Part shown: one piece after another, positions 1 to 40,673 of the stretch
How the letters are laid out: every line of letters begins with the position of its first letter
Position numbering within the stretch: position 1 is the stretch's first letter
Translations under genes and position numbers: made by a program
Notes under the pieces: model-generated
What the model was told of the DNA's origin: nothing
What the model saw: only the letters and a program-made list of their open reading frames with translations
Databases searched by the model: none
Sequence record: PQ179042
DNA: 40,673 nucleotides
Direction: 5' to 3' (one strand)
DNA from: Escherichia phage KM02

Positions 1-1
1 T

Positions 2-177
2 TCTCACAGTTCAAGAACCTCAAGTCTCCCCATAGGCCCTCTTTCAGTCAGACCAAAGGCCCTACCCCAGTCTATCATAAGGTTGGACCGATGGTCAAGA
101 CTTCAGGTCAACGATAGGTAGAGGCTATGGCTTAGGGAAGGACGATAGGTTGGGACTATGGGTCTTCTTTGAGTCTC
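2..177. repeat. Left direct terminal repeat (176 bp), identical to 40498-40673
   Basis: Exact match of window start (from nt 2) to window end; nt 1 (t) does not match 40497 (a). T7 has a comparable 160-bp terminal redundancy. Confidence 0.95.
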
Positions 178-197
178 TATCTGTATAGTGTTATAGT
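169..197 (+). promoter_or_regulatory. Candidate host sigma70 early promoter (TTGAGT-17-TATAGT)
   Basis: -35-like ttgagt at 169-174, 17-nt spacer, -10 tatagt at 192-197; straddles the terminal repeat boundary. Confidence 0.4.
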
Positions 198-214
198 ATA
201 ACATTACGTCCTAC

Positions 215-298
215 ACCTACAGTCTCACTAACCTACAGTCTCACTAACCTACAGTCTCAACCATAAGACACCAACACCTACAGTCATAGACCTACAGT
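215..298. repeat. Array of five ACCTACAGT-core short repeats (two full 16-bp units ACCTACAGTCTCACTA) beginning 38 bp inside the left terminal repeat boundary
   Basis: Copies at 215, 231, 247, 276 and 290, read directly. Confidence 0.8.
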
Positions 299-334
299 TA
301 ATAGACACAAGGCTATAGACTTAAGGTCTAAGAC

Positions 335-550
335 ATGTTAGTCAAAGACTATATCCTCTTACACCATGGGGCCGACGATAGCTTAATCAATATTATTTCG
401 AATTACCTATTGACTATAGGTCCAGACTATGGCTTAATAGCTTCCGTCAACACGACACGGCAACAACCGGATAGTGAAGACGCCTGGTCATCCCGGTTAA
501 GTAGACAGCCTGATAAGTCATACGAACAACAGGCAGATGACAGAAAGTAG
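335..550 (+). CDS. Hypothetical early protein (weakly supported)
   Basis: 71-aa ORF in the track; only a weak aagg Shine-Dalgarno; lies upstream of the best host promoter candidate. Confidence 0.25.
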   Translation: MLVKDYILLHHGADDSLINIISNYLLTIGPDYGLIASVNTTRQQPDSEDAWSSRLSRQPDKSYEQQADDRK

Positions 551-580
551 TTGACAAGATGTACCGACTTAAAGTAGTAT
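551..580 (+). promoter_or_regulatory. Candidate host sigma70 early promoter (TTGACA-18-TAGTAT)
   Basis: Perfect -35 TTGACA at 551-556 and -10-like TAGTAT at 575-580, upstream of the early gene cluster, as for the T7 A promoters. Confidence 0.5.
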
Positions 581-708
581 GTACCACATCAACACGAAAC
601 AACGGTGACGACCAACACTAAAACGGTCTACCTGAAGTCCTCTGACTGAAGGGAATGTTCTTTAACAATCTGGATAAACTCTTAATGTGCGCCGATAGCG
701 ACTAACTA

Positions 709-740
709 CAGGGCCTTTGAGTCTACATCTGAAGGCCCTG
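709..740 (+). promoter_or_regulatory. Leader hairpin (9-bp stem cagggcctt/aaggccctg), candidate RNase III processing site
   Basis: Perfect inverted repeat 709-717 / 732-740, followed by a conserved block gactgatagtcactaact-aaagga that recurs at 1058-1080. Confidence 0.45.
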
Positions 741-763
741 ACTGATAGTCACTAACTTAAAGG

Positions 764-1018
764 ATGGACACTATGAAACACTTAAGCACAATCACTAATC
801 ACAATGAAGTATTCGTGAATACTAAAGGTTATGCGTGGATTCAACTTAAAGAGATGACAGGAGCGCGTCACCGTGTGGTAGTGCGCAAGGTCTCAAGCAA
901 GCCGTTCAGCAACTACAGCGTAGATACTGTGCGTATAGACAACGAGACCTACCTGATAGACTCGCAGATAACCGTGAGTCCTACAGCGGGCGTCTCAGCT
1001 CCTTATTTCGCTAACTGA
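764..1018 (+). CDS. Hypothetical early protein (gene 0.3 position; not Ocr-like in composition)
   Basis: ORF in track; SD aagga at 759-763 favours the internal ATG at 773 as the true start; not acidic like T7 Ocr. Confidence 0.5.
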   Translation: MDTMKHLSTITNHNEVFVNTKGYAWIQLKEMTGARHRVVVRKVSSKPFSNYSVDTVRIDNETYLIDSQITVSPTAGVSAPYFAN

Positions 1019-1032
1019 GAGTGATTAACTAC

Positions 1033-1057
1033 AGGTCGTTAGACTTATAGCGGCCTG
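1033..1057 (+). promoter_or_regulatory. Second leader hairpin (7-bp stem with one G-U pair), candidate RNase III site
   Basis: caggtcg 1033-1039 pairs with cggcctg 1051-1057; followed by the same conserved block plus SD as at 741-775. Confidence 0.4.
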
Positions 1058-1088
1058 ACTGATAGTCACTAACTAAAGGATAGACAAT

Positions 1089-1277
1089 ATGGCAGACCGT
1101 AAGCTGACCAAAGCAGAAGTGATAGCCGAATGTCGTGAAACTTTCCGCGAGTTCCCTGAGACTTTCAGAGGTGACGACATAGCAAAACAGCAGTATTGGA
1201 ATGATTACACAGACAGTCTCTGTAAGTCTGGCATGATTTACAACCACCAGTATAACACCTGGTCAAACCCATTCTAA
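1089..1277 (+). CDS. Hypothetical early protein
   Basis: 62-aa ORF with SD aagga 8 nt upstream inside the repeated leader block. Confidence 0.5.
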   Translation: MADRKLTKAEVIAECRETFREFPETFRGDDIAKQQYWNDYTDSLCKSGMIYNHQYNTWSNPF

Positions 1278-1293
1278 CGTAAGGAATATAACC

Positions 1294-1806
1294 ATGAAAC
1301 TGATAGGCAAAGGCGCGTTCACTAAGTGCTACCTGAAGGATTGCGGAAAGCGTGTACTTCTGGTCTCTTCAGACCCAATCAAGGAGTGCATGGCGTGGGG
1401 CTGGTTCCCTGAGTCGCCGCTGTTCCCTGAAGTCAAGATGATTGAGGTAGGCACGTATGAGATGGACTACATGCCACCAACACGAGGACTCAAGGCGCAT
1501 TTAGGTGACGACCAGTGGCAACTCTATCAGGTGCTGCGAGATTGCTTCTCACGGTCTCCGGTATTCTCTCAACCTGCTGACCTGTATCACAAGTGGTACG
1601 AGATATTCCAAGCTGCACACGACAGGTCTGAGACCGAGACTGTGCGGGAAGGTCTGATGGATGTACTGATGGCGCTGGACGCTTGCGCTAACTTTGGGTC
1701 TGACATTCAGTTTGAGATAAGCCCACGCAATGTACGGGCCGTTCACGGCAAGTTGATACTGGTGGACTGCTTCTTCCTTGTGTCCAAGCTGCAAGAGGTG
1801 AGGTAA
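1294..1806 (+). CDS. 0.7: Short Ser/Thr protein kinase, T7 gp0.7-like kinase domain only
   Basis: N-terminal KLIGKGAFTKCY resembles the glycine-rich loop KMLGNGHFSAAY recalled from T7 gp0.7; SD aagga present; 170 aa versus 359 aa in T7. Confidence 0.55.
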   Translation: MKLIGKGAFTKCYLKDCGKRVLLVSSDPIKECMAWGWFPESPLFPEVKMIEVGTYEMDYMPPTRGLKAHLGDDQWQLYQVLRDCFSRSPVFSQPADLYHKWYEIFQAAHDRSETETVREGLMDVLMALDACANFGSDIQFEISPRNVRAVHGKLILVDCFFLVSKLQEVR

Positions 1807-1811
1807 TCAAG

Positions 1812-1961
1812 ATGGTAACTTATGGTCTCTGCCAGCACCACGTCACCAACGCCCGGCTTATGGTCAAGACCGGGCAGTTAAACCACGATGCGACTATGCG
1901 CTATCTGAAAGCGGTCTACGAGGGCCGCAAGCGTATACACGACAGTTTACACGCTGAGTGA
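1812..1961 (+). CDS. Small hypothetical protein (49 aa)
   Basis: ATG at 1812 preceded by gaggtgagg; not in the ORF track because it is under 60 aa. Confidence 0.25.
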   Translation: MVTYGLCQHHVTNARLMVKTGQLNHDATMRYLKAVYEGRKRIHDSLHAE

Positions 1962-2028
1962 CAGACGATAGGTCATCTAACTGATAGGTGGCCTCAAAGA
2001 TTATCACTTAAATTGATAGGGGTTAACT

Positions 2029-2193
2029 ATGAAACTTACAGGCATCACACTTTACGTAACCATCATTCTGTCTTGGCTGACTGCGGTCATAGCTGATGGG
2101 AATGCACTACGCCTTGGTTGGCTGGCAGTTGATATCATATTCTCTCCGGTAGGGGTTGTGCGTGGCATCCTGATGTGGATTGGACTGGCGTGA
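2029..2193 (+). CDS. Small hydrophobic (membrane) protein, 54 aa
   Basis: ORF MKLTGITLYVTIILSWLTAVIADGNALRLGWLAVDIIFSPVGVVRGILMWIGLA read from sequence; weak SD. Confidence 0.3.
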   Translation: MKLTGITLYVTIILSWLTAVIADGNALRLGWLAVDIIFSPVGVVRGILMWIGLA

Positions 2194-2199
2194 TAAACT

Positions 2200-2400
2200 A
2201 TGAGTCTTGCACTATTGATAGCCATAGGCTATGGACTTATCGCCTACGTGCTGGTGAGAGACATCAACAAAGCGCGTAAAGTCTATAAATTCAACTATGT
2301 ACGTATGGTCCGCTGGACTGTACGTCAACCTAACGGACGATTCATGTGCAACCTCGCGAACGTCTGGGATATAGCAACTCTTGGGAGCAAACTACAATGA
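2200..2400 (+). CDS. Hypothetical protein (weak)
   Basis: 66-aa ORF in track; no clear SD; overlaps the next ORF. Confidence 0.2.
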   Translation: MSLALLIAIGYGLIAYVLVRDINKARKVYKFNYVRMVRWTVRQPNGRFMCNLANVWDIATLGSKLQ

Positions 2401-2723
2401 ACAAGTCATACGGGATTAATCTGGTACACTCTATGGACGCAGACATGCAAATGTTAAGCCTACTGGCTACCGGGTATCGTCACGGAACGTCAAGTCACAC
2501 CTCACGTCAACAGCAGGAGCGGGACCGTGTACTACAGGCACGACTCCGGGCAGAGGGCCATAAGTCCGAGCTGATGTGTCTGGCGTATGGTGGACGACCA
2601 ATCACCGACGATGGTAAACTTCTGGTCTCAGGCTGGAAGGCGATAGACCAACGGTCAACCATCAAGCACACGACTCACGGTGACTTCTGTCATCTTCATG
2701 CTAACCCTCTGATATGCAAGTAA
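2346..2723 (+). CDS. Hypothetical early protein (probable start at ATG 2397)
   Basis: 125-aa ORF; ggag lies 9 nt before the internal ATG at 2397. Confidence 0.35.
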   Translation: MQPRERLGYSNSWEQTTMNKSYGINLVHSMDADMQMLSLLATGYRHGTSSHTSRQQQERDRVLQARLRAEGHKSELMCLAYGGRPITDDGKLLVSGWKAIDQRSTIKHTTHGDFCHLHANPLICK

Positions 2724-2728
2724 TTATG

Positions 2729-2751
2729 ACTTAACTATCACTATAGGACTC
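2729..2751 (+). promoter_or_regulatory. Phage-RNAP promoter directly upstream of the RNAP gene
   Basis: cttaactatcactatagg at 2730-2747 matches the consensus of the ten other phage promoters in this genome. Confidence 0.6.
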
Positions 2752-2820
2752 AAGGTCTAAGACTCCAAGTGAAAGACCAAAGAGACTTTAAGTGAAAGAC
2801 TAATAACAAGGACTTTAAGT

Positions 2821-5502
2821 ATGAGCGTCATCTCTATTGAAAAACACGACTTCTCTGATGTGTCGAACGCCATTGAGCCGTTTAACCTGCTGGCTGACCA
2901 CTACGGGCAAGACCTTGCAGTCAAACAGCTTCAGCTTGAGCACGAGGCATACACTGAAGGCGAGCGACGTTTCATCAAGAACCTTGAGCGCCAGACTGAG
3001 CGCGGGGAACTGGCAGACAATCAGGTCGCCAAGCCTTTGATGCAGACTCTGGTCCCTAATATTGCGCAAGCCGTCAGGGAGTGGCATGAAGGGCCAGACG
3101 GGAAGCTGTCAACCTCTCGTCCTAGCGTAGCGTTCACCGTGTTGAGCACTGAAGAGAAGGCCGTCAAGGACCGCTCTATGCGCATCTCCTGTGAGTCTGC
3201 TGCGGTTATCATACTGAAGGTCATACTCTCCAAGCTGGTCAAGCCTGAAGGGATACCGATTACACCGATGGCCTCAGCGATAGGTCGCACACTTGAGGAC
3301 GAAATCCGCTTCGGTCGCATCCGTGACAAGGAGAAAGAGCACTTCAAGAAGGCGATAGCTGATAACCTGAATAAGCGGGCCGGGGCGTCCTACAAGAAAG
3401 CCTACATGCAAGCGGTCGAGGCATCCATGCTGGAGCAAGGCCAACTGGAAGATGCGTGGGGGACTTGGAGTCCGACCGAGGCTGTCCACGTTGGAATCAA
3501 GATGCTGGAGATTGTCATCCAGTCCACACAACTGGTCGAGCTTAAGCGTTACGGTGCTGGCAATGCAGCGGCTGACGTTGAGATGGTCCACCTGTCAGAC
3601 TTCTGGGTCAAGAAGATGGCACAACGAGGATTCAGCCTTGCGGGTATAGCTCCAGTCTACCAGCCTTGCGTCGTTCCACCTAAGCCGTGGACTGGTGTCG
3701 TAGGTGGTGGGTACTGGGCCAAAGGACGCAGACCATTACCACTGATTCGCTTAGGGTCTAAGTCTGCGGTAGCACGCTACGAAGACGTGTATATGCCTGA
3801 AGTCTATGACGCTGTGAACATCATTCAGAATACACCTTGGAAAGTGAACAAGAAGGTTCTGGAAGTGGTGAACATGGTCGAGAAGCTGAACAACACGCCT
3901 ATTGATGACATACCTCAGATGGAACCGCTGAAGCCTGAGGACTATGCGGGTGAGACTGAAGATGAACTCAAGGCATGGAAGAAGGCTGCTGCTGGTATCT
4001 ACCGCCGAGAGAAGGCACGGCAGTCACGCAGATTGTCACTGAGCTTTATCGTTAACCAAGCGAACAAGTTCTCTCAGTTCAAGGTCATATGGTTTCCGTA
4101 CAACATGGACTGGCGCGGTCGCGTCTACGCTGTGCCGATGTTCAACCCTCAAGGCAACGACATGCAGAAAGGTCTCCTTACTCTGGCAGTCGGCAAGCCT
4201 ATTGGCGCTGATGGTTTCAAGTGGCTGAAGGTCCATGGTGCAAACTGTGCGGGTGTCGATAAAGTCACCTTCGAGGAGCGCATCAAGTGGGTGGAAGACA
4301 ACCACGACAACATCATGGCTGCTGCTAAAGCACCGATGGACAGCATTGAGTGGTGGGGCAAGTTAGACTCTCCGTTCTGTTTCCTCGCGTTCTGCTTCGA
4401 GTATGCTGGCGTAATGCACCACGGCCTGTCTTACTCCTGCTCGCTGCCGATAGCGTTCGATGGGTCCTGCTCTGGTATTCAGCACTTCAGTGCGATGCTT
4501 CGTGACCACATCGGTGGACATGCAGTAAACCTGACGCCATCCGGTAAGGTACAAGACATCTACCGCATTGTGTCTGACCGCATTGAGGAGGAGCTTAAAG
4601 TCCTGCTGATTAACGGTACTGACAACGAGATGGGCACTCACGAGGATAAGAAAACTGGTGAGATTACCGAACGTATCAAGCTGGGGACACGAGAGCTGGC
4701 CCGTCAGTGGCTGACATACGGTATGTCACGCAAGGTCACTAAGCGTTCAGTCATGACTCTGGCCTACGGGTCGAAAGAGTATGGCTTCGCAGACCAAGTT
4801 TACGAGGACATCGTGATGCCAGCGATTGACTCAGGGTCTGGCGCTATGTTCACCGAGCCAAGCCAAGCGGCTCGCTTCATGGCTAATATGATTTGGGAAG
4901 CTGTGAGTGTGACCGTAGTTGCTGCGGTAGACGCTATGAAGTGGCTTCAGGGTGCCGCCAAGCTGCTGGCTGCTGAAGTGAAGGACAAGAAGACTGGAGA
5001 AATCCTGAAGCCTTGCCTTCCGGTACACTGGGTAACACCTGATGGTTTCCCGGTCTGGCAGGAATATCGCAAGAAGGATACCACTCGTCTGAACTTGATG
5101 TTCTTAGGGTCATTCAACCTTCAGCCTACCGTCAACAGGGGTACGAAGAAAGAGCTGGACAAGCACAAGCAGGAGTCAGGCATTAGCCCGAACTTCGTCC
5201 ACTCACAAGATGGTAGCCACCTACGCAAGACTGTAGTCCATACTCACCGCAAGTATGGCGTGATGTCGTTCGCAGTGATTCACGATAGCTTCGGGACCAT
5301 CCCGGCTGACGCTGAGTATCTGTTCCGTGGGGTCCGTGAGACTATGGTCGAGACCTACCTAGACAACGATGTGCTGCTTGACTTCTACGAGCAGTTTGAA
5401 TACCAGCTTCACGAGAGCCAGCGCGATAAGTTGCCAGAGCTTCCGAAGAAAGGTAAACTGAATATCGAAGACATCTTGTCTTCAGACTTTGCATTCGCTT
5501 AA
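2821..5502 (+). CDS. 1: DNA-directed RNA polymerase, single-subunit T7-type
   Basis: 893 aa; extensive identity to recalled T7 RNAP motifs (FSDV...PFN.LADHYG, WFPYNMDWRGRVYAV, HGANCAGVDK, ending DFAFA). Confidence 0.98.
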   Translation: MSVISIEKHDFSDVSNAIEPFNLLADHYGQDLAVKQLQLEHEAYTEGERRFIKNLERQTERGELADNQVAKPLMQTLVPNIAQAVREWHEGPDGKLSTSRPSVAFTVLSTEEKAVKDRSMRISCESAAVIILKVILSKLVKPEGIPITPMASAIGRTLEDEIRFGRIRDKEKEHFKKAIADNLNKRAGASYKKAYMQAVEASMLEQGQLEDAWGTWSPTEAVHVGIKMLEIVIQSTQLVELKRYGAGNAAADVEMVHLSDFWVKKMAQRGFSLAGIAPVYQPCVVPPKPWTGVVGGGYWAKGRRPLPLIRLGSKSAVARYEDVYMPEVYDAVNIIQNTPWKVNKKVLEVVNMVEKLNNTPIDDIPQMEPLKPEDYAGETEDELKAWKKAAAGIYRREKARQSRRLSLSFIVNQANKFSQFKVIWFPYNMDWRGRVYAVPMFNPQGNDMQKGLLTLAVGKPIGADGFKWLKVHGANCAGVDKVTFEERIKWVEDNHDNIMAAAKAPMDSIEWWGKLDSPFCFLAFCFEYAGVMHHGLSYSCSLPIAFDGSCSGIQHFSAMLRDHIGGHAVNLTPSGKVQDIYRIVSDRIEEELKVLLINGTDNEMGTHEDKKTGEITERIKLGTRELARQWLTYGMSRKVTKRSVMTLAYGSKEYGFADQVYEDIVMPAIDSGSGAMFTEPSQAARFMANMIWEAVSVTVVAAVDAMKWLQGAAKLLAAEVKDKKTGEILKPCLPVHWVTPDGFPVWQEYRKKDTTRLNLMFLGSFNLQPTVNRGTKKELDKHKQESGISPNFVHSQDGSHLRKTVVHTHRKYGVMSFAVIHDSFGTIPADAEYLFRGVRETMVETYLDNDVLLDFYEQFEYQLHESQRDKLPELPKKGKLNIEDILSSDFAFA

Positions 5503-5520
5503 CAGGAGAGAGAGAGAGCT

Positions 5521-5736
5521 ATGAAATTTGCACACAAGCATACTGGCATTAATGGTGGGACTCAAATCGTGACCGTAACAGAACACAACGGCAAGGGTCT
5601 GGTGAAGACCACGGTCATCCCTACCGAGATGTCCAAGCAGCTTAACATCCCGTTCAAGACTCTTGTAGATCTGGTCGAGTCCAGCCACGAGAAGTACCTG
5701 AAGGACGCAGTGTCCAAACTGGAGCAGACCAAATGA
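5521..5736 (+). CDS. Hypothetical protein
   Basis: 71-aa ORF with SD aggag; follows a (GA)6 run at 5506-5518. Confidence 0.45.
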   Translation: MKFAHKHTGINGGTQIVTVTEHNGKGLVKTTVIPTEMSKQLNIPFKTLVDLVESSHEKYLKDAVSKLEQTK

Positions 5737-5811
5737 CAGACCTACAGTTGCTGGCCTTGTGGCTGGGAGCACTCGCAGTATTCACTTTAATCCAACGCAG
5801 AAGAGGTTAAC

Positions 5812-5834
5812 CCTAAACTATCACTATAGGATTA
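5812..5834 (+). promoter_or_regulatory. Phage-RNAP promoter (T7 phi1.1 analogue)
   Basis: ctaaactatcactatagg at 5813-5830. Confidence 0.75.
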
Positions 5835-5874
5835 GACTCAAGGTCATGACTCAAAGTCGTGGCCTTCATGATTA
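5833..5874 (+). promoter_or_regulatory. Conserved RNase III-site-like motif (copy A; T7 R1.1 position)
   Basis: tagactcaaggtcat-N11-gtggccttcatgatta; near-identical copies at 13420-13461 and 37474-37512. Confidence 0.5.
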
Positions 5875-5907
5875 ACCCTAAATAAACACTACTGGAGATT
5901 TAACCGT

Positions 5908-6087
5908 ATGTATCAGAATACTATCAACTTCGAGCGCATCCGTGAACGTCAGCAGACTGAAGGCTACATACCGAAGGGCCGCAAGCTGAACAAGACTAAA
6001 CGTGGCGGTGGTGTCAAAGGCGCTTTCCGTAATGCTGAAGGTAAAGACTCTATGATCAACCAAGAGAAGTACTTCGTAGGAGCGTAA
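5908..6087 (+). CDS. 1.1: gp1.1-like small basic protein
   Basis: 59-aa ORF with KGRKLNKTKR motif matching T7 gp1.1 as recalled; SD ggag. Confidence 0.55.
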   Translation: MYQNTINFERIRERQQTEGYIPKGRKLNKTKRGGGVKGAFRNAEGKDSMINQEKYFVGA

Positions 6088-6090
6088 GCC

Positions 6091-6342
6091 ATGAGTAAAC
6101 GTTGGTTATTCGACGCATCACCGAGCCAGTGGTCAGCGTTAGGCCGGACTCACCGCGAGATGAGTGAGGCAGGACTTGATGTCAAAATGGATGGCTCGCC
6201 GTGCTCCGGAAAAACTCTGGTAAGAGTAATTGAAGCAGACGGTGTGGGGCTTCTGGTCTCCAGAGAATTTACCGAAGATGAAATCTTTAGCTGTGAGCAA
6301 TGGTGCTTACGACAATTGAACGCTTATAGGAGCTGGAAATAA
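6091..6342 (+). CDS. 1.2: gp1.2-like protein (host dGTPase inhibitor family by position)
   Basis: 83 aa, right size and position, ends in WK like T7 gp1.2; SD aggag. Confidence 0.45.
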   Translation: MSKRWLFDASPSQWSALGRTHREMSEAGLDVKMDGSPCSGKTLVRVIEADGVGLLVSREFTEDEIFSCEQWCLRQLNAYRSWK

Positions 6343-7397
6343 TGACTACGACTATTAAAACTAACCCGCACCGCGCTGTAGATTACTCTGAGTCTGGCGT
6401 TAAGAAGGCTTTGGAAGCTGCTGGGTCACTGGAAGCTGAAGTGAAGTATGACGGTGTGCGGTTGAACCTTCCGGTCTTCCCTACTGGTGAGACTCAATGG
6501 TTGAGCCGTGAGTCCAAAGAGCTTCCGGCCCTAAGCTGGCTGGGCACATCCGGTGACGACATCGGTTCTGCCAAGGCTAGCGACTGGCGATGGTTCCTTA
6601 AACAGGCTGGATACGAAGGTACTGGCCTGATGATTGACGGCGAGGTGATGGTAAAGGGTGTAGACTTCAACACATCCTCAGGACTTATTCGCACGAAGTG
6701 GCTGAAGCCTGATAACCTAAAGTTCAATGACGTAAAGTTTGACGAGATGCCTCGTAAGTCTACAGGCGCTAAGTCTAAACTTCCGTTCCTACTGGCAGCC
6801 GAGCATATCCAAGTGGTTGTATACGGGATTATTGACCTTAACGTCATCCTAGACCCAAAAGCTGAAGGGCCTATCCACAGCGTAACGAGACTGAAGGCCG
6901 AAGCTGTCGTCCCTCTCCTCCAGAAATACTCCCCGGAAATCGACTGGGTGCTATCTGAGAGTCATACAGTGTTTAGCTTAGACGAGCTTACTGACTTGTA
7001 TGAGAAGAAGAGAGAAGAGGGCCATGAGGGTCTGGTAGTTAAAGACCCACTGGGTAAATGGAAGCGTGGCAAGAAGTCAGGCATGTGGAAGATGAAGCCA
7101 AGCGAAGAGGCGGATGGTCATGTTGTGCGCCCTGTGTGGGGTACGGATGGGTTAGCCAACGAAGGCATGGTCATCGGATTTGACGTTATGCTTGAGAACG
7201 GGATGGAGGTCTCCGCAACTAACATTAGTCGCGCCCTTATGTCCGAGTTCACGGAGAATGTTAAGTCAGACCCTGACTACTACAAGGGGTGGGCTTGCCA
7301 AATTACCTACATGGAGAAGACACCAGATGGAAGCCTCCGACACCCGTCATTCGACCAATGGCGGGGGACTGAGGACAATCCAACGGAGAAGATGTAA
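6342..7397 (+). CDS. 1.3: ATP-dependent DNA ligase
   Basis: 351 aa with the ligase adenylation motif KYDGVR; T7 gene 1.3 position. Confidence 0.9.
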   Translation: MTTTIKTNPHRAVDYSESGVKKALEAAGSLEAEVKYDGVRLNLPVFPTGETQWLSRESKELPALSWLGTSGDDIGSAKASDWRWFLKQAGYEGTGLMIDGEVMVKGVDFNTSSGLIRTKWLKPDNLKFNDVKFDEMPRKSTGAKSKLPFLLAAEHIQVVVYGIIDLNVILDPKAEGPIHSVTRLKAEAVVPLLQKYSPEIDWVLSESHTVFSLDELTDLYEKKREEGHEGLVVKDPLGKWKRGKKSGMWKMKPSEEADGHVVRPVWGTDGLANEGMVIGFDVMLENGMEVSATNISRALMSEFTENVKSDPDYYKGWACQITYMEKTPDGSLRHPSFDQWRGTEDNPTEKM

Positions 7398-7579
7398 TGA
7401 TAATTTTTGACCAAGGCATTTGGAAGGTATGGCAACATCCACACTTACAGGTATTCCACATCCTGAAATGGTCTGAGGGAGATGACCCATCCTCTTATGG
7501 GAGCAAGTGGGATTACTTCATACAGAAAGAGTGTTGGAGTATACTCGAGGTAAAGGCATATCTTCAAGCTAACATGTAG
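7397..7579 (+). CDS. Hypothetical protein lying between the ligase stop and a displaced ligase 3' remnant
   Basis: 60-aa ORF; its ATG overlaps the ligase stop (taATGa). Confidence 0.4.
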   Translation: MIIFDQGIWKVWQHPHLQVFHILKWSEGDDPSSYGSKWDYFIQKECWSILEVKAYLQANM

Positions 7580-7582
7580 TAA

Positions 7583-7657
7583 CAATGGCCAGTACTTCGT
7601 CACCCTAGCTTCAAGTGCTGGCGCGGGACGGAAGATAACCCGACCATTAAGAGCTAA
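7583..7657 (+). pseudogene. Displaced, divergent remnant of a ligase C-terminus
   Basis: Encodes QWPVLRHPSFKCWRGTEDNPTIKS, versus the true ligase end SLRHPSFDQWRGTEDNPTEKM; codons differ mainly at synonymous positions. Confidence 0.6.
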
Positions 7658-7666
7658 CTAAATGTC

Positions 7667-7700
7667 AACCCAGTGGTCTTATGACTGCTGGGTTTCTTTG
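7667..7700 (+). terminator. Rho-independent terminator (T7 TE analogue)
   Basis: Stem aacccag (7667-7673) / ctgggtt (7688-7694) followed by tctttg. Confidence 0.55.
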
Positions 7701-7739
7701 CTTATGCTAGCAAGCTATCGTTTGGGCCACCAGCTAGAC

Positions 7740-7762
7740 CCTAAGCTATCACTATAGGACAA
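7740..7762 (+). promoter_or_regulatory. Phage-RNAP promoter (phi1.5-like)
   Basis: ctaagctatcactatagg at 7741-7758; one mismatch to consensus. Confidence 0.65.
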
Positions 7763-7788
7763 CCCTAACCGACCAAAGGAGAAACCTT

Positions 7789-8043
7789 ATGTCTAAAAAC
7801 TTAATGTTCAACCGATTTACTAGAAGCTTCCACCTGTCGCATAGCCCATTCAGCTTCCATAAAGCTAATCAACCATTACCCCGCTTTGGTAAGACAGTGG
7901 CTCTGTCTCCTACAGTTCATGCGCTAGTCACCCGCAAGTCTATGCTGAATGCTATGGATAAAGAACAAATTGATGTACCTGTGGTCGTTACAAAATGGCC
8001 TCGCATTAAGCTGGCACTTCTGGTAATTAAGGAGGCGCTCTGA
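7789..8043 (+). CDS. Hypothetical protein
   Basis: 84-aa ORF with SD aaggag. Confidence 0.5.
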   Translation: MSKNLMFNRFTRSFHLSHSPFSFHKANQPLPRFGKTVALSPTVHALVTRKSMLNAMDKEQIDVPVVVTKWPRIKLALLVIKEAL

Positions 8044-8375
8044 TGACATACTGTGATAGCACCACATACTGTGAAGCATGTAATGGTGACGACCGCTTCC
8101 CGCACGTTGGTAAACTTGTAGGTAGCAAACTACAAGAAATTGATGGCGTCCGCAAGCCGTCCCACTATAAGGTCTTTGATGGTGTGGAATCCATTGAGAT
8201 TATAGCACGGTCAATGACTGTGAGTGAGTTCCGTGGGTTCTGCATGGGTAACGTCCTGAAGTATCGACTCCGAGCTGGTAAGAAGTCCGAGCTGGCTACT
8301 ATGGAGAAGGACCTGAACAAAGCGGACTTCTATCAGGAGCTGTTCGACCTGCACAAAGGTAAGTGCCATGCTTAA
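8043..8375 (+). CDS. 1.7: gp1.7-like protein, C-terminal domain only
   Basis: KPSHYKVFDGVESIEIIARSMTVSEFRGFCMGNVLKYRLRAGKKSEL...KADFYQELF matches the recalled C-terminus of T7 gp1.7; 110 aa versus 196 aa. Confidence 0.65.
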   Translation: MTYCDSTTYCEACNGDDRFPHVGKLVGSKLQEIDGVRKPSHYKVFDGVESIEIIARSMTVSEFRGFCMGNVLKYRLRAGKKSELATMEKDLNKADFYQELFDLHKGKCHA

Positions 8376-8455
8376 TGATATTGTGTATTACTGTGTAGTA
8401 TGCGCCGGAGTTGGAGCACTAATCCTTTTAATATATTGGGCCATAGAGGTGTAAT

Positions 8456-8554
8456 ATGGAAAAGCCGAGTGAGTGGTGCGAGCGTAAATTTGAGGAGACA
8501 GGTAACGTCGATTACCTTCAGCTCTACAACTTATGGAAGGAGCGTGGTCTATGA
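8456..8554 (+). CDS. Small hypothetical protein (32 aa)
   Basis: ATG with SD agaggtg; stop overlaps the gene 2 start. Confidence 0.3.
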
Positions 8555-8709
8555 CTGATGTTGAGAAGAAATACATCGTGGAGCTTGAGGGTTGCGTTCA
8601 GTCCTTCGAGGTTCCGGTGTACGCAAAGTCTCTTGAAGAGGCTACCCTGAAGTCCCAAGAGTATGAGGACGCTGGTTTTGTGGTCGGACGAATCCGTCCT
8701 GAGACCTAA
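8551..8709 (+). CDS. 2: Gp2-like inhibitor of host RNA polymerase
   Basis: 52 aa; SFEVPVYA...[10 protein letters not shown] matches T7 Gp2 SFEVPIYA...AGFEVTRVRP as recalled; SD aaggag. Confidence 0.7.
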
Positions 8710-8727
8710 ACTATCACTGTAGGACAG
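8705..8727 (+). promoter_or_regulatory. Phage-RNAP promoter (phi2.5-like; variant CACTGTAGG)
   Basis: ctaaactatcactgtagg at 8706-8723. Confidence 0.6.
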
Positions 8728-8766
8728 ACGTCCAGTTCGTAACTTTAAATTAGGAGATTTACACCG

Positions 8767-9465
8767 ATGGCTAAAGAGCAACTGAAGACTTTCACCACTC
8801 CTGTAGCTGGTATCGTTGAGCCTTACGCATGGCTTAACAAAGCAGACACCAAGTTTAACGAGCGTGGTGAGCATAAGGTTAACCTGACTTTCAGTCTGGA
8901 TGACCCGAAGGTCCGTAAGATGATTGATGTATTACAGAAGATTCACGACGATGCGTATGCGAAAGCACTCGCAGACCACGAGAAGAACCCACCTCAGGTT
9001 CAGCGTGGCAAGAAGCCTATAGAGCCGCGTGAAGGCGACATGCCGTGGATTGCGAATGGTGACGGTACTGTTACCATGAAGTTTAAATGCTTTGCGTCTT
9101 ACCTGAAAGACGGCAAGTCAGAGCCTATCGTATTACGGTTCTACGACACCGATGCTAAACTCATCCGTGACGTCCCGAATATTGGCGCTGGGTCTAAGCT
9201 GAAGGTAAAGTTTAAAGTCCTGCCGTTCAAGTGGAACGCTGCGACTGGTGCAAGCGTTAAGCTCCAGCTTGAGTCCTGCCTTCTGGTAGAACTGAAGGAA
9301 TGGAAAGGTGATGGTACTGGTGGCGATGGTGGTTGGGGTGATGATGAAGACCTCGGTACTGGCTACAAAGCGTCAACAGATGGTGACTTCGGGTCTGATG
9401 ACTTCGGTGACGATGGTTCCGAAGGTGGTGACGACTCCAGCTCTGGTGGCGATTACGATTTTTGA
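8767..9465 (+). CDS. 2.5: Single-stranded DNA-binding protein
   Basis: 232 aa, identical length to T7 gp2.5; acidic C-terminal tail ending DYDF; internal GKKPIEPREGDMPW. Confidence 0.92.
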   Translation: MAKEQLKTFTTPVAGIVEPYAWLNKADTKFNERGEHKVNLTFSLDDPKVRKMIDVLQKIHDDAYAKALADHEKNPPQVQRGKKPIEPREGDMPWIANGDGTVTMKFKCFASYLKDGKSEPIVLRFYDTDAKLIRDVPNIGAGSKLKVKFKVLPFKWNAATGASVKLQLESCLLVELKEWKGDGTGGDGGWGDDEDLGTGYKASTDGDFGSDDFGDDGSEGGDDSSSGGDYDF

Positions 9466-9896
9466 AGAGACTAAACCGTGAGTCACTGCGGAGTAAGATA
9501 CTAGAAAATGTGACCAGAGAGAATTACTGCTGGATTTGGCAGAAGTCTTTCGGGTCACATGGATATGGTAATATAGGGACTGGGGGACAACGAAATGAGA
9601 CAGTACATAGGGTTTCATACGAAGTGTTCAATGGGACCATACCTGAAAAAATGCTGGTATTACATTCGTGTGACAACCGTAAGTGTTGCAACCCTGAGCA
9701 TTTACGGGTCGGAACATACAAGGAGAACCTCACGGATAGAGACACTAGGTCAAAGCGTGTGGTTGTTATGACTATGGATAAGGCTAGGGAGGCGAGAGCC
9801 TCTGGTCTTTCATGTACTGAACTAGCCACCAAATATGGCCTGTCTTATTCCTCAATGTTTAAGCTATTAAGAGGTGAGACATGGCGAGAAGTATGA
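9462..9896 (+). CDS. HNH homing endonuclease with C-terminal helix-turn-helix
   Basis: Motif YGNIGTGG...VHRVSYEVFNGTIPEKMLVLHSCDNRKCCNPEHL; sits between genes 2.5 and 3; TTG start with no clear SD. Confidence 0.75.
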   Translation: MKRLNRESLRSKILENVTRENYCWIWQKSFGSHGYGNIGTGGQRNETVHRVSYEVFNGTIPEKMLVLHSCDNRKCCNPEHLRVGTYKENLTDRDTRSKRVVVMTMDKAREARASGLSCTELATKYGLSYSSMFKLLRGETWREV

Positions 9897-10333
9897 GTAG
9901 AGGACATCAAGTCGGGGCGTATCGCTCTGGACTGGAGGCAAAGAACCAAGAGTGGCTTGAGAAGAATGGCGTAAAAGCTGAATACGAAGCATATAAGATA
10001 GGCTACGTAGTCCCATCTAGCGATCATTTTTACACGCCAGATTTTATCCTTCCTAACGGTATCATCGTGGAGACCAAAGGTATCTTCGAAAGCGATGACC
10101 GTAAGAAGCACCTTTTGGTACGAGAACAGCACCCAGAGTTAGACATCCGGTTCGTGTTCTCAAGTTCACGCTCCAAGTTATACAAAGGGTCTCCGACCAC
10201 GTATGGCGCATGGTGCGAAAAGAACGGCTTTAAGTATGCCGATAAGTTCATCCCGGTTGAGTGGCTGCGAGAGACGACTGTACGTCTGCCCTCAGGTATC
10301 CTCATCCCCAAGAAGAAAGGAGTTAAGTTATGA
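9881..10333 (+). CDS. 3: Endonuclease I (Holliday junction resolvase)
   Basis: 150 aa; YTPDFILPNGIIVETKG...DDRKKHLLVREQHPELDIRFVFSSSRSKLYKGSPTTYG closely matches T7 gp3. Confidence 0.92.
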   Translation: MARSMSRGHQVGAYRSGLEAKNQEWLEKNGVKAEYEAYKIGYVVPSSDHFYTPDFILPNGIIVETKGIFESDDRKKHLLVREQHPELDIRFVFSSSRSKLYKGSPTTYGAWCEKNGFKYADKFIPVEWLRETTVRLPSGILIPKKKGVKL

Positions 10334-10554
10334 CTCAAGAAGTTGAGGTCGTTCGTAAGCGTCTGACCATTGATAAAATCCCGGTAGGCTATGCGTTTAT
10401 CGTCCACGGTAAGCCGGGTGAAGTGTACGTGAAGATTAGTAACTCTCACGTCTTCAACCATAAGTTGCTCCAGATGCACACCACGGATGCTAACCGCTTC
10501 CAACGTCATCTGAACCTAGTAGCTGTAGAGCTGGTGGTGTATGATGGTGAGTAA
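10330..10554 (+). CDS. Hypothetical protein
   Basis: 74-aa ORF with strong SD aaaggag. Confidence 0.5.
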   Translation: MTQEVEVVRKRLTIDKIPVGYAFIVHGKPGEVYVKISNSHVFNHKLLQMHTTDANRFQRHLNLVAVELVVYDGE

Positions 10555-11002
10555 GGTGCAATTCAACCCACGGTCCCGGACTGACGCTATCTTCGTTCAC
10601 TGTTCGGCTACCAAGCCAGATATGGACATCGGGGTAGAGACCATCCGTATGTGGCATAAGCAGCAAGGCTGGCTTGACGTAGGCTACCACTTTATCATCA
10701 AGCGTGATGGTACTGTGGAAGAAGGTCGCCCGGTAAATGTCGTAGGGTCACACGTTAAGGACTGGAACTCCAAGTCCGTAGGCGTCTGCCTTGTAGGCGG
10801 AATCAACGCTAATGGTAAGTTTGAAGCTAACTTCACTACAGCCCAGATGAACTCCCTGCGCAACAAGCTGGCTGACCTGAAGGTCCTGTATCCTCAGGCA
10901 GAAATCAAAGCACACCATGACGTAGCGCCCAAGGCGTGTCCAAGTTTCGACTTGCAACGCTGGCTGTCTACCAACGAACTGGTAACTTCCGACCGTGGAT
11001 AA
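10541..11002 (+). CDS. 3.5: N-acetylmuramoyl-L-alanine amidase (T7 lysozyme)
   Basis: DAIFVHCSATKP, GWLDVGYHFIIKRDGTVEEGR, KACPSFDL, ELVTSDRG all match T7 gp3.5. Confidence 0.92.
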   Translation: MMVSKVQFNPRSRTDAIFVHCSATKPDMDIGVETIRMWHKQQGWLDVGYHFIIKRDGTVEEGRPVNVVGSHVKDWNSKSVGVCLVGGINANGKFEANFTTAQMNSLRNKLADLKVLYPQAEIKAHHDVAPKACPSFDLQRWLSTNELVTSDRG

Positions 11003-11026
11003 TAAACTCTAAAGGAGAATAACTCA

Positions 11027-11242
11027 ATGATTAAACTTATTGAATTTCTTGGTCGTCTGGTGGTGCGTGGTTATCGTCGTGCTGCGGTACTGGAACGAAA
11101 GGTAGCAGAGAAGACTGCTGACGGTGCTGCTGATGCTGCTGCTCTGGCTGACAAGCTGACCATAGCGTCACTGGAAGCTGGAATGAAGGCTCGTCAGGCT
11201 GATACCAAAGCTGACCAGTTGTCTCAGTTCTTCAAAGACTAA
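11027..11242 (+). CDS. Hypothetical protein
   Basis: 71-aa ORF with SD aaaggag; its stop sits inside the next promoter. Confidence 0.5.
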   Translation: MIKLIEFLGRLVVRGYRRAAVLERKVAEKTADGAADAAALADKLTIASLEAGMKARQADTKADQLSQFFKD

Positions 11243-11260
11243 ACTATCACCTTAGGGATG
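11238..11260 (+). promoter_or_regulatory. Phage-RNAP promoter, diverged at -4/-3 (CACCTTAGGG)
   Basis: ctaaactatcaccttaggg at 11239-11257. Confidence 0.5.
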
Positions 11261-11310
11261 GGACCATGAGTCCTGTCCCTTTGTTCGCATTTGTTACTAA
11301 GGAGTGACCG

Positions 11311-11490
11311 ATGGTTACAGTTATTCTAGTTCTAACGCTGATCAGTGGTAGTGGGCAAACTATCAGCCAAGTACCTATAACAGCGCCAACATTACAGGAC
11401 GCATTCACAATATGTGACCAGTCCGGCTCAAAGTGGGCCGACAAGTTTGGCGATGTCTCAAACGTTGCAGCAGGGTATGAGTGTATTTAA
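11311..11490 (+). CDS. Small protein with hydrophobic N-terminus (59 aa)
   Basis: SD aaggagtgacc is identical to the one preceding gene 4; N-terminus MVTVILVLTLISG. Confidence 0.4.
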   Translation: MVTVILVLTLISGSGQTISQVPITAPTLQDAFTICDQSGSKWADKFGDVSNVAAGYECI

Positions 11491-11497
11491 GGAGTGA

Positions 11498-13201
<1,704 letters not shown>

Positions 13202-13216
13202 ATGTCAATGCCCTGA

Positions 13217-13417
13217 GTGCGATTGGAAGTCACCATACGGAGGACACCATTAGTGTTTAAGAAACTTAAAGCTCGCTACCATCGGTTCATGTACAAATGG
13301 TGGAGCGATGAAGCAACCTGCCTGTCGAACATTCTTGGAGAACAGCGGTTCGAGTCTAAGGCATGGAAGAAAGCTAACCGTAAGTTTATGTACCACTTCT
13401 TACGTACAGACTTATAG
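13217..13417 (+). CDS. Hypothetical protein (probable GTG start at 13253)
   Basis: ORF in track; SD acggagga lies 7 nt before the GTG at 13253. Confidence 0.35.
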   Translation: MRLEVTIRRTPLVFKKLKARYHRFMYKWWSDEATCLSNILGEQRFESKAWKKANRKFMYHFLRTDL

Positions 13418-13419
13418 GT

Positions 13420-13461
13420 ATAGACTCAAGGTCATTCACATCGAGTGGCCTTTATGATTAG
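13420..13461 (+). promoter_or_regulatory. Conserved RNase III-site-like motif (copy B; T7 R4.7 position)
   Basis: tagactcaaggtcat-N9-gtggcctttatgatta immediately upstream of gene 5. Confidence 0.5.
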
Positions 13462-13480
13462 ACTAAACGGAGGATTAACC

Positions 13481-15652
13481 ATGTTTGACCTTAAGAGTAT
13501 CTGGGGTTCTGACATCGAGACCGACGGTCTCCTTGATACAGTCTCCCAGTTTCACTGTGGGGTACTGATTAACGCCGAGTCGAATGAGACCCTTAAGTAT
13601 GGGGTAGCTCCGATGGTCGGTATCGTCGGGGGCTTCAAAGAGTATGTTCAGAAGGTGGAAGAGATTGCCGCATCACCTGATGGTATGCTGGTATACCACA
13701 ACGGTATCAACTACGACGTCCCTGCTATTGACAAGCTGAAACGTCTGTACTTTGGGAAACGCTTTAACTTCCCAAAACACAAGATGATTGATACCTTGGT
13801 GCTTGGGCGCTTGATGTATCCCAACATTAAGTTCTCAGACATGGGAGCAGTGAAAGCTGGTCGTCTGCCCCCTAAGATGATGGGACGCCAGTCTCTTGAG
13901 GCTTGGGGCTATCGTCTCGGTGAGATGAAGGGTGAGTACAAACACGATTACGTTGCCAAGTGCAAGGCCGAAGGTATCGAATATAAGGCTGGGGACGAAT
14001 GGTTGTTCCCGTCTCAGGAGATGCTAGACTATAACGTTCAAGACGTTGTGGTAACGCTGGCGTTGTTCAAGAAGTTCCTGACTGACAAGTATTACTTCCA
14101 GTCTGAACAGTTCGCTTTCGACCAGATTTATGCGTTGCGTCTGGAACATGATGCTGCGTGGACCTGTGCGAAGATGGAGCGTAACGGCTATCCGATGAAC
14201 ACCGAGATGGTCGAAGGCTTATATCGTGAACTCACCATCAAACGTGCAGAGTTGTTGGACAAGCTGCGTTCGACTTTCGGTAGCTGGTATGCACCAAATG
14301 GAGGCAAGGAGTTCTTCAAGCACCCACGGACAGGCAAGGACCTTCCGAAGTATCCGCGAGTCGTGTATCCTAAGGTCGGGTCAGTATTCAAGAAGCCGAA
14401 GAACAAAGCTCAACGCTTAGGTCTGGAGCCTTGCGAGTTCGACTCACGAGACACGATGGAAGGAGCACCGTTCACGCCAATCACTTACGTTGAGTTTAAT
14501 CCGGGAAGCGGAGACCACTTAGCGAAAGTCTTGATGGAGCGTGGTTGGGAGCCTGTTGACTTCACTGACACTGGGAAACCTGTAGTCGATGACGAGACGT
14601 TAGAACACGTTAAGCTACCAGACGCAGAGGCTCAGGCTTGCGTAGAGCTGGTCCGTGAGTATCTGGTAGTCCAGAAGCGCATCGGTCAGGCGGCTGAAGG
14701 TAAGAACGCATGGTTGAAACTTATAGGTCCAGACGGACGTATGCACGGTTCAATCAACCCATGCGGCGCAGTAACAGGACGTGCGACTCATAGTTCACCA
14801 AACATGGCTCAGGTCCCTGCTAACGGTGCTCCGTATGGTGAGATTTGCCGTGGTGCTTTCGGTGCAGCTTGGAACAAGACGGATAGTAAGCCAGACCCTT
14901 GGATTCAAGTGGGTGTGGATGCTTCAGGTCTTGAGCTTCGTTGTCTGGGGAACCGAGCTGCTCCGTTTGATGGTGGGGCCTATGCGAAGACTGTGGTAGA
15001 AGGTGACATCCACTGGGCCAACGCAGTCAACGCTGGGTTAGCACCTAACGTCCCACGCGACAAGTCGAGCCACGACCACGATGCTTTCCGTAACAACGCT
15101 AAGACGTTCATCTATGCGTTCCTGTATGGTGCAGGGGCCGCGAAGATTGGACTAATAGTTGGTGGTGGTAAGAAGGAAGGTGCTGCCCTGATGAAGAAAT
15201 TCATTGAGGGTACACCAGCTATCAAGGACCTCAGGGAAGCTGTGAATAATACGTTAATCTCAGACTCTAAGTGGGTGGATGGTGAGAATATCGTTAAGTG
15301 GAAACGCCGTTGGTTGCGTGGACTTGATGGTCGCCGTATCCACATCCGGTCGCCACACTCAGCACTGAACGCATTACTTCAAGGTGATGGCGCGGTAGTC
15401 TGTAAGCACTGGATGGTACTGACGGAGAAGAAACTTGAGGAAGCTGGCTACGGTAATGGCTGGGATGGTGACTTTGCGCTAATGGCTTGGATTCACGACG
15501 AATTGCAGATTGCGTGTCGTACTCAGGAGATTGCCGAAGAAGTCGTCCGTATTGCACAAGAAGCAATGCGTGAGGTAGGACGTTTTTATAACTTCAAGTG
15601 TGATCTTGATACGGAGGGTAAGATTGGACCAACGTGGAAAGAATGCCATTGA
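13481..15652 (+). CDS. 5: DNA polymerase (family A)
   Basis: Strong identity to T7 gp5 throughout (KFHCGV, HNG..YDVPA, QDVVVT, GRATHSSPNMAQVP, DASGLELRC, AKTFIYAFLYGAG, HDELQ); ATG 13481 with SD ggagga preferred over the track GTG 13445. Confidence 0.97.
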   Translation: MFDLKSIWGSDIETDGLLDTVSQFHCGVLINAESNETLKYGVAPMVGIVGGFKEYVQKVEEIAASPDGMLVYHNGINYDVPAIDKLKRLYFGKRFNFPKHKMIDTLVLGRLMYPNIKFSDMGAVKAGRLPPKMMGRQSLEAWGYRLGEMKGEYKHDYVAKCKAEGIEYKAGDEWLFPSQEMLDYNVQDVVVTLALFKKFLTDKYYFQSEQFAFDQIYALRLEHDAAWTCAKMERNGYPMNTEMVEGLYRELTIKRAELLDKLRSTFGSWYAPNGGKEFFKHPRTGKDLPKYPRVVYPKVGSVFKKPKNKAQRLGLEPCEFDSRDTMEGAPFTPITYVEFNPGSGDHLAKVLMERGWEPVDFTDTGKPVVDDETLEHVKLPDAEAQACVELVREYLVVQKRIGQAAEGKNAWLKLIGPDGRMHGSINPCGAVTGRATHSSPNMAQVPANGAPYGEICRGAFGAAWNKTDSKPDPWIQVGVDASGLELRCLGNRAAPFDGGAYAKTVVEGDIHWANAVNAGLAPNVPRDKSSHDHDAFRNNAKTFIYAFLYGAGAAKIGLIVGGGKKEGAALMKKFIEGTPAIKDLREAVNNTLISDSKWVDGENIVKWKRRWLRGLDGRRIHIRSPHSALNALLQGDGAVVCKHWMVLTEKKLEEAGYGNGWDGDFALMAWIHDELQIACRTQEIAEEVVRIAQEAMREVGRFYNFKCDLDTEGKIGPTWKECH

Positions 15653-15683
15653 CCCTCGAACCAAGACCTTGCGCTTCCACACA

Positions 15684-15977
15684 ATGCCTACTGGATGTAT
15701 CGTCTGCGTGTCCCACAAGAGGAACCAAGATGGATACTTCCGGTATTCTATGTGAAGCTACAGGAAGGGCAACAAGTTCGCCTTCATGTTTCACAGATGG
15801 GTGTGGGAACAGAAGCGCGGACCTATACCGGATGGCTATGAGATAGACCATTTGTGTTTGAATCGTGGGTGCTGTAACGTAGAACATCTACAATGTATTC
15901 CAAAGCGTGATCACGTCATCAAGACTAACCGTGAGCGCAAACTTATTAAGAAGGAGAAGACTAATGGCTATTACTAA
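15684..15977 (+). pseudogene. HNH homing endonuclease (T7 gene 5.3 position) interrupted by an in-frame TGA at 15753-15755
   Basis: Frame reads MPTGCIVCVSHKRNQDGYFRYSM-stop-SYRKGNKFAFMFHRWVWEQKRGPIPDGYEIDHLCLNRGCCNVEHL; HNH-like on both sides of the stop. Confidence 0.55.
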
Positions 15978-16248
15978 ACGTATTCGTGTAAGTTTCGACC
16001 TGAAGATGGTTGTCAACTCAAAGGAAGAAGAGACCATGTGTCGCCAACTGGCTGAGATGACTAAAGCCTACGCTGATGGCGAGAAGCTGGATGGACTTCA
16101 GTTGGCTATGGTCAAAGCAGCAATCGAGTCAGGACCTGAGTCTGCCCTCGAGATTGCCGTCAAGAAGGTCATCAAGGAGGAGCTGGTGGACGCCTTTGGT
16201 GATGACCAGTTCGGTGTGTCCAACCTGCAATTCGAGGTCAAGCAATGA
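15964..16248 (+). CDS. 5.5: gp5.5-like protein
   Basis: MAITKRIRVSFDL matches the T7 gp5.5 N-terminus MAMTKRFKVSFDV; SD aaggag; the track ORF 15907 is an upstream extension. Confidence 0.7.
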   Translation: MAITKRIRVSFDLKMVVNSKEEETMCRQLAEMTKAYADGEKLDGLQLAMVKAAIESGPESALEIAVKKVIKEELVDAFGDDQFGVSNLQFEVKQ

Positions 16249-16454
16249 GTGAATACTTACGGGTCCTAGCGGCCCTTAAGTCCTGCCCGAAGACCTTCCA
16301 GTCTAACTATGTGCGCAACAACGCTGCACTTGTGGCTGAGGCTGCGAGTCGTGGACATCTAAGCTGCCTGTCTATGGATGGGCGTAACAACGGTGCGTGG
16401 GAAATTACCGCTGCTGGCACCAAGTTCCTGAACCAACACGGAGGCTGTCTATGA
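16245..16454 (+). CDS. 5.7: gp5.7-like protein
   Basis: 69 aa; MSEYLRVLAALKSCPKTFQSNYVRNNAALVAEAASRGH is near-identical to T7 gp5.7 as recalled. Confidence 0.85.
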   Translation: MSEYLRVLAALKSCPKTFQSNYVRNNAALVAEAASRGHLSCLSMDGRNNGAWEITAAGTKFLNQHGGCL

Positions 16455-16900
16455 AGATACCTGAAAGTCTGAAAGAGCTGGTCCTTGAAATGGCTGAATT
16501 CGATAAGGAGCACCGCAAGTACGGTGAGTTCTACGCATCTTGGTCATTCACCCTGACTGAGAAGGACGTTGAGGCCTACGCAGAGTCTCCCGCTGAGGCT
16601 TATGAGTGGCATCCGTTCATCGGACTGACCATCGTAGCTAGCGGTATGTGGGATGACGGATACGGCTCAGAGGTAAACGACTGGGACGTGTACCGCCAAG
16701 TTGAGAAGGAGACCGAAATGTCTTCCAACTTCTGGAGCCTGATGTCACACCTCAACTCAGAGGATAATGACATGGCCCATGAGTTCGCCAGTAAATGGCT
16801 GAAGCCTGAGGTGACTCTGGAACGTATTGAGGAGCCTAAAGTTCCCTTGATGCCATATGCAGTCGCTATGGCTACAGGAGGTCTGGATGATGGGTGCTGA
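16451..16900 (+). CDS. Strongly acidic hypothetical protein at the gp5.9 position
   Basis: 149 aa from ATG 16451 (SD acggagg); about 30 D/E versus about 11 K/R; no similarity to T7 gp5.9. Confidence 0.5.
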   Translation: MKIPESLKELVLEMAEFDKEHRKYGEFYASWSFTLTEKDVEAYAESPAEAYEWHPFIGLTIVASGMWDDGYGSEVNDWDVYRQVEKETEMSSNFWSLMSHLNSEDNDMAHEFASKWLKPEVTLERIEEPKVPLMPYAVAMATGGLDDGC

Positions 16901-17759
16901 GAAGAAGATAGCTCTTGTTCTTGATGGCGATTACCTAGTATTCTCTTCTATGGCTGCTGCCGAGGACGAGACAGACTGGGGCGATGATATTTATACTCTG
17001 ATTTGTGACCACGCCAAGGCTCGTCATATCCTTGAGAACACCATCGCTGAAATCGTTAAGAATCGCAAGGCGTGGAAAGACGCTAAGATTGTGATGTGCT
17101 TTACGGATGATAATAACTGGCGTAAGGATGTTCTTCCTACCTATAAGGCCAACCGTAAGGGTTCACGTAAGCCTGTAGGTTACAAGAAGTTCGTAGCCGA
17201 AGTGATGGCTGACCCACGGTTCAACAGCTTTCTGCGTCCTACGCTTGAGGGTGATGACTGTATGGGCATCATCGGGACCAGACCTCAGATTGTCGGATGT
17301 GACCATGCGGTTCTGGTGTCCTGTGACAAGGACTTCAAGACCATACCGAACTGTGAGTTCTTCTGGTTAACCACTGGTGAAATCCTGAGTCATACGACTG
17401 CTGAGGCAGACTACTGGCACATGGAGCAAACCATCAAGGGTGACACTACAGATGGCTACGGTGGCATTCCGGGGATGGGTGAGGACACCACTCGTGCGTT
17501 CCTTGACGAGCCGTACTACTTCGTGCAGGAGAGCCGTGAGCTTAAGACTGGTAAGAACAAAGGCCAGATTAAGACTGAGTGGAAGAAGTATCCAAAGCGT
17601 GAAGACATGACGCTGTGGGATTGCATGGTGACTCTGGCTGCTAAGGCTGGCATGACCGAGGAGGAACTTCTGGTCCAAGCTCAGGTCGCTCGTATTTGCC
17701 GGGCCTCCGACTACGACCCTAAGTCCAAGGAGGTCATACTGTGGACACCATCCATGTAA
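16887..17759 (+). CDS. 6: 5'-3' exonuclease
   Basis: CDHAKARHILE, NWRK, YKANRK, CDKDFKTIPNC, TIKGDTTDGY, GKNKGQ, TLWDC, AKAGMTEEE match T7 gp6; SD aggagg 5 nt upstream of 16887. Confidence 0.92.
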   Translation: MMGAEKKIALVLDGDYLVFSSMAAAEDETDWGDDIYTLICDHAKARHILENTIAEIVKNRKAWKDAKIVMCFTDDNNWRKDVLPTYKANRKGSRKPVGYKKFVAEVMADPRFNSFLRPTLEGDDCMGIIGTRPQIVGCDHAVLVSCDKDFKTIPNCEFFWLTTGEILSHTTAEADYWHMEQTIKGDTTDGYGGIPGMGEDTTRAFLDEPYYFVQESRELKTGKNKGQIKTEWKKYPKREDMTLWDCMVTLAAKAGMTEEELLVQAQVARICRASDYDPKSKEVILWTPSM

Positions 17760-17833
17760 TTTACTGGGCCGGACTTCTGACCCTTTACTGCATGTACAAG
17801 TGGTTCGGGTCGAACAACCGTCCTAAACACTGA
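17741..17833 (+). CDS. Small ORF (30 aa) after gene 6, GTG start
   Basis: SD aaggagg 7 nt before the GTG at 17741; hydrophobic core; gene 6.3 position. Confidence 0.25.
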   Translation: MDTIHVIYWAGLLTLYCMYKWFGSNNRPKH

Positions 17834-17885
17834 GTCTAACCGATAGTCATATCCTATTAATCAAACAGTCATCCATAGGTGAAAC

Positions 17886-17908
17886 ACTAAACTATCACTA
17901 TAGGGACT
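17886..17908 (+). promoter_or_regulatory. Phage-RNAP promoter (phi6.5 analogue)
   Basis: ctaaactatcactataggga at 17887-17906. Confidence 0.75.
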
Positions 17909-17969
17909 TTAGGACCTAAGATATGACTATAAGATAGACTTTAGTCTTAACTTAAAGAGGAGATTCAAG

Positions 17970-18242
17970 ATGGCTCTTAATGCTATTGAAAACGTTGTTA
18001 AGCAGTTACAGGAAGAAAGACTTGATGTCCCTAACATCTCCCAGTCTGCCATCCAGTTCCTGCACGTATTGTTCAACGCAAGCTATGCTGAGAAGATGGG
18101 AGCTATCAGTCTCCTCAAGCAGCAAGGCTACAGCGATGCGTTCATTGCCGGGTTCATCAAGGGTCTCCAGTATTGTTCTGACACTCTCGACTCTGCGATT
18201 GCTATGCGTCGTGAGCTGAAAGATACAGTTCAGTTCGATTAA
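17970..18242 (+). CDS. 6.5: gp6.5-like protein
   Basis: 90-aa ORF with SD gaggag; assigned by position. Confidence 0.55.
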   Translation: MALNAIENVVKQLQEERLDVPNISQSAIQFLHVLFNASYAEKMGAISLLKQQGYSDAFIAGFIKGLQYCSDTLDSAIAMRRELKDTVQFD

Positions 18243-18256
18243 CTGTAGGAGGGACT

Positions 18257-18481
18257 ATGTGTTTCAGTCCAAAGATTAGCACTCCGAAGCCTTCGGTCCA
18301 AGCACCTGAACCAGCACCTCTGAGTGAGGAAGTTGCGTCAGTTGACATCGGGGCTGAATCGGATGTTGACACCAACGAGACCAAAGGTATCAAAGACCTG
18401 AAGGTCAAGAAGGAGTCTGCACCTAAAGATAAATCGTCAGTTAGCCGCGCTATGCGAGCCTCTGGCGTCAACATGGGGTAA
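18257..18481 (+). CDS. 6.7: gp6.7-like virion protein
   Basis: MCFSPKISTPK...EPAPLSEEV matches T7 gp6.7 MCFSPKIKTPK...EPAPLTQEV. Confidence 0.7.
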   Translation: MCFSPKISTPKPSVQAPEPAPLSEEVASVDIGAESDVDTNETKGIKDLKVKKESAPKDKSSVSRAMRASGVNMG

Positions 18482-18485
18482 GACA

Positions 18486-18908
18486 ATGCTACCATATCTC
18501 AACTCACGCGAAGGTCGCCACATGTGCGCTTGTCGCCTCTGGGAAGACGGGCAGTCTAACTTCAAGTCATTCGAGGACTTCAAGGCTCATACTTACCGTA
18601 TGGCTGACGAGTTCGATGGTGAAGAGTACACAATCTACGATGTCTCAGGTAAACCAGTAGCGTATCTCTACATGCTGGCTACCGCATCTTGGCACCGACA
18701 GACTCCCGGTCTTGACCTTTCAATCGTCGCTATTCGTCGTGACTTGCAGTCCTCCCGCAAGGTTCTTGAGACTGTCAGGCACATCATAGACGAAGAGTGC
18801 AAGCGTTGGGGTCTTGGCTGGTATTCTCGTGTCAAGCATGTTTCCGGGTCGGTAGACATCGTAACAACCAAGTGCGTTAGCACGAACAAGGAGATTAATC
18901 GTGGGTAA
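18486..18908 (+). CDS. 7: gp7-like protein (by position)
   Basis: 140-aa ORF between the 6.7 and 7.3 homologues. Confidence 0.5.
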   Translation: MLPYLNSREGRHMCACRLWEDGQSNFKSFEDFKAHTYRMADEFDGEEYTIYDVSGKPVAYLYMLATASWHRQTPGLDLSIVAIRRDLQSSRKVLETVRHIIDEECKRWGLGWYSRVKHVSGSVDIVTTKCVSTNKEINRG

Positions 18909-19149
18909 ATCAATCAGTAAGGCATTCAAGAAAGTGGTGAAAAGTACGCTAGGGACCGTTGGTCTTGGCTCTGATGACGCACCTAAGGTTGTTGAGGCTC
19001 AGACCCCAGCAGCACCAGTGGAAGTACCGAACGACCAAGTTGAAGATGTGGATACCGAAGCGACTGCATCTGACGAGAAGAAAGTGAAGAGTTCAGGTAA
19101 GCGTAGCCTTCAGGTCTCTCGTACCTCTGGTGGCGGTATTTCTATATGA
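18901..19149 (+). CDS. 7.3: gp7.3-like virion/tail protein
   Basis: MGK...KK N-terminus and C-terminal SGKRSLQVSRTSGGGISI match T7 gp7.3 (KKSLSVARSSGGGINI); GTG start. Confidence 0.7.
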   Translation: MGKSISKAFKKVVKSTLGTVGLGSDDAPKVVEAQTPAAPVEVPNDQVEDVDTEATASDEKKVKSSGKRSLQVSRTSGGGISI

Positions 19150-19538
19150 CACCATGTCATGAATGGGGTGGATACTGCACCAAGGATGGCTACGGTGAAA
19201 CTAGGGTAGATGGGCGCAAGGTTCGCGTTCATCGCCTAGAGTGGACGAAACACTACGGACCTATTCCGCATGACAAAGTGGTTCGCCACAAGTGTGACAA
19301 CCCTAAGTGTTTTAATATTGAACACCTAGAGTTAGGAACAACACAGGATAACACGGCTGACAGAGTGTCTCGTGGTCGAAGCGCCAAAGGAGAGGATAAC
19401 GGTAACGCCGTCCTCACTATTGATATTGTTAATGAGGTTCGCGAAAGTAGCATGTCTCAGCGCAAAATAGCGAAGACCTATGGAGTGTCACAGTCTACCG
19501 TATCTAAAATCAAACGCAATGTAACGTGGAGGTCATAA
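19146..19538 (+). CDS. HNH homing endonuclease with C-terminal helix-turn-helix (T7 gene 7.7 position)
   Basis: KDGYGETRVDGRKVRVHRLEW...GPIPHDKVVRHKCDNPKCFNIEHL plus HTH IAKTYGVSQSTVSKIKR; 130 aa. Confidence 0.8.
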   Translation: MTPCHEWGGYCTKDGYGETRVDGRKVRVHRLEWTKHYGPIPHDKVVRHKCDNPKCFNIEHLELGTTQDNTADRVSRGRSAKGEDNGNAVLTIDIVNEVRESSMSQRKIAKTYGVSQSTVSKIKRNVTWRS

Positions 19539-19539
19539 C

Positions 19540-21108
19540 ATGGCAGAACGTGAAGGATTTGCGGCTGAAGGGGCGAAGGCAGTTTATGATAGGCTAAAGA
19601 ACGGACGACAGCCTTACGAGACCCGCGCACAGAACTGCGCTGCCGTGACCATCCCCTCGCTATTTCCCAAGGAGTCCGACAACTCCTCTACGGAATACGT
19701 GACGCCGTGGCAAGCTGTAGGTGCTCGCTGTTTAAACAACTTGGCTGCAAAGCTGATGTTGGCATTATTCCCTCAGTCACCGTGGATGCGACTGACAGTC
19801 TCAGAATATGAGGCCAAGACCTTGAGTCAGGACTCAGAGGCTGCTGCTCGTGTTGACGAAGGGCTGGCTATGGTCGAGCGTGTGTTGATGGCATACATGG
19901 AGACTAACAGTTTCCGTGTCCCATTGTTCGAAGCTCTGAAGCAGCTTATCGTCTCAGGTAACTGTCTGCTCTACATTCCAGAGCCTGAACAGGGTACTTA
20001 CAGTCCTATGCGAATGTACCGCTTAGTGTCATACGTTGTTCAACGTGATGCTTTCGGTAACATCTTGCAGATTGTGACTCTCGACAAGGTAGCGTTTAGT
20101 GCTCTACCGGAAGACGTAAAGTCTCAACTCAACGCAGACGACTATGAGCCTGACACCGAGCTTGAAGTGTATACGCACATCTACCGTCAGGACGACGAGT
20201 ATCTGCGCTACGAGGAAGTGGAAGGCATTGAGGTTACAGGGACCGATGGTTCCTACCCGCTGACTGCATGTCCATACATCCCGGTACGAATGGTTCGACT
20301 GGATGGTGAAGACTACGGTCGTTCTTACTGCGAGGAGTATCTGGGAGACCTGAACTCGCTGGAGACGATTACAGAAGCTATCACTAAAATGGCTAAGGTA
20401 GCCTCCAAGGTGATTGGCCTCGTTAACCCGAACGGTATCACGCAACCTCGACGTCTGAACAAGGCTGCTACAGGTGAGTTCGTGGCTGGTCGCGTTGAGG
20501 ACATCAACTTCCTGCAACTGACGAAAGGTCAGGACTTTACGATTGCCAAGTCGGTGGCTGATGCTATCGAGCAACGTTTAGGCTGGGCCTTCCTTCTTAA
20601 TAGTGCTGTTCAGCGTAATGCCGAGCGAGTCACTGCTGAAGAGATTCGTTATGTTGCTGGCGAACTGGAGGCGACCTTAGGTGGCGTTTACTCAGTACAG
20701 TCACAAGAGCTTCAGTTACCTATCGTCCGTGTTCTGATGAACCAGCTTCAGTCTGCTGGAATGATTCCTGACCTTCCGAAAGAAGCGGTAGAGCCTACTG
20801 TCTCCACTGGTCTGGAAGCGTTAGGTCGTGGTCAGGACTTGGAGAAGCTAACTCAGGCGGTTAACATGATGACTGGTCTTCAGCCGCTATCTCAGGACCC
20901 GGACATCAACTTGCCGACCCTTAAGCTACGACTCCTGAACGCTCTGGGTATCGACACCGCTGGTCTACTCCTGACGCAAGACGAGAAGATTCAGCGCATG
21001 GCTGAGCAGTCGTCTCAACAGGCAGTTGTCCAAGGTGCGTCTGCTGCTGGTGCTAACATGGGTGCTGCTGTAGGTCAGGGAGCTGGTGAGGACATTGCTC
21101 AAGCCTAA
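19540..21108 (+). CDS. 8: Portal (head-tail connector) protein
   Basis: Near-identity to T7 gp8 over long stretches (YETRAQNCA, TIPSLFPK, TPWQAVGAR, YRLVSYVVQRDAFGN, YLRYEEVEG, RMVRLDGEDYGRSY). Confidence 0.97.
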   Translation: MAEREGFAAEGAKAVYDRLKNGRQPYETRAQNCAAVTIPSLFPKESDNSSTEYVTPWQAVGARCLNNLAAKLMLALFPQSPWMRLTVSEYEAKTLSQDSEAAARVDEGLAMVERVLMAYMETNSFRVPLFEALKQLIVSGNCLLYIPEPEQGTYSPMRMYRLVSYVVQRDAFGNILQIVTLDKVAFSALPEDVKSQLNADDYEPDTELEVYTHIYRQDDEYLRYEEVEGIEVTGTDGSYPLTACPYIPVRMVRLDGEDYGRSYCEEYLGDLNSLETITEAITKMAKVASKVIGLVNPNGITQPRRLNKAATGEFVAGRVEDINFLQLTKGQDFTIAKSVADAIEQRLGWAFLLNSAVQRNAERVTAEEIRYVAGELEATLGGVYSVQSQELQLPIVRVLMNQLQSAGMIPDLPKEAVEPTVSTGLEALGRGQDLEKLTQAVNMMTGLQPLSQDPDINLPTLKLRLLNALGIDTAGLLLTQDEKIQRMAEQSSQQAVVQGASAAGANMGAAVGQGAGEDIAQA

Positions 21109-21126
21109 ACTATCACTATAGGAACT
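21104..21126 (+). promoter_or_regulatory. Phage-RNAP promoter (phi9 analogue)
   Basis: ctaaactatcactatagg at 21105-21122, overlapping the gene 8 stop. Confidence 0.7.
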
Positions 21127-21204
21127 TAGACAAGATTCACAAAGCATTAGGCCGGGTGAGACTCCCGGTCGGTTCCTATCATCAACTTAAAGGAGAATGA
21201 CTCA

Positions 21205-22089
21205 ATGTCTCAATCAGTTTATGCCGAGTTCGGCGTTAGCTCTAATGCAATCACTGGTTCTGTTGAGGACCTGAACGAACACCAGAAGTCTATGCTTGAA
21301 CAGGACGTAGCTGTTCGTGATGGCGATGACGCTATTACCTTCAAGCAACTGGAAGCTGAAAATGAAGAGGCTACCGAAGAAGACGAGAACGTCGAAGAGA
21401 CTGAGGGTGCTGAAGACAACGAGTCCGATGACGAAGAGTCTGAGACCGATGGTGAGCAACCTGAGTTCGTCGAACTTGGTGATGCACCGAAAGAGCTGAC
21501 TGAAAGTGTCACCGCTCTGGATGAAAACGAAGCTGCATTCGACGACATGGTGTCTTCTGCTGTAGAAGCTGGCAAGGTCACTGCTGATGAAATTATTGCT
21601 ATCAAGGCTGAATACGCCAAGGACGGTAAGCTGTCTGACGCATCCTACGCTAAGTTGCAGGAAGCAGGTTACACCAAGCGTTTCGTAGATTCGTTTGTCC
21701 GTGGTCAGGAAGCTCTTGCTGAACAGTATGCTGCTGGTGTGGTTCGCTACGCTGGTGGTGCTGAACAATTTAATCGCATCCTGTCACACCTTGAGTCCAA
21801 CGACCCGTCAACTCGTGAAGCACTGGAAGCTGCTATCGTTCGTAAGGACATTGCGACTACCAAAGCTCTTCTGAATCTGGCTGGCAAGACTCTTGGTAAA
21901 GCTGTAGGTGTTAAACCTCAGCGTACCATCACCACTCAGGCTAAACCTGTGGTCGCACCTAAGGCTCCTCAGACAGAAGCATTCAGCTCCAAGGATGACA
22001 TGATTAAGGCTATGAGTGACCCGCGATACCTGCGTGACGCTAAGTACACGATGGAAGTTCGCGCTAAGGTAGCTGCCTCAAGCCTGTAG
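21205..22089 (+). CDS. 9: Capsid assembly (scaffolding) protein
   Basis: 294 aa, highly acidic, correct position; SD aaaggag. Confidence 0.88.
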   Translation: MSQSVYAEFGVSSNAITGSVEDLNEHQKSMLEQDVAVRDGDDAITFKQLEAENEEATEEDENVEETEGAEDNESDDEESETDGEQPEFVELGDAPKELTESVTALDENEAAFDDMVSSAVEAGKVTADEIIAIKAEYAKDGKLSDASYAKLQEAGYTKRFVDSFVRGQEALAEQYAAGVVRYAGGAEQFNRILSHLESNDPSTREALEAAIVRKDIATTKALLNLAGKTLGKAVGVKPQRTITTQAKPVVAPKAPQTEAFSSKDDMIKAMSDPRYLRDAKYTMEVRAKVAASSL

Positions 22090-22090
22090 G

Positions 22091-22113
22091 ACTAAACTAT
22101 CACTATAGGGAGA
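22091..22113 (+). promoter_or_regulatory. Phage-RNAP promoter (phi10 analogue; full CACTATAGGGAGA)
   Basis: ctaaactatcactatagggaga at 22092-22113. Confidence 0.8.
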
Positions 22114-22215
22114 CCAAGAGAAAGACTCAAGGTTTCCCTATTACTTCAGTCCATACGGATTGGGCGTACAACAAGTAATAAACTTTATCTTTCAATTGAA
22201 TAGGAGAATTATCAT

Positions 22216-23259
22216 ATGGCAAACGTTCCGGGTCAGAAAGTAGGTACAGACCAAGGCAAAGGCAAATCTGGTTCCGACGCTCTGGCGTTGTTCCTGAAGG
22301 TATTTGCTGGTGAAGTCCTGACTGCATTCACTCGCCGCTCTGTAACTGCTGACAAGCATATTGTCCGTACCATTCAGAACGGTAAGTCTGCTCAGTTCCC
22401 GGTCATGGGTCGCGCATCTGGTGTGTATCTGGCTCCGGGTGAGCGACTGTCCGATAAGCGTAAAGGTATCAAACATACAGAGAAAAATATTACCATTGAT
22501 GGTCTGCTGACTGCCGATGTGATGATTTTCGACATTGAAGATGCGATGAACCACTATGACGTGGCTGGCGAGTATTCCAACCAGTTGGGTGAAGCTCTGG
22601 CTATCGCTGCTGATGGTGCGGTGCTGGCTGAAATGGCGATCCTGTGTAACCTCCCGGCTGCATCCAACGAGAACATCGCGGGTCTAGGCACTGCGTCCGT
22701 ACTGGAAGTTGGTAAGAAAGCTGACCTCAACACCCCGGCTAAACTGGGCGGAGCAATCATTGGTCAACTGACCATCGCTCGTGCGAAGCTGACCTCCAAC
22801 TACGTTCCTGCTGGCGACCGTTATTTCTATACAACGCCGGACAACTACTCTGCAATCCTCGCGGCTCTGATGCCGAACGCTGCTAACTATGCTGCGCTGA
22901 TTGATCCAGAGACTGGTAACATCCGTAACGTGATGGGCTTCGTTGTTGTTGAAGTTCCGCATCTGGTACAGGGTGGCGCTGGTGATGCCCGTGGTGCCGA
23001 TGGTATCTCTATCGCTTCCGGCCAGAAACACGCATTCCCAGCAACTGCTACTGGCGACGTTAAAGTTGCTATGGATAACGTTGTAGGTTTGTTCTCTCAC
23101 CGTTCTGCTGTGGGTACTGTGAAGCTGCGTGACTTGGCGCTGGAACGTGACCGTGACGTCGATGCTCAGGGTGACCTGATTGTCGGTAAATACGCTATGG
23201 GTCACGGTGGTCTGCGTCCTGAAGCTGCTGGCGCACTGGTTTTCAGCCCAGCGGCGTAA
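22216..23259 (+). CDS. 10A: Major capsid protein (10A)
   Basis: 347 aa; long identical stretches to T7 gp10A (LALFLKVF.GEVLTAF, NYAALIDPE, RNVMGF.VVEVPHL, HRSAVGTVKLRDLALER, KYAMGHGGLRPEAAGA). Confidence 0.97.
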   Translation: MANVPGQKVGTDQGKGKSGSDALALFLKVFAGEVLTAFTRRSVTADKHIVRTIQNGKSAQFPVMGRASGVYLAPGERLSDKRKGIKHTEKNITIDGLLTADVMIFDIEDAMNHYDVAGEYSNQLGEALAIAADGAVLAEMAILCNLPAASNENIAGLGTASVLEVGKKADLNTPAKLGGAIIGQLTIARAKLTSNYVPAGDRYFYTTPDNYSAILAALMPNAANYAALIDPETGNIRNVMGFVVVEVPHLVQGGAGDARGADGISIASGQKHAFPATATGDVKVAMDNVVGLFSHRSAVGTVKLRDLALERDRDVDAQGDLIVGKYAMGHGGLRPEAAGALVFSPAA

Positions 23260-23390
23260 GCACCTTTAGCCAACCTAACGTCGCTACAGTAGCGGCTGCA
23301 CCTGAAGAGGAGACTCTAACTCCTCAACAGAAAGCTGCGCGTACTCGTGCTGCGAACAGGGCCGCTAAACTGGCTGAGTCCAACAACTAA
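22216..23390 (+). CDS. 10B: Minor capsid protein 10B by -1 frameshift at G_GTT_TTC (23238-23244)
   Basis: The same heptamer as the T7 gene 10 frameshift site sits 13 nt before the 10A stop; the -1 frame is open to 23390 and encodes ...EETLTPQQKAARTRAANRAAK, similar to the T7 10B tail. Confidence 0.55.
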
Positions 23391-23393
23391 TTG

Positions 23394-23434
23394 AAACCCC
23401 TTGGGTGCCTTCGGGTGCCTGAGGGGTTTTTTTG
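23394..23434 (+). terminator. Tphi-like terminator for phage RNAP
   Basis: About 16-bp stem with a ttcg tetraloop (23410-23413) followed by T7; resembles T7 Tphi. Confidence 0.75.
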
Positions 23435-23550
23435 CTTAAAGTGAGGATGATTATGTTTTACTTACTTACAGCCTTGGGACTATTTGTTAGTTTCTGGGCG
23501 ATTATATTATTAACCGGACCATGCAGTCCTTACGACAGATAGGAGGGAGT

Positions 23551-24117
23551 ATGGCTCAATACATTCCACTGAATGCTAACGATGACTTAGACGCTATCAA
23601 CGATATGTTAGCTGCTATCGGTGAACCATCAGTCCTACAGCTTGACGAAGGTAACGCTGACGTCTCGAATGCTCAACGTATATTACATCGTGTCAATCGT
23701 CAGGTCCAAGCTAAAGGATGGAACTTTAACATTAATGAAGCTGCTATCCTGACACCTGATGTCCAAGACAACAGGATTCGATTCTTGCCGTCATACCTTC
23801 GTGTAATGACTGCCGGTGCCACCAGCTACTACAGCAACATGGGTGGATACCTGTACGACCTGTCCACTCAGTCAACCACTTTCACCGACCCTATAACGGT
23901 AGAGCTTGTTGAGATGAAACCGTTCTCTGAGATGCCTGTGGTATTCAGGGATTACATCGTTACCAAGGCCAGCCGTGAGTTCAACGCTAAGTTCTTCGGT
24001 AGCCCAGAGTCTGAACTGTACCTTCGTGAGCAGGAAGCAGAACTCTATCAGCAGGTCATGGAATACGAGATGGACACTGGTCGCTACAACATGATGTCAG
24101 ACATCGGGAGGGACTAA
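23551..24117 (+). CDS. 11: Tail tubular protein A
   Basis: DAINDMLAAIGEP, GWNFNI, MEYEMDTGRYNM match T7 gp11; ATG 23551 with SD aggaggga preferred over the track start 23521. Confidence 0.9.
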   Translation: MAQYIPLNANDDLDAINDMLAAIGEPSVLQLDEGNADVSNAQRILHRVNRQVQAKGWNFNINEAAILTPDVQDNRIRFLPSYLRVMTAGATSYYSNMGGYLYDLSTQSTTFTDPITVELVEMKPFSEMPVVFRDYIVTKASREFNAKFFGSPESELYLREQEAELYQQVMEYEMDTGRYNMMSDIGRD

Positions 24118-24344
24118 TGGCTAGTCACAACCTGAAGATTCACCGCCAACACTTTGGTCCGGTACAACTAGGTCTAAAGACAGCAGAGCTGAGACTTAAC
24201 GACCGTGACTTTAAGGTTGGCGACTGGCTTATCCTGAATGAGTGGAACAACGGGTATACTGGACAACAGGTAGCACGTAAGGTTGTCCACATTGCTGACG
24301 TTGGGGACATCGCTGAAGGATACGTCCTAATGAGTATGATTTAA
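24117..24344 (+). CDS. Small DUF3850/ASCH-like (PUA-fold) protein
   Basis: HNLKIHRQHFGPVQLGLKTAELRLNDRDFKVGDWLILNEW..GYTG fits the recalled DUF3850/ASCH pattern; SD gggaggga; no counterpart between T7 genes 11 and 12. Confidence 0.5.
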   Translation: MASHNLKIHRQHFGPVQLGLKTAELRLNDRDFKVGDWLILNEWNNGYTGQQVARKVVHIADVGDIAEGYVLMSMI

Positions 24345-24355
24345 GTGGAGGTGAT

Positions 24356-24796
24356 ATGATACACGACAAGTGCGGTCTGGAGTTTAGGGAGGGAGCAAAA
24401 GGCTCATGCTTGAACTGTAGACGTATAGCCAAGCTGGTAAAGAAAGGACTATCAGTGGAGGAAGCTAGATTAGTTGAGCCGAGAGGAAAGAAGGTCATTA
24501 AAGATAAAGACTGGAAGAAGAACAGTCAGCTTAAATATCTTTATGGCATCAACCTAGAGAGGTTTAATAAAATGCGAAAGGAGGCAAACTATCAGTGCCA
24601 AATCTGTGGGTGTCATGAGAGCGAGAGTACAGGAGGGACATTATGTGTTGACCACAACCACGAAACTGGTGAGGTTAGAGGTCTTCTCTGTAGGCACTGC
24701 AATAAGTCTCTAGGAGGTTTCAAGGACTCCCGTGAGATTCTACTAAACGCTGCTAAGTATCTGGAGGACACATGCCGCTTATCACACAAAGCATAA
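24356..24796 (+). CDS. Endonuclease VII-like nuclease
   Basis: CQICGCHES...CVDHNHETGEVRGLLCRHCNKSLG matches the T4 endonuclease VII family core; SD ggaggtga. Confidence 0.75.
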   Translation: MIHDKCGLEFREGAKGSCLNCRRIAKLVKKGLSVEEARLVEPRGKKVIKDKDWKKNSQLKYLYGINLERFNKMRKEANYQCQICGCHESESTGGTLCVDHNHETGEVRGLLCRHCNKSLGGFKDSREILLNAAKYLEDTCRLSHKA

Positions 24797-27129
24797 AAAA
24801 TCTTAAAGGTGGCATTAGCCAGCAGCCTGATATACTGAGGTTCTCGGACCAAGGCGAGAAACAGGTAAACTGCTGGTCATCAGAGAGTGATGGCCTACAG
24901 AAGCGTCCACCTACAGTATTCAAGCGACGTCTTAACATCGACGTTGGGAGCAACCCTAAGTTCCACCTGATTAACCGTGATGAGCAGGAGCAGTATTACA
25001 TCGTGTTCAACGGGTCCAACATTCAGGTAGTCGACTTGAGCGGTAATCAATACTCAGTTTCAGGTGCGGTAGACTACGTTAAGTCGTCCAACCCGCGAGA
25101 TAACATCCGTGTCGTTACAGTTGCAGACTATACGTTCATCGTGAACCGTAAGGTTGTCGTTAACGGTGGAAGCGAGAAGTCACACTCTGGTTATAATCGT
25201 AAAGCTCGTGCTTTAATTAACCTGCGTGGTGGACAGTATGGTCGCACCCTTAAGGTAGGAATCAACGGAGGCGTTAAGGTTTCGCATAAGCTGCCAGCAG
25301 GTAATGATGCCGAGAATGACCCACCTAAGGTGGATGCTCAGGCCATCGGTGCAGCTCTGAGAGACCTTCTTGTTGCTGCTTACCCTACCTTCACGTTCGA
25401 CCTTGGGTCTGGCTTCCTGTTAATCACTGCCCCTTCAGGGACTGACATTAACTCAGTGGAGACGGAGGATGGCTACGCTAACCAGCTAATCAGCCCAGTC
25501 CTAGACACGGTGCAAACAATCTCTAAGTTGCCTCTTGCGGCTCCAAATGGGTACATCATTAAGATTCAAGGTGAGACCAACAGTAGCGCCGATGAATATT
25601 ACGTGATGTATGACTCCAATACTAAGACGTGGAAGGAGACAGTAGAGCCGGGAGTTGTCACTGGGTTCGATAACACCACAATGCCACATGCTCTGGTGAG
25701 ACAATCTGACGGCTCCTTTGAGTTTAAGACTCTGGACTGGTCTAAGCGGGGTGCTGGCAATGATGACACAAACCCTATGCCTAGCTTCGTGGATGCTACG
25801 ATTAACGATGTGTTCTTCTACAGGAACAGGCTAGGGTTCTTGTCCGGAGAGAACGTAATCATGAGCCGTTCAGCCAGCTACTTTGCGTTCTTCCCTAAGA
25901 GTGTGGCGACATTGAGTGATGATGATCCTATTGACGTAGCTGTAAGTCACCCTAGAATCTCAATACTTAAGTATGCCGTTCCGTTTAGCGAGCAGCTACT
26001 ACTTTGGTCAGATGAGGTGCAGTTCGTGATGACAAGCTCAGGGGTCCTTACCTCGAAGTCTATCCAGCTTGATGTGGGCTCAGAGTTTGCCTTAGGTGAT
26101 AACGCCAGACCGTTCGCTGTAGGACGCTCAGTCTTCTTCTCAGCGCCTCGTGGGTCATTCACCAGTATTAAGCGATACTTCGCTGTAGCAGATGTGTCTG
26201 ACGTGAAGGATGCCGATGATACCACTAGTCACGTACTGTCCTATATCCCTAACGGGGTGTTTGACATTCAAGGTACAGGGACTGAGAACTACATCTGCGT
26301 CAACTCTACAGGTGCATACAACCGAATCTACATCTACAAGTTCTTGTTTAAGGACGGCGTACAACTTCAAGCCTCTTGGTCGCACTGGGAGTTTCCTAAA
26401 GCTGATAAGATTCTGGCGTCTGCGTCGATTGGCTCTACCATGTTCATTGTTCGTCAGCACCAAGGGGGTGTGGACATTGAGCACCTTAAGTTCATCAAGG
26501 AGGCAACCGACTTTCCATTAGAGCCGTATAGACTCCACGTTGACTCCAAGGTGTCTATGGTAATACCAAATGGCTCATACAACGCTGACACCTATAAGAC
26601 TACGGTTGACATTGGTGCTGCTTATGGGGGCAACGCTCCGTCTCCCGGTCGGTACTATCTGATTGACAGTCAGGGTGCCTATGTGGACCTTGGTGAACTT
26701 ACCGACATCTCTACTGTGATTACCCTCAACGGCGATTGGTCGGGACGTACAGTGTTCATCGGACGGTCTTATCTGATGTCCTACAAGTTCTCACGGTTCC
26801 TGATTAAGATTGAAGACGATAGTGGCACTCAGTCTGAAGACACTGGTCGTCTACAGCTTCGTCGGGCTTGGGTCAACTACAAGGACACTGGCGCTCTGAG
26901 ACTCATTGTCAGAAACGGTGAGCGGGAGTTCGTGAATACCTTCAACGGGTACACCCTTGGTCAGCAAACCATCGGTACTACAAACATTGGTGACGGGCAG
27001 TATCGATTCGCTATGAATGGTAACGCATTAACCACGAGTCTAACCTTAGAGTCCGACTATCCTACCCCAGTGTCCATCGTTGGGTGTGGCTGGGAGGCAT
27101 CATACGCTAAGAAAGCTCGTTCAGTCTAA
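24772..27129 (+). CDS. 12: Tail tubular protein B
   Basis: SQSIKNLKGGISQQPDILR, LQKRPP, HLINRDE, VTVADYTFIVNR, RAWVNY, GCGWE match T7 gp12. Confidence 0.95.
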   Translation: MPLITQSIKNLKGGISQQPDILRFSDQGEKQVNCWSSESDGLQKRPPTVFKRRLNIDVGSNPKFHLINRDEQEQYYIVFNGSNIQVVDLSGNQYSVSGAVDYVKSSNPRDNIRVVTVADYTFIVNRKVVVNGGSEKSHSGYNRKARALINLRGGQYGRTLKVGINGGVKVSHKLPAGNDAENDPPKVDAQAIGAALRDLLVAAYPTFTFDLGSGFLLITAPSGTDINSVETEDGYANQLISPVLDTVQTISKLPLAAPNGYIIKIQGETNSSADEYYVMYDSNTKTWKETVEPGVVTGFDNTTMPHALVRQSDGSFEFKTLDWSKRGAGNDDTNPMPSFVDATINDVFFYRNRLGFLSGENVIMSRSASYFAFFPKSVATLSDDDPIDVAVSHPRISILKYAVPFSEQLLLWSDEVQFVMTSSGVLTSKSIQLDVGSEFALGDNARPFAVGRSVFFSAPRGSFTSIKRYFAVADVSDVKDADDTTSHVLSYIPNGVFDIQGTGTENYICVNSTGAYNRIYIYKFLFKDGVQLQASWSHWEFPKADKILASASIGSTMFIVRQHQGGVDIEHLKFIKEATDFPLEPYRLHVDSKVSMVIPNGSYNADTYKTTVDIGAAYGGNAPSPGRYYLIDSQGAYVDLGELTDISTVITLNGDWSGRTVFIGRSYLMSYKFSRFLIKIEDDSGTQSEDTGRLQLRRAWVNYKDTGALRLIVRNGEREFVNTFNGYTLGQQTIGTTNIGDGQYRFAMNGNALTTSLTLESDYPTPVSIVGCGWEASYAKKARSV

Positions 27130-27136
27130 CTTATTG

Positions 27137-27186
27137 AAGGGCCTATAGATTTACCTTAACTATCACTATAGGGACTATAGGCCCTT
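27137..27186 (+). repeat. Perfect 12-bp inverted repeat (aagggcctatag / ctataggccctt) bracketing the phi13 promoter
   Basis: Arms at 27137-27148 and 27175-27186 with a 26-nt spacer that contains the promoter core. Confidence 0.7.
27154..27176 (+). promoter_or_regulatory. Phage-RNAP promoter (phi13 analogue)
   Basis: cttaactatcactataggga at 27155-27174. Confidence 0.7.
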
Positions 27187-27205
27187 AAGGTTATAAGGAG
27201 ACTTT

Positions 27206-27667
27206 ATGTATATTCGCAAGGCTACAGATGTAGACGTTTGGTACGCTGCTGCACAACTTACAGATGACGACTTAGAGGAGTGTAAAGCCAACTATGGGAC
27301 CATTGAAGGTCTCACTGAAAGGTTACAAGCACACCTAACGTCTTCATCTGTGGTTTTGACTAACGCTCTTGGGGAGATATATGCCTATGGGGGCAACCAA
27401 GGTGACAACGTTTGGTTCCTGACTACCAGAATGACCGAGCGTCTCCAGCCTAAAGGTAAGCGAGAGTTCCGTGAGAGAATCATGGAGTATCGTGACAAGA
27501 TGCTGGAGGACTATCCGGTACTATGGAACTACGTCTGGGAAGGCAATACGTCTCACATCAGGTTTCTCAAGTCAATAGGCGCTAAGTTCCACGACGATAA
27601 GTGGACCAGAAGTCCAGTGACTGGAGAAGTATTTATTCTATTCACAATCACTAAGGAGGACACGTGA
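27206..27667 (+). CDS. 13: Internal virion protein gp13-like (by position)
   Basis: 153-aa ORF with SD aaggag between genes 12 and 14. Confidence 0.65.
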   Translation: MYIRKATDVDVWYAAAQLTDDDLEECKANYGTIEGLTERLQAHLTSSSVVLTNALGEIYAYGGNQGDNVWFLTTRMTERLQPKGKREFRERIMEYRDKMLEDYPVLWNYVWEGNTSHIRFLKSIGAKFHDDKWTRSPVTGEVFILFTITKEDT

Positions 27668-27846
27668 CTAAGGTCTGTACCGTCTGTAAAATTGAAAAGC
27701 CACTAGAAGCGTTCTCCCCACGGAAAGACTCTAAGTGTGGTGTACGCGCTGCCTGTAAGCTGACCAGTAGAAACTACCACTCTACATGCGAAGATTTCTA
27801 TGGTAAGGCTGCTGAGTATCTGGCTACAAGCCGGAAGGGGGATTAG
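27664..27846 (+). CDS. Small CxxC zinc-ribbon protein
   Basis: MTKVCTVCKIEKPLEAFSPRKDSKCGVRAACK resembles zinc-ribbon N-terminal modules of phage homing endonucleases; 60 aa. Confidence 0.4.
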   Translation: MTKVCTVCKIEKPLEAFSPRKDSKCGVRAACKLTSRNYHSTCEDFYGKAAEYLATSRKGD

Positions 27847-27882
27847 GAAATTTGCGAACCAATTTCAATCGGTTTAGGTATT

Positions 27883-28437
27883 ATGTCTGTAGCTGGTGCC
27901 ACTATGTCCGCATCCCAACAGGCCAAGGCTGAAGGTGCAGCAATTGATGCTCAGAACCGACAGTCTCAGGAAATGGTTAAGCAGATGAACTACTCTGACG
28001 CCAACCTGAAGATGCAGGAGCGCGACCTGAAGGAGCAGCAGATGGTTGAACTGACAGAGACCACGCTAAACGGTATCCGTAATCAGGGTATGGTCCGAGC
28101 TGCGGTGGCTGAGTCCGGTCTGGAAGGTAACTCTATGGACAGGATTGAACGTCAGGTAGAAGGAGATACAGTCAAGGAGCGAGCAGGGATTACCGAAAAT
28201 TACAACCGAGACTATGCGGCTATCTTCGGGAACCGTATCGCCAACATTGAGAACACAAAGTCTGCTATCCGTGGTCAAGGTAAAATCATCAAGACCAGCC
28301 CACTGGCTCATGCACTTAATGTTGCTACCGCAGGGATGCAAGGTTACGCCGCTGGTAAGTCAATCTCTGGAGCGTCCAGCTCTGGTGGTGCTGAACCAAT
28401 TAGTGCTGCTAAAGGCACACCTACAGGTCATAGCTAA
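27883..28437 (+). CDS. 14: Internal virion protein A
   Basis: MVRAAVAESGLEGNSMDRIERQVEG...ENYNRDYAAIF matches T7 gp14 (IRAAIGESMLEGSSMDRIKRVTEG...ENYRRDYQAIF). Confidence 0.8.
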   Translation: MSVAGATMSASQQAKAEGAAIDAQNRQSQEMVKQMNYSDANLKMQERDLKEQQMVELTETTLNGIRNQGMVRAAVAESGLEGNSMDRIERQVEGDTVKERAGITENYNRDYAAIFGNRIANIENTKSAIRGQGKIIKTSPLAHALNVATAGMQGYAAGKSISGASSSGGAEPISAAKGTPTGHS

Positions 28438-28448
28438 GAGGAGGACTA

Positions 28449-30731
28449 ATGGCTAGTAATATTGAATCAGCTCTTGCTAATCGGACTATGGGTCGTGGCA
28501 GAGCTCCTGGTAAAACTATCGCCGTCAACTATCAAGCAGCCAACGTTCAGGCTCCGACTGGGGACTCCGGGCTGGCTCGTGCATTAACTAACTTCGTTGA
28601 GTCTGGGACAGGATTGTACAAGCAGTTCAAGGACGAGGAGAAGACCAGAGCTGACGAGCGGTCTAACGAGATTATCCGTAAGTTGACACCTCAGCAGAGA
28701 CGTGAGGCTATCCAGAACGGTACATTGCTGTATCAGGATGACCCTTACGCTATGGAAGCACTTCGAGTCAAGACTGGTCGTAATGCTGCCTTTGCTGTAG
28801 ACGACGAGATTAACGTTAAGATTCAGAACGGTGAGTTCCGTACACGTCAGGACATGGAAGAGCATCGCCACCAGCGACTTCAGGACGCCGCTAAGTCCTA
28901 TGCTGAAGAGGCGGGTATTAACCCTACAGACGAGTTCTTCCAGCGTGGGTTCAACGATAACATCACAGACCGCAACATCGCTATCTATGGGTCTTTCAAT
29001 AAGTATTTCAGCAAGCAGTCTGAAGAGACAGCAATGTTGAACACTCGTATTGAGATGAACTCATTCCTGAACGATGGTGACTTGATGCGTTCACCTGAGT
29101 CTGGCAAGACATTCATGGCCTACCTTCGTGATGGACTGACTACTGCTGCTATCCCCTCGGACCAGCGAGCGCGGGAGGTTATTACCCAGACGGTACGTGA
29201 CGCAATCCAGAAGTCAGGAGGCTCAAACTTCCTACAGCAAGTACGAGGCGAGCGAATCGCCCTTAACGGCGTGGATGCTACAGTCGAAGAGATTGTAGGA
29301 CCTGACGTCTTCAATGCTGCTATGGTTGAGGCCCAAGGTACTGAGTATAAACTGGTGGCTAAGTATCAGGAAGACTTGTCGTTAGGCGTTCAGTCTGCGA
29401 TTCTTCAGGATGACCCAACCATCGGTCTGGCCCAGATTCAGAAACTCAAGGAGCAGAACAACCTGCTTCAGCCGGGTGAAGAACTAACGCCTCAGCGTCA
29501 GATGCTTATTAATGCCGAATCCAGCTTACTGGAAGCGGTAAAGCGTAAGTCCGCTGAACAGGCTAAGGAGAACACTAAGTTAATCCAGACCCAGAATAAG
29601 CAACTTGTCATTGACCAAGTTTATCAGCGACGTCTTTCTGGGGACAACGTGTCCACCAACTATGAGGACCTTCCGATCTCTGAAGCTACAGGAGAGTTCA
29701 AGCGTTCAGACATGAACAACTATGCGTCTGCCAAGCTACAGCAGATTGACCAGATGGACATCCCTGAGGCTGCTAAAGACGCACAGAAGGTGGCATTGTT
29801 GAGGGCTGACACTAACAATGGTCCGTTCCGTAATGCCTTCCAGACGCTGACTCAGGACGCTGCTGGTGAGTGGCAAGCTGCGGTCATCCGTGGGCAGTAC
29901 GACCCAGACAAGATGCAACGCTTCGAATCTCTTCGTCGTGCCTACACTCAGGACCATTCAAGTTTTGCTGCTCTGTATCCTGACCAAGCTCAGTTGTTCT
30001 CTACGTTCGACCAGATGGACAAGATGGGTCTGGACCCTCAGACGATGATTGAAGCTGATAAGCAAGCTGCAAGTCAAAGCCGTGAGATGCGCATGGAGTC
30101 AGACAAGGCGTGGCAGGAGTTGAAGAACGACTCCAAGAACACCCAGTTGTCTCGCCTCCCGACGTCTCTGGACGCAAGTGCTCGTAAGGTCTGGGACTCA
30201 TGGTACTATCGTACAGGTAACGCTGACGCTGCAACTCAGCAGACTCAACGCTGGCTGAATGAGAACACCGTAACGTTCCAGTCTGAAGGTTCTGATGGTA
30301 AGTCAATCGGCATGGTGTCCAAGCACCAGCTTATGGTCGGGGATAACCCAGAGTCGTGGCAGGTGGGTCGAGACATTATAGACACCGCTCGTCAGCAGCT
30401 CATTAAGGCCAACCCTTGGGTAGTGAACTCTCAGTTGTCCGTTGTTGAACAGAACGGCTCTATCTTCCTCCAAGACGCTACGGGGACTATTCGTATTCGC
30501 TACGATAAAGAACTTGTAGGTAAACTCTACAGCGAACAACAGCAGAAGGCACAAGATGCCGCATACGCTCAGGCAGAACGTGACGCTAACAAGCGAGCGC
30601 GTATCGTCGGGACTAAAGCTGCTGGTGACAAACGTCGAGCTGACCGAGAGGCCAACATCGAGAAGCGCGGTGGGATGTACAATGACGTCTCACTGGAGGG
30701 TATCTCAAACACCTTAATCGGTAAGGAGTAA
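28449..30731 (+). CDS. 15: Internal virion protein C
   Basis: ADERSNEIIRKLTPQQRREAIQNGTLLYQDDPYAMEALRVKTGRNAA is near-identical to T7 gp15. Confidence 0.93.
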   Translation: MASNIESALANRTMGRGRAPGKTIAVNYQAANVQAPTGDSGLARALTNFVESGTGLYKQFKDEEKTRADERSNEIIRKLTPQQRREAIQNGTLLYQDDPYAMEALRVKTGRNAAFAVDDEINVKIQNGEFRTRQDMEEHRHQRLQDAAKSYAEEAGINPTDEFFQRGFNDNITDRNIAIYGSFNKYFSKQSEETAMLNTRIEMNSFLNDGDLMRSPESGKTFMAYLRDGLTTAAIPSDQRAREVITQTVRDAIQKSGGSNFLQQVRGERIALNGVDATVEEIVGPDVFNAAMVEAQGTEYKLVAKYQEDLSLGVQSAILQDDPTIGLAQIQKLKEQNNLLQPGEELTPQRQMLINAESSLLEAVKRKSAEQAKENTKLIQTQNKQLVIDQVYQRRLSGDNVSTNYEDLPISEATGEFKRSDMNNYASAKLQQIDQMDIPEAAKDAQKVALLRADTNNGPFRNAFQTLTQDAAGEWQAAVIRGQYDPDKMQRFESLRRAYTQDHSSFAALYPDQAQLFSTFDQMDKMGLDPQTMIEADKQAASQSREMRMESDKAWQELKNDSKNTQLSRLPTSLDASARKVWDSWYYRTGNADAATQQTQRWLNENTVTFQSEGSDGKSIGMVSKHQLMVGDNPESWQVGRDIIDTARQQLIKANPWVVNSQLSVVEQNGSIFLQDATGTIRIRYDKELVGKLYSEQQQKAQDAAYAQAERDANKRARIVGTKAAGDKRRADREANIEKRGGMYNDVSLEGISNTLIGKE

Positions 30732-30736
30732 TAATA

Positions 30737-33700
30737 ATGGCGACTCGTGGTATTCGCAACAATAACATCGGGAACATTCGTGTTTCCAAAGACCAGTGGG
30801 AAGGAGCTACAGGAGACGATGGGTCTTTCGTAACGTTCGACAGCCCTGAATCCGGGGTCCGAGCCTTAGCAAAAAACCTTCAAAGCTACGGTCGCCAAGG
30901 CTATGACTCAATCGAGAAGATTATCAACCGATGGGCGCCCCCCAGCGAGAATGCCACTCAGTCTTACATCGACTCGGTTGTGGCTGCTACTGGCATTCCA
31001 GCGACCCAAAGTATCGACTTGACGAACCCTGATGTCCTCGCCTCTCTGTCTGAGGCTATCGGCTACCACGAGACTGGTTCCCGGTATGACCCTGAAGTCT
31101 ATCAGAAGGGAGTCGAAAGAGCACTTAACGGCATTAGCCCAAAGACTCCACCAGTAAGCGCTAACGTATTTGACGCACTCACGGAAGGACTCAAGGCTAA
31201 ACCTAAAGTAGCTCTGGGTGAGAACCTTCCGACCGCTGCTGGTCTAAACATTGAGGGTCAAGCACCTGAAGCTCCCAACGAATCGTTCGGTGAGATGTTC
31301 TATAAGTCTACTGGCGAGACCATGCAGGAACGAGAGGATCGCTCTACGTGGTTCGGTTTCGGCTCGGCTACAGAAGCTGAAGTGAAGAACTCTATGGTCG
31401 GCGTGGCTATCCGCGCTGGTCAGACCGAGGACTCACTTGATGTCATTGGCGATGTGTTCAACCCAACCCGATGGAACAACCATAAGTGGACTCGTGATGA
31501 GCTGGACCAGATTCGTAACGCTGGGGTTCTGCCTCAGTATTACGGAGTAATTACTGGCGGTTCTCCTCAGAATCTGACAGAGCTGATCAACTTGGCGTTG
31601 GAGAACCAGAAGTTTGACCAAGAGAAGGCCAAGGCTGGGACTGGCGCTCAGTTAGCTGCTGGTGTTATTGGTGCTGGCGTGGACCCTCTGACATACGTTC
31701 CTATTGCTGGACAGGTAGGTAAGGGAGCTAAGCTGGTCAATAAGATGTTCACCGTGGCTGCTCAATCTGGAGCATTGGCTGGTGTGTCTGAGATGGCCCG
31801 TACCTCAGTGGCTGGTGGTGATGCTCATGTGGCTGAGGCTATCCTTGGCGGTGCTCTATTCGGTGGCGGTATGACTGCTATCGCTGATGGTTTAGGCAGA
31901 GCATTAGGTCGTAACACTAACGAGTTCGCTGGCCCAGCTACACGTCTGGAAGCGCGTGAGACTGCTCGTAACGTTGATGGTCAGGACCTGTCTCGTCTCC
32001 CTATTCAGGAAGGTGAGCAGACCTTTAGTCATCAAGGCGTTAAGTTCTCTGACGTTCCGAACGAGCCGGGTAGTGTACGACTGGAAGATGGTTCAATCCT
32101 GATTGGTGAGAACCCTCTGAACCCTAAGACACGTCAAGTCTTTGATGAAGTGATTGAGCCTGAACGTGCCGCTGCTGGTGTGAACCTTGGTGGGCTGACT
32201 GAGATTGGCCTGAAGCTGCTTCGGTCTGAGAGCCCTGAGATTCGTGGAGTAGCTGCTGACTTAGTTCGTTCACCGACTGGTATGCAGTCTGGGGCCTCAG
32301 GTAAAATCGGGACCACTGCGTCTGACGTATTTGAGAGACTTCGTGCTGTGGACCATCGGTTCTACAACGACATCGACGACACGGTTACTGAGGCGCTCAA
32401 GGACCCATACTTCCAGACAGCATTCTGGCGAGACTCCGGCGCATTCCGTCAGGACATCTACCAGCGTGTGTCTATGGCTATTGAAGACGGAAGTGGGAAC
32501 CTGAAGGCTGAACTGACTCCGGGAGAACTGAAAGTCTATGACCTGCTGAAGAACCAGTTTGACGCCAAGCGTGAGATGATGGAGAACCCGGCGATGTTTG
32601 GTCGTCCAGACGCTCAGTCTATCTTTCCGGGCAGCCGCTTCAAGGGAACCTACGTCCCGCATGTGTATAGCAACCAGATGAAGGAGCTGTACATCACGGA
32701 GCTTGGGAGTCCAGAGGCACTACAGGAGGCCATCAAGAAGTCATGGTTGACCAGCTATGCGTCTCGACCTGAGGTCAAGAAACGTGTGGACGAGGCACTC
32801 TTAGAGGCTGACCCTACGTTGACTCCAGAAGGACTTGCGGCTGCGGTCGATAAGTACGCCAACGATAAGGCTTACGGCATCTCCCACACCGAGCAGTTCG
32901 AACGTTCATCCGTAATGGAAGATAACATCAACGGTCTGGTTGGTCTGGAGAACAACAGCTTCCTTGAGGCTCGTAACCTGTTCGATAGCGATATGTCAAT
33001 CGTCCTACCTAACGGTCAGACCTTCAGTGTCAACAACCTGCGTGAGTGGGACATGGACAAGATTGTCCCGGCCTACAACCGTCGAGTTAATGGCGATATT
33101 GCTATCATGGCTGGTACAGGTAAAACCACGAAGGACATGAAGGACTTGGTTGAGACCATGATGAACAAGGCTGGGGATGACGGTAAGTTGAAAGGTGAAG
33201 TATCTACCTTACGTGACACCTTGAAGATTCTAACTGGTCGTGCTCGACGTGATGGTGCTGATGATGCAGCCTTCGCTACCGTGATGCACACAATGACAGA
33301 CCTATCATTCTTCGCTAAGAATGCCTACATGGGTGTTCAGAACTTAACGGAGATTGGTGGTATGCTGGCTCGTGGCAACGTTCGTGCAATGCTGCATGGA
33401 GTCCCAATTTTCCGTGACCTAGCCTTCCGTAACAAGAAGGTTGGGGCCTCAGAGATTAAGGACCTGCACAATGTTATCTTCGGTAAGGAACTGGATGACT
33501 CAATCCGTCCGTCTAAACAGGATGTCATTGACCGTCTGCGATCTTACAGTGACCTCGGTCGTGGTACAGCTACAGCTCTGGGGACTGCCAAGTATTACAC
33601 TGGCGAACTTGCAGTACGCTCTCCGTTCACTAAAGTCCTCAACGGTACGACCAACTACCTGTTAGATGCTGGACGTCAAGGCTTTCTGTCTGACATCGTG

Positions 33701-34624
33701 GAGCATAGCCTGACTGGTAGTAAGCGTAAGTTCGATGACCGCTGGCTTAAGACCGCTGGTATCTCTGACGAGCAGTGGAAGGGCATTAAGTCCCTCATCC
33801 GTGAGTCAGTGACGCGTGGTCCAGACGGGAAGTACACCATCAAGGATAAGAAGGCGTTCAGTCAGGACCCAAGGGCTATGGACCTCTGGCGTATGGGTGA
33901 TACCATCGCTGACGAAACGTTACTACGTCCTCATAAGCTGTCCAACATGGACGCAAAGGCTTATGGCCCTCTCGCTAAGACTGTCCTTCAGTTTAAGAAC
34001 TTCGTCATCAAGTCCATCAATGGACGTACCATGCGAACCTTCTATAACGCCACGAAGAACAACCGAGCGATGGACGCTGCCCTGTCCACTGTGATCTCTA
34101 TGGGTCTTGCCGGTATCTACTACATGGCTCAGGCTCATGTCAAGGCTTACGCTATGCAGGATGATCGAGGCCGTGACTACCTCAAGCAAGCTCTAGACCC
34201 GACGATGATTGGATATGCAGCTCTATCACGTAGTTCACACCTTGGTGGACCACTTGGGGTCGCCAACATTCTGGGTGGCATCGCTGGGTATGAGGACACT
34301 AAGTTACTCCGCTCGTCTATCCTACCTCGTTCGCCAACAGAGAAGCCTGAACGTGCTATCGCGTATGGTGCAGCTACAAGTGACCCTGTGATGAATGTGG
34401 TCGGCAACTTCCTTGAGCAGGTCCCGGCTTTCGGATATGCTGCTAACGTTGGTGCTTCGGCTTATAACTTGGCGGGATACCTCAAGGCTGATACCCGTGT
34501 CAACGAGCGAGACTACATGACCGGGATGTATAACACGTTCCGTGAACTTGTACCGAATGACCCGATTACCCAGAAGTTGCTGCTTGGAACGTTTGAGGAG
34601 CAAGGCATCCACATCAAGGACTAA
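30737..34624 (+). CDS. 16: Internal virion protein D with a non-T7 N-terminal domain
   Basis: From about residue 190 onward matches T7 gp16 (TGGSP.NL, AGVIGAGVDPLTYVP, RLEARETARN, DLVRSPTGMQSGASGK, LTGRARR, HKLSNMDAKAYGPLAK); the first 130 aa or so lack the T7 SLT motif. Confidence 0.93.
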   Translation: MATRGIRNNNIGNIRVSKDQWEGATGDDGSFVTFDSPESGVRALAKNLQSYGRQGYDSIEKIINRWAPPSENATQSYIDSVVAATGIPATQSIDLTNPDVLASLSEAIGYHETGSRYDPEVYQKGVERALNGISPKTPPVSANVFDALTEGLKAKPKVALGENLPTAAGLNIEGQAPEAPNESFGEMFYKSTGETMQEREDRSTWFGFGSATEAEVKNSMVGVAIRAGQTEDSLDVIGDVFNPTRWNNHKWTRDELDQIRNAGVLPQYYGVITGGSPQNLTELINLALENQKFDQEKAKAGTGAQLAAGVIGAGVDPLTYVPIAGQVGKGAKLVNKMFTVAAQSGALAGVSEMARTSVAGGDAHVAEAILGGALFGGGMTAIADGLGRALGRNTNEFAGPATRLEARETARNVDGQDLSRLPIQEGEQTFSHQGVKFSDVPNEPGSVRLEDGSILIGENPLNPKTRQVFDEVIEPERAAAGVNLGGLTEIGLKLLRSESPEIRGVAADLVRSPTGMQSGASGKIGTTASDVFERLRAVDHRFYNDIDDTVTEALKDPYFQTAFWRDSGAFRQDIYQRVSMAIEDGSGNLKAELTPGELKVYDLLKNQFDAKREMMENPAMFGRPDAQSIFPGSRFKGTYVPHVYSNQMKELYITELGSPEALQEAIKKSWLTSYASRPEVKKRVDEALLEADPTLTPEGLAAAVDKYANDKAYGISHTEQFERSSVMEDNINGLVGLENNSFLEARNLFDSDMSIVLPNGQTFSVNNLREWDMDKIVPAYNRRVNGDIAIMAGTGKTTKDMKDLVETMMNKAGDDGKLKGEVSTLRDTLKILTGRARRDGADDAAFATVMHTMTDLSFFAKNAYMGVQNLTEIGGMLARGNVRAMLHGVPIFRDLAFRNKKVGASEIKDLHNVIFGKELDDSIRPSKQDVIDRLRSYSDLGRGTATALGTAKYYTGELAVRSPFTKVLNGTTNYLLDAGRQGFLSDIVEHSLTGSKRKFDDRWLKTAGISDEQWKGIKSLIRESVTRGPDGKYTIKDKKAFSQDPRAMDLWRMGDTIADETLLRPHKLSNMDAKAYGPLAKTVLQFKNFVIKSINGRTMRTFYNATKNNRAMDAALSTVISMGLAGIYYMAQAHVKAYAMQDDRGRDYLKQALDPTMIGYAALSRSSHLGGPLGVANILGGIAGYEDTKLLRSSILPRSPTEKPERAIAYGAATSDPVMNVVGNFLEQVPAFGYAANVGASAYNLAGYLKADTRVNERDYMTGMYNTFRELVPNDPITQKLLLGTFEEQGIHIKD

Positions 34625-34642
34625 ACTATCACTATAGGAAAC
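34620..34642 (+). promoter_or_regulatory. Phage-RNAP promoter (phi17 analogue)
   Basis: ctaaactatcactatagg at 34621-34638, overlapping the gene 16 stop. Confidence 0.7.
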
Positions 34643-34689
34643 GGGAGGCGCTACCATAGGTCTCCCTTTAATTCATAACGGGAGGCATA

Positions 34690-36903
34690 ATGTCCACGAT
34701 TACACAATTCCCTTCAGGAAGCACTCAGTACAGGATTGAGTTCGACTACCTAGCCAGAACGTTTGTTGTTGTTACGCTGGTGAATAGCTATAACCCTACC
34801 CTGAACCGTGTACTGGAAGTTGGTCGAGATTACCGATTCCTTAACCCAACGATGATTGATATGTTGGTTGACCAATCAGGTTTCGACATCGTTCGTATTC
34901 ACCGTCAGACTGGAACTGACTTAGTGGTAGACTTCAGGAACGGCTCAGTGTTGACAGCTAGTGACCTGACCAATTCAGAGCTTCAGGCTATCCATATTGC
35001 AGAAGAAGGTCGAGACCAAACGGTTGACTTAGCGAAGGAATATGCCGATGCTGCTGGTAGCTCTGCTGGCAACGCTAAGGATAGCGAGGATGAAGCACGC
35101 AGAATCGCTGAGAGTCTCAAGGCATCTGGTCAAATTAGCTATATTACCCGTCGCTCCTTCGAGAAAGGCTTCAACGTTATAACATGGAACGAGGTACTGC
35201 TATGGGAAGAGGATGGTGAGTATTACCGCTGGGATGGTACGCTTCCAAAGAACGTTCCTGCTGGTTCAACTCCTGAAACTTCCGGTGGGATTGGATTAGG
35301 TGCGTGGGTTAGTGTAGGTGATGCTACATTAAGATCTGACTTATCATCTGTGGATGGAATCAGTGTTGTTGGAGCAGCAAACTACGCAAATATCCGCGCA
35401 TATACAGGCCCAGCTAACCACATTAACTGTTATGGTAGAAGCTCTATTTTTGACAATGCTTCTGGGTATTTCTTCGCGGATTCATCCGATACGACAACCC
35501 AAGACAATGACGGAACTGTGCTTGTCGATGCGTCCGGTCGTCGCTGGAAGCGCAGCTATACAGGGCCTGTCGACGCCCGCTGGTTCGGAGTTACGGCAAA
35601 CGGGAGCACGGATGACACCGTTGCAGCTAACAAAGCGCTGGCAACACTTCAACATGTGGTCTTCCCGGTAGGCATAATAATAATCAGTGCACCTCTTATC
35701 TTTGGTACTCAGACCATCGAAGGCGCTGGAACTTATCCAAATGGCTCCTACGGTACTATCATCCAGTGTACAGGCGACCATGCCGCGTTTGAGCATGCTC
35801 CTACTAGGTATCAGCCGGGAGGTATTATTCGTAACTTTTGGATTAATTATCAAGCAGGGAAACCAACTATAACCACTGGAAATGCCAAAGGTGTTAACTT
35901 CGGTACGTCCAACACGTCTATTGATCCGCTGGTTAATGGCGCGACCAAATTTATAGTAGAAAACGTCATTGTCCGTGGTGCTTATTGGGGCTTCTATGAT
36001 GTAACGTCTACATATTTAATGGAGTACAGGAACTGCTGGGCATGGGACTGCTATGTTGGGTTTAAAAAGCATTACGGAACTACCATAAAATATAGCTCTT
36101 GTTACGCACTGGACTGCTACGGCTCGTGGGATATGCAAGATAGTCACTGCGCCACCTTTGAGAACTGCGCCTACGACGGCACAAGCATCATCGGTAACAT
36201 TAAGCCTATTTACTTCAAAGGATGCCCAGGCGTCACAATTAACGGGATGCAGCATGAATCAAGTAAAATTGACGTTTCAGGACGTGGTGACTTTGTTATC
36301 GAAAACTGCGTTGGGTTTGTGCTTAATGGCATGTCAATTCCTTCCTGGCTTAATACGTTAACTACCGGAGAAGCATATCTATTTGAGATTATAAACTCCA
36401 CGGCAGACATAAAGGGAGTAGCCCTCTCTGCGGATGCCGCCAATGTGAAAAGCTCGGGTGCGAATACGTATTTATTTAACGCCAAGAGCGGAAGTATCGT
36501 CAATGTTTCGGCGAGCGGGCTACCGGCTGTGGCTGGGTCATCTTTCAATTACAGCATGTCGGCAGACAGTACCAGCAGAATCGACAGAACTCCAAGTGCG
36601 GTAATTGGTGGATTGACCGCTGGTGCGGTGTTTCGTAACGGCGTGTCCGCGCCTGTGTATGTGGATTACAATTCTGTTACGATTGCCGTTGGTGCTGTTG
36701 CATTGATTGGTACCGTAACCCTGCCCGGAGTTAAATATCAGGACTTCCTGATGGCTGACTCGTCAACAGGGGTGAATGGTTGCACTATAGATGTTGTTAG
36801 GCCAGCGGGAGCAGTTGGGAGTGTTAACGTTTATATCCGTAACAACAACGCATCCCCTGTCACCCTTACAGGCCAAATCGCAATAAGATATCTTAGACCA
36901 TAG
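34690..36903 (+). CDS. 17: Tail fibre/tail spike: T7 gp17-like N-terminal anchor plus beta-helix (pectate-lyase-like) C-terminal domain
   Basis: N-terminus FDYLARTFVVVTL..DYRF...LVDFRNGSVLTASDL matches T7 gp17; the remainder is G/N/T/S/V-rich with ARWFGVTANGSTDDT, typical of depolymerase tailspikes; 737 aa versus 553 aa. Confidence 0.88.
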   Translation: MSTITQFPSGSTQYRIEFDYLARTFVVVTLVNSYNPTLNRVLEVGRDYRFLNPTMIDMLVDQSGFDIVRIHRQTGTDLVVDFRNGSVLTASDLTNSELQAIHIAEEGRDQTVDLAKEYADAAGSSAGNAKDSEDEARRIAESLKASGQISYITRRSFEKGFNVITWNEVLLWEEDGEYYRWDGTLPKNVPAGSTPETSGGIGLGAWVSVGDATLRSDLSSVDGISVVGAANYANIRAYTGPANHINCYGRSSIFDNASGYFFADSSDTTTQDNDGTVLVDASGRRWKRSYTGPVDARWFGVTANGSTDDTVAANKALATLQHVVFPVGIIIISAPLIFGTQTIEGAGTYPNGSYGTIIQCTGDHAAFEHAPTRYQPGGIIRNFWINYQAGKPTITTGNAKGVNFGTSNTSIDPLVNGATKFIVENVIVRGAYWGFYDVTSTYLMEYRNCWAWDCYVGFKKHYGTTIKYSSCYALDCYGSWDMQDSHCATFENCAYDGTSIIGNIKPIYFKGCPGVTINGMQHESSKIDVSGRGDFVIENCVGFVLNGMSIPSWLNTLTTGEAYLFEIINSTADIKGVALSADAANVKSSGANTYLFNAKSGSIVNVSASGLPAVAGSSFNYSMSADSTSRIDRTPSAVIGGLTAGAVFRNGVSAPVYVDYNSVTIAVGAVALIGTVTLPGVKYQDFLMADSSTGVNGCTIDVVRPAGAVGSVNVYIRNNNASPVTLTGQIAIRYLRP

Positions 36904-37015
36904 ATGTAATTAACCACCGCTTCTGCTGGGTGTGGTGGTATAGGCTAACTACACGCTAACCAACGTAGGGTAACAACTTTTGGTCACGGACGACCCGCTT
37001 TAAACTGGAGGTTTT

Positions 37016-37210
37016 ATGATTGAGTTAGACTTCAAGAATGAGGTCCTTAAAGCCTCTCCTATAGTCGGGACCGCTGCGGCTGATGGTGCCAGTCGGTTCT
37101 TCTTCGGACTCACACTTAACGAATGGTTCTACGTTGCAGCTATCGCGTACACCGTTGTCCAGATTGGGGTGCTAGTCTACAAAACGATTAAAGGAGGTGG
37201 TAAAACATGA
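37016..37210 (+). CDS. 17.5: Class II holin
   Basis: FFGLTLNEWFYVAAIAYTVVQIG is near-identical to the T7 gp17.5 core. Confidence 0.88.
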   Translation: MIELDFKNEVLKASPIVGTAAADGASRFFFGLTLNEWFYVAAIAYTVVQIGVLVYKTIKGGGKT

Positions 37211-37470
37211 CGCAGATGGACTTAGAGAAGTTCCTCTTGATGCTAGATACTGAACGTGCTAGACTCATGCTGCAAGACCTGCGGGATGACTCTAAGCGTT
37301 CTCCTCAGCTCTACAACGCCATTGAGAAGCTTCTGGCTCGTCACAACTTTGTGTTAAGCAAGGTGTCTGTTGACGAGAAGACGCTCGCTGATATGGAGGC
37401 CCTGAACGCAGAGTATGATAAGGTGCTCTCAGCGAACGAGGATAATGACACCGGGTATGGTGTCCAGTAA
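37207..37470 (+). CDS. 18: Terminase small subunit
   Basis: LMLDTERARLMLQDL...RSPQLYNAIEKLLARH matches T7 gp18. Confidence 0.88.
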   Translation: MTQMDLEKFLLMLDTERARLMLQDLRDDSKRSPQLYNAIEKLLARHNFVLSKVSVDEKTLADMEALNAEYDKVLSANEDNDTGYGVQ

Positions 37471-37473
37471 GTG

Positions 37474-37512
37474 TTAGACTCAAGGTCATCTATTGGTGGC
37501 CTTCATGATTAG
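37474..37512 (+). promoter_or_regulatory. Conserved RNase III-site-like motif (copy C; T7 R18.5 position)
   Basis: tagactcaaggtcat-N6-gtggccttcatgatta between genes 18 and 18.5. Confidence 0.5.
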
Positions 37513-37562
37513 CACTAACGTAGGTGACTATACGTGAATTCTTTTAAAACAGGAGGGCAACT

Positions 37563-38000
37563 ATGCTCAAACTTTTACGACAGGCCGTCCCTTGGCTGGT
37601 GGCAGGACTCCTGTTCTGTTCAGGCTACTGGGTGGCAGACAATAAGTGGGAGGCGAAAGTAAACGATGAGTACATCACGAAACTTGAGGCACGAGAAAAT
37701 CAACGGGCTGCTGTCCAAGGTGAAATCGACAAAGTGTCAAAAGACTGGCAAGACAAGATGTCCGCGCTGGAAGGCTCTACTGATAGGATTATTGCTGACC
37801 TTAACCACGATAACAAGCGGCTGCGCGTCCGAGTCAACACCTCAGGTCTCACCGAGTCAGATGTCAGTCGATGCTTCCCTAATGGTAGAGTCGAACTACA
37901 CCCAGAAACTTCTAAAAGTCTTATCCGAATAACTCAGGAGGCGGACCTTAAGGAGAAGGCGCTTCAGGACACAATAAGGAGGCTCCAAGGTGTTAAGTGA
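37563..38000 (+). CDS. 18.5: Rz-like i-spanin
   Basis: N-terminal TM segment; ALEGSTDRIIADLNHDNKRLRVRV matches T7 gp18.5. Confidence 0.88.
   Translation: MLKLLRQAVPWLVAGLLFCSGYWVADNKWEAKVNDEYITKLEARENQRAAVQGEIDKVSKDWQDKMSALEGSTDRIIADLNHDNKRLRVRVNTSGLTESDVSRCFPNGRVELHPETSKSLIRITQEADLKEKALQDTIRRLQGVK
37666..37932 (+). CDS. 18.7: Rz1-like o-spanin lipoprotein, embedded in the +1 frame of gene 18.5
   Basis: PRWKALLIGLLLTLTTITSGCASES (lipobox) and SVDASLMVESN match T7 gp18.7. Confidence 0.82.
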   Translation: MSTSRNLRHEKINGLLSKVKSTKCQKTGKTRCPRWKALLIGLLLTLTTITSGCASESTPQVSPSQMSVDASLMVESNYTQKLLKVLSE

Positions 38001-38035
38001 TTACTACAAAGTGGACCTAATGCTGGAGGGACTCT

Positions 38036-39802
38036 ATGTCTAAGAAAACACCTGTTGAAAGACAGGAAGAAATGACCAAAAGGATGAGGGACGACTTCGT
38101 GTTCTTCATCTTCGTTCTCTGGAAAGCTCTTAGCCTTCCGGTTCCAACCCGCTGCCAGATAGATATGTGTAAGAAGCTGGCTGCTGGGGATAATCGCCGC
38201 TTCATCCTTCAGGCGTTCCGTGGTATTGGCAAGTCGTTTCTGACCTGTGGTTTCGTGGTCTGGAAACTATGGAACAACCCAGACTTGAAGTTCATGATTG
38301 TGTCTGCCTCAAAGGAACGAGCCGATGCGAACTCCATCTTCATCAAGCGAATCATCGACCTCATGCCTCAGCTTCAGGAACTCAAACCTAAGCAGGGACA
38401 GCGAGATGCGGTTATCAGCTTTGACGTTGGGCCAGCCAAGCCAGATCACTCACCTTCGGTTAAGTCCGTTGGTATCACTGGTCAGTTGACTGGTAGTCGT
38501 GCTGACATCCTGATTGCCGATGACGTGGAGGTTCCTAACAACTCAGCGACTCAGGCTGCACGAGACCGTCTGTCAGAGCTTGTGAAAGAGTTCGACGCTA
38601 TCCTGAAGCCGGGAGGTACAATCATCTATCTGGGTACTCCTCAGAACGAGATGACCTTGTATCGTGAGCTGGAAGGCCGTGGGTACACCACTACTATCTG
38701 GCCCGCTCGTTATCCACGAGACCGGAAGGACTGGCAGTCTTACGGCGACCGTCTGGCTCCTATGCTTCAGGCAGAGCTTGAAGAGGACCCTGAGTCATTC
38801 TACTGGCGTCCGACTGATGAAGTACGCTTCGATGATACGGACCTTAAGGAACGTGAGCTGTCATATGGTAAGGCTGGCTTCGCTCTACAGTTCATGCTTA
38901 ACCCGAACCTGAGTGATGCCGAGAAGTACCCACTGAAGCTCCGTGACCTTATCGTAGCGGATTTGGACCCAGCGTCCAGCCCAATGGTCTACCAATGGTT
39001 ACCGAACCCTCAGAACAAGCGTGAGGACGTTCCTAACGTTGGACTCATGGGTGACTCATACCACACGTATCAGACTGTAGGTTCTGCCTTCAGTTCGTAC
39101 ACCCAGAAGATTCTGGTCATTGACCCTAGTGGTCGTGGTAAGGATGAAACTGGCTATGCGGTACTGTATCAGCTCAACGGCTACATCTTCGCTATGGAAG
39201 TTGGTGGTATGCGTGGTGGTTATGAAGACTCTACGCTGGAAGCCTTAGCTAAGATTGGTCGTAAGTGGAAGGTCAACGAATACGTCATTGAGGGTAACTT
39301 CGGTGATGGTATGTACCTTGAGCTATTCAAGCCTGTAGCGGCCCGTATCCATCCTGCTGCTGTAACTGAAGTGAAGAGTAAGGGTCAGAAAGAACTCCGC
39401 ATCTGTGACGTTCTGGAGCCTATCATGGGGTCTCACCGGCTTATCGTTAATGCTGCTGCTATCGTCCAAGACTACCAGTCAGCCTCCGATAAGGATGGTG
39501 TGCGTAACCCTATCTACTCCCTCTTCTACCAGATGACCCGTATCTCCCGTGAACGTGGAGCCTTGGCACACGATGACAGACTTGATGCGCTGGCTATCGG
39601 TGTACAGTTCTTCGTTGAGTCTATGGCGAAGGATGCCAACAAAGGCGAACGTGAAGTCACTGAGGAGTGGCTGGAAGAACAGATGGAGAACCCACGGAAA
39701 GGCTTCGAGTCCATCCACACTGAGTTCTGGGACAATGGGGTCCGGGTAACTCACGATACGGACGACGAGCTTGGACTAGGGTCCTACGTTACGTTCCACT
39801 AG
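38036..39802 (+). CDS. 19: Terminase large subunit
   Basis: 588 aa; [25 protein letters not shown] and the nuclease-domain region match T7 gp19. Confidence 0.97.
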
Positions 39803-39897
39803 CTGAATGAATAACTATAGGCGAAAACTGAATTAATACTCAGTTAGTAACCTATAGTTACTACCAGTCTAACCTACTGTTTTATAAGGAGTTTGGA

Positions 39898-39920
39898 CTT
39901 AACTATCACTATAGGGAAGA
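39898..39920 (+). promoter_or_regulatory. Phage-RNAP promoter near the right end (phiOR analogue)
   Basis: cttaactatcactatagggaaga at 39898-39920. Confidence 0.7.
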
Positions 39921-40099
39921 CCAATGGTTACTTATAGTATTACTGTAGTGAATATACATATGCAGACTTTATGCAAGACCTTAGGAGGCAGACTCCGAGT
40001 TCTTACCTAAGGCTTGCACCGATGGAAGGAGGGTGATATTAATCATAATCCCTCCAATACAGATAGTCACCGACCATAGATACAGGAGGTATGTAGCAT

Positions 40100-40258
40100 A
40101 TGGCAAAGACCAAAGCTGTACTTAAAGCTCTGGCGACCAATCGAGCTACATACAGGTTTCTTGCTGCTGTTCTACTTGCTGCTGGCGTTACTGCTGGAAG
40201 TGAGTGGGTCTGGTGGGTCGAGACTCTCGTATGTTCTCTGGTGTCTCAGTGTAGTTAA
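40100..40258 (+). CDS. Small hydrophobic protein (gene 19.5 position)
   Basis: 52-aa ORF with SD acaggagg 10 nt upstream; predicted TM helix LAAVLLAAGVTAG. Confidence 0.4.
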   Translation: MAKTKAVLKALATNRATYRFLAAVLLAAGVTAGSEWVWWVETLVCSLVSQCS

Positions 40259-40420
40259 CGCAATCATGATAACGATTCATGAGCGGAAGACCTAAGGTCA
40301 GTACGTGGATAAAGACTCACTCTACTGACCTTAGCTACTGTAGTCAAGGACTTTAGGTAACACCTTAATAGAAGCTCACTTAGGGTCATCCTACTTATTG
40401 GTCTATCCTAGTGTCGCCTG

Positions 40421-40459
40421 ACCTACGGTCCTTGACCTACAGTGGCTGTGGCCTACAGT
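40421..40459. repeat. Three (A/G)CCTAC(A/G)GT short repeats ending 38 bp before the right terminal repeat
   Basis: acctacggt 40421-40429, acctacagt 40435-40443, gcctacagt 40451-40459; same core as the left-end array. Confidence 0.75.
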
Positions 40460-40497
40460 AGTGACGATGAGTTTTGGACCAAAAGTTTGAGACCACA

Positions 40498-40673
40498 TCT
40501 CACAGTTCAAGAACCTCAAGTCTCCCCATAGGCCCTCTTTCAGTCAGACCAAAGGCCCTACCCCAGTCTATCATAAGGTTGGACCGATGGTCAAGACTTC
40601 AGGTCAACGATAGGTAGAGGCTATGGCTTAGGGAAGGACGATAGGTTGGGACTATGGGTCTTCTTTGAGTCTC
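40498..40673. repeat. Right direct terminal repeat (176 bp), identical to 2-177
   Basis: Exact sequence identity with the left end, read directly. Confidence 0.95.

Follow-up and report, generated by a model that had tools for sequence, protein, structure and literature searches.

The sequence record PQ179042 very probably holds the complete linear virion genome of Escherichia phage KM02, a Kayfunavirus with a T7-type short direct terminal repeat

The stretch of DNA analysed here (40,673 nt in full, termed the window) is, with a probability of roughly 93%, the genome of Escherichia phage KM02 (PQ179042) as packaged in the virion, linear and complete, with a short T7-type direct repeat of 176 or 177 bp at its ends; KM02 is a Kayfunavirus. 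The genome is a known object and not a new one: KM02 was published by Nittami et al. (Microbiol Resour Announc 2025; PMC12424339) with 40,673 nt, 49.7% G+C, no tRNA and a placement in the genus Kayfunavirus. The length and G+C content computed from the window (40,673 nt, 49.7%) agree with these figures, we likewise found no tRNA genes in the window, and an Rfam search of it returned zero matches. KM02 belongs to the K1F/EcoDS1 group of Kayfunavirus, within the Studiervirinae. As a complete, already published T7-family genome with a family-typical repeat, it is therefore ordinary save for a one-base slip at its ends.

The original prediction held that the first and the last 176 bp of the window are identical. 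Taken literally this fails, as the longest prefix equal to a suffix has 0 bases, but moved by one base the identity is exact: in a self-comparison, 2–177 equals 40498–40673 at 176 of 176 positions. The terminal elements are the following.

1..1 (+): unmatched leading T, outside the repeat, with no counterpart at the right copy
2..177 (+): left terminal-repeat copy, 176 bp, or 177 bp if T178 is included
179..185 (+): ATCTGTA, the concatemer-junction motif and homologue of the class II pause/termination signal of T7 (ATCTGTT)
210..299 (+): short direct repeats of the ACCTACAGTC type, arrayed immediately inward of the left repeat
40498..40673 (+): right terminal-repeat copy, exact match to the left copy

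An exact 176-bp repeat in 40.7 kb cannot have arisen by chance, and the window contains no third copy. The base preceding the repeat differs between the copies, being T at position 1 and A at 40497. The left copy opens with TCTCACAG, as in T7, EcoDS1, K1F and Penshu1, and the right copy lies directly 3' of ...GAGACCACA, as in EcoDS1 and Penshu1. Together, the conserved boundaries (TCTCACAG on the left, the step from ...CT to ATCTGT on the right) coincide within one base with those of four relatives: T7, whose repeat measures 160 bp, T3 and EcoDS1, with annotated repeats of 231 and 178 bp, and Penshu1, for which PhageTerm predicts 179 bp. In the same four phages the junction motif adjoins the repeat end, and the EcoDS1 annotation names 177–184 as 'concatemeric junction'. 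The number of copies in the ACCTACAGTC-type array differs between relatives.

The source run, SRR33209174, is tied to phage KM02 (PQ179042) by the published report (PMC12424339), and we compared the window with an independent, naive k-mer assembly of its reads. The Logan contig SRR33209174_18 is 100% identical to the window across the junction, the sole difference being one GA unit in the (GA)n run at 5505–5518. The contig is circular with a closing overlap of 30 nt and starts arbitrarily inside gene 1, whereas the window starts and ends at conserved T7-type termini. Its circle holds a single repeat copy, and the duplicated ends were thus not recovered by the k-mer assembler. Such a circle would also be obtained if the terminal identity were an artefact of assembly or curation and the virion DNA were circularly permuted by headful packaging, without fixed ends. 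We regard this as very unlikely, as the artefactual overlap of the contig amounts to 30 nt inside gene 1 and not to 176 nt at conserved termini, both window boundaries lie at most one base from those of T7, T3, EcoDS1 and the PhageTerm-typed Penshu1, and the terminase is 64% identical to T7 gp19. Moreover, the authors used an unfragmented Nanopore ligation library and determined the direct terminal repeats and ends with PhageTerm (PMC12424339). Judged from this statement and from homology, the recorded termini probably correspond to the physical ends of KM02.

The record is asymmetric, with an extra T at the left and a right end 1 base short of the boundary in T7, T3, EcoDS1 and Penshu1. The T at position 1 is a detail of how the ends of the record were defined: it is missing from the compared termini of EcoDS1, K1F, Penshu1, T7 and T3, as well as from the junction at which the independent assembly collapses the repeat and A precedes it. 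At slightly below even odds, the true repeat is 177 bp long (2–178, ending ...GAGTCTCT) and the record was rotated by one base, its last T being put in front. The collapsed circle of 40,496 bp plus 177 yields 40,673, the window length; a single shift accounts for both the extra left T and the absent right T, and it places the boundary between CT and ATCTGT as in the four relatives. However, the K1F record also stops at ...GAGTCTC, without an extra left base, and stray leading bases of other kinds occur in CR44b (CT) and GA2A (A), so that untidy record ends arise in several ways. It is a comparable possibility, again not quite an even chance, that the recorded length of 176 bp is correct and the leading T stems from the library, being the T that overhangs at the 3' end of the ligation adapter, or else the base complementary to the dA-tail, which survived end screening. 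In the Nanopore ligation adapter the top strand finishes with an overhanging T and, since the library was ligation-based and unfragmented, reads start where the adapter was joined to a genome end. The T is missing from the junction in the independent assembly, and the authors screened adapter sequence off the ends of their assembly (PMC12424339). The right end, however, carries no matching stray A and falls 1 base short of the boundary in the four relatives.

We thus retain a linear virion genome with a repeat of 176 or 177 bp, and turn to what lies between the two copies. Homologues in T7 or EcoDS1 were identified for 48 ORFs, all of which lie on the plus strand in the order of these two phages, and nucleotide alignments of the window are colinear and plus-strand only, bearing out the predicted full T7-type gene set in canonical order on one strand. 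The early region comprises the following elements.

551..580 (+): predicted strong sigma-70-like early promoter (TTGACA, 18 nt, TAGTAT)
690..765 (+): RNase III-like hairpin ahead of the first early gene (R0.3 position), conserved in EcoDS1
764..1018 (+): early ORF, 84 aa, phrog_10124; the gene call on the independent contig begins at 773
1089..1277 (+): early ORF, 62 aa, phrog_336
1294..1806 (+): early 170-aa protein, protein-kinase-like fold, phrog_11084
1812..2723 (+): early ORFs homologous to EcoDS1 0.35, 0.6 and 0.38, plus a 54-aa ORF at 2029–2193
2821..5502 (+): gene 1, single-subunit RNA polymerase, 893 aa, 98% identical to EcoDS1 gp1 and 62% to T7 gp1
6342..7397 (+): gene 1.3, DNA ligase (Pfam DNA_ligase_A_M on the identical contig)
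7667..7694 (+): early terminator TE, 12-bp stem then T-rich tail TCTTTGCTT, same position as EcoDS1 TE

In our reading of the alignment, the 551–580 promoter lines up with the annotated host RNAP promoter of EcoDS1 at 609–647, and the second annotated EcoDS1 host promoter (469–505) appears to align to about 407–443 of the window. The kinase-fold protein of 170 aa is noted as a side observation.

Eleven phage promoters match the eleven of EcoDS1 one for one, variant bases included, and are accompanied by one weak copy.

2724..2748 (+): phage RNAP promoter ahead of gene 1
5807..5896 (+): tandem phage promoters, 5807–5831 strong and 5872–5896 weak, flanking an RNase III-like hairpin
7735..7759 (+): phi1.6
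8700..8724 (+): phi2.5
11233..11257 (+): phage promoter ahead of gene 4
13410..13476 (+): RNase III-like hairpin ahead of gene 5
17881..17905 (+): phi6.5
21099..21123 (+): phi9
22086..22110 (+): phi10
23393..23430 (+): late terminator Tphi, 17-bp stem and T run
27149..27173 (+): phi13
34615..34639 (+): phi17
37464..37527 (+): RNase III-like hairpin ahead of gene 18.5
39892..39916 (+): phiOR, last ahead of the right repeat, same position as EcoDS1 phiOR

The tandem pair at 5807–5896 occupies the position of T7 phi1.1A/B and the primary origin and, by analogy with T7, may serve as origin.

The middle and late genes are arranged as follows.

8551..8709 (+): gene 2, host RNA polymerase inhibitor (PF16857)
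8767..9465 (+): gene 2.5, single-strand DNA-binding protein
9881..11002 (+): genes 3 (endonuclease I), 3.2-like and 3.5 (amidase/lysozyme)
11501..13201 (+): gene 4, primase-helicase
13481..15652 (+): gene 5, DNA polymerase, 723 aa
15964..16900 (+): genes 5.5-like and 5.7, plus a 149-aa ORF (16451–16900, phrog_4382)
16890..17759 (+): gene 6, 5'-3' exonuclease
17970..19149 (+): genes 6.5, 6.7, 7 and 7.3
19540..21108 (+): gene 8, portal (head-tail connector)
21205..22089 (+): gene 9, scaffold
22216..23259 (+): gene 10A, major capsid protein, 347 aa
23238..23390 (+): slippery site G GTT TTC and -1 frame extension (10B, ~390 aa in all)
23551..24344 (+): gene 11 (tail tubular A) and a 75-aa ORF common to EcoDS1
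24772..27129 (+): gene 12, tail tubular B (nozzle)
27206..34624 (+): genes 13, 14, 15 and 16 (internal virion/ejectosome proteins)
34690..36903 (+): gene 17, tailspike, 737 aa, with T7-type N-terminal adaptor, TSP1/Gp66 N domain and beta-helix receptor module
37016..37470 (+): genes 17.5 (holin) and 18 (small terminase)
37563..38000 (+): genes 18.5 and 18.7 (spanins), 18.7 embedded at 37666–37932
38036..39802 (+): gene 19, large terminase, 97% to EcoDS1 and 64% to T7 (PF22530)
40100..40258 (+): gene 19.5

The gene-10 slippery heptamer is identical to that of T7, and the extension has EETLTP.Q.AARTRAAN in common with T7 10B. The tailspike module is, as a separate observation, horizontally shared. 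A further side observation concerns homing endonuclease genes in the window.

9462..9896 (+): HNH homing endonuclease gene, like T7 gene 2.8, not in EcoDS1
19146..19538 (+): HNH homing endonuclease with HTH tail, like T7 gene 7.7, not in EcoDS1
24356..24796 (+): homing endonuclease gene of the endonuclease VII type that runs into the start of gene 12
27664–27846 (+): 60-aa endonuclease remnant, within the genes 13–16 block

The original prediction of an entire packaged virion genome is supported by the gene set and its order, by the promoters and terminators, and by the repeat boundaries. Megablast of the window against 5,426 complete E. coli genomes gave zero matches, and the window is therefore not a chromosomal fragment. 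That it could be a prophage or another piece of bacterial chromosome is extremely improbable: besides this search, neither the homology map nor the set of ORFs scanned against Pfam and PHROGs contained an integrase-like or host-like gene, the window agrees with the genome of a phage isolate in length and G+C, and we found no point in support.

With T7 biology as a guide, a packaging route can be proposed for this virion genome. Replication would generate head-to-tail concatemers in which adjacent genomes have one repeat copy in common; the phage RNA polymerase, starting from phiOR, would pause at the junction motif past the repeat, and the terminase would be recruited. Cutting at both boundaries with duplication of the repeat would leave a copy at each end of every packaged molecule, and after infection the terminal repeats would let concatemers re-form. 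Sequence and role of the T7 class II pause signal have been described (bioRxiv 10.1101/2021.01.11.426313; PMC3276506), and any base change in it is reported to abolish termination by T7 RNAP (bioRxiv 10.1101/2021.01.11.426313). The KM02 motif departs from the strict T7 signal at the seventh base (A for T) and, given this reported intolerance, its function with KM02's own polymerase is only assumed.

Among known phages, the nearest records in the phage collection are SD6, Vec13, YZ1, MirsaeidiM_Esher2 and Hafnia phage yong1, all Kayfunavirus, with 83–90% coverage at ~93% identity; no record in this search matched the window at species level. For MirsaeidiM_Esher2, 95.7% identity over 84% coverage has been reported (PMC12424339). 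The differences from the nearest records are mosaic, affecting early genes, ligase, genes 1.6–1.8, homing endonucleases, the tailspike C-terminus and spanins. EcoDS1 aligns to 84% of the window at 92% identity. KM02 resembles EcoDS1 and K1F in gene order, promoter set and a repeat opening at TCTCACAG followed by an annotated concatemer junction, whereas overall identity is ~77%, below species level. Compared with these two phages, the window is without an ocr-like gene 0.3 and the third host promoter, its early ORFs and tailspike receptor module are different, and it carries three additional genes for homing endonucleases. The prediction of a T7-like phage therefore stands at the level of the T7 family, but not as closeness to T7 itself: KM02 is K1F/EcoDS1-like, and only 34% of the window aligns to T7, at 68.5% identity. 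No homologue of gp0.3 or gp0.7 and no phiOL of T7 was found in the window. In common with T7 (Teseptimavirus), KM02 has a short direct terminal repeat opening with TCTCACAG, the one-strand order of genes 1 to 19.5, its own RNA polymerase and promoters, TE, Tphi, the identical gene-10 slippery heptamer and the terminase pair. It differs in repeat length (176/177 bp versus 160 bp in T7), in promoter consensus (CTAAACTATCACTATAGGR versus TAATACGACTCACTATAGGGAGA in T7) and in the last base of the junction motif, which is A in KM02 and T in T7.

The KM02 sequence (40,673 bp, 49.7% G+C) was analyzed by comparing all open reading frames of at least 30 aa, from either strand, with the proteins annotated in T7 and in EcoDS1, a member of the genus Kayfunavirus. 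A match was obtained for 48 ORFs; all of them (48/48) are encoded on the + strand and their order is that of T7 and EcoDS1, which bears out the full T7-type gene set in canonical order on one strand that the original prediction had described. The matched ORFs encode RNA polymerase, ligase, gp2, gp2.5, endonuclease I, amidase, primase-helicase, DNA polymerase and exonuclease, as well as portal, scaffold, capsid, tail tubular proteins A and B, internal proteins 13-16, tailspike, holin, small terminase, spanins, large terminase and gp19.5. The early region includes the gene of the phage polymerase:

2821-5502, + strand: gene 1, single-subunit RNA polymerase, 98% identical to EcoDS1 gp1 and 62% to T7 gp1

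The working gene list comprises 58 ORFs, all on the + strand, which together account for 91% of the sequence, and the Pfam matches stored for an identical metagenome contig agree with this gene map. Between genes 5.7 and 6 we observed a 149-aa ORF (phrog_4382; 16451-16900), at the position of which EcoDS1 carries a shorter, unrelated ORF.

Nucleotide alignments were colinear and plus-strand only for both reference phages, covering 84% of the window at 92% identity for EcoDS1 and 34% at 68.5% identity for T7. About 77% of the window bases are thereby identical to EcoDS1 (0.84 aligned × 0.92 identity), a genus-level similarity to Kayfunavirus members given the ~70% nucleotide similarity over the genome used as genus threshold in ICTV practice. 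The best database matches were Kayfunavirus records with ~93% identity over 83-90% of the query, without a species-level match among them. A megablast search against 5,426 E. coli genomes returned no match, ruling out a prophage or chromosomal origin and supporting the assignment as an entire virion genome rather than a chromosomal fragment, which had been correctly recognised from the sequence alone.

The ends of the window carry an exact direct repeat, positions 2-177 being identical to 40498-40673 (176/176 bases), and no third copy was found anywhere else in the window. Identity had been predicted for the first and last 176 bp, which does not hold literally, as no prefix of the sequence equals a suffix, and becomes correct after a shift by one base. 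Position 1 is a T, and the base preceding the right copy is an A. A 176-bp exact repeat cannot have arisen by chance, and its size is within the range typical of T7-type phages, i.e. a linear genome of ~40 kb with an exact repeat of ~150-250 bp at each end. The left terminus opens with TCTCACAG, the same bases as in T7, EcoDS1, K1F and Penshu1, with conservation from T7 to the window over the first ~35 nt of the repeat, whereas the T3 repeat opens with TCTCATAG. The repeats of T7 (160 bp), EcoDS1 (178 bp, annotated) and Penshu1 (179 bp, a PhageTerm prediction from reads), all starting with TCTCACAG, as well as that of T3 (231 bp, annotated), end with ...CT directly before ATCTGT. In contrast, the window repeat shares its start base with T7, EcoDS1 and Penshu1 and stops one base short of that boundary, at ...GAGTCTC, exactly where the K1F record ends. 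Just inside the left repeat, at 210-299, lies an array of ACCTACAGTC-type repeats whose copy number varies among relatives, EcoDS1 having extra ACCATAAGTCAATA units at this position.

We compared these ends with an independent assembly. The exact gp17 and gp4 proteins were found together on a single Logan contig of 40,528 bp (SRR33209174_18), derived from the source read run of KM02. One part of this contig corresponds to window positions 24690-40673 continuing straight into 2-3681 at 100% identity with a single repeat copy, the junction reading ...CCACA, then TCTCACAG...GAGTCTC, then TATCTGT. The other part corresponds to 3652-23201 except for one extra GA. This difference concerns a (GA)n run at 5505-5518, within the ribosome-binding region of ORF 5521-5736; here the window is one GA unit shorter than the contig, owing either to a polishing error or to polymorphism in run length. 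Within gene 1, the two contig ends share a 30-nt overlap, so that the contig represents the genome collapsed into a 40,498-bp circle. This size equals the 40,496 bp expected from the window with the GA unit added, and the circle contains nothing corresponding to the leading T of the window. The same reads hence did collapse into a circle, the very artefact that had been feared for the predicted ends, but the overlap is k-1 long and at an arbitrary place, unlike the window ends, so that the two can be distinguished here. The possibility that the repeat represents a 177-mer assembler overlap was rejected, as the only naive assembly seen overlaps by 30 nt at an unrelated place.

The paper on run SRR33209174 describes KM02, and the window is therefore the published genome, PQ179042, reported with 40,673 nt, 49.7% G+C, 53 ORFs and no tRNA (PMC12424339). 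It was isolated from activated sludge in Yokohama with E. coli K12 as host, sequenced from an unfragmented Nanopore ligation library, assembled with Flye and polished with Medaka; the ends were cleared of adapter sequence by screening, and PhageTerm was used for direct terminal repeats and genuine ends (PMC12424339).

The record appears to carry a one-base error at its ends (1 and 40673), with an unmatched leading T and a right end one base short of the boundary in T7, T3, EcoDS1 and Penshu1. Two explanations fit equally well. The repeat may span 177 bp (2-178, ending ...GAGTCTCT), its last T having been moved to the front of the record: a single moved T explains both the extra T on the left and the short right end, the repeat end ...GAGTCTCT matches T7, T3, EcoDS1 and Penshu1, and 40,496 + 177 yields exactly the window length of 40,673. 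Equally, the repeat may span 176 bp, the leading T then being what we take to be the T overhang of the adapter, surviving trimming. Untidy record ends are common, since other records show other stray leading bases (CT in CR44b, A in GA2A). This apparent one-base end error is relevant to anyone who employs the KM02 termini in cloning, rebooting or studies of packaging signals.

Directly after the repeat, at 179-185, we identified the junction motif ATCTGTA, sharing 6/7 bases with the ATCTGTT of T7 and having A at base 7 in all four aligned Kayfunavirus left ends (4/4). On the + strand, ATCTGT[T/A] has a single further occurrence, inside gene 1. In T7, ATCTGTT is a class II pause/termination signal at the concatemer junction (bioRxiv 10.1101/2021.01.11.426313), where the complex of polymerase and lysozyme pauses and engages gp18/gp19, leading to the start of maturation and packaging (PMC3276506). 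The same bases are annotated as 'concatemeric junction' in EcoDS1. Because base 7 differs in all four, function of ATCTGTA with the Kayfunavirus polymerases is assumed, and by analogy with T7 the motif would be a pause signal for the phage's own polymerase. The terminase subunits gp18 and gp19 are 48% and 64% identical to those of T7, respectively, and PF11123 and PF22530 match SRR33209174_18, the contig identical to the window. The packaging anatomy is thus directly visible, and the T7 pathway suggests how it may be used: concatemers would form through the terminal repeats, transcription would run from phiOR (39892-39916) into the junction, the polymerase would pause at the motif, the terminase would cut, and the repeat would be duplicated during packaging. 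A sigma-70-like promoter match at 169-197 (TTGAGT, 17 nt, TG-n-TATAGT; extended -10) overlaps the junction motif; the T7 concatemer-junction terminator is described as doubling as an extended -10 promoter for E. coli RNA polymerase (2026 preprint).

The regulatory layout follows that of the genus, whose promoter consensus is present at conserved intergenic sites. A 25-nt element with the core CTAAACTATCACTATAGGR occurs in 12 copies, all on the + strand, 11 of which pair one-to-one with the 11 annotated EcoDS1 phage promoters, individual variant bases included. The remaining copy and the further elements are:

Regulatory elements of the window
5872-5896, + strand: twelfth promoter copy, weak, forming a tandem pair like phi1.1A/B of T7
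7667-7694: terminator TE, after the ligase gene
23393-23430: terminator Tphi, after gene 10
23238: gene 10 slippery heptamer G GTT TTC, identical to T7
690-765, 5822-5890, 13410-13476, 37464-37527: hairpins with internal loops, repeated in the window
551-580: strong sigma-70-like promoter, which appears to correspond in alignment to an annotated EcoDS1 host promoter

The four hairpins look like RNase III sites of the T7 family. The -1 frame extension of gene 10, which runs to 23390, matches its EcoDS1 equivalent exactly and has a clear motif in common with T7 10B. Scanning the window yielded no Rfam family at gathering thresholds and, with ARAGORN, neither a tRNA nor a tmRNA.

The early region differs from T7. 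Comparing the window ORFs with the T7 and EcoDS1 proteins, we did not find homologues of T7 gp0.3 and gp0.7, and neither an ocr-like gene 0.3 nor a phage promoter left of gene 1 (phiOL) is present in 1-2723. Relative to EcoDS1, the window lacks a ~190-bp segment containing a third host promoter. The region instead contains phrog_10124 and phrog_336 ORFs and a 170-aa protein (phrog_11084). For the early proteins of 84, 62 and 170 aa, Pfam (even at E = 10) and PDB sequence searches returned nothing, and only the fold comparison was informative. The 170-aa protein (1294-1806), located where T7 has the gp0.7 kinase region, has 115 homologues, many on phage-sized contigs (~40-46 kb), forming a family of ~150-200 aa. 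Its AlphaFold2 model (pLDDT 96.4) has a bilobal kinase fold and resembles, with moderate scores, protein kinases and aminoglycoside phosphotransferases, including HopBF1, NleH1 and OspG; the bacterial effector minimal kinases OspG, NleH and HopBF1 are of similar size. Across 48 homologues, residues G7, E141, S143, P144, R145, N146 and D158 are invariant and G5 nearly so, with G5/G7 located in the turn between model strands 1 and 2. The protein thus contains a glycine-rich loop and a candidate metal-binding Asp (DFG-like; D158), and E141-I-S143-P144-R145-N146 would be the counterpart of the catalytic loop, with Glu where kinases (D-x-x-x-x-N) have Asp. The homologue alignment did not reveal a conserved lysine in strand 3, K2 and K30 being nearly invariant elsewhere. 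We regard it as an unlikely possibility that the protein is an active minimal kinase with Glu replacing the catalytic Asp, which would serve host takeover in T7-like phages devoid of gp0.7.

A 71-aa ORF at 335-550 lies in DNA that is more conserved than the genome average among four Kayfunavirus genomes. We consider this ORF more likely to be regulatory DNA than a gene, because in EcoDS1 a 1-bp insertion disrupts the frame and the CR44b annotation lists it as a pseudogene. The conservation probably reflects a regulatory function of the early promoter region and not a protein-coding one.

The gene 17 tailspike retains the T7-type N-terminus, whereas its C-terminal two thirds (35365-36900) form a beta-helix receptor module. 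Among 50,697 phage records, none exceeds 33% identity to this module, but a protein on an unrelated phage-like metagenome contig (L013) reaches 96%, and 'phage tailspike' proteins of Citrobacter freundii with a P22-type head-binding domain (P22-type prophage) reach 65%. The isolation host of KM02, E. coli K12, is a rough strain, not known to make O-antigen. We furthermore identified intact, free-standing homing endonuclease genes and short remnants:

Homing endonuclease genes of the window
9462-9896 and 19146-19538: HNH homing endonuclease genes, intact
24356-24796: endonuclease VII homing endonuclease gene, intact
15786-15977 and 27664-27846: short homing endonuclease remnants

EcoDS1 has none at the sites of the three intact genes, whereas it carries the gene 13.5 endonuclease VII where the window has one of the two remnants.

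Altogether, the original observation was right apart from the one-base shift, and its interpretation is supported. Short direct terminal repeats belong to the textbook features of T7-like phages and carry little scientific weight here; the KM02 genome and its repeat were already known rather than novel, and constitute a routine Kayfunavirus genome.

Follow-up and report, generated by a model that had tools for sequence, protein, structure and literature searches.

Short-repeat arrays on both sides of the terminal repeat of Escherichia phage KM02: probable counterparts of the T7 flanking arrays with a possible accessory role at the concatemer junction

The genome ends and the two repeat arrays

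The window, by which we mean the whole stretch of 40,673 bp analysed here, comprises the complete genome of a T7-like phage in the genus Kayfunavirus (the K1F group, Studiervirinae), and the best Kayfunavirus match to its ends reaches 95.9% over the first 800 bp and 97.5% at the right junction. The genome is bounded by a direct terminal repeat (TR) of 176 bp, which begins with TCTCACAGT, the same start as in T7 and K1F. Base 1 of the record is an additional T ahead of TCTCACAGT, outside the TR, where K1F and T7 begin at TCTCACAGT itself, and this base is probably an artefact of assembly trimming or end repair. The TR also contains two units of about 29 bp (ACGATAGGT-n4-G(G/A)CTATGG, at about 110-137 and 139-167), a repeat system distinct from the arrays that flank the TR. 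The two terminase subunits, gp18 and gp19, are of the T7 type (Table 1), and a homologue of gene 19.5 was recognised by its match to PHROG 2193. The phage promoter core, AACTATCACTATAGG, occurs in eight exact copies on the + strand, the last of which belongs to a phiOR-like promoter directed to the right end, reading via gene 19.5, an inverted repeat, the right array and the TR to the pause site. Near the left end (1-2700) we found no phage-type promoter equivalent to the phiOL of T7 and T3, the first AACTATCACTATAGG being at 2733.

Table 1 Features at the genome ends and packaging genes of the window
Feature	Position	Strand	Details
Left TR copy	2..177	+	100% identity to 40498-40673
Concatemer-junction (CJ) pause-site homologue for phage RNA polymerase, TATCTGTA	178..185	+	Directly after TR
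Left short-repeat array	215..298	+	Exact ACCTACAGT at 215, 231, 247, 276 and 290; degenerate ACCATAAGA at 261
gp18, terminase small subunit, 87 aa	37207..37470	+	Pfam PF11123, E = 3.8e-12; PHROG 1351, E = 1.1e-34
gp19, terminase large subunit, 588 aa	38036..39802	+	Pfam PF22530 (T7 terminase RNaseH-like domain), E = 6e-38
Last phage-RNA-polymerase promoter, phiOR-like	39901..39915	+	Exact AACTATCACTATAGG core
Perfect 12-bp inverted repeat, CTAAGGTCAGTA / TACTGACCTTAG, 19-nt loop	40292..40334		Centre ~185 bp left of right TR
Right short-repeat array	40421..40459	+	ACCTACgGT at 40421, ACCTACAGT at 40435, gCCTACAGT at 40451
Conserved box of 38 bp between right array and TR, gacgatgagttttggaccaaaagtttgagaccaca	40460..40497	+	Nearly invariant in 20 distinct Kayfunavirus junctions, part of the set chosen by match to this box
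Right TR copy	40498..40673	+	100% identity to 2-177

The five left copies claimed by the original prediction were all recovered as exact matches to ACCTACAGT on the + strand, the first three of them forming a perfect 16-bp tandem repeat, ACCTACAGTCTCACTA. A degenerate copy, ACCATAAGA (261-269), sits in the 29-bp gap of this array, and because it fills that gap the left array can be described as six units with a period of 13-16 bp. For the three copies claimed on the right, the number stood and all three keep the core CCTAC(A/G)G, but only one of them is exact, the other two carrying one mismatch each; they are spaced by 14 and 16 bp. All copies in both flanks have the same orientation, and the arrays are direct repeats, not mirror images. 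Their distances from the TR, previously given as 38 bp on each side, are nearly but not exactly equal, the left gap (178-214) counting 37 bases and the right gap 38. A hidden gene or a structured RNA at the arrays was rejected, since there is no open reading frame of at least 25 aa over 205-334 and no part of the window has an Rfam match. Upstream of the right array (40378-40410) lies a 17-bp imperfect tandem repeat, ACTTATGGGTCTATCCT-like, which contains an 11-mer, GGTCTATCCTA, that is also found identically in the T7 right flank (at about 650-665 of the T7 locus), suggesting a residual homology of the entire right flank between genera.

The clustering of the copies in both arrays is far above chance, with Poisson probabilities of ~2e-11 for at least five CCTACAG in 84 nt and ~4e-5 for at least two in 39 nt. 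Among 1950 interior windows of 240 nt, none contained any 7-mer five times or more, and when interior segments of the genome were paired at random, a 7-mer repeated in both members was found in 45 of 5000 pairs. The remaining 39.5 kb hold nine copies of CCTACAG on the + strand and ten on the - strand, where a maximal-order Markov model expects 7.8 and 10.5, respectively. This agreement on both strands led us to reject a genome-wide orientation or avoidance signal for the heptamer, and there is thus no avoidance of the kind that a strong signal might cause. An apparent interior excess of one-mismatch 9-mers (38 against 11.8 expected) vanishes for the core under a higher-order model, and we attribute it to oligonucleotide and codon bias.

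The two spacers that separate the arrays from the TR differ in content, the left one holding an RNA-polymerase pause site and the right one a pre-terminus box. ATCTGT stands directly after the TR in all Kayfunavirus junctions as well as in T7, T3, K11, gh-1 and Berlin, and the GenBank records of K11 and PE3-1 label this spot 'concatemeric junction'. The class II pause signal of T7 RNA polymerase is TATCTGTT (PMC9157156), from which TATCTGTA differs in the last base, as do the corresponding sites of gh-1 and Berlin. Between the pause site and the left array lies a segment of about 29 bp (186-214), tagtgttatagtataacattacgtcctac, confined to a sub-lineage made up of the window, BUCT788, vB_EcoP_F, PRF-SP11 and PH1061, whereas K1F, PE3-1 and ST64 carry CCATARG copies in its place. 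It is this additional segment that makes the left gap 37 nt long in the sub-lineage of the window; the distance from the TR to the first left copy is 10-63 nt within Kayfunavirus, 12-27 nt in other genera and 85 nt in SP6. The end of the TR and the segment 186-214 together make up a sigma-70-like site at 169-197 (TTGAGT-17-(TG)TATAGT).

On the right, the gap is occupied in full by the conserved 38-bp box, which holds a small palindrome, TTTTGGaCCAAAA, and is related to the CCTTTAAGAAT..ACAnAAAAATCTGAGTG box of T7, T3, K11, gh-1 and Berlin. In T7, T3, K11, gh-1 and the window, 37-39 nt separate the end of the last right core copy from the TR. A reading of the symmetric 38/38 placement as a designed feature did not survive this comparison, as the right gap is a fixed box while the left one ranges over 10-63 nt in the genus, and the near-equality of the two gaps is incidental. 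For the recognition element of the cut that generates the left end of the genome, the box is a candidate, and a better one than the arrays.

The inverted repeat farther upstream has arms that are conserved among Kayfunavirus genomes and a loop that differs. In T7, T3 and K11 another inverted repeat (AGGGATTC...CATCCCT) lies at a similar distance, ~190 bp from the right TR, and at that position Chung, Nardone and Hinkle reportedly described, in 1990, a hairpin end on T7 concatemers. Alternatively, the inverted repeat of the window could be an RNase III site, such a site being annotated in the corresponding interval of gh-1.

Conservation within Kayfunavirus and comparison with other genera

We collected 16 distinct Kayfunavirus junctions, namely the window, K1F, 10 GenBank records assembled through the junction and 4 IMG/VR contigs, and found the CCTACAG core on both TR flanks in every one of them (16/16). 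The original prediction had named a lack of conservation in related phages as the outcome that would speak against it; since the core is kept in both position and sequence in these relatives, this outcome was not observed. In an alignment of the right flank from 20 distinct Kayfunavirus sequences, part of which were chosen by their match to the 38-bp box, copies 1 and 2 of the right array are invariant in 19, while the spacer around copy 3 is variable. Across the genus the right array consists of two to three copies with a fixed spacing of 14 and 16 bp.

The left array varies much more, with 2-7 copies of CCTACRG and 0-8 of CCATARG per genome, 2 to 15 units altogether, and with variable spacer sequence between the cores. 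From 59 left copies in 12 phages we derived an extended consensus, A-CCTACAG-T-C, in which the bases outside the defining core are themselves conserved (A in 55/59, T in 58/59 and C in 48/59). The proximal tandem units are lineage-specific, being TCTCACTAA in the window, TCTAACTA, TCCTACAA or TCACCAGA elsewhere and a fivefold CCATAGGTCTCAACAA in PE3-1, and the distal pair, CCTACAGTCATAGACCTACAGTTAATAGAC, is more stable than they are. Perfect proximal tandems that differ by lineage are the signature of recent slippage, and copy number appears to drift through slippage during replication. Some of the differences in left copy number among database records may also be assembly errors; repeat artefacts near terminal repeats have been reported in related phages (PMC10438801).

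The comparison was extended to other genera by choosing, for each phage, the most repeated 7-mer of its left flank and then counting that 7-mer in all flanks (Table 2). When the window, T7, T3, K11 and gh-1 were cross-tabulated in this way, each motif had zero occurrences in the flanks of the other groups, the sharing between T7 and T3 excepted. The two-sided layout is common to seven genera in two subfamilies, and in each genome the heptamer matches between the two flanks. The layout is therefore family-wide and the heptamer lineage-specific, with the flanks of each genome always in agreement. In the literature that we searched, no description of this co-variation of the flanks across genera was found.

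Table 2 Most repeated heptamer of the left flank and its copies on each side of the TR
Phage	Heptamer	Left copies	Right copies
Window (Kayfunavirus)	CCTACAG	5	2
T7	CCTAAAG	8	2
T3	CCTAAAG	2	4
K11	CCTGAGG	2	2
gh-1	CCATAGG	4	2
Berlin	CCTTATG	6	3
SP6 (another subfamily)	CTTAGT(G)	7	2

The array periods are 13 bp in T7 and Berlin, 12 bp in SP6 and 14-16 bp in the window, none of them helically phased. In SP6 the (C)CTTAGT array, with its 12-bp period, follows the TR and two copies precede it, and Berlin has, beyond its CCTTATG array, a second and longer tandem array of GACTACTTAGA-type with 8-10 copies, for which the only annotation is 'repeat_region'. No consistent match was found between the phage promoter core and the array motifs. 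The observation that TCTCACAGT shares ACAGT with the motif of the window was rejected as a general rule, as this relation is absent in K11, gh-1 and Berlin.

In T7 the flanking arrays are presumably those named SRL (left) and SRR (right) by Dunn and Studier in 1983 (J Mol Biol 166:477). The original prediction had suggested a comparison with the short repeats near the T7 ends, and T7 indeed carries equivalent CCTAAAG arrays on both sides of its TR. In both phages, cores of about 7 bp are arrayed just outside the TR on both sides, in one orientation and in non-coding DNA; the ATCTGT pause site precedes the left array, and 37-39 nt, taken up by a related conserved box, lie between the right array and the TR, with gene 19.5 and an inverted repeat upstream; and the left array exceeds the right, T7 having 12 left and 8 right copies when motif-like ones are included. 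The two differ in the core, CCTAAAG in T7 against CCTACAG, with CCATARG variants, in the window, where neither flank contains a single CCTAAAG. They also differ in period (13 bp against 14-16 bp) and in number, the window having fewer copies (6 left, 3 right). Unlike T7, the sub-lineage of the window has the 29-bp segment between the pause site and the left array, and no phiOL-type promoter lies to the right of the left array in the window. The T7 TR (160 bp) moreover holds three copies of the motif, whereas that of the window holds none. Since the two-sided layout is shared by T7, T3, K11, gh-1, Berlin and SP6, the arrays of the window are very probably the Kayfunavirus counterparts of SRL and SRR. 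The exact heptamer does not define this class of array, because the core is genus-specific in every genus examined; arrays of the SRL/SRR type beside the TR are already known from T7, and the CCTACAG version in the K1F group is a variant core.

A possible role at the concatemer junction and its alternatives

To our knowledge, no role has been established for the flanking arrays, even in T7, and our literature search found no paper that describes the arrays or subjects them to functional or binding tests. Their positions on either side of the TR support the suggestion that in a concatemer they would bracket the single shared TR, the order being phiOR-like promoter, gene 19.5, inverted repeat, right array, 38-bp box, TR, pause site and left array. 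Each CCTACAG core could then be a low-specificity binding site for a phage-encoded DNA maturation or packaging protein, and the clusters of such sites, with their period of 13-16 bp, might load or position a gp18-type complex on both sides of the TR, which is where two staggered cuts have to form the ends and where the TR has to be duplicated; lone CCTACAG copies elsewhere in the genome would be too sparse to act. At the junction, the complex of the phage RNA polymerase with lysozyme pauses and engages gp18 and gp19 (PMC3276506), and PacB is recognised by gp18 while gp19 cuts at PacC (PMC9860248). Because events at the junction, both pausing and PacB recognition, already involve gp18 and gp19, an oligomer of the small terminase gp18 would be the most economical candidate for binding the cores.

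We infer that selection acts on clustered binding sites and not on neutral repeats, because the cores are conserved while the spacers are free and the flanks change in concert, and because the copies have a single orientation and the position of the right array is fixed. That the arrays are accessory cis-acting elements in junction processing is our main reading, to which we assign a probability of roughly 0.4 to 0.45. The more specific proposal, based on sequence comparison, that the heptamer cores are binding sites of a phage-encoded junction-processing protein with gp18 as the candidate, is likewise tentative and falls somewhat short of an even chance. T7, T3 and K1F all infect E. coli and yet their motifs differ, which makes it more likely that the reader of the motif is encoded by the phage than by the host. 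A bolder and more doubtful version would have the heptamer arrays constitute a lineage-specific recognition code with a phage-encoded reader (e.g. gp18), rewritten at least six times and on both flanks together, the heptamers of the code being CCTACAG, CCTAAAG, CCTGAGG, CCATAGG, CCTTATG and CTTAGT. If this version were true, it would provide the first assigned function for SRL and SRR of T7, as well as a natural series of co-variation for mapping the DNA-reading residues of the protein. Repeats adjacent to the T7 TR have been visible since 1983, and it is the match between the two flanks in seven genera that makes a phage-encoded reader a testable hypothesis. The question also bears on how T7-family packaging signals are designed for transducing particles and phagemids, where the junction fragment now serves as a black box.

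If the arrays act at the junction at all, they are probably accessory, affecting efficiency or positioning, and not an essential pac signal. The great tolerance of the left array, in copy number (2 to 15 units) and in distance from the TR (10-63 nt), the slippage signature of its proximal units and the lack of helical phasing in the array periods argue against an essential or specificity role, and the interior frequency of CCTACAG, which follows the Markov expectation, also tells against a strong signal. The PacB and PacC elements of T3 and T7 share with the arrays both the concatemer junction and the gp18/gp19 terminase, and provide the functional setting of the arrays; unlike the arrays, they are experimentally defined as recognition and cleavage elements, and they lie within or beside the TR and outside the flanking arrays. 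The plasmid packaging experiments with T3 and T7 by Chung and Hinkle in 1990, and by Hashimoto and Fujisawa in 1992, both reportedly located the essential pac elements within or beside the TR and not in the arrays. T3 and T7 package their own DNAs specifically, going by the title of Tsuchida et al. 1996 as cited in PMC9860248, and since the two phages share CCTAAAG, the motif cannot be the determinant of this specificity.

One could also speculate that the arrays are a neutral by-product, that is, slippage-prone tandem duplications that turn over beside the TR without any cis-acting role, with gene conversion or template switching across the ~250-bp junction, in the course of recombination-dependent replication and TR duplication, keeping the left and right arrays similar. 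Such a process would readily account for the 100% identity of the first three 16-bp left units, for proximal units that have been homogenised differently in each lineage, from TCTCACTAA in the window to CCATAGGTCTCAACAA in PE3-1, and for a left copy number that spans 2 to 15, and repeat artefacts near terminal repeats are indeed documented (PMC10438801). It accounts poorly for a two-sided layout that persists in seven genera and two subfamilies despite the changed heptamer, for a core that stays invariant while the spacers diverge, and for a right array that is short and not tandemly homogenised, yet has its copies 1 and 2 fixed and its last copy kept 37-39 nt from the TR across genera. We consider neutrality unlikely. 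A role in genome entry or in the structure of the virion ends, instead of in packaging, would fit the larger size of the left array and its location within the first 300 bp, upstream of the earliest host-type promoters, given that left-end DNA enters the cell first; the repeats might then interact with proteins of the portal, the core or the ejection apparatus, or set the pace of the first, transcription-independent phase of entry, which Garcia and Molineux in 1996 reportedly found to cover ~850 bp of the T7 left end. It is nevertheless improbable, as it gives no reason for every genus to retain the same motif on the right flank as well, 40 nt ahead of the right TR, in an array that would sit ~215 bp from the end that enters last.

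Similar weight can be given to a function in transcription, which is to say little, for here too the right array, upstream of the TR, is left without an obvious role. The arrays would in this case modulate phage or host RNA polymerase around the junction, for instance to strengthen pausing or termination at the CJ site, or in the manner of a promoter or decoy element such as the leftward A0 promoter of T7, which is annotated at position 224, inside the T7 left array. The left array does begin 10-40 nt downstream of the conserved TATCTGT pause site, and the sigma-70-like site at 169-197 of the window could be taken in the same sense, but the promoter-like segment 186-214 is confined to the sub-lineage, and the heptamers resemble neither the phage promoter core, AACTATCACTATAGG, nor the class II pause signal. 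Very improbable, finally, is a function in replication, in which clustered primase or origin-like sites would prime synthesis near the ends and so yield the single-stranded TR tails needed for concatemer formation. GTC, the basic recognition triplet of T7 primase, ends 48 of the 59 left copies (ACCTACAGTC), but the bases 5' of it would template pppACUG, whereas T7 primase efficiently extends ACCC, ACCA or ACAC primers; the motifs of T7, K11, gh-1 and Berlin moreover have no consistent GTC, and lagging-strand priming towards the left end would require the other strand.

Analogues outside the T7 group and database records

The closest analogue of repeat arrays that bracket a processing site is the pac site of bacteriophage P1, where, as reportedly described by Sternberg and Coulby in 1987, clusters of a short oligomer, four on one side and three on the other, flank the region cut by terminase. 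The resemblance is one of working principle only, as there is no homology of sequence or protein between P1 pac and the arrays of the window. The P1 hexamers carry GATC and cleavage is under the control of Dam methylation, whereas no GATC occurs in ACCTACAGT(C) or its variants, and P1 is a headful packager without a fixed terminal repeat, unlike the window, whose genome ends are fixed with a TR. A Dam-regulated pac site of the P1 type was rejected on these grounds. A further parallel to the proposed loading of gp18 is offered by cosB of lambda, whose R-sites are bound by the small terminase gpNu1; there, too, a short site, present in several copies beside the place of cutting, brings in the small terminase and sets the position of the large subunit. 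Unlike the arrays of the window, the lambda sites lie on one side only, in mixed orientation and with an IHF bend, lambda DNA has cohesive ends of 12 nt in place of a duplicated terminal repeat, and there is no sequence similarity between cosB and the arrays.

The arrays also mark the concatemer junction of the genome and confirm the correct physical ends of the record. Many of the Kayfunavirus genomes deposited in GenBank are circularly permuted assemblies, and these records annotate short 'hypothetical proteins' (in one case an 'alpha,alpha-trehalase') over the TR and the arrays, annotations that are almost certainly spurious.

Follow-up and report, generated by a model that had tools for sequence, protein, structure and literature searches.

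A predicted minimal protein-kinase-like protein takes the Ocr slot in the early region of the Kayfunavirus Escherichia phage KM02

RESULTS

Organization of the early region

The window analyzed here, the whole 40,673-nucleotide stretch of sequence record PQ179042, is a Kayfunavirus (K1F-like, T7-family) genome, its nearest genomes being Kayfunaviruses at approximately 93%. Positions 335 to 2723, upstream of the RNA polymerase (RNAP) gene, form the class I early region, which is transcribed by the host RNAP (Table 1). An earlier note on this DNA had counted seven or eight ORFs before the RNAP gene. We found eight plus-strand ORFs there, at the same coordinates, seven of which show an excess of substitutions at the third codon position among relatives and are thus coding. 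The exception is ORF1, which leaves seven real genes, with pI values of the products ranging from 5.2 to 10.4. The description of these ORFs as uncharacterized was borne out, in that Pfam, NCBIfam, and PADLOC searches gave no match, PDB sequence searches gave nothing significant, and the PHROG matches all carry the label "unknown function."

Table 1. Features of the KM02 early region and its surroundings
Feature	Position	Strand	Description
ORF1	335-550	+	71 codons; K1F "gp0.1"; most likely conserved promoter DNA
Host promoter, A1 type	409-437	+	Sigma-70, T7 A1 equivalent; -35 TTGACT (409-414), -10 CTTAAT (432-437)
Host promoter, A2 type	551-580	+	Sigma-70, T7 A2 equivalent; TTGACA, 18 nt, TAGTAT
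Hairpin 1	696-754	+	RNase III type with internal loop, T7/T3 R0.3 equivalent; fold z-score -3.0
ORF2	773-1018	+	81 aa; pI 9.45; predicted all-beta; mobile accessory gene
Hairpin 2	1020-1070	+	RNase III type; fold z-score -3.7
ORF3	1089-1277	+	62 aa; acidic, C terminus W/Y-rich; coding signal 15/8/46; PHROG 336
ORF4	1294-1806	+	170 aa; pI 5.8; minimal protein-kinase-like fold (model); Ocr slot
ORF5	1812-1961	+	49 aa; K1F gp0.35, CR44b "0.4"; remote T7 gp0.4 homolog, probable FtsZ inhibitor
Hairpin 3	1955-2010	+	RNase III type, between ORF3-4-5 and ORF6-7-8; fold z-score -2.85
ORF6	2029-2193	+	54 aa; two hydrophobic segments (approximately residues 3-24 and 32-53); PHROG 7319
ORF7	2200-2400	+	66 aa; T3 gp0.6 family; PHROG 2385
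ORF8	2397-2723	+	108 aa; basic; K1F gp0.38; last gene before gene 1; coding signal 40/10/89
Phage RNAP promoter	2729-2751	+	Just upstream of RNAP gene; 100% identity to EcoDS1 annotated "phi"
RNAP gene	2821-5502		RNA polymerase

The A1-type promoter can be aligned to the A1 promoters of T7 and T3 and, at 96% identity, matches the first of the "host RNAP promoter" sites annotated in EcoDS1. The A2-type promoter, which matches the consensus at 10 of 12 positions, shares an upstream block with T7/T3 A2 and maps to the second annotated host promoter of EcoDS1. The first hairpin aligns to the R0.3 region of T7 and T3, where the T3 site is annotated, and the 3′ half of the second, together with the ribosome-binding site, is a repeat of the ORF2 leader (direct repeat 737-760/1054-1077, 96% identity). 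The phage RNAP consensus, ACTATCACTATAGGA, occurs approximately 11 times on the plus strand of the window versus 1.25 expected, and its copy at 2729 to 2751 is the boundary up to which transcription is due to the host RNAP alone. When the genome end enters the cell, the host RNAP would initiate at the two sigma-70 promoters, and the transcript, judging from its predicted structure, is probably cleaved at the three RNase III hairpins into ORF2, ORF3-ORF4-ORF5, and ORF6-ORF7-ORF8 segments, followed by the phage RNAP gene. ORF2 is the first gene expressed.

ORF1 is most likely conserved promoter DNA rather than a gene. Its substitutions by codon position (22/19/15) show no enrichment at the third position, two relatives carry frame-breaking gaps, and its equivalent in CR44b is interrupted by a stop at residue 22 and annotated as a pseudogene. 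Furthermore, T7 and T3, which have no gene there, retain part of it at the DNA level, and since the A1-like promoter lies within it, the main early transcripts begin downstream of its ATG. Although ORF1 is open, retains 88 to 97% protein identity in most relatives, matches PHROG 30192 (E = 2e-49), and is an annotated CDS in K1F and Penshu1, the flat codon-position counts, the indels, the internal stop, and the noncoding conservation make it improbable that it encodes a true eighth early protein (K1F gp0.1).

A conserved core and exchangeable cassettes

Gene content of the early region differs among 19 Kayfunavirus genomes. ORF5 (19/19), ORF7 (18/19), and ORF8 (19/19) are the conserved early core, and ORF2, ORF3-ORF4, and ORF6 (8/19) are swappable accessory cassettes. 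KM02 joins an ORF2 of the K1F and Vec13 type, which is at least 70% identical between different phage groups, with an ORF3-ORF4 of the SH4 type; among the genomes compared, this combination was found elsewhere only in SD6 and CtuP_B1, both of which lack ORF6. The lineage-specific novelty expected by the earlier note holds in the sense of a mosaic accessory region, but for every early ORF GenBank contains a phage homolog of at least 95% identity, which makes the region typical of the lineage and not unique to this genome, and two of the supposedly novel ORFs have T7 or T3 homologs. These two, ORF5 and ORF7, also contradict the statement that none of the ORFs apart from the kinase resembles T7 gp0.3 to gp0.6.

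ORF5 aligns to T7 gp0.4 at 39% identity over 41 of 49 residues (pairwise E = 6e-6), and reciprocal cross-hits link PHROGs 5058, 7202, and 25044 (ORF5 to 7202, E = 3e-4; gp0.4 to 5058, E = 9e-5). Though weak, this signal is consistent, and the conserved position beside the 0.3 slot supports homology with gp0.4. T7 gp0.4 is an FtsZ inhibitor that also triggers CapRel-Ebc. FtsZ inhibition by gp0.4 requires V15, V22, W28, M32, L35, and Y39 (PMC13423816); ORF5 keeps five of the six, with the essential W28 being His. K1F infection mislocalizes FtsZ (PMC9372555), and K1F gp0.35 is 80% identical to ORF5. ORF5 is thus a probable FtsZ inhibitor, a gp0.4-type two-helix peptide that would bind FtsZ and stop host division. 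In keeping with the earlier idea of a host-takeover region, this is a host-transcribed early region with ORF5 as a probable host-takeover factor.

ORF7 matches PHROG 2385 (E = 2e-31), as does T3 gp0.6 (E = 9e-30), and is 40% identical to the latter (E = 2e-10). It shares the T3 gp0.6 architecture, an N-terminal transmembrane helix (residues 1 to 22) and a basic tail with R-x-TVR-x-x-NGRF, and is predicted to be a single-pass membrane protein of this type. ORF8 is lineage-restricted, with only 12 clusters among 1.84 billion representative proteins; its cysteines vary around a conserved core, ERD..VL...AYGG.P...DGKLL...HT..GDF.HL. No early ORF was found to be homologous to T7 gp0.5 or gp0.6A, the best candidate being ORF6 against gp0.5. 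We rejected it as a homolog (E = 0.1, due to hydrophobic composition only, with differing PHROGs), and it is an analog instead.

ORF4 is modeled as a minimal protein-kinase-like fold

ORF4 has 22/24/141 substitutions by codon position, and its AF2 model (pLDDT 97) predicts a minimal protein-kinase-like (PKL) fold consisting of N-lobe, helical insert, catalytic loop, and D-x-F motif. The structural elements of the bilobal PKL fold are present in the model, namely, the five-stranded N-lobe with helix C, the catalytic-loop strand pair, and the metal-binding loop. The C-lobe, the activation loop, and a shut-off domain are all absent from the model, with the C terminus only 12 residues past the D-x-F motif. 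A Foldseek search against BFVD matched T7K-type kinases (E = 1e-5, probability 1.00), which are among the closest viral structural neighbors of ORF4 outside its own family; one match, A0A7L7SMK1, is a T7K homolog (PMC13645617). A PDB profile match to CK2 and an hhalign alignment to the T7K family placed glycine-rich loop over glycine-rich loop. In these alignments, FEISPRN of ORF4 corresponds to HRDVKPRN of CK2 and FDMHSGN of T7K, and LLDCF corresponds to LID and ITDPV, respectively.

Among 56 homologs at 33 to 84% identity, the catalytic-loop motif ExSPRN and the D-x-F motif are invariant. The glycine-rich loop (GxGxF/Y) reads I-G5-K-G7-A-F9-T, with F9 kept in 54/56, and both of its glycines, E141, S143, P144, R145, N146, and D158 are 100% invariant. 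N146 and D158 are at the canonical spacing, but the invariant Glu E141 occupies the position of the catalytic Asp. The D-x-F motif of the family is D158-C/V-F160, not the DPV that replaces DFG in the T7 gp0.7 kinase family (PMC13645617). No conserved β3 lysine was found, as the aligned position 24 is Lys in 21/56 homologs and Val in KM02, and the start of helix C carries a conserved K30 (55/56) and E31 (54/56). The homologs (n = 115) have approximately 153 to 202 residues, save two fragments, and in several phage lineages their genes are surrounded by runs of small ORFs lacking annotation.

The earlier note had simply called ORF4 the kinase, which applies only at the level of the fold, as homology to gp0.7 is undetectable by sequence. 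ORF4 was rejected as a member of the gp0.7 family (PF27024/PHROG 2828), whose profile was not significantly matched. It had no Pfam match at E ≤ 1, though T7K homologs all carry PF27024, did not match PHROG 2828, and gave an E value of 0.56 in BLASTP, while the two families compared by hhalign reached a probability of 8.9%. The phage lacks a T7-type gp0.7 kinase/shut-off protein. Dickeya phage Mysterion has a T7K-type kinase in addition to an ORF4-like gene, so the two are not simply redundant.

ORF3-ORF4 alternates with Ocr

Ocr is likewise absent from KM02. A tblastn search with K1F Ocr found no homolog within the first 3.5 kb of the window but hit 12 relatives at 47 to 100%, and no ORF in 335 to 2723 combines Ocr/gp0.3 homology with the strong acidity of a DNA mimic. 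The protein at the gene 0.3 position, ORF2, is not acidic like Ocr, as had been noted. Ocr (12 genomes) and ORF4 (7 genomes) never occur together in the 19 Kayfunavirus genomes, an exclusivity that is not phylogenetically independent evidence because the genomes are closely related, and the gp0.4-like gene in every case immediately follows the slot that holds either one. ORF3, which has homologs in many cyanophages, is found in 6 of the 7 ORF4-positive genomes and in none of the 12 Ocr genomes, and its homolog adjoins an ORF4 homolog in Klebsiella phage VLCpiA2a. In enterobacterial Autographiviridae, ORF3 accompanies ORF4 as its partner gene.

DISCUSSION

It was in the early regions of T7-family phages that anti-restriction and host-shutoff functions first came to light. 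Taken together, our results make it likely that the KM02 locus is a class I region of seven genes, with a two-promoter, three-hairpin transcript and a kinase-like ORF4 in place of Ocr. The position of ORF3-ORF4 suggests an anti-defense role, in which ORF4 would bind ATP and, at an early stage of infection, phosphorylate a host target, serving as a counter-defense or takeover alternative to Ocr, while ORF3 may assist it as a partner or specificity factor. A more specific proposal, which we consider less likely than not, is that the two genes form a counter-defense cassette replacing Ocr in function and that ORF4 is a minimal, noncanonical kinase (Glu base, no β3 lysine, and no C-lobe). Perhaps with ORF3 as its guide, it would phosphorylate and so disable type I restriction-modification, BREX, or another early defense.

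Given the Glu at the catalytic Asp position and the lack of a conserved β3 lysine, ORF4 may be a pseudokinase, or its substrate may not be a protein. As a pseudokinase, it would be an inactive nucleotide-binding scaffold or decoy sequestering a host protein, such as a defense sensor. The missing C-lobe and activation loop fit this possibility, as does the Ser/Thr/Tyr fraction of the KM02 early proteins, which is 0.161 versus 0.158 for the rest (0.121 for T7 early proteins); this lack of depletion argues against a hyper-promiscuous protein kinase like T7K. On the other hand, the active-site residues are invariant down to 33% identity, which is typical of catalytic constraint, the near-invariant K30 and E31 could stand in for the β3 lysine, WNK-type kinases providing a precedent for its replacement, and activity is known from the minimal kinases HopBF1 and NleH. 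We therefore consider an inactive ORF4 unlikely. Still less probable, in our estimate, is that ORF4 phosphorylates a small molecule (a nucleotide, signaling, or antibiotic-like compound or a lipopolysaccharide precursor) as do the aminoglycoside phosphotransferases (APH) and choline kinases (ChoK) of the same fold, since it lacks the large helical C-lobe that makes the APH/ChoK pocket, and its closest annotated viral structural neighbors outside its family are T7K-type protein kinases.

The accessory genes ORF2, ORF3, ORF4, and ORF6 might instead be selfish or neutral passengers, with the Ocr/ORF4 alternation reflecting recombination at shared leaders. The repeated leader/hairpin sequences bordering the cassettes could drive such shuffling, and defense-related profiles match none of the four ORFs. 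However, purifying selection is strong, as in ORF4, the identity of ORF2 is retained between phage groups, the ORF4 motifs are invariant in very diverse phages, and the genes all belong to the transcript that is expressed first, in a genome of 40 kb whose size is tightly constrained, all of which makes a passenger role very unlikely.

The implications of a kinase role for ORF4 would be several. None of the profile libraries searched (Pfam, NCBIfam, PADLOC, and PHROGs) labels it a kinase, and it falls outside PHROG 2828, the profile behind the published T7K homolog search. If it is an active counter-defense enzyme, the known phage kinase repertoire would widen, and its 170 residues would offer a compact model for minimal kinase catalysis. 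The Ocr/ORF3-ORF4 alternation would then show, in the manner of a natural experiment, which defenses each overcomes, with relevance to the choice of K1F-like therapeutic phages. If ORF3-ORF4 does replace Ocr by way of such a kinase, ORF4 would represent a second, sequence-unrelated class of phage anti-defense kinase, present in Autographiviridae, Seuratvirus, Pseudomonas myoviruses, and marine phages. Should none of these readings hold, this is an ordinary, already-sequenced Kayfunavirus early region.

Comparison with known systems

Ocr, which inhibits type I restriction and BREX by mimicking DNA, shares with the ORF3-ORF4 cassette the genomic slot in which the two alternate (gp0.3 in T7 and K1F), whereas sequence and composition are dissimilar, ORF4 having a pI of 5.8 and a kinase fold.

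ORF4 resembles T7K in being an early Autographiviridae gene upstream of the RNAP gene with a predicted PKL fold, in having an atypical catalytic loop in register, and in carrying an Asp-containing motif 12 to 13 residues downstream of the Asn. It differs in its length (170 versus approximately 360 residues), in lacking the N-terminal helical extension, the conserved β3 lysine, and the C-terminal basic shut-off/DNA-binding domain of T7 gp0.7, in having D-C-F for DPV and Glu for the catalytic Asp, and in its place in the 0.3 rather than the 0.7 slot. HopBF1 and NleH, minimal bacterial effector kinases with 7 to 15% sequence identity to ORF4, target eukaryotic hosts as type III secretion effectors and keep the canonical lysine. 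The T7 kinase has lately been found to be a broad anti-defense weapon, as has its homolog JSS1_004 (PMC13645617, PMC12345140).

ORF5 and T7 gp0.4 have the same size and the same location immediately after the 0.3 slot, whereas they belong to different PHROGs linked by cross-hits only. The CapRel-Ebc contacts A12, T14, L16, S19, and R23 are all changed in ORF5, the last conservatively to Lys, and K36 is kept. With the FtsZ-binding face kept and the CapRel-Ebc-sensed face changed, ORF5 may offer a testable case of immune evasion.

Finally, the early regions of the published Kayfunavirus genomes K1F, EcoDS1, SH4, GA2A, and SD6 have promoters, hairpins, and gene order as in KM02, and the ORF3-ORF4-ORF5-ORF6-ORF7-ORF8 set of SH4 is identical in content to that of KM02 (PMC4925675).

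Gene content of the class I early region

At 40,673 bases, the window represents the whole, or nearly the whole, genome of a K1F-like Kayfunavirus (Autographiviridae, Studiervirinae). Its first 2.8 kb matched 387 phage records, the best being Escherichia phage SD6 (93% identity over 94% of the query), and its first 25 kb was 93% identical to SD6, Vec13, and YZ1, with no identical record among the database matches. Given the Kayfunavirus match and the position of the single-subunit RNA polymerase (RNAP) gene, gene 1, the region 335-2723 is the class I early region. The left-end sequence, which in relatives is a terminal repeat of about 165 to 195 bp, had no second copy at the right end of the window, and the record was probably deposited with a single copy of the direct terminal repeat. 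In the non-coding left end, a 16-nt unit (ACCTACAGTCTCACTA) was present in three tandem copies (215-262), with more PyCTACAGT-containing repeats beyond them up to about position 300; these repeats are similar to the T7 arrays adjoining the terminal repeat and the concatemer junction.

We adjusted the starts of the eight ORFs upstream of gene 1, numbered from left to right, to ribosome-binding sites and homologs and tallied the substitutions per codon position in alignments of every ORF with eight related genomes. Against these genomes, ORF2 to ORF8 had the surplus of third-position changes typical of coding sequence, and ORF1 did not. The absence of codon bias in ORF1, its frame-breaking gaps in two relatives, its overlap with regulatory DNA, and the internal stop for which its CR44b equivalent is annotated as a pseudogene indicate that it is most likely promoter DNA rather than an eighth protein. 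The "seven or eight ORFs" that the earlier note placed before RNAP are therefore eight ORFs and seven genes. The same note was correct in calling the region uncharacterized, since Pfam, NCBIfam, and PADLOC scans returned no match for any of the eight ORFs, all eight matched PHROGs that were without exception annotated "unknown function," and a PDB sequence search with ORF2, ORF3, and ORF8 gave chance-level matches only, none of them significant.

Features of the KM02 early region, with substitutions at codon positions 1/2/3 against eight related genomes and occurrence among 19 Kayfunavirus genomes
Feature	Position	Strand	Properties	Substitutions	Genomes
ORF1	335-550	+	71 codons	22/19/15	
A1-like host promoter	409-437		TTGACT, 17 nt, CTTAAT; aligns with T7/T3 A1; inside ORF1		
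A2-like host promoter	551-580		consensus scan 10/12; TTGACA at 551		
RNase III-type hairpin 1	696-754		shuffled-control z-score -3.0; aligns with T7/T3 RNase III site R0.3		
ORF2	773-1018	+	81 aa, pI 9.45	12/8/24	7/19
RNase III-type hairpin 2	1020-1070		shuffled-control z-score -3.7		
ORF3	1089-1277	+	62 aa	15/8/46	6/19
ORF4	1294-1806	+	170 aa	22/24/141	7/19
ORF5	1812-1961	+	49 aa	38/17/62	19/19
RNase III-type hairpin 3	1955-2010		shuffled-control z-score -2.9		
ORF6	2029-2193	+	54 aa	26/7/48	8/19
ORF7	2200-2400	+	66 aa	38/12/50	18/19
ORF8	2397-2723	+	108 aa; ATGA overlap with ORF7	40/10/89	19/19
Phage-RNAP promoter	2729-2751		identical to EcoDS1-annotated "phi" promoter		
RNAP gene (gene 1)	2821-5502		single-subunit RNA polymerase	24/15/182 (5' end)	
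Further phage-promoter copies	near 5817, 7745, 8710, 17891, 21109, 22096, 27159, 34625, 39902	+			

Promoters and transcript architecture

The two host promoters, which resemble the T7 early promoters A1 and A2, mapped to the first two features annotated as "host RNAP promoter" in EcoDS1 (96% and 94% identity), and the block just 5' of the TTGACA in the second of them corresponds to the conserved sequence that lies upstream of A2 in T7 and T3. A third promoter, of the A3 type, was ruled out, as the third EcoDS1 promoter had no counterpart in the window. All three hairpins are intergenic, folded more stably than shuffled sequences, and have interrupted stems like those of T7 RNase III sites; an Rfam search over window 1-3000 returned no family at E ≤ 1. 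If the hairpins are processing sites, the early RNA would be split into segments carrying ORF2, ORF3-4-5, and ORF6-7-8. A 24-nt direct repeat (737-760 and 1054-1077; 23/24 identical, 96%) precedes ORF2 and ORF3 and consists of the 3' half of hairpins 1 and 2 plus the ribosome-binding site. Cassettes could plausibly be exchanged by recombination at this repeat, which would account for the shuffling of ORF2, the DNA-mimic anti-restriction protein Ocr (gp0.3), and ORF3-ORF4 among Kayfunavirus genomes.

The phage-RNAP promoter consensus (ACTTAACTATCACTATAGGA/G) had about 11 plus-strand sites in the window, compared with 1.25 expected by chance. Its first copy lies directly upstream of the RNAP gene, an arrangement absent from T7 and T3 that lets the polymerase drive its own gene in a feed-forward manner.

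Counterparts of T7 and T3 early proteins

All ORFs were compared with the reference records of T7 gp0.3, 0.4, 0.5, 0.6A, and 0.7 and T3 gp0.3, 0.6, 0.65, and 0.7. The earlier claim that nothing apart from the kinase resembles T7 gp0.3-0.6 held for Ocr, gp0.6A, and gp0.5, but not for ORF5 and ORF7, which resemble T7 gp0.4 and T3 gp0.6, respectively. No ORF resembled Ocr, T3 SAMase, or T7 gp0.6A in this comparison, and ORF6, with its two hydrophobic segments, is like T7 gp0.5 in kind, with no homology to it (E 0.1).

ORF5 was 39% identical to T7 gp0.4 over 41 residues (pairwise E 6e-6), and the two proteins cross-matched the same PHROGs reciprocally (5058, 25044, and 7202 for ORF5; 7202, 25044, and 5058 for gp0.4). 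T7 gp0.4 is an FtsZ inhibitor in which V15, V22, W28, M32, L35, and Y39 are needed for inhibition, according to a 2026 study (PMC13423816). Five of these six residues are kept in the ORF5 alignment, W28 being replaced by His. The same study mapped A12, T14, L16, S19, and R23 of gp0.4 to its contact interface with CapRel-Ebc, a defense protein triggered by gp0.4, and found K36 to be also needed for activation (PMC13423816); ORF5 differs at all five interface residues and retains K36. K1F gp0.35 is 80% identical to ORF5, and K1F infection mislocalizes FtsZ and blocks division, with the responsible gene left unassigned in that study (PMC9372555). ORF5 is probably an FtsZ inhibitor, and the alignment suggests that Kayfunavirus gp0.35/ORF5 has kept the FtsZ-binding face of gp0.4 and not the face sensed by CapRel-Ebc, a pattern that, as far as our searches show, is undescribed in the literature searched.

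ORF7 was 40% identical to T3 gp0.6 (E 2e-10), with which it shares PHROG 2385, an N-terminal transmembrane helix, and a basic tail; its EcoDS1 homolog is already named gp0.6. ORF8, the last gene before gene 1 and thus in the position of gp0.7 in T7, is lineage restricted (a search of 1.84 billion representatives yielded 12 clusters at 50% identity) and has a conserved core without conserved cysteines. A zinc-binding or HNH-like role, considered for its Cys/His-rich C-terminus, was ruled out because the cysteines are unconserved. The idea that ORF8 is left over from the shut-off domain of gp0.7 was set aside, the BLAST similarity being at chance level (E 0.5) and the GDF motif absent from T3 gp0.7.

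Alternation of ORF3-ORF4 with ocr

We ran tblastn searches of 19 Kayfunavirus early regions, that of the window among them, using as queries every ORF, K1F Ocr, and the T7 gp0.7 protein kinase (T7K). ORF5, ORF7, and ORF8 form the conserved early core; Ocr was present in 12 of the 19 early regions and a T7-type kinase in none (0/19). The slot directly upstream of the gp0.4-like gene was occupied by either Ocr or the kinase-like protein ORF4 in every one of the 19 genomes, never by both and never by neither. Within this set, ORF3 was restricted to ORF4-bearing genomes, and ORF2 was found with Ocr or with ORF4. The alternation of ORF3-ORF4 with ocr is the best available clue to a counter-defense cassette, a case of guilt by position among 19 phylogenetically non-independent genomes, and we found no description of ORF4 and ORF3 alternating with ocr in one slot in the literature searched.

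Several database labels bear on this slot. The K1F "gp0.3 putative ocr" is not a misnamed ORF4 homolog; it is a true Ocr homolog, and K1F has no ORF4. Nor is the "protein kinase" of Vec13 (MH400309, 1610-1942, Vec13_03) a truncated T7K; its translated sequence is clearly an Ocr homolog under an erroneous GenBank name, and RefSeq calls it ocr-like. JSS1 record KX689784, considered as a Kayfunavirus with the T7K homolog JSS1_004, provided no comparison, as the early region of KX689784.2 ("Escherichia phage JSS1") contains Ocr and no T7K-like gene. Although PMC13522605 cites this record for the JSS1_004-bearing JSS1, it does not appear to be the phage in which PMC12345140 describes the JSS1_004 kinase.

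ORF4 as a predicted minimal kinase-fold protein

By sequence, ORF4 is not a gp0.7 homolog and falls outside the T7K family, with a BLASTP E of 0.56 against gp0.7 and no match to either Pfam PF27024, which every T7K homolog carries, or PHROG 2828, the profile behind the published T7K homolog search. Its own family consists of proteins of about 155 to 200 residues (115 clusters found) in Kayfunavirus, Klebsiella Molineuxvirinae, Seuratvirus, Ralstonia and Cellulophaga phages, Pseudomonas phages of about 99 kb, and Dickeya Aarhusvirus, where some records are annotated "serine/threonine kinase." In a 56-sequence alignment, G5 and G7 of the motif IGKGAFTKxY, E141-x-S143-P144-R145-N146, and D158 within LLD[C/V]FF were invariant, and K30 and E31 nearly so.

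The AlphaFold2 model built from this alignment (pLDDT 97.1, pTM 0.91) has five N-terminal strands and one helix, three long helices, and then strand pairs bearing ExSPRN and D-x-F. Searched against BFVD with Foldseek, it matched its own family first, with T7K-type kinases among the next few (E 1e-5 to 1e-4, probability 1.00), including the Klebsiella phage NahiliMali kinase and A0A7L7SMK1, which is listed as a T7K homolog in the T7K paper (PMC13645617). A weak profile match to CK2 (E 0.61) aligned FEISPRN...LLD to HRDVKPRN...LID, and a weak hhalign match to a 25-member T7K alignment (probability 8.9%, E 0.004) placed G-loop on G-loop, FEISPRN on FDMHSGN, and LLDCF on ITDPV. From the structural neighbors and this motif register, ORF4 is predicted to be a minimal protein-kinase-like protein, distantly related to T7K in structure. 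It ends 12 residues past D-x-F and thus has no activation loop, C-lobe, or shut-off domain. As far as our searches show, such a structurally confident minimal kinase-fold protein without a PHROG 2828 match is new to the literature searched.

That the catalytic-loop and metal-binding residues are fully invariant speaks for ORF4 being catalytic. A pseudokinase and a small-molecule kinase are live alternatives in view of the Glu at the catalytic Asp position and the missing beta3 lysine, the aligned position being Lys in 21 of the 56 family members and Val in KM02. Depletion of Ser/Thr/Tyr in early proteins, considered as a signature of a promiscuous kinase, was absent in this small sample (content of 0.161 in KM02 early proteins versus 0.158 in the rest; 0.121 in T7 early proteins). 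The KM02 early proteins therefore lack the signature reported for hyper-promiscuous T7K phages, which is weak evidence.

Beyond Kayfunavirus, Klebsiella phage VLCpiA2a, of another subfamily, carries ORF3 and ORF4 as an adjacent pair (72% and 59% identical, respectively). ORF3 was not found beside the ORF4 homologs of Mysterion, Seurat, and three metagenomic phages, and ORF3 homologs are common in cyanophages, where ORF4 is absent; these cases rule out ORF3 as an obligate partner of ORF4 in all phages. The cyanophage homologs (34-47% identity) came from more than 230 records of T4-like and T7-like Synechococcus and Prochlorococcus phages, an unusually broad spread of hosts for a small early protein. 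Wherever their context was examined, ORF4 homologs sat amid arrays of small unannotated ORFs, which in the two Autographiviridae contexts adjoined the RNA polymerase gene, just upstream of it. The early region of Dickeya phage Mysterion contains both an ORF4-type mini-kinase (1057-1590) and a T7K-type kinase (1910-2968); the two types are therefore not simply interchangeable.

Relation to known phage early regions

The proposal that the region holds candidate host-takeover or anti-defense genes is partly supported: this is an early host-takeover region with a probable FtsZ inhibitor and, in the anti-restriction slot, a probable atypical kinase (ORF4), whose position makes it a candidate for an anti-defense role. 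As a whole, the early region is ordinary, and all of its ORFs have GenBank homologs at 95% identity or more. The architecture of the window is that of the published Kayfunavirus genomes K1F, EcoDS1, CR44b, and SH4 (PMC4925675), with which it shares the host promoters, RNase III-type sites, gp0.4-like and gp0.6(T3)-like genes, gp0.38, and a phage promoter before gene 1.

Follow-up and report, generated by a model that had tools for sequence, protein, structure and literature searches.

The two near-identical leader segments that precede consecutive small early genes of Escherichia phage KM02 very probably belong to a set of at least six RNase III processing signals of the T7 type in this K1F-like genome, a conclusion drawn from comparison of sequences and of predicted RNA structures. 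We term these segments unit A (hairpin at 695-755, translation-initiation region at 756-775) and unit B (hairpin at 1018-1072, translation-initiation region at 1073-1091). Coordinates are those of the window, by which we mean the whole stretch of 40,673 nt that was analysed (sequence record PQ179042), and the hairpins, translation-initiation regions, early genes and early promoter described below lie on the + strand.

The left 3 kb of the window shows 89-95% identity to K1F-like coliphages and to Salmonella, Citrobacter and Cronobacter relatives, and a gene for a T7-type single-subunit RNA polymerase (gene 1) is located at 2821-5502. Judged by its sequence, the window is the genome of a Kayfunavirus (K1F-like; Studiervirinae, the T7 subfamily). 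The left-end identity to K1F-like phages and the position of the polymerase gene place units A and B in the early region, which is transcribed by the host polymerase. The best sigma-70-like early promoter, identified by consensus match only, is found at 551-580 (TTGACA-18-TAGTAT, 10/12), and a host promoter is annotated at the homologous position in the record of phage GA2A. An early transcript from this promoter would begin approximately 155 nt upstream of the predicted cut in unit A, the RNase III-type site that is reached first from this promoter and that corresponds in position to T7 R0.3. The first gene of the pair (773-1018) encodes an 81-aa protein of the K1F gp0.2 family (phrog_10124), and its TGA stop codon (1016-1018) abuts the lower stem of unit B. 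The second (1089-1277) encodes a 62-aa protein (phrog_336) that is missing from K1F at this position. Neither Pfam nor PHROGs provided a function for the 81-aa or the 62-aa gene. The non-coding left end of the window also contains repeats that resemble the arrays near T7 genome ends, namely three tandem copies of a 16-nt repeat at 215-262 (ACCTACAGTCTCACTA) and three copies of a GATAGG...CTATGG motif (111-165 and 413-436).

When the segments 735-775 and 1052-1091 are aligned, 37 of 41 columns are identical and there is one 1-nt gap, in agreement with an earlier note on this DNA, which had described them as near-identical blocks. The exact 21-mer CCTGACTGATAGTCACTAACT is present at 737 and 1054 only, even when up to 3 mismatches are allowed and both strands of the 40.7 kb are searched, compared with 0.01 matches expected from shuffled sequences; none of 100 shuffles contained two or more. 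The note had also proposed that each block follows a stem-loop and had called for RNA folding of both regions. Both stem-loops do fold (709-740, -17.0 kcal/mol, z -4.3; 1033-1057, -12.2 kcal/mol, z -4.5), but hairpin and block proved to be parts of one bipartite structure rather than successive elements. The likeness between the units continues upstream of the hairpins (GATAGCGACTAACTACAGG at 694 and GAGAGTGATTAACTACAGG at 1017), and in the predicted folds these upstream arms (...GCGACTAACTACAGG at 698 and ...GTGATTAACTACAGG at 1021) pair with the first 15-20 nt or so of what had been taken as the conserved block, so that each unit forms a single two-tier hairpin of approximately 55-60 nt. The complete hairpins have folding energies of -23.1 kcal/mol (unit A, 696-754) and -21.8 kcal/mol (unit B, 1020-1070), with z-scores of about -5 in both cases.

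Minimum free energy and centroid folds both predict a 10-bp upper stem, an asymmetric internal loop of 4 nt and 5 nt, and a lower stem for each of the two units. In unit A the lower stem is formed by 696-704/746-754 and the upper stem by 709-718/731-740, with an internal loop at 705-708 (ACUA)/741-745 (ACUGA) and an apical loop at 719-730. In unit B the corresponding elements are 1020-1027/1063-1070 (lower stem), 1032-1041/1048-1057 (upper stem), 1028-1031/1058-1062 (internal loop) and 1042-1047 (apical loop). Compensatory changes distinguish the upper stems of the two units from one another; in the 3' half and the leader the units are almost identical. Both hairpins are followed by CUAACU, a Shine-Dalgarno (SD) sequence AAGGA, 8 nt and an AUG codon. 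In unit A this region comprises a CUUA linker, the SD at 760-764, the 8-nt spacer and the AUG at 773-775; in unit B the AAGGA is at 1076-1080 and the 8-nt spacer leads to the AUG at 1089-1091. The gene behind unit A is likely to start at ATG 773 and not at ATG 764 as called by the ORF finder, because the former has the right SD spacing and matches the annotation of K1F gp0.2 (AM084414). In several relatives the first early site is 83-84 nt long (L014, 820-903; L016, 729-811; L023, 834-917; L024, 787-869; L025, 715-798) and carries approximately 23 extra nt at its apex (...CCGCGAGACGGGCTTGACTTGAGCGA...); the large apical loop of unit A (719-730) is a short form of this longer version.

Seven T7 RNase III sites, and no others, were used to construct a covariance model, with which we scanned the whole window with filters off. 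The register of the model was set by T7 cleavage coordinates that we take to be those of Dunn & Studier 1983, RNase III features not being found in the GenBank and RefSeq records of T7. Eight of the ten presumed coordinates fall in the expected structure; R6.5 and R13, which lie outside it, were dropped, and R3.8, which was misaligned, was left out of the model. In the resulting seven-site alignment 92% of the pairs are formed and 12 of 20 pairs covary. Six significant matches were obtained in the window, all on the + strand, with E-values that are rough owing to a short calibration: unit A (695-755; 35.1 bits, E 5e-6) and unit B (1018-1072; 41.5 bits, E 1.4e-7), both matched over the full length of the model; a third early site, site C (1955-2010; 28.0 bits, E 2.7e-4), which precedes a 54-aa ORF at 2029 and went unremarked in the earlier note; a site after gene 1 (5826-5881; 46.8 bits, E 6.5e-9); a site in the middle region (13414-13467; 46.9 bits, E 6.3e-9); and a late site (37468-37518; 54.4 bits, E 8.7e-11), which is closest to T7 R18.5. 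Alignment to the T7 sites predicts cuts at A1998/G1999 in site C and at 5869/5870, 13455/13456 and 37506/37507 in the last three, respectively. The site after gene 1 is located just downstream of a phage promoter, as in the T7 phi1.1A/R1.1 arrangement. The sites at 5826-5881, 13414-13467 and 37468-37518 carry a T7-like loop strand, CCUU(C/U)AUGAUUA. On the - strand of the window no match was better than E 3.2.

The folds of units A and B have the same shape as those of T7 R0.3, R0.5, R1.1, R4.7 and R18.5; in all, eight T7 sites were folded alongside the two units, and a common dot-bracket shape resulted. The presumed T7 cuts share a single location, between the third and fourth nucleotides of the 3' loop strand (...U/GAU), and the putative scissile context of units A and B, ACU/GAU, aligns with UAU/GAU in T7. 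The base of the upper stem in the window units (CAGG/CCUG) is identical to that of T7 R1, and the middle U-G and C-G pairs match R1.1. In the distal-box region, for which the comparison with the known rules is a partial one, G-C/U-G (unit B) and C-G/U-A (unit A) are found in place of the canonical A-U/U-G. Unit B folds at -23.3 kcal/mol on the + strand compared with -11.2 kcal/mol on the complement. Such a marked preference for the + strand, which arises from G-U pairs, is seen at five of the six sites in the window. The earlier note had likened the two units to the signals between T7 early genes, and the sequence homology of both units to the T7 sites, their T7-like folds and the conserved structure described below support this comparison. 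The duplication that it reported is real, but the pair is not special: the genome has at least six such sites, units A and B included. Covariance models of Rfam 15 gave no match at E ≤ 1 in positions 1-8000 of the window, and no RNase III site is annotated in the five GenBank records that were inspected. Likewise, no link of K1F or Kayfunavirus with RNase III or transcript ends appeared in the literature searched, a set from which the K1F genome paper was absent.

For comparison with relatives, 80 early regions were fetched via the RNA polymerase gene at 58-98% protein identity. The T7-derived model detected 75 sites in the 22 Kayfunavirus loci of this set and a further 154 in the 58 more distant Studiervirinae loci, and every one of these matches (229/229) is on the transcribed strand. 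The earlier note had counted a lack of structure conservation in relatives among what would refute its interpretation; the structure is in fact conserved: 94.6% of the pair cells in the 75-site alignment are standard pairs, compared with 21-44% when the partners are slid by 1-3 columns, and double-sided (compensatory) changes are present at 12 of 20 pairs. As this alignment was fitted to the model, we repeated the analysis independently, aligning 20 distinct A/B-type sites with MAFFT and folding them with RNAalifold. The prediction agreed in every element (lower stem, isolated C-G pair, 10-bp upper stem and loop), with compensatory changes at 7 of 18 pairs (e.g. CG/GC/AU at one position). In each of the 21 Kayfunavirus loci that cover the region upstream of gene 1, site C keeps the same relative position, approximately -700 to -1200 from that gene. 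In a blastn search 147 phage records proved to contain unit B, frequently in two or three copies per genome, and no RNA-site annotation of it appears among the 40 of these 147 records that were listed. These results establish the structure of units A and B, its conservation and polarity, and their homology to validated sites.

If units A and B are processing signals, the host RNA polymerase would start near 551-580 and generate a polycistronic early transcript, in which each intercistronic signal would fold during transcription into the lower stem, the 4/5 internal loop and the 10-bp upper stem; folding and covariation both show this predicted two-tier fold. Host RNase III would cut each signal once, in the 3' strand of the internal loop, and alignment to the T7 sites predicts that the cut falls at U743/G744 in unit A and at U1060/G1061 in unit B. 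By homology with T7 we infer cleavage of both units, its exact position and its consequences. Following the T7 paradigm, the upstream mRNA would end in the upper hairpin, protected from 3' exonucleases, and the downstream mRNA would begin with GAUAGUCACUAACU, about 28-29 nt before the AAGGA-N8-AUG site. The RNAs resulting from the early sites would be a leader fragment of ~155 nt, a monocistronic mRNA of ~317 nt (744-1060) that encodes the 81-aa protein and ends in the unit B hairpin, and an mRNA of ~938 nt (1061-1998) that carries the next three ORFs. T7 early precursor RNA undergoes co-transcriptional cutting at five sites, and several messages depend on this for their optimal translation (PMC4858673); single-strand cuts by RNase III leave stabilising 3' hairpins (PMC3867540).

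The earlier note had further described the repeats as translation-initiation units. This part of its reading is supported only in part: a good SD at ideal spacing does follow each site, but the predicted accessibility of the start region is essentially unaltered by cleavage. The predicted unpaired probability of the SD/AUG region in the precursor compared with the processed RNA is 0.64 vs 0.53 for site A, 0.58 vs 0.59 for site B and 0.45 vs 0.44 for site C, so that folding gives no support to unmasking by cleavage at these three sites, and any gain in translation would need something other than simple unmasking. In T7 the gp0.7 protein kinase, also the host shut-off protein, stimulates RNase III, an accessory feature that does not define the RNA element. 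A tblastn search of the whole window revealed no homologue of this kinase (best E 2.5; gp1 control, 7e-95). The label "protein kinase" that the Vec13 record gives to an Ocr-like ORF looks like a mis-annotation.

It is possible, though unlikely, that RNase III leaves the hairpins uncut and that they serve as structural elements of the mRNA, acting as exonuclease barriers, as insulators between cistrons or as sites of RNase III binding only. Folding and covariation demonstrate a conserved structure, not cleavage, and variants of T7 R1.1 that are competent for binding yet resistant to cleavage exist (PMC1540722). The internal loop of units A and B is moreover unlike that of the majority of T7 sites. 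However, both units are clearly homologous to sites that are cut in vivo and retain U/GAU and the 4/5 loop, and T7 R1, which is cleaved, has the same C-G closing pair and CCUGA. The same enzyme is also supplied throughout the host range (E. coli and other enterobacteria).

The sites are also the fixed joints of a mosaic early region. In the 22 relatives the 3' half of the A/B-type sites (CCTGACTGATAGTCACTAAC) precedes at least ten unrelated ORF families, with N-termini MKHLS, MADRK, MKLIGKG, MERNAN (Ocr-like), MRLNK, MKIIAM, MIYTNEP, MNAHDK, MTAKTR and MIYVLT, and between one and three A/B-type copies are present per genome. The ends of blastn homology between the window and 23 relatives cluster at 725-774 (25 ends), 1050-1099 (21) and 1950-1974 (17), and many homology ends are located exactly at 756 or 1073, right after CACTAAC. 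K1F (L001) provides an example of a replaced cassette downstream of unit B: its homology to the window ends at 1073 and restarts at 1811, and where the window has a 62-aa and a 170-aa ORF (1089-1806; phrog_336 and phrog_11084), K1F has a gene for a 169-aa Ocr-like "gp0.3" (1086-1622). A chimeric site in one relative (L007, 1889-1949) has an upper stem of the A type and a 5' strand of the B type; in sites of two others (L016, 729-811; L022, 1553-1605), too, the 5' strand and the upper stem belong to different subtypes. These chimeras suggest that recombination has taken place inside the sites.

The sites thus mark the exchange of early-gene cassettes and may also mediate it. The conserved 3' half and the leader would then form, in addition to the processing signal, a common boundary of interchangeable cassettes. 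We tentatively suggest, at somewhat less than even probability, that the near-invariant 3' half (CCUGACUGAUAGUCACUAAC) and leader serve as portable homology junctions for the swap, gain and loss of early genes in Kayfunavirus and neighbouring T7-like phages. The genes exchanged are probably concerned with host takeover or anti-defence. Such junctions would explain the chimeric sites, the variation in copy number from one to three, and the breakpoints exactly at 756 and 1073. Alternatively, the sites may simply be conserved islands between variable genes; breakpoints are also expected to cluster at any conserved functional element that has variable genes next to it. A stronger version, in which the repeats are primarily DNA-level recombination linkers of mobile early-gene cassettes and their RNA structure is secondary, draws on the same unrelated ORF families, clustered homology ends, chimeric sites and variable copy number. 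We consider this version very unlikely, as a linker as the sole function would leave unexplained the strict strand polarity, the compensatory base changes and the homology to T7 sites at conserved, non-mosaic positions such as that after gene 1.

The elements could also be bound as operators by an RNA-binding protein of the phage or the host, such as a translational repressor that acts on the shared hairpin and SD leader. The leader UAAAGGAUA.ACA..AUG is common to several unrelated genes, and the 3' half is kept more strictly than pairing alone requires. Nevertheless, an operator function is highly improbable: the early ORFs contain no detected RNA-binding domains and offer no candidate protein, and the element family is that of T7, whose known partner is RNase III. 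The near-identical 3' halves within one genome might finally suggest a recent local duplication, a functionless chance repeat or a transcription terminator, explanations of negligible probability given the shuffle statistics and covariation, which rule out chance and neutral duplication, the compensatory differences between the upper stems and the conservation of the sites across genera. A Rho-independent terminator was rejected on the grounds that the hairpins lack a U-tract and are followed by ACUGAUAGUC, the terminator scan being empty at both units. The repeats were also rejected as promoters, as no consensus is present in either unit and the one promoter-like match, at 765-792 in the start of a coding region, is weak (9/12).

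The core of a phage-polymerase promoter, AACTATCACTATAGGR, is present in ten copies, all on the + strand and against 0.04 expected, at 2733-2748, 5816, 7744, 8709, 17890, 21108, 22095, 27158, 34624 and 39901. The RNA polymerase gene has one of these cores (2733-2748) 73 nt upstream of it. Behind this core comes ACTCAAGGTC, which corresponds to an R-site in its 5' half, but a canonical site is missing directly before gene 1 (2725-2825), where the model is silent and the fold has a z-score of -1.4. To our knowledge gene 1 of T7 is not directly preceded by a phage promoter, and for this reason it is possible that the promoter found here allows the polymerase to activate its own expression.

Units A and B belong to an ordinary and well-understood kind of element that is unannotated in this phage group, and they leave the current understanding of RNase III and of T7 biology unchanged. 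K1F-like phages serve as therapeutic and engineering chassis, and predictable cut positions would aid the reading of their transcriptomes. If a payload cassette is inserted downstream of a copy of the 75-nt module, its expression and insulation should be like those of the native early genes. Fixed joints between variable early genes would also be useful in the search for anti-defence genes and in reconstructing gene exchange among T7-like phages.

Among known systems, units A and B most closely resemble the early sites R0.3, R0.5 and R1 of T7 (PMC3867540, PMC4858673), with which they share the lower stem, the 4/5 loop and the 10-bp upper stem. Like R0.3 and R0.5, they are intercistronic, on the same strand, immediately behind a stop codon and at a distance of 28-35 nt from the AUG that follows; the stop codon of T7 gene 0.4 abuts R0.5 just as that of the 81-aa gene abuts unit B. 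The sequence homology between unit B (GAGUGAUUAACUACAGGUCG...GGCCUGACUGAUAGUCACU) and R0.5 (GAGUGAUAGACUCAAGGUCG...GGCCUUUAUGAUUAUCACU) is obvious. Unit A has the upper-stem base AGGG...CCCU in common with R0.3, and the window units share the ACAGG...CCUGA variant and the C-G closing pair with R1. In contrast, most T7 sites have UAUGA in place of ACUGA in the 3' loop strand and an A-U in place of a C-G closing pair, and in the distal-box region unit B has a G-C pair where T7 sites have A-U or G-U. The 12-nt apical loop of unit A is also unlike those of the T7 early sites, and the genes served by units A and B are unrelated to T7 0.3 and 0.5. At the level of the genome, the window differs from T7 in having neither a canonical site directly before gene 1 nor a gp0.7 kinase.

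T7 R1.1 is a 60-nt hairpin that is cut once in vivo, on the 3' side of its internal loop (PMC1540722, PMC6121014), and this loop has the same 4/5 asymmetry (PMC6121014). Its positional counterpart in the window is the site at 5826-5881, behind a phage promoter, whereas units A and B are early, transcribed by the host polymerase and different in loop sequence. A more distant parallel is provided by the PeSLs of T4-type phages (PMC2839356, PMC4122927), likewise a short conserved intergenic motif that flanks small variable early ORFs. Both PeSLs and A/B-type sites coincide with the boundaries of insertions, deletions and replacements. However, their sequences are unrelated, and a PeSL consists of an early promoter and a terminator-like stem-loop, whereas units A and B combine a processing site with an SD and have neither promoter nor terminator. 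PeSLs have been proposed to mediate recombination in T4-type phages (PMC2839356), a role that for units A and B is suggested by the pattern of breakpoints and chimeras. If the A/B-type sites do act as portable junctions, they would be the analogue in the T7 group of the PeSL system of T4.

Follow-up and report, generated by a model that had tools for sequence, protein, structure and literature searches.

Does the left end of the genome of Escherichia phage KM02 (sequence record PQ179042) carry a shortened form of the T7 early protein gp0.7, or an intact gene of another family? An earlier note on this DNA had described a kinase ORF of 170 aa, compared with 359 aa in T7, that retains an N-terminal kinase-like motif, and a separate 49-aa ORF that follows it in another frame; from this it had proposed a truncated gp0.7-type kinase whose shutoff domain had been lost, split or replaced. 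We have followed up this proposal across the whole stretch of DNA, referred to here as the window (40,673 nucleotides), using as a reference the 359-aa T7 gp0.7 (T7K; PHROG 2828, PF27024) taken from NC_001604. The basic description is accurate: ORF 1294-1806 encodes 170 aa, an ATG ORF of 49 aa lies at 1812..1961 on the plus strand, and the residues I4-G-K-G-A-F-T10 of the larger product resemble L73-G-N-G-H-F-S79 of T7 gp0.7. What has to be decided is whether these features are those of a gp0.7 remnant.

The early region of the window

Positions 2-177 of the window are identical to 40498-40673, and the exact 176-bp direct repeats thus formed at both termini indicate that the window is a complete linear genome of the T7 type with a terminal repeat. 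Its first 6 kb have 92-95% nucleotide identity to K1F-like phages (genus Kayfunavirus, Autographiviridae). Gene 1, which codes for the RNA polymerase (893 aa), is found at 2821-5502, and the region to its left is the early region, which in T7 biology is transcribed by the host RNA polymerase. Since the 170-aa gene lies upstream of gene 1, it would by analogy with T7 be transcribed early by the host enzyme. The features of this region to which the text first refers are as follows.

551..580, plus strand: sigma-70-like promoter, a candidate early promoter for the left-end genes (TTGACA-18-TAGTAT, 10/12, by consensus match alone)
1089..1277, plus strand: 62-aa ORF, an upstream cassette partner in some phages (match to phrog_336)
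1281..1285, plus strand: Shine-Dalgarno-like AAGGA, 8 nt before the ATG of the 170-aa ORF, as read from the sequence
1294..1806, plus strand: complete 170-aa ATG ORF for a predicted stand-alone, minimal protein-kinase-like protein (match to phrog_11084)
1812..1961, plus strand: gene 0.35 homologue of 49 aa (80% identical to K1F gp0.35; phrog_5058)

Just inside the left terminal repeat, the window has three tandem 16-nt units at 215-262 (ACCTACAGTCTCACTA), and related repeats containing CCTACAG are found near the same terminal repeat at 210-299; both the units and the related repeats are similar to the short repeat arrays beside the T7 terminal repeats.

The 170-aa gene is an intact member of PHROG 11084

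The 170-aa product matches phrog_11084 with an E-value of 2.3e-92, its residues 1-170 aligning with positions 2-166 of the 170 in the profile, while the 49-aa product matches phrog_5058 over 49/49 positions (E 2e-27). Both are real conserved genes and not chance ORFs, and the larger of the two is an intact member of a catalogued, uncharacterised phage family.

A length of 170 aa is the norm for this family and not a truncated length. All of the phage records with a tblastn match (83/83) span at least 80% of the 170-aa query, and the 90%-identity clusters of the family (n=115) are mostly 156-188 aa long. An exhaustive profile search returned 800 representatives (50% identity) at E<=1e-3, 499 of which reach E<=1e-10, and nearly all of the 150 of these 800 representatives that were listed have lengths of 155-210 aa; in the few longer members (201-297 aa) no recognisable extra domain was found. 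The sole real shortening in the window amounts to 4 residues. The nearest relatives have 174 aa and end in ...EVRSSRW, and the window has TAA (1804-1806) in place of a Ser codon; the residues missing as compared with these nearest kin lie outside the conserved core.

General domain collections said little about the family. Pfam gave no match for the window protein and none that recurred among 50 family members, the sole hint being the match of one distant member to YrbL-PhoP_reg, a family of the kinase clan (0.028). Searches of NCBIfam and PADLOC with the 170-aa protein returned no meaningful match, and a profile search of PDB sequences with the family returned chance matches alone.

A predicted minimal kinase fold with unusual catalytic residues

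A structural model of the 170-aa protein was generated using AlphaFold2 from a 50-sequence alignment (pLDDT 96.4, pTM 0.90). The model has a bilobal kinase fold, in which a five-stranded, beta-rich N-lobe with the glycine loop and alphaC is joined to a small helical C-lobe that bears the catalytic loop and the Mg-binding loop. Its elements follow one another in the order seen in kinases (b1, glycine loop, b2, b3, short helix, b4, b5, helices, and then a loop, a b-hairpin, an Asp and a short C-terminal helix). The model has no activation segment and no alphaF-alphaI substrate-binding lobe, as the chain ends soon after the DFG-like motif, and the protein has neither the 68-residue N-terminal extension nor the DNA-binding shutoff domain of T7 gp0.7. 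Given this model, we regard it as very probable that the protein adopts a kinase-like fold.

Conservation was computed over 209 non-redundant members of PHROG 11084, and the family motifs, GxGxF[TS], E141-x4-N146 and D158-[CV]-F, were found to run in kinase order. In the window they are encoded as follows.

1303..1323, plus strand: codons for the glycine-rich loop I4-G5-K6-G7-A8-F9-T10 (G7 100%, G5 97%, F9 97%, T/S10 100%)
1381..1386, plus strand: codons for K30-E31, a dyad on the short helix that follows beta3, at the alphaC position (K30 99%, E31 92%; helix 28-34 in the model)
1711..1731, plus strand: codons for the catalytic-loop-like F140-E141-I-S-P-R-N146 (E141 and N146 100%; F, S, P and R 96-98%)
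1765..1773, plus strand: codons for the DFG-like D158-C-F160 (D158 100%, F160 97%)

The spacing of E141-x4-N146 is that of the kinase catalytic loop D-x4-N, with D158-C-F at the place of DFG, and, as in kinases, the catalytic-loop-like motif of the model is preceded by the long helix 115-131 and followed by the beta hairpin 147-156. Outside these motifs, Y78 and L81 are 99% conserved and P45 and L154 96-98% conserved across the 209 members. The position of the catalytic Asp is held by the invariant Glu E141, and the beta3 strand, V21-L-L-V-S, is without a conserved lysine, position 24 being Lys in 35% of the 209 members. Instead, K30 and E31 on the alphaC-like helix may act as the phosphate-binding Lys and the alphaC Glu.

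When the model was compared with solved structures in the PDB using Foldseek, the matches were to APH(2''), CK2, corramycin phosphotransferase, Rio2 and CDK2, the best of them at an E-value of 3.5e-4. Aminoglycoside and antibiotic phosphotransferases, choline kinases and Rio kinases, all atypical enzymes of the kinase fold, have 230-350 residues and extra substrate-binding subdomains, match at E-values of only 3.5e-4 to 5e-2, and retain the beta3 Lys and the catalytic Asp, which the 170-aa family does not. For HopBF1 and other minimal bacterial effector kinases, the likeness is one of fold, with 6% identity and no more than 96 residues aligned; HopBF1 itself is no phage protein but belongs to the type III effectors of plant and animal pathogens. 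Among viral predicted structures (BFVD), the top match was the family's own representative, from Cellulophaga phage phi19:3 (E 7e-19), and the next were phage proteins at E-values of 4e-7 to 1e-4 with a probability of 1.0, two of them named protein kinase; the BFVD matches also include choline/ethanolamine kinases. One of these phage proteins, A0A7L7SMK1, is listed as a T7K homologue in the 2026 T7K paper (PMC13645617).

A possible remote relationship to the T7 kinase domain

The family and the T7K kinase domain may be ancient sisters or paralogues that have diverged past the reach of routine sequence detection, a view compatible with the explanation that we favour below. We consider this possible, at somewhat under even chances, and then as a very remote sisterhood and not as membership. 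In a first hhalign comparison, using less diverse profiles, the two gave a probability of 3% and an E-value of 0.013, and yet the alignment was collinear. With diverse profiles, built from 209 family members and 19 T7K kinase domains (including those of Luksen, DU_PP_II, CR8, and Brevundimonas and Pseudomonas phages), the probability rose to 50% and the E-value was 1.6e-4 over 132 columns, with residues 2-158 of the window protein placed on T7K 71-213. All motifs are in register in this alignment: the glycine loop falls on T7K L73-S79 and F140-N146 on F194-D195-M-H-S-G-N200, giving the residue pairs G7/G76, E141/D195, N146/N200 and D158/D213. In T7K, a G76F mutant is catalytically dead, and D213 is part of the DPV motif that is a hallmark of the T7K family (PMC13645617).

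The hhalign score of 32.5 is above that of every control (9.9 for the reversed profile and <=27.1 for 30 block shuffles). It comes, however, mostly from the glycine loop, and shuffles in which the glycine-loop block was kept whole already reached 26-27. In Foldseek, phage kinases, the published T7K homologue among them, beat every solved cellular kinase, and both kinase units stop about 12-30 residues past the Mg-binding Asp, without an activation segment or alphaF-alphaI; that of T7K has been defined as residues 1-242 (PMC13645617). Set against this are the low probability obtained with the less diverse profiles, the fact that the same motifs are common to all kinase-fold proteins, and differences in the catalytic residues. 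K93 (V-I-K93-V) is invariant in the 19 diverse T7K kinase domains and has no counterpart in the 170-aa family, and where T7K has D195-x-H-x-x-N200 and D213-P-V, the family has E141-I-S-P-R-N146 and D158-C/V-F, so that the spacing is the same but the residues differ (Glu for Asp, DCF for DPV). The AlphaFold2 model of T7K itself (26 sequences) has a pLDDT of 64, with the kinase core below 50, and is too poor for a reciprocal structural comparison.

Catalysis and substrate

A kinase fold might also serve something other than protein phosphorylation, and the protein could be a small-molecule kinase, carry out other nucleotide chemistry, or be a non-catalytic pseudokinase. Aminoglycoside, choline and antibiotic phosphotransferases are examples of the first, and SelO-type pseudokinases, which carry out AMPylation by means of a flipped nucleotide, illustrate the second. 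The best PDB matches in Foldseek, APH(2'') and corramycin phosphotransferase, together with the choline/ethanolamine kinases in BFVD, point in this direction, as do the missing canonical beta3 Lys, the Glu in place of the catalytic Asp and the lack of a peptide-binding lobe in the model. Nevertheless, the large helical substrate-binding subdomain of small-molecule kinases is absent here, and in a very diverged family the residues E141, N146, D158 and K30, along with the glycine loop, reach 97-100% conservation, which argues for catalysis and against a dead scaffold. T7K, too, is without a substrate lobe, and yet is a hyperactive protein kinase (PMC13645617). Overall, we judge these alternatives to protein phosphorylation to be rather unlikely. 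The odds lean slightly towards an active phosphotransferase. Should it be active, a 170-residue kinase fold that lacks the beta3 lysine and uses Glu as its base would rank among the smallest and oddest kinases.

The 170-aa gene and T7 gp0.7 are different genes

The proposal with which we began, that truncation removed the shutoff domain from a gp0.7 orthologue, with 1812-1961 perhaps a split-off or replaced remnant, fares far worse. The two proteins do have features in common. Both belong to the early proteins of T7-like phages and have a GxGxF[ST] loop, a minimal core, an acidic-x4-Asn motif and a Mg-binding Asp near the end of the kinase unit, and the 170 residues show the weak collinear alignment with T7K 71-213 described above. 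Moreover, gp0.7 genes without a shutoff domain exist, as in Citrobacter phage CR8. At the level of sequence, however, the 170-aa protein has no detectable similarity to T7 gp0.7. BLASTP of the 170-aa ORF against T7 gp0.7 found none (best E 1.4), and that of the 49-aa ORF gave no match. In tblastn against the whole window, the full gp0.7, its first 70 residues and its last 117 residues found nothing at E<0.7 and nothing in 1807-2028. HMMs of the three gp0.7 parts (N-terminal, kinase and shutoff), built from 127 homologues and run unfiltered on 1112 six-frame segments of the window, gave a best E-value of 1.2, with the 170-aa ORF at an E-value of 25 under the kinase-domain HMM. The shutoff domain (T7K 243-359) found nothing at E<0.7 in any of the six frames of the window by tblastn or unfiltered HMM, and the segment 1812-1961, compared with the gp0.7 C-terminus in any frame, gave no alignment by BLASTP, tblastn or HMM. 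By comparison, the CR8 protein, a true gp0.7 without the shutoff domain, has 242 aa and still matches T7 gp0.7 at an E-value of 3e-29.

The two families are also separate in the PHROG scan, in which T7 gp0.7 and gp06 of Dickeya phage Luksen match 2828, 15752 and 18305, while the window protein and its Luksen homologue match only 11084, with no cross-hits even at E<=10. Luksen gp02 (177 aa) is a member of PHROG 11084 that is 54% identical to the window protein, and Luksen gp06 (352 aa; phrog_2828, E 3e-62) is a genuine gp0.7 homologue directly upstream of the RNA polymerase gene. Because Luksen carries both genes, as Aarhusvirus phages do, the 170-aa family is independent of gp0.7. The positions differ as well. 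In T7, Luksen, DU_PP_II and an Aeromonas phage, gene 1 comes immediately after the kinase gene, whereas in the window four small ORFs (1812-2723) stand between gene 1 and the 170-aa gene, which occupies the slot of ocr.

With a length of about 170 aa being the norm over hundreds of clusters, the T7K hallmarks missing (the beta3 K93, D-x-H, DPV and the 68-residue N-terminal extension) and the 49-aa ORF being gp0.35, the truncation reading is for practical purposes refuted, and the 170-aa gene is almost certainly not a truncated gp0.7. Of the label “gp0.7-type kinase” given in the earlier note, “kinase-like” is borne out by the model fold, the order of motifs and the weak collinear profile alignment; the derivation from gp0.7 falls, given the lack of similarity and the separate family. 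The suggestion that the shutoff domain had been lost, split or replaced has to be abandoned too, as no frame has similarity to the gp0.7 C-terminus. This corrects an attractive but wrong annotation, in that the phage has no gp0.7 remnant and the gene is intact and belongs to another family.

The neighbouring small ORFs

The 49-aa ORF starts with ATG and has its own Shine-Dalgarno sequence, being preceded by GAGGTGAGG, and in K1F gene 0.35 follows gene 0.3 (ocr). The 49-aa ORF is an independent conserved small gene and not a fragment of gp0.7. The C-terminal part of Luksen gp04 (74 aa; 1787-2011), encoded two genes downstream of the kinase-like gene in that phage, resembles the gp0.35 of the window (37% identity, E 1e-5).

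On the other side, the 62-aa ORF has a counterpart in Klebsiella phage FBKp16, directly before the kinase-like gene there, with 74% identity; the kinase-like genes of the window and FBKp16 are themselves less conserved (59%). It is absent upstream of the kinase-like gene in ZG49, YZ1, U8 and others, and distant phages have no 62-aa ORF before their kinase-like homologue; its absence in several phages means that it is not an obligatory partner.

The gene lies in an exchangeable cassette in the ocr slot

In a blastn comparison of window 1-3000 with K1F, 2-1073 matches K1F 1-1085 (93%) and 1811-2401 matches K1F 1622-2212 (90%), with nothing aligning in between. The ocr gene of K1F lies at K1F 1114-1623. 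Vec13 gives the same pattern as K1F, while SD6 is collinear with the window throughout. From the gap in homology to K1F and Vec13, it follows that window 1074-1810 takes the place of ocr, and a search for ocr across the whole window found none. The cassette and its left border are as follows.

1054..1077, plus strand: 24-nt intergenic element, copy 2, bordering the cassette on its left (repeat search; 96% identical to the first copy at 737-760)
1074..1810, plus strand: 737-bp cassette, made up of the 62-aa ORF and the kinase-like ORF, in place of the ocr of K1F and Vec13 (blastn)

The homology to K1F stops at 1073, within the 24-nt element, and the element may serve as a site of RNase III-type processing, as a recombination hot spot, or as both. 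One copy of the element (CCTGACTGATAGTCACTAACTxAAA) stands before the gp0.2 gene and the other before the 62-aa ORF; a GC-rich, hairpin-like stretch precedes the element, and the pair 694-720 and 1017-1043 belongs to the same feature.

The 170-aa gene and ocr (gene 0.3 of T7 and K1F) occupy exactly the same Kayfunavirus slot, between the intergenic element on the gp0.2 side and gene 0.35, and their products are nearly equal in length (170 aa compared with 169 aa in K1F). In spite of this they share no sequence similarity, and Ocr is a DNA mimic, not an enzyme fold. The near-identical length made K1F gp0.3 a candidate homologue, but with 63% identity to T7 Ocr it is a genuine Ocr with no relationship to the window protein, and the candidate was dismissed. 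Within the phage collection, we found the cassette sequence in 40 records, from phages with hosts in Escherichia, Salmonella, Enterobacter, Citrobacter, Cronobacter and Pectobacterium (26 with both ORFs, about 11 with only the 170-aa gene and 3 with only the 62-aa part), and a K1F-type ocr is present in 177. Among the records listed, no accession is common to the two sets, 117 of the 177 ocr records standing outside that list. In Kayfunaviruses, the 170-aa gene is an exchangeable cassette in the slot of the anti-restriction gene ocr, and K1F-like phages split at this one hot spot into lineages of the ocr type and of the kinase-like type. Therapeutic use of K1F-like phages is directed at K1 E. 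coli, Salmonella Typhi and Enterobacter, and the kinase-like gene is a concrete and easily tested candidate for a determinant of host range or counter-defence.

Several records show further variation at the slot. Salmonella phage ST16 (OQ860982, 1478-1824) is a natural deletion variant in which window 1333-1953 is deleted, homology running to 1332 and again from 1954, so that only the first 13 codons of the kinase-like gene are left and gp0.35 is also lost; ST10 and ST56 have the same hit pattern. Escherichia phage ZG49 (NC_047777, 1310-2359) has the kinase-like gene without the gp0.2 and 62-aa ORFs. In ZG49, what follows the full kinase-like gene is the beginning of a gp0.35 (partial; 1828-1911), then residues 72-170 of the kinase-like gene product once more (1908-2204), and then a full gp0.35; this repeat of about 390 bp reflects either a partial tandem duplication or an error of assembly. 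In GenBank, ocr has been annotated as “protein kinase” in the Kayfunaviruses Vec13 (MH400309, 1610-1942), LM33_P1 (LT594300), ZH4 (OM355495) and IME177 (MZ398247), genes that RefSeq re-annotates as ocr-like; a propagated “protein kinase” label on ocr, in the same slot as the kinase-like gene, could mislead comparisons.

Proposed role in host takeover or counter-defence

The best explanation, and in our view a probable one, is that the gene encodes a complete, stand-alone, minimal kinase-fold phosphotransferase that is made early for host takeover or counter-defence. We infer early expression, ATP binding, phosphotransfer and a counter-defence role along the following lines. Being upstream of the phage RNA polymerase gene, the 170-aa gene would be expressed early by the host RNA polymerase. 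The protein would bind Mg-ATP in an open active site, with no substrate-selecting lobe and no DNA-targeting domain, and would move phosphate from Mg-ATP to one or more host targets; the modified host component or components would then aid takeover or counter a defence system. A stripped kinase of this kind has a precedent in T7K, which can be a hyperactive, promiscuous protein kinase with an anti-defence function, and whose DNA-binding domain, without an equivalent in the 170-aa protein, focuses it on nucleic-acid-binding targets (PMC13645617).

The takeover or counter-defence role itself is put forward tentatively. Exchange with ocr at the same slot makes counter-defence the most attractive guess, and it is by position only that a functional analogy to Ocr is suggested. 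A more specific version, which we offer as speculation and think improbable as it stands, is that PHROG 11084 represents an unrecognised class of minimal phage kinases (Glu base, no beta3 lysine, alphaC Lys-Glu) that in Kayfunaviruses would be a functional alternative to Ocr, disarming restriction-modification, BREX-type or other DNA-targeting defences enzymatically, through phosphorylation or some other modification that depends on a nucleotide, and not by DNA mimicry.

Distribution of the family

PHROG 11084 is found in Autographiviridae (Kayfunavirus, Aarhusvirus, Molineuxvirinae), in Seuratvirus siphoviruses, in Otagovirus myoviruses of Pseudomonas syringae, in a Ralstonia phage and in Cellulophaga phages, and in the loci examined its gene always has small early or accessory genes around it. 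When one genome for each of 185,579 prokaryotic species was scanned by pattern, only two loci were found, one in a MAG and one in a SAG, whereas the same kind of scan of the viral collection found 38. The present analysis thereby assigns a predicted fold and candidate catalytic residues to a large, phage-restricted family of “hypothetical proteins” spread over podo-, sipho- and myoviruses of Enterobacteria, Pseudomonas, Dickeya, Ralstonia and Cellulophaga.

For the analysis of neighbours, ORFs were clustered around 46 loci (30 non-redundant groups). Across the 30 non-redundant loci no conserved partner was found beyond the RNA polymerase (in Autographiviridae) and the 62-aa ORF (in 3 groups), and the lack of a conserved neighbour family suggests that the protein acts as a stand-alone module.

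A literature search for PHROG 11084 found no functional study, the sole mention being that of the SH4/SH5 homologue (ORF2, 175 aa), which is listed without a function and with Seurat gp66 as its best hit (PMC4925675). In the same two phages, the gene in the position of the 62-aa ORF (ORF1, 68 aa) has a Synechococcus phage ORF as its best hit (PMC4925675). The Dickeya homologues of the 170-aa protein are labelled “serine/threonine kinase” in some databases.

Follow-up and report, generated by a model that had tools for sequence, protein, structure and literature searches.

Can the RNA polymerase of a T7-like phage drive the transcription of its own gene? The question is raised by the left part of a Kayfunavirus genome (K1F-like, T7-family, strictly lytic-type), where an earlier note had placed a phage promoter about 75 nt before gene 1. 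The window is the whole stretch of DNA analysed, 40,673 nt in length. Gene 1 (2821-5502, + strand) encodes a T7-type single-subunit RNA polymerase (RNAP) of 893 aa: the Pfam domains RNA_pol (PF00940, 1e-105) and RPOL_N (PF14700) are found on 2821-5499, which provides the genome with a cognate single-subunit enzyme, and in tblastn comparisons the product is 98.7% identical to a Kayfunavirus RNAP and 62.5% identical to that of T7. We argue below that the sequence at 2729-2751 is likely to be a functional promoter of class II type for this enzyme, giving gene 1 positive feedback.

A promoter copy ahead of gene 1

The phage-RNAP promoter sequence proper to this genome, TAACTATCACTATAGGAC, occurs at 2732-2749, inside a predicted promoter that extends from -17 to +6 (GACTTAACTATCACTATAGGACTC; 2729-2751, + strand) with its predicted start at G2746. 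When up to three mismatches are allowed, this promoter family counts 10 copies in the window, all of them on the + strand, where shuffles lead one to expect 0.02. Its members display the hallmarks of T7-group promoters, namely some 23 conserved bp (-17 to +6) that recur on the coding strand and carry a TATAG end at the start site. Under a leave-one-out PWM the 2746 site reaches 35.5 bits, a value on a par with the other promoters and the second-best of the ten; the best site outside the family obtains 24 bits in the PWM scan. The site of K1F is identical to 2729-2751. The GGAC start is shared with the early/middle promoters of this genome and differs from the GGGA of the late ones, which is why the strength of the 2746 promoter may be modest.

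The spacing announced in the earlier note proved correct: with +1 at G2746 and the RNAP ATG at 2821, the leader measures 75 nt. As expected of an autogenous RNAP gene, the cognate promoter is upstream and co-oriented, and no + strand terminator-like site lies between +1 (2746) and the ATG (2821). On the other side, an early ORF of 108 aa from its ATG (2397-2723, + strand; phrog_7066, function unknown) stops with a TAA at 2721-2723, 5 nt ahead of promoter position -17.

Downstream of the next phage promoter (+1 at 5829) comes an RNase III-type hairpin, TAGACTCAAGGTCATGACT...AGTCGTGGCCTTCATGATTA (both features within 5812-5876, + strand; hairpin z = -2.39), and the two together are the counterpart of T7 phi1.1A/R1.1. 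Because of this promoter at 5829, gene 1 and a 71-aa ORF are the only genes served exclusively by the 2746 promoter, and gene 1 is the only long gene in between. The sole + strand site resembling an intrinsic terminator in 1-8000 is an early-terminator-like hairpin with a T-run at 7667-7694, after the ligase gene (6342-7397); host or phage RNAP should therefore travel unimpeded from the left end to gene 1. Sigma-70-like sites are located at 169-197 and 551-580, in a number no higher than in shuffles. This layout of the left end agrees with the T7 early region. We also considered a decayed second promoter after 5829, a relic of phi1.1B, and rejected it: the candidate whose +1 is 5894 attains no more than 5.2 bits, and its TTAACCCTAA belongs to the 3' flank of the hairpin, because it is conserved regardless of promoter specificity.

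K1F components have been put to use elsewhere. A pairing of full-length K1F RNAP with its cognate PK1F promoter is reported to function in vivo (PMC12218169), and the K1F recognition loop was transplanted into T7 RNAP by Temme et al.

Conservation and polymerase specificity

Relatives, which the earlier note proposed as a check, bear the promoter out: a cognate copy lies 63-82 nt before the RNAP ATG in 26/26 Kayfunavirus-type loci. The same note had set the locus against T7, holding that the first phage promoter of T7 lies downstream of gene 1. A phage promoter occupies the equivalent place in 0/60 T7/T3/Berlin/K11/VP4-type loci. The contrast with T7 was overstated, as its RefSeq record lists a phage promoter ahead of gene 1 too, phiOL (nt 405), about 2.8 kb away at the genome end. 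A position similar to that of the 2746 site is taken in T7 by E. coli promoter C (nt 3113, 58 nt before the gene 1 ATG), but that is a host-RNAP promoter.

Conservation is concentrated in two islands of the intergenic region. Across 23 genomes of the same specificity, the promoter varies in 2/20 columns and the Shine-Dalgarno-to-ATG segment in 0/16, against 31/59 variable columns in the leader. The latter island, read from the sequence at 2808-2823 (+ strand), comprises a Shine-Dalgarno AAGGA (2808-2812), an 8-nt spacer (CTTTAAGT) and the ATG (2821-2823).

Promoter and polymerase also change together. Specificity was assessed by comparing promoter bases -11 to -8 with the RNAP loop residues at T7 positions 748, 756 and 758: CTAT goes with N748/N756, CCCT with D748/R756 and GGTA with K748, and the site upstream of gene 1 follows each of them. 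Genomes of the ACTAT type, with N748/N756 in the RNAP loop, have the matching promoter version before gene 1; those of the CCCT type (L018, L039, EcpYZU01) have their own version, the loop of L018 and L039 being D748/R756 as in the T3-like locus; and the GGTA-type genome L015 (K748) again has its own. Concerted evolution among promoters could contribute to this co-variation. One subgroup (Ro45lw/Pisces/Dev2) uniformly has an A at -2 of its gene 1 promoter, unlike its other promoters, and this base could weaken the promoter there.

Such comparisons bear directly on whether the 2746 site might be a non-functional promoter remnant, which the earlier note named as fatal to its proposal, or a match by chance. 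One published Kayfunavirus annotation, that of Ro45lw, does not list the promoter. Against this, the match at 2746 has full score, is present in every Kayfunavirus-type locus and tracks three different RNAP specificities, and a true remnant in the same genome, at about 13393-13420, looks quite different. The comparative data thus contradict the idea of a remnant or chance match, which we hold to be extremely improbable. The promoter at about 13393-13420, intact in relatives, is an unneeded one that has decayed in this genome, and we count this in favour of the 2746 site being functional. On these comparative grounds there is strong support for 2729-2751 being a genuine cognate promoter, correctly oriented and functional. 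Given its orientation, the terminator-free leader, the 26/26 conservation and the co-variation with specificity, gene 1 should be transcribed by the phage RNAP that it encodes.

The leader and its T7 counterpart

The leader of the promoter-initiated gene 1 mRNA (2746-2820, + strand; 63% A+T) has a relative in T7, on the other side of the polymerase gene. Aligned with T7 5923-6009, it is identical in 62/91 columns, a score reached by 0/1000 shuffles, and the 15-mer at its start codon, AGGACTTTAAGTATG, exactly matches T7 5995-6009 in the gene 1.1 start region. Its homology to the leader between phi1.1B and gene 1.1, newly recognised here, is clear over the whole length. The T7 module likewise combines a GGA-start promoter, reiterated CTTAAG/CTTTAAG motifs and the 15-mer at the start codon. 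Judged by the alignment, promoter and leader reproduce the T7 module that reaches from phi1.1B to the start of gene 1.1, with the difference that in T7 this module follows gene 1 and serves gene 1.1, whereas the present one lies upstream and is predicted to act on the polymerase gene.

This kinship brings in replication. Both phi1.1A and phi1.1B are T7 primary origins, and every T7 origin requires a T7-RNAP promoter (PMC8373140). As the T7 homologue of our promoter and leader is part of the primary origin, selection could act on replication and not on RNAP dosage: the module would be kept mainly as a transcription-primed replication origin, like T7 phi1.1A/phi1.1B with their A+T-rich region, and gene 1 transcription would be a by-product. 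Several observations point this way. Besides the promoter and the leader homology, the leader is 63% A+T and the 60-nt window at 2787 ranks with the genome's most A+T-rich, and GACCA at 2775-2779, aligned to GACCC in T7, reads TGGTC on the - strand and fits the T7 primase site, given as 5'-(G/T)2GTC-3' in PMC12839067. This primase-type site, however, is not kept in all lineages, being absent from that of L018 (GACCG) and that of Ro45lw; the region of the 5829 promoter is equally A+T-rich and is located where the T7 origin is; and an origin role would leave gene 1 transcription intact, so that the two readings are compatible. We regard a mainly replicative function as unlikely.

The leader is also unusually repetitive. 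The direct repeats described in the earlier note are present, AAGTGAAAGAC at 2767-2777 and 2790-2800 and GACTTTAAGT at 2784-2793 and 2811-2820, and neither occurs again in the window. Among 5000 dinucleotide shuffles of the leader, 12 contain an exact repeat of at least 11 nt and none has two repeats covering 38 nt. A larger reiteration encompasses them, with GACTCAAGGT at 2747 and GACTCCAAGT at 2761 added to the two copies of GACTTTAAGT at 2784 and 2811. The repeats are pieces of a motif newly noted here, GACYn(1-3)AAG, reiterated four to five times over 2747-2820 (+ strand; starts at 2747, 2761, 2775, 2784 and 2811). Its 5 copies per 80 nt are the unique maximum of the genome, where the next best window has 2; shuffles attain at most 3 per window, in 2/200 cases. 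Tandem Repeats Finder reported no repeats on 2650-2900, the reiteration being too irregular for this program. As a separate observation, CTTAAAG immediately 5' of Shine-Dalgarno sequences is over-represented genome-wide.

Two translational elements were examined in the leader and dismissed. A mini-ORF, GTG-AAA-GAC-TAA (2793-2804), is unsupported, short ORFs being expected in A/T-rich sequence. T7 gene 10 has a translational enhancer known as 'epsilon', and only 6/9 bases of an element of this type match.

A further alternative is that the element acts mainly in RNA. The promoter would then be the 5' arm of a hairpin in host transcripts, an R1-like RNase III or structural site, and the GACYnAAG copies would be bound as an array by a protein or the ribosome, thereby setting or braking the translation of gene 1. 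In T7 an RNase III site, R1, reportedly lies immediately ahead of gene 1 (Dunn and Studier, 1983), which we counted for this alternative; the T7 RefSeq feature table examined does not list R1. The hairpin in question (2735-2798, + strand) is imperfect and energetically weak, with about 21 pairs joining the promoter core CU-UCACU-AGG-CUC-GGUCU to AGACC-GAG-CUU-AGUGA-AG, and can form in read-through transcripts only, as self-initiated ones are devoid of the 5' arm. MFE and centroid predictions agree on this fold. In the Ro45lw/Pisces/Dev2 subgroup we see a perfect inverted repeat of 11 bp, TATCACTAAAG/CTTTAGTGATA, which includes the subgroup-specific A at promoter position -2, and the GACYnAAG cluster, the densest of the genome, retains 4 copies in three lineages. 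Yet the folding energy with the promoter included is no better than in shuffles (z = -1.25 to -0.8), the hairpin was not recovered in EcpYZU01 or L015, and it shows only one informative co-variation event. Across the entire window no Rfam family passed the gathering threshold, and in 2600-2950 the only hits were snoRNAs at chance level.

The genome's own R1.1-like RNase III hairpins (5833-5876, 13421-13465 and 37475-37520) provide a more specific comparison. They are characterized by a 5' motif, GACTCAAGGTC, and an upper stem of 8-12 bp (12, 10 and 8) closing on GTGGCC, then TTYATGATTA. The leader has the 5' motif, as GACTCAAGG at 2747; the motif occurs 7 times in all, whereas a window of this length should contain about 0.16 copies, and its presence too speaks for an RNA-level role. 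The 3' consensus of the family, GTGGCCTTYATGATTA, is missing from the leader, as is the upper stem, in place of which there are only GGUCU/AGACC and ACU/AGU with a 3x3 internal loop. Stability falls short as well, the 5829 hairpin having z = -2.39 against -1.25 for the leader with the promoter and +0.83 for the leader folded from +1, which is no more structured than shuffles. An RNase III site in the self-initiated leader was rejected on the grounds of this fold, of the absent 3' motif and of the lack of any conserved leader structure across six lineages. Overall, we find it very unlikely that the element works mainly in RNA.

A composite of these functions can be imagined, in which a T7-type primary-origin module placed before gene 1 in Kayfunavirus couples RNAP self-amplification to transcription-primed replication, the GACYnAAG array and the host-transcript hairpin serving as a brake or switch against autogene runaway; we consider it distinctly unlikely.

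Proposed self-amplification and comparable systems

Under our preferred reading, a phage promoter feeding the polymerase gene, self-amplification of RNAP would follow from the layout. Host RNAP coming from the left end would read through 2729-2751 and produce a first gene 1 mRNA; once made, phage RNAP would start at G2746 and produce a second one, whose leader of 75 nt is open and A-rich and whose ribosome-binding site is unchanged. Gene 1 transcription would then become polymerase-dependent and host-independent, a positive feedback loop. T7 class II promoters are the most sensitive to T7 lysozyme, and the loop would probably be limited later in infection, as they are. What we infer here is that transcription starts at 2746, that RNAP is thereby amplified, and that this amplification is likely to be limited later. 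A role of the site in speeding genome entry was discarded on two grounds: RNAP cannot exist before gene 1, downstream of the site, has entered the cell, and of the two promoters the one at 5829 is nearer the incoming DNA.

Should this loop operate as we propose, K1F-like phages would possess a natural, genus-wide 'T7 autogene', a circuit previously engineered. Dubendorff and Studier (1991) reportedly built such a T7 autogene, with the RNAP gene directly behind its cognate promoter. An ectopic T7 gene 1 behind a T7 promoter leads to auto-amplification, according to the summary of Endy et al. (2000) in PMC3737178. Those strains are artificial, whereas the present arrangement is natural, conserved throughout the genus and predicted to be ignited by host promoters at the left end. 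The behaviour of autogene circuits has been hard to predict in permuted T7 genomes, and comparison with T7, which has no proximal phage promoter before gene 1, could reveal how RNAP dosage is tuned after host transcription shut-off. K1F RNAP and its promoter are already in use as orthogonal expression parts; the native promoter-leader-RBS unit and its variants from three specificity classes would be ready-made additions.

The layout is already known from LUZ100, phiA318, Ghunavirus and engineered T7 strains, and our advance is incremental because both the architecture and the feedback idea have been published for other T7-like phages. In Pseudomonas phage LUZ100, a transcriptome-based map places phage promoter phi1 directly upstream of a T7-like RNAP gene, and the proposed model has host RNAP read-through ignite a loop in which RNAP then amplifies its own transcription (PMC10134795). 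LUZ100 is distant and temperate-like, and a MarR-like repressor has been proposed to gate its loop; the present phage is of lytic type, has no repressor gene nearby, and its promoter is predicted. Promoter phi-A8 of Vibrio phage phiA318, also predicted, precedes the kinase and RNAP genes, and autoregulation was suggested (PMC4099482). A 'phage specific promoter 02' is annotated upstream of the RNAP gene in a Ghunavirus (Dickeya phage BIM BV-99, GenBank PP566124), and we found a promoter 100-176 nt upstream of the RNAP gene in 7/9 Ghunavirus-type loci. Like ours, all these phiA318 and Ghunavirus promoters are predictions, and both their consensus and their leaders differ from those described here: the Ghunavirus leaders, unlike this one, contain repeats of CCTTAAAG and fold into a very stable hairpin (z = -6.5).

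A phage promoter before gene 1

Gene 1 of the window (2821-5502) encodes an 893-aa T7-type single-subunit RNA polymerase (RNAP; Pfam RNA_pol, 1e-105, and RPOL_N), which shares 62.5% identity with T7 RNAP by tblastn. An earlier note had placed a phage promoter 75 nt before its start, and this holds: the predicted +1 is G2746, the ATG lies at 2821, and the site (2729-2751, + strand) matches a family of ten promoters in this genome. With at most 3 mismatches allowed, TAACTATCACTATAGGAC (2732-2749) has ten copies in the window, itself included, against 0.02 expected, and all of them lie on the + strand (predicted +1 at 2746, 5829, 7757, 8722, 17903, 21121, 22108, 27171, 34637 and 39914). When the PWM is derived from the nine remaining sites, the 2746 site scores 35.5 bits and the best non-family site 24 bits. 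The first genes behind these promoters follow the T7 order: RNAP; small ORFs then ligase; an 84-aa ORF; a gp2.5-like SSB; a phrog_1447 protein of unknown function; head assembly; major capsid; an internal virion protein; and tail fibre. The four promoters of the early and DNA-metabolism region, 2746 included, share a GGA(C/T) start, and the capsid promoter starts with GGGAGACC.

Other features of the family and its surroundings were observed. A weaker promoter-like site, ACTAAACTATCACCTTAGGGA (11233-11262, +1 at 11255, 24 bits), lies about 250 nt upstream of the primase-helicase gene and 56 nt upstream of a 59-aa ORF. The 27171 promoter (27157-27181) has a second GACTATAGG directly behind it (CACTATAGGGACTATAGGCCC), the start region being partially duplicated with overlap. 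A phrog_7066 ORF of unknown function (2397-2723) directly precedes the 2746 promoter; its counterpart region in K1F (2208-2566 of the RefSeq record) carries no CDS in RefSeq/GenBank, leaving a 358-nt gap.

Functionality of the 2746 site was judged by comparison across genomes. A 1-kb probe around it matched 215 phage records (best 96-97% identical), nearly all Kayfunavirus (K1F-like Studiervirinae) from Escherichia, Salmonella, Enterobacter and Citrobacter. Relatives are described with direct terminal repeats of 183-190 bp; the ends of the window (1-250 and 40424-40673) lack identity when compared over 50-250 nt, and the record seemingly holds at most one repeat copy.

We then considered 80 IMG/VR loci that surround RNAP homologues, plus named GenBank genomes, defining as Kayfunavirus-type those with an RNAP at least 78% identical. 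The conservation in relatives that had been proposed as a check was found throughout: a cognate promoter, with +1 63-82 nt upstream of the RNAP ATG, is present in 26 of 26 Kayfunavirus-type loci, and the K1F site is identical. None of 60 T7-, T3-, Berlin-, K11- and VP4-type loci has a phage promoter within 300 nt upstream of gene 1; there the first downstream promoter lies just after the gene, and upstream promoters stand about 1.3-4.4 kb or more before it, many at a phiOL-like ~2.5-3 kb. The contrast drawn earlier with T7, in which the first phage promoter was said to follow gene 1, was too sharp, as T7 phiOL, at 405, lies upstream of gene 1. Directly before its gene 1, T7 has the E. coli promoter C, at 58 nt.

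The promoter differs by lineage: aaACTATCACTATAGG in most Kayfunavirus-type genomes, aaACCCTCACT(A/G)TAGG in loci L018 and L039 and in EcpYZU01, and aaGGTACACTATAGG in locus L015. In each lineage the site before gene 1 is the genome's own version, and the RNAP specificity loop varies in step: N748/N756 in the window, D748/R756 in L018 and L039, like a T3-like locus, and K748 in L015, like K11-like phages (the alignment left out the EcpYZU01 RNAP). In the 23 genomes of the same specificity, a leader variable at 31 of 59 columns is flanked by two conserved islands, the promoter (2 of 20 variable) and the SD-to-ATG sequence (0 of 16). The feature is real and under selection, and such comparisons predict with high confidence that the 2746 site is a functional promoter. 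By contrast, a decayed promoter at about 13393-13420 (ACAGACTTATAGGTATAGACTC, vs intact ctaagctatcactgtaGGATAGACTC in relatives) gives a same-genome picture of abandonment; it directly precedes an RNase III-type hairpin. An A at -2 (TAAAGG) sets the gene 1 promoter of the Ro45lw/Pisces/Dev2/LET1 subgroup apart from the other promoters in that subgroup.

A leader related to T7 phi1.1B

Over its full length, the leader (2746-2820) can be aligned with T7 5923-6009, the stretch between the phi1.1B +1 and the gene 1.1 ATG, with identity in 62 of 91 columns, including an exact AGGACTTTAAGTATG match at the start codon, and the score of 24 compares with a mean of -3 (sd 4.5, maximum 10) for 1000 dinucleotide shuffles. 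The 5829 promoter and its hairpin TAGACTCAAGGTCATGACT...AGTCGTGGCCTTCATGATTA have their T7 counterpart in phi1.1A and the CAAGGTCATTCGCAAGAGTGGCCTTTATGATTGACC hairpin behind it. Hence a phi1.1B-type promoter-leader-RBS unit stands before gene 1 in the window and behind it in T7. Since the primary replication origins of T7 are phi1.1A and phi1.1B, and each T7 origin requires a T7-RNAP promoter (PMC8373140), this homology, together with a leader A+T content of 63% and a TGGTC on the - strand (2775-2779) aligned with T7 GACCC, makes origin function of the 2746 promoter and leader a real rival, compatible with gene 1 transcription, although the TGGTC is lost in some lineages.

Two direct repeats reported earlier in the leader are where they had been placed, nowhere else in the window, and above chance. 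Each is a piece of a recurring GACYn(1-3)AAG unit (starts 2747, 2761, 2775, 2784 and 2811), whose last copy is the spacer between Shine-Dalgarno and gene 1 ATG. Five copies per 80 nt form a unique genome maximum (next-best window, 2), and shuffled genomes reached three in 2 of 200 cases. Four copies are retained in three other lineages, and a T7-like genome (L025) has its densest cluster at phi1.1B. Genome-wide, CTTAAAG occurs 11 times in the window (e.g. 756, 17951, 21186, 23435) vs 2.5 expected, about 4 of the 11 standing right before a Shine-Dalgarno, the arrangement of the T7 gene 10 leader (AACTTTAAGAAGGAG).

In host-made read-through RNA, promoter and leader are predicted to form one long imperfect hairpin (2735-2798), in which the second AAGTGAAAGAC copy supplies the AGUGA that pairs with promoter UCACU. 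The Ro45lw/Pisces/Dev2 subgroup has a perfect 11-bp inverted repeat TATCACTAAAG/CTTTAGTGATA between promoter core and leader (2407-2417/2461-2471 in L011; 3266-3276/3320-3330 in L089). The window element is suggestive only: its modelled folding energy is unremarkable (z about -1.2), and the 3' consensus shared by the RNase III-type hairpins of this genome is missing from it. These R1.1-type hairpins, TAGACTCAAGGTCAT...GTGGCCTTYATGATTA (5833-5876, 13421-13465 and 37475-37520), look like the sequence that separates phi1.1A from phi1.1B in T7 and show compensatory stem changes in relatives, e.g. GGTCATGACT/AGTCGTGGCC vs GGTCGCTGAC/..AGTGGCC.

Predicted feedback on gene 1 and known precedents

On the + strand, no terminator-like site was found between the left end and 7667-7694, where one lies behind the ligase gene. 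Leader structure from the +1 does not exceed that of shuffles (z = +0.83), and no conserved fold was found across six lineages. With no terminator and an unstructured leader, phage RNAP starting at 2746 is predicted to transcribe gene 1; as the 5829 promoter comes next, gene 1 and a 71-aa ORF (phrog_8082) would be the only genes specifically dependent on the 2746 promoter. Host-RNAP read-through would ignite gene 1 transcription, and the polymerase would then transcribe its own gene from 2746 independently of the host, which is the autogenous loop of the earlier note. Judging from sequence, such polymerase-dependent, host-independent transcription is most probably the promoter's most direct consequence. 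The GGAC start suggests, if T7 class II promoters are a guide, that lysozyme could later shut the loop down. The promoter is unlikely to help draw the genome into the cell, because no polymerase can be made until gene 1 is inside, and by then the 5829 promoter lies nearer the entering DNA.

The 2746 promoter adds one more case to a known architecture and does not define a new one. For LUZ100, an ONT-cappable-seq transcriptomics study reports a phage-specific promoter directly before the RNAP gene and sets out a positive-feedback model (PMC10134795); 'autoregulation' was suggested for a predicted promoter before the phiA318 RNAP gene (PMC4099482); and auto-amplification was discussed for T7 gene 1 moved behind a T7 promoter (PMC3737178). 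Genus-wide conservation with co-variation, homology to the T7 phi1.1B/origin module and the leader motif array were not found in the literature searched. Within Kayfunavirus, the Sparklingdew paper notes that the gene before the RNAP gene carries a promoter-type repeat at its 3' end. The Ro45lw feature table places the first promoter after the RNAP gene (5483-5505) and none before gene 1; it appears to have missed one about 81 nt before the RNAP ATG (start 2498; L011, apparently Ro45lw). One GenBank Ghunavirus record annotates a phage promoter before the RNAP gene, and such a promoter is present in 7 of 9 Ghunavirus-type loci, tracking the local variant (TGTGGC vs TGTTGC). From promoter to RNAP start, Ghunavirus leaders (L084, 4055-4200; L085, 4190-4323) hold a highly stable hairpin (z = -6.5 and -2.8) along with three CCTTAAAG-type repeats, in contrast to the open Kayfunavirus leader.

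Follow-up and report, generated by a model that had tools for sequence, protein, structure and literature searches.

The window, i.e., the whole 40,673-nt stretch of DNA analyzed here, is the complete genome of Escherichia phage KM02 (PQ179042), a Kayfunavirus (K1F-like, T7-like) with terminal repeats of 176 bp. Gene 1 (2821..5502, + strand) encodes a single-subunit T7-like RNA polymerase (RNAP) of 893 aa (Pfam RNA_pol, 1.2e-105, and RPOL_N); HNH and EndoVII ORFs are also present in the genome. A search of the whole window with TAAACTATCACTATAGGGA, allowing up to three mismatches, yielded exactly 11 matches to the motif MCTWAACTATCACTATAGGRA (positions -17 to +4), all on the + strand and starting at 2731, 5814, 7742, 8707, 11240, 17888, 21106, 22093, 27156, 34622, and 39899, while only 0.01 matches are expected by chance (dinucleotide-preserving shuffle).

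The distribution of scores in a both-strand scan with the positional weight matrix (PWM) of these sites is bimodal. The 11 sites score 30.5–36.5 bits on their own PWM and 25.6–35.9 bits in the leave-one-out setting, no further site in the window exceeds 14.2 bits, and the maximum over 20 shuffles is 11.4 bits. As the separation is so clean, the list of promoters is complete, and the initial annotation, which had reported 11 promoters with a shared consensus, is borne out. When the sites are aligned on +1, positions -16, -15, -13, -11 to -5, and -2 to +2 are invariant, and the conservation extends to -17 (M) and to the invariant C at -16. The -12 to -8 block is ACTAT in 10 of the 11 sites and GCTAT in the remaining one, and it is followed by CACTATAGG. 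The base at +3 is G in five sites and A in six.

No site is more than 246 nt upstream of the nearest gene start, and the locations are equivalent to those of T7 promoters. They can be compared with the annotation of phage EcoDS1 (GenBank EU734172, a 2008 record), which has 11 phage promoters at the same 11 positions: upstream of gene 1, gene 1.1, and gene 4, upstream of gene 10, and phi1.6, phi2.5, phi6.5, phi9, phi13, phi17, and phiOR. The first KM02 site (2729..2751, +1 at 2746; ACTTAACTATCACTATAGGACTC; 34.4 bits) precedes gene 1, with the RNAP ATG 75 nt downstream, and is identical to the EcoDS1 promoter at 2244-2266 and to the K1F site. The site upstream of gene 1.1 (5812..5834, +1 at 5829; CCTAAACTATCACTATAGGATTA; 34.1 bits) matches the EcoDS1 promoter at 6034-6056 except for position -17, and it also matches the "predicted promoter" of phage Ro45lw.

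Three sites deviate from the consensus. The phi1.6-equivalent (7740..7762, +1 at 7757; CCTAAGCTATCACTATAGGACAA; 32.5 bits) has G at -12 and lies directly after the early terminator TE, and the phi2.5-equivalent (8705..8727, +1 at 8722; CCTAAACTATCACTGTAGGACAG; 32.6 bits) has G at -3 and is situated 45 nt upstream of the start of gene 2.5, encoding SSB; both are identical to their annotated EcoDS1 counterparts. The site upstream of the gene 4 primase/helicase (11238..11260, +1 at 11255; ACTAAACTATCACCTTAGGGATG) has C at -4 and T at -3, is the lowest-scoring of the 11 (30.5 bits), and differs from the EcoDS1 promoter at 11107-11129 only at -17. These are the weaker variants singled out previously, namely CACTGTAGG at 8715, CACCTTAGG at 11248, and G at -12 in the site at 7742, and their assignment to class II-like positions holds, as they precede genes 1.6, 2.5, and 4 and coincide with phi1.6, phi2.5, and the gene 4 promoter of EcoDS1.

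The sites of the late region begin with the phi6.5-equivalent, a class III-type promoter (17886..17908, +1 at 17903; ACTAAACTATCACTATAGGGACT; 36.3 bits), which corresponds to EcoDS1 phi6.5, annotated there with a 2-nt offset. The phi9-equivalent (21104..21126, +1 at 21121; CCTAAACTATCACTATAGGAACT; 36.5 bits) corresponds to EcoDS1 phi9 and overlaps the end of gene 8. The promoter of gene 10, encoding the major capsid protein (22091..22113, +1 at 22108; ACTAAACTATCACTATAGGGAGA; 36.3 bits), has the full consensus with a GGGAGA start and is identical to the EcoDS1 promoter at 20819-20841. The phi13-equivalent (27154..27176, +1 at 27171; CCTTAACTATCACTATAGGGACT; 35.0 bits), the phi17-equivalent overlapping the end of gene 16 (34620..34642, +1 at 34637; ACTAAACTATCACTATAGGAAAC; 36.5 bits), and the phiOR-equivalent after gene 19 (39897..39919, +1 at 39914; ACTTAACTATCACTATAGGGAAG; 35.1 bits) are all identical to the annotated EcoDS1 promoters. 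All 11 sites lie on the + strand, as do the other elements located below.

The early terminator TE for the host RNAP, a 12-pair hairpin followed by a T-run (7667..7694), lies after the ligase gene, as do the annotated TE of EcoDS1 (7668-7697) and that of T7. A Tphi-like terminator of the phage RNAP, a GC-rich 17-pair hairpin followed by a T-run (23393..23430), is found after gene 10, in the position of the annotated EcoDS1 terminator and of Tphi in T7. At the left end, a consensus scan identified a putative host sigma-70-type early promoter TTGACA-18-TAGTAT (551..580, 10/12 matches), aligned with annotated host RNAP promoters of EcoDS1, and a second conserved promoter of this type is situated at ~410-440. 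The promoter at 551..580 would drive the first expression of gene 1.

The repeated sites have the features of promoters recognized by RNAPs of the T7 supergroup: conservation over about 23 bp (-17 to +6), co-orientation with genes, TATA as the melting segment, and initiation at a G. Could they instead be dispersed elements of another kind, for example targets of homing endonucleases, sites of recombination, or replication or packaging signals? The HNH and EndoVII ORFs would be compatible with that, as would the location of the last copy near the right end, where phiOR of T7 has a role in replication. Yet every copy precedes a gene cluster and is oriented along the coding strand, the core CACTATAGG is the melting and initiation region of T7 promoters, and the same sequence drives in vitro transcription by a polymerase 94% identical to that of KM02 (PMC12272871), so that we assign this explanation a negligible probability.

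We conclude, with a probability of about 95%, that the 11 motifs serve a K1F-like T7-type phage (genus Kayfunavirus) as its middle and late promoters. All 11 sites recur in phage K1F with their order and gene context preserved, and 10 of them show no difference over 19 nt; the promoters of the two phages are distinguished by a single base in phiOR (+3) and another in phi9 (+6). In EcoDS1, eight of the 11 promoters are identical to those of KM02 from -17 to +6, while the others depart by a single base, at -17 in two sites and at +6 in phi9; TE and the terminator that follows gene 10 occupy the corresponding positions as well. Scanned with the window PWM, K1F and EcoDS1 each contain exactly 11 sites above 25 bits. 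Ro45lw, a separate Kayfunavirus species, has A at -2 in the site upstream of its gene 1; its minimal promoter ACTTAACTATCACTATAGGGA equals the KM02 sites of the phiOR and gene 1 type, and purified Ro45lw RNAP initiates in vitro at G(+1) of this sequence (PMC12272871, J Biol Chem 2025). The 15-mer promoter core is present in several copies on each of many ~40-kb viral contigs. Elsewhere, the genomes of K1F and KM02 are distinguished by the tailspike and by several endonuclease ORFs that have been inserted.

The separation of these sites from the other reference systems is pronounced. Whereas the KM02 sites score at least 30.5 bits on the window PWM, the T7, T3, SP6, and K11 consensus sequences score -2.5, 13.0, -0.4, and 4.1 bits, respectively, in agreement with the reported distinctness from these four phages. 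When scored with a PWM derived from the 17 annotated promoters of T7, the window sites have -23.1 to -0.9 bits, as compared to 26.5–37.2 bits for the T7 promoters proper. No cross-hit above 12 bits was observed in either genome in reciprocal scoring of KM02 against T7, and all reciprocal scores of the promoters are below 0 bits; hence the two sets are fully separated by PWM cross-scoring, a sequence-model proxy of recognition.

The difference at -12 to -8 noted initially is real, but it is only a part of a wider divergence from the T7 class II/III promoters (TAATACGACTCACTATAGGGAGA), covering -17 to -14 and -12 to -9. The hexamers then compared were taken in unequal registers, ACTATC being -12 to -7, ACGACT of T7 being -13 to -8, and CCCTCA of T3 being -11 to -6; in a single register, the -12 to -8 block is ACTAT in KM02, CGACT in T7, and ACCCT in T3. 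Similarly, the region said to be T7-like from -7 to +6 is identical from -8 to +2, whereas +3 varies, and the T7-like GGGAGA is seen only at the gene 10 promoter. Both systems consist of 23-bp promoters for a single-subunit RNAP and share the layout of TE, Tphi, and phiOR, while KM02 has 11 promoters against 17 in T7 and no phiOL near the left end. Promoters of T3 (AATTAACCCTCACTAAAGGGAGA), the best-scoring of the four references, agree with KM02 at -12 (A) and -11 (C) but have CC rather than TA at -10/-9 and A at -2.

Gene 1 RNAP is probably the enzyme that reads all 11 promoters, by analogy with its relatives. It is 98.0% identical to K1F gp1, 94% to Ro45lw RNAP, and 63.6% to T7 RNAP. The specificity loop, T7 residues 739-770 (749-780 in the KM02 protein), is encoded at 5065..5160 (+ strand; YRKKDTTRLNLMFLGSFNLQPTVNRGTKKELD). 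None of the 18 amino-acid differences from K1F gp1 falls within the recognition hairpin (T7 744-761), which is identical in the two enzymes, and just one, R/K at T7 position 763, lies in the surrounding 739-770 segment; the Ro45lw hairpin differs from that of KM02 only by M750L. Relative to T7 RNAP, the hairpin has the substitutions Q744T, Q754S, R756N, and I761V and retains R746, N748, and Q758. The T7 type, in which CGACT at -12 to -8 is read by R756, N748, and Q758, is replaced in KM02 by ACTAT and N756. The T3 enzyme pairs D748 with R756, the KM02 enzyme N748 with N756. A published comparison pairs 754S/756N/761V with ACTAT and the wild type with CGACT (PMC11880802 Table 2), and ACTAT is the published block of the K1F subfamily (PMC11880802 Table 2; PMC13298934). 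Thus the S754/N756/V761 set characteristic of this subfamily (T7 numbering) is encoded in the same genome as the promoters. The prediction that the RNAP has a specificity separate from that of T7 is upheld by these substitutions and by the orthogonality to T7 of the graft combining S754/N756/V761 with ACTAT (PMC11880802, PMC3458549).

It might be argued that the sequence differences are neutral, T7-type polymerases and the KM02 enzyme recognizing each other's promoters with no separate specificity. The promoters are after all identical to those of T7 from -8 to +2, and R746, N748, and Q758 are conserved. Against neutrality stand the changes at four successive positions, -12 to -9, together with those at -17 to -14. 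In mutagenesis of the T7 promoter, single substitutions at -11 to -7 severely lower T7 RNAP activity. Further, R756N removes the residue that reads position -9 (structure as cited in PMC11880802), and orthogonality has been measured for both the K1F loop and the native enzyme. The T7(K1F-loop) chimera had 17-fold induction on its cognate promoter and was called highly orthogonal to P_T7 (PMC3458549), and native K1F RNAP with P_K1F formed an orthogonal expression system with on-target effects of ~46,000-fold, compared with 6- to 27-fold for non-cognate promoters (PMC12218169). The K1F-type and T7 systems are not absolutely orthogonal: the worst cognate to non-cognate ratio in the loop-graft set, a point in favor of cross-recognition, was only 8-fold (PMC11880802), and some of the tested promoters were mentioned as cross-reacting with T7 RNAP, to an unquantified extent (PMC12272871). 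On balance, we consider neutrality highly improbable.

The opposite extreme, a new specificity unlike that of every characterized phage polymerase, was suggested by the difference from T7, T3, SP6, and K11, the only four systems in the earlier comparison. It is refuted by the match to the K1F sites, the annotated EcoDS1 promoters, and the K1F-identical hairpin: all 11 sites are identical or near-identical to those of K1F and EcoDS1, and the pair of K1F promoter and RNAP was already published in 2012 and has been used ever since (PMC3458549, PMC12218169, PMC11880802). We retain practically no belief in it. The specificity of the KM02 promoter/RNAP pair is the known K1F/Kayfunavirus one; this promoter type is already described and in experimental use for the K1F group of T7-like coliphages, and the finding, while correct, is ordinary. 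Its significance beyond correct annotation is small, as it raises no new question of promoter recognition. At that, the transcription program of a new Kayfunavirus isolate can be annotated with confidence, together with its two terminators and all 11 promoters of the middle and late classes, and its polymerase is confirmed as a member of the K1F specificity class, already a T7-orthogonal expression system in synthetic biology.

The KM02 enzyme and sites would be expected to behave like those of the close relatives, which suggests the following scheme. The host RNAP would start at the left-end sigma-70 promoters and transcribe the early region as far as TE, gene 1 included. The gene 1 RNAP would then bind the 23-bp promoters, which stay duplex over positions -17 to -5, and melt the TATA segment (-4 to -1), with RNA beginning at the +1 G. 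Specificity would come mainly from the beta-hairpin loop, which would lie in the major groove over positions -12 to -7. In this loop, N replaces R756, which in T7 reads the G:C pair at -9, with S for Q754, T for Q744, and V for I761; the altered loop goes with ACTAT instead of CGACT, while R746 and Q758 are kept together with their bases at -7 and -8. A one-residue-one-base reading fails for -11 and -10, because N748 is unchanged although both bases differ from those of T7. Sites deviating in the melting and initiation region or at -12 would serve the DNA-metabolism genes 1.6, 2.5, and 4, and full-consensus sites the virion genes 6.5, 9, 10, 13, and 17. The placement of the deviating, weaker sites before DNA-metabolism genes and of consensus sites before virion genes resembles class II and class III of T7, and the relative strengths of the KM02 promoters would follow by this analogy.

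The equivalent of the T7 AT-rich recognition loop, residues 92-104 of the KM02 enzyme (PDGKLSTSRPSVA; 3094..3132, + strand), has a two-residue insertion and fewer basic residues than its counterparts in T7, T3, K11, and SP6, and lacks the K/R-G-K/R-K/R-P motif. This altered loop coincides with the non-T7 upstream part of the promoters, including the invariant C-16 and T-15. The two may be functionally linked, with the loop reading the non-AT C-16/T-15. A tentative suggestion, less likely than not to be correct, is that native K1F-group polymerases carry a second, co-diverged specificity module and that the gene 1 promoter confers positive autoregulation. Functional dissection of either the loop or this promoter was not found in the literature searched; both the altered loop and the promoter upstream of gene 1 are visible in KM02 and its relatives. 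If the suggestion is true, the second module would give the native K1F pair a higher orthogonality to T7 than that of the hairpin grafts in the literature, and the phage promoter 75 nt before gene 1 would place the polymerase under its own positive control. The T7, T3, and K11 annotations have no such promoter immediately before gene 1.

The 19-mer TAAACTATCACTATAGGGA occurs 11 times in the window with at most three mismatches, exclusively on the + strand, against 0.01 occurrences expected from shuffled sequences. This bears out the initial annotation, which had listed 11 phage promoters at these positions. An alignment of the 11 sites on their predicted start G yields the consensus MCTWAACTATCACTATAGGRA from -17 to +4, with positions -16, -15, -13, -11 to -5, and -2 to +2 invariant in all of them. 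A log-odds matrix derived from the sites was scanned over both strands of the window, the very check that had been proposed for these promoters, and it recovers the 11 sites at 30.5–36.5 bits (25.6–35.9 in leave-one-out scoring). The best match outside of the set reaches 14.2 bits, and the maximum across 20 shuffled genomes is 11.4 bits. No extra or weaker promoters were found on either strand between 14.2 and 30.5 bits, and given this clean gap, the list of 11 is complete. The same scan of both strands detected no promoter site to the left of 2729, and hence there is no equivalent of phiOL.

The promoters are clearly separated from those of T7, both at the level of individual positions and at the level of whole motifs. 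The hexamers originally compared between phages had been taken from mixed registers; in the single register from -12 to -8, the block reads ACTAT in the window, CGACT in T7, and ACCCT in T3. The part described as T7-like also needs adjustment: identity to T7 is real but confined to positions -8 to +2, and the promoters diverge at -17 to -14 as well. Under a matrix built from 17 annotated T7 promoters, the window sites score from -23.1 to -0.9 bits vs. 26.5–37.2 bits for T7's own promoters, and under the window matrix the T7 promoters score from -18.2 to -2.5 bits, both comparisons being sequence-model proxies rather than biochemistry. As judged by the same proxy, the reciprocal scan detected no site above 12 bits for the other genome's matrix in either the window or T7.

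The polymerase that would read these promoters is encoded by gene 1 (2821..5502), an 893-aa single-subunit RNA polymerase (RNAP; Pfam RNA_pol, 1.2e-105). It is 98.0% identical to K1F gp1, compared with 63.7% for T3, 63.6% for T7, 59.3% for K11, and 32.4% for SP6. The specificity loop is TTRLNLMFLGSFNLQPTV in both the window and K1F vs. QTRLNLMFLGQFRLQPTI in T7; in T7 numbering, Q744 is replaced by T, Q754 by S, R756 by N, and I761 by V, and R746, N748, and Q758 are retained. In the T7 structure, R746 and Q758 read positions -7 and -8 and R756 reads -9 (summarised in PMC11880802). The bases at -7 and -8 are the same as in T7, and the base at -9 is altered. N748 is the same as in T7 despite the T7-unlike bases at -11 and -10. 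The equivalent of the T7 AT-rich recognition loop carries a two-residue insertion and fewer basic residues than in T7, and this diverged N-terminal loop co-occurs with an upstream promoter part that has invariant C-16 and T-15. At the sequence level, the divergence of the AT-rich loop parallels that of the promoters from T7 at -17 to -14.

The same promoters are found in relatives from the genus Kayfunavirus. All 11 sites recur in K1F with their order preserved, and 10 of them match those of the window exactly over 19 nt. EcoDS1 (EU734172) has 11 annotated phage promoters at the corresponding places, one of them directly upstream of gene 1, and eight are identical to those of the window from -17 to +6. 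Scanning either of these two genomes with the window matrix yields 11 sites above 25 bits and no others. Matching sites are present in Ro45lw, another Kayfunavirus, two of them annotated as promoters, and a 2026 genome note on a further member of the genus gives CTWAACTATCACTATAGG repeats as its promoters (PMC13298934). In a viral metagenome collection, several copies of the 15-mer core occur on many contigs of about 40 kb.

Experimental data on these relatives are available as well. Subfamilies of RNAP hairpins with matching promoter blocks were defined, and the K1F hairpin was grafted into T7 RNAP with replacement of -12 to -7 in the T7 promoter; the K1F graft gave 17-fold induction on its cognate promoter, and the set of pairs was described as highly orthogonal (Temme et al., 2012; PMC3458549). 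A 2025 study tabulates the K1F graft as 754S/756N/761V with the cognate block ACTAT, and gives a worst-case orthogonality of 8-fold for the whole graft set (PMC11880802, Table 2). Native K1F RNAP with P_K1F serves in Halomonas and E. coli as an orthogonal system, with on-target effects of ~46,000-fold vs. 6- to 27-fold at promoters that are non-cognate (PMC12218169; PMC12164125). Finally, purified Ro45lw RNAP, which is 94% identical to the window enzyme and differs in the hairpin only at M750L, transcribes in vitro from ACTTAACTATCACTATAGGGA, starting at G (PMC12272871). Cross-recognition with T7 was rejected on the matrix evidence together with the literature (PMC3458549, PMC12218169, PMC11880802). 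The earlier interpretation, that the promoters differ from those of T7 and imply an RNAP of separate specificity, is correct in view of the reciprocal matrices, the loop residues, and the biochemistry of the relatives. The specificity is that of K1F and Kayfunavirus, which is already known: it is annotated in public records, has been characterised in vitro, and is used as a tool.

The gene order of the window is T7-like. By homology to annotated EcoDS1 genes, the sites precede genes 1, 1.1, 1.6, 2.5, 4, 6.5, 9, 10, 13, and 17, and the phiOR-equivalent site lies 3' of gene 19. The three variant sites have the sequences initially described: the site at 7742 (+1 at 7757, phi1.6) has G at -12, the site at 8707 (+1 at 8722, phi2.5) is CACTGTAGG, and the site at 11240 (+1 at 11255, gene 4) is CACCTTAGG. 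Their placement at class II-like positions was rightly recognized, since these deviating sites serve DNA-metabolism genes and full-consensus sites serve virion genes, as in the class II and class III pattern of T7. A 12-pair hairpin followed by a T-run occupies the expected TE position 3' of the ligase gene (7667–7694), and a 17-pair GC-rich hairpin followed by a T-run occupies the expected Tphi position 3' of gene 10 (23393–23430). Sigma-70-like promoters at ~410–440 and 551–580 align with annotated host promoters of EcoDS1.

The RNAP gene is itself preceded by a phage promoter (2729–2751), at a distance of 75 nt. This promoter is conserved upstream of gene 1 in K1F, in Ro45lw, and in EcoDS1, whose record annotates it, whereas the annotations of T7, T3, and K11 have no phage promoter there. 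Because of this location, the promoter would provide positive feedback on gene 1, that is, autoregulation. The 30 nt upstream of this promoter (2699–2728) and of phiOR (39867–39896), i.e., positions -47 to -18, match at 18 of 30 positions (CTAACC..CTG...). For the best-matching of 55 upstream pairs, the null distribution has its 95th percentile at 16 matches and its 99.9th at 19, so similarity beyond chance is marginal. These promoters also share T at -14; the corresponding segment upstream of phi13 (27124–27153) was noted with them.

A degenerate promoter-like 21-mer, CCTAAGATATGACTATAAGAT (17915–17935; 14.2 bits), begins at +13 of phi6.5, 12 nt past the start site. K1F and EcoDS1 carry it unchanged, and it may be a duplicated promoter that has decayed. 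That this 21-mer forms part of a T7-style RNase III hairpin was rejected, as the fold of the phi6.5 leader (17903–17969) does not exceed shuffles (z = 0.01). At phi13 (27164–27181), the initially transcribed sequence repeats the promoter core; the stretch reads CACTATAGGGACTATAGGC, with ACTATAGG present twice, 9 nt apart.

Direct terminal repeats of 176 bp (2–177 and 40498–40673) bound the window, which is a complete linear genome. The RNAP region is 94–97% identical to Kayfunavirus phages including K1F. Many Escherichia phages of this genus match 82–87% of its first 25 kb, with ~93% DNA identity. As coverage of this part by the best public matches is only ~87%, at that identity, KM02 probably represents a distinct Kayfunavirus species. 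Three endonuclease ORFs have no counterpart at these places in K1F or EcoDS1 and are probably mobile homing-type insertions: two HNH_3 ORFs located where T7 has genes 2.8 and 7.7 (9462–9896 and 19146–19538; Pfam 9.6e-14 and 3.4e-17), and an Endonuclease VII ORF between genes 11 and 12 (24356–24796; 2.2e-20).

The gene 17 tailspike (34690–36903) consists of an N-terminal part of 225 aa that corresponds to the tail adaptor of Kayfunavirus (Pfam Phage_T7_tail and Tail_spike_N; 89% to EcoDS1 gp17) and a C-terminal part of 512 aa (35365–36900) for which tblastn against 50,697 phage records found no close relative. The best identity for the C-terminal part is 32.6% (Vectrevirus T145P2, Vec13), and its only Pfam match is a weak pectate-lyase-like one. 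Since this tailspike, unlike that of K1F, is not the K1F endosialidase, KM02 probably targets a different capsule or O-antigen, possibly an undescribed one. Among public records, MT350292.1, "Enterococcus phage EFA-1" (host Enterococcus faecalis), is ~92–95% identical to the window in the RNAP region as well as in the first 25 kb, and its host label looks wrong.
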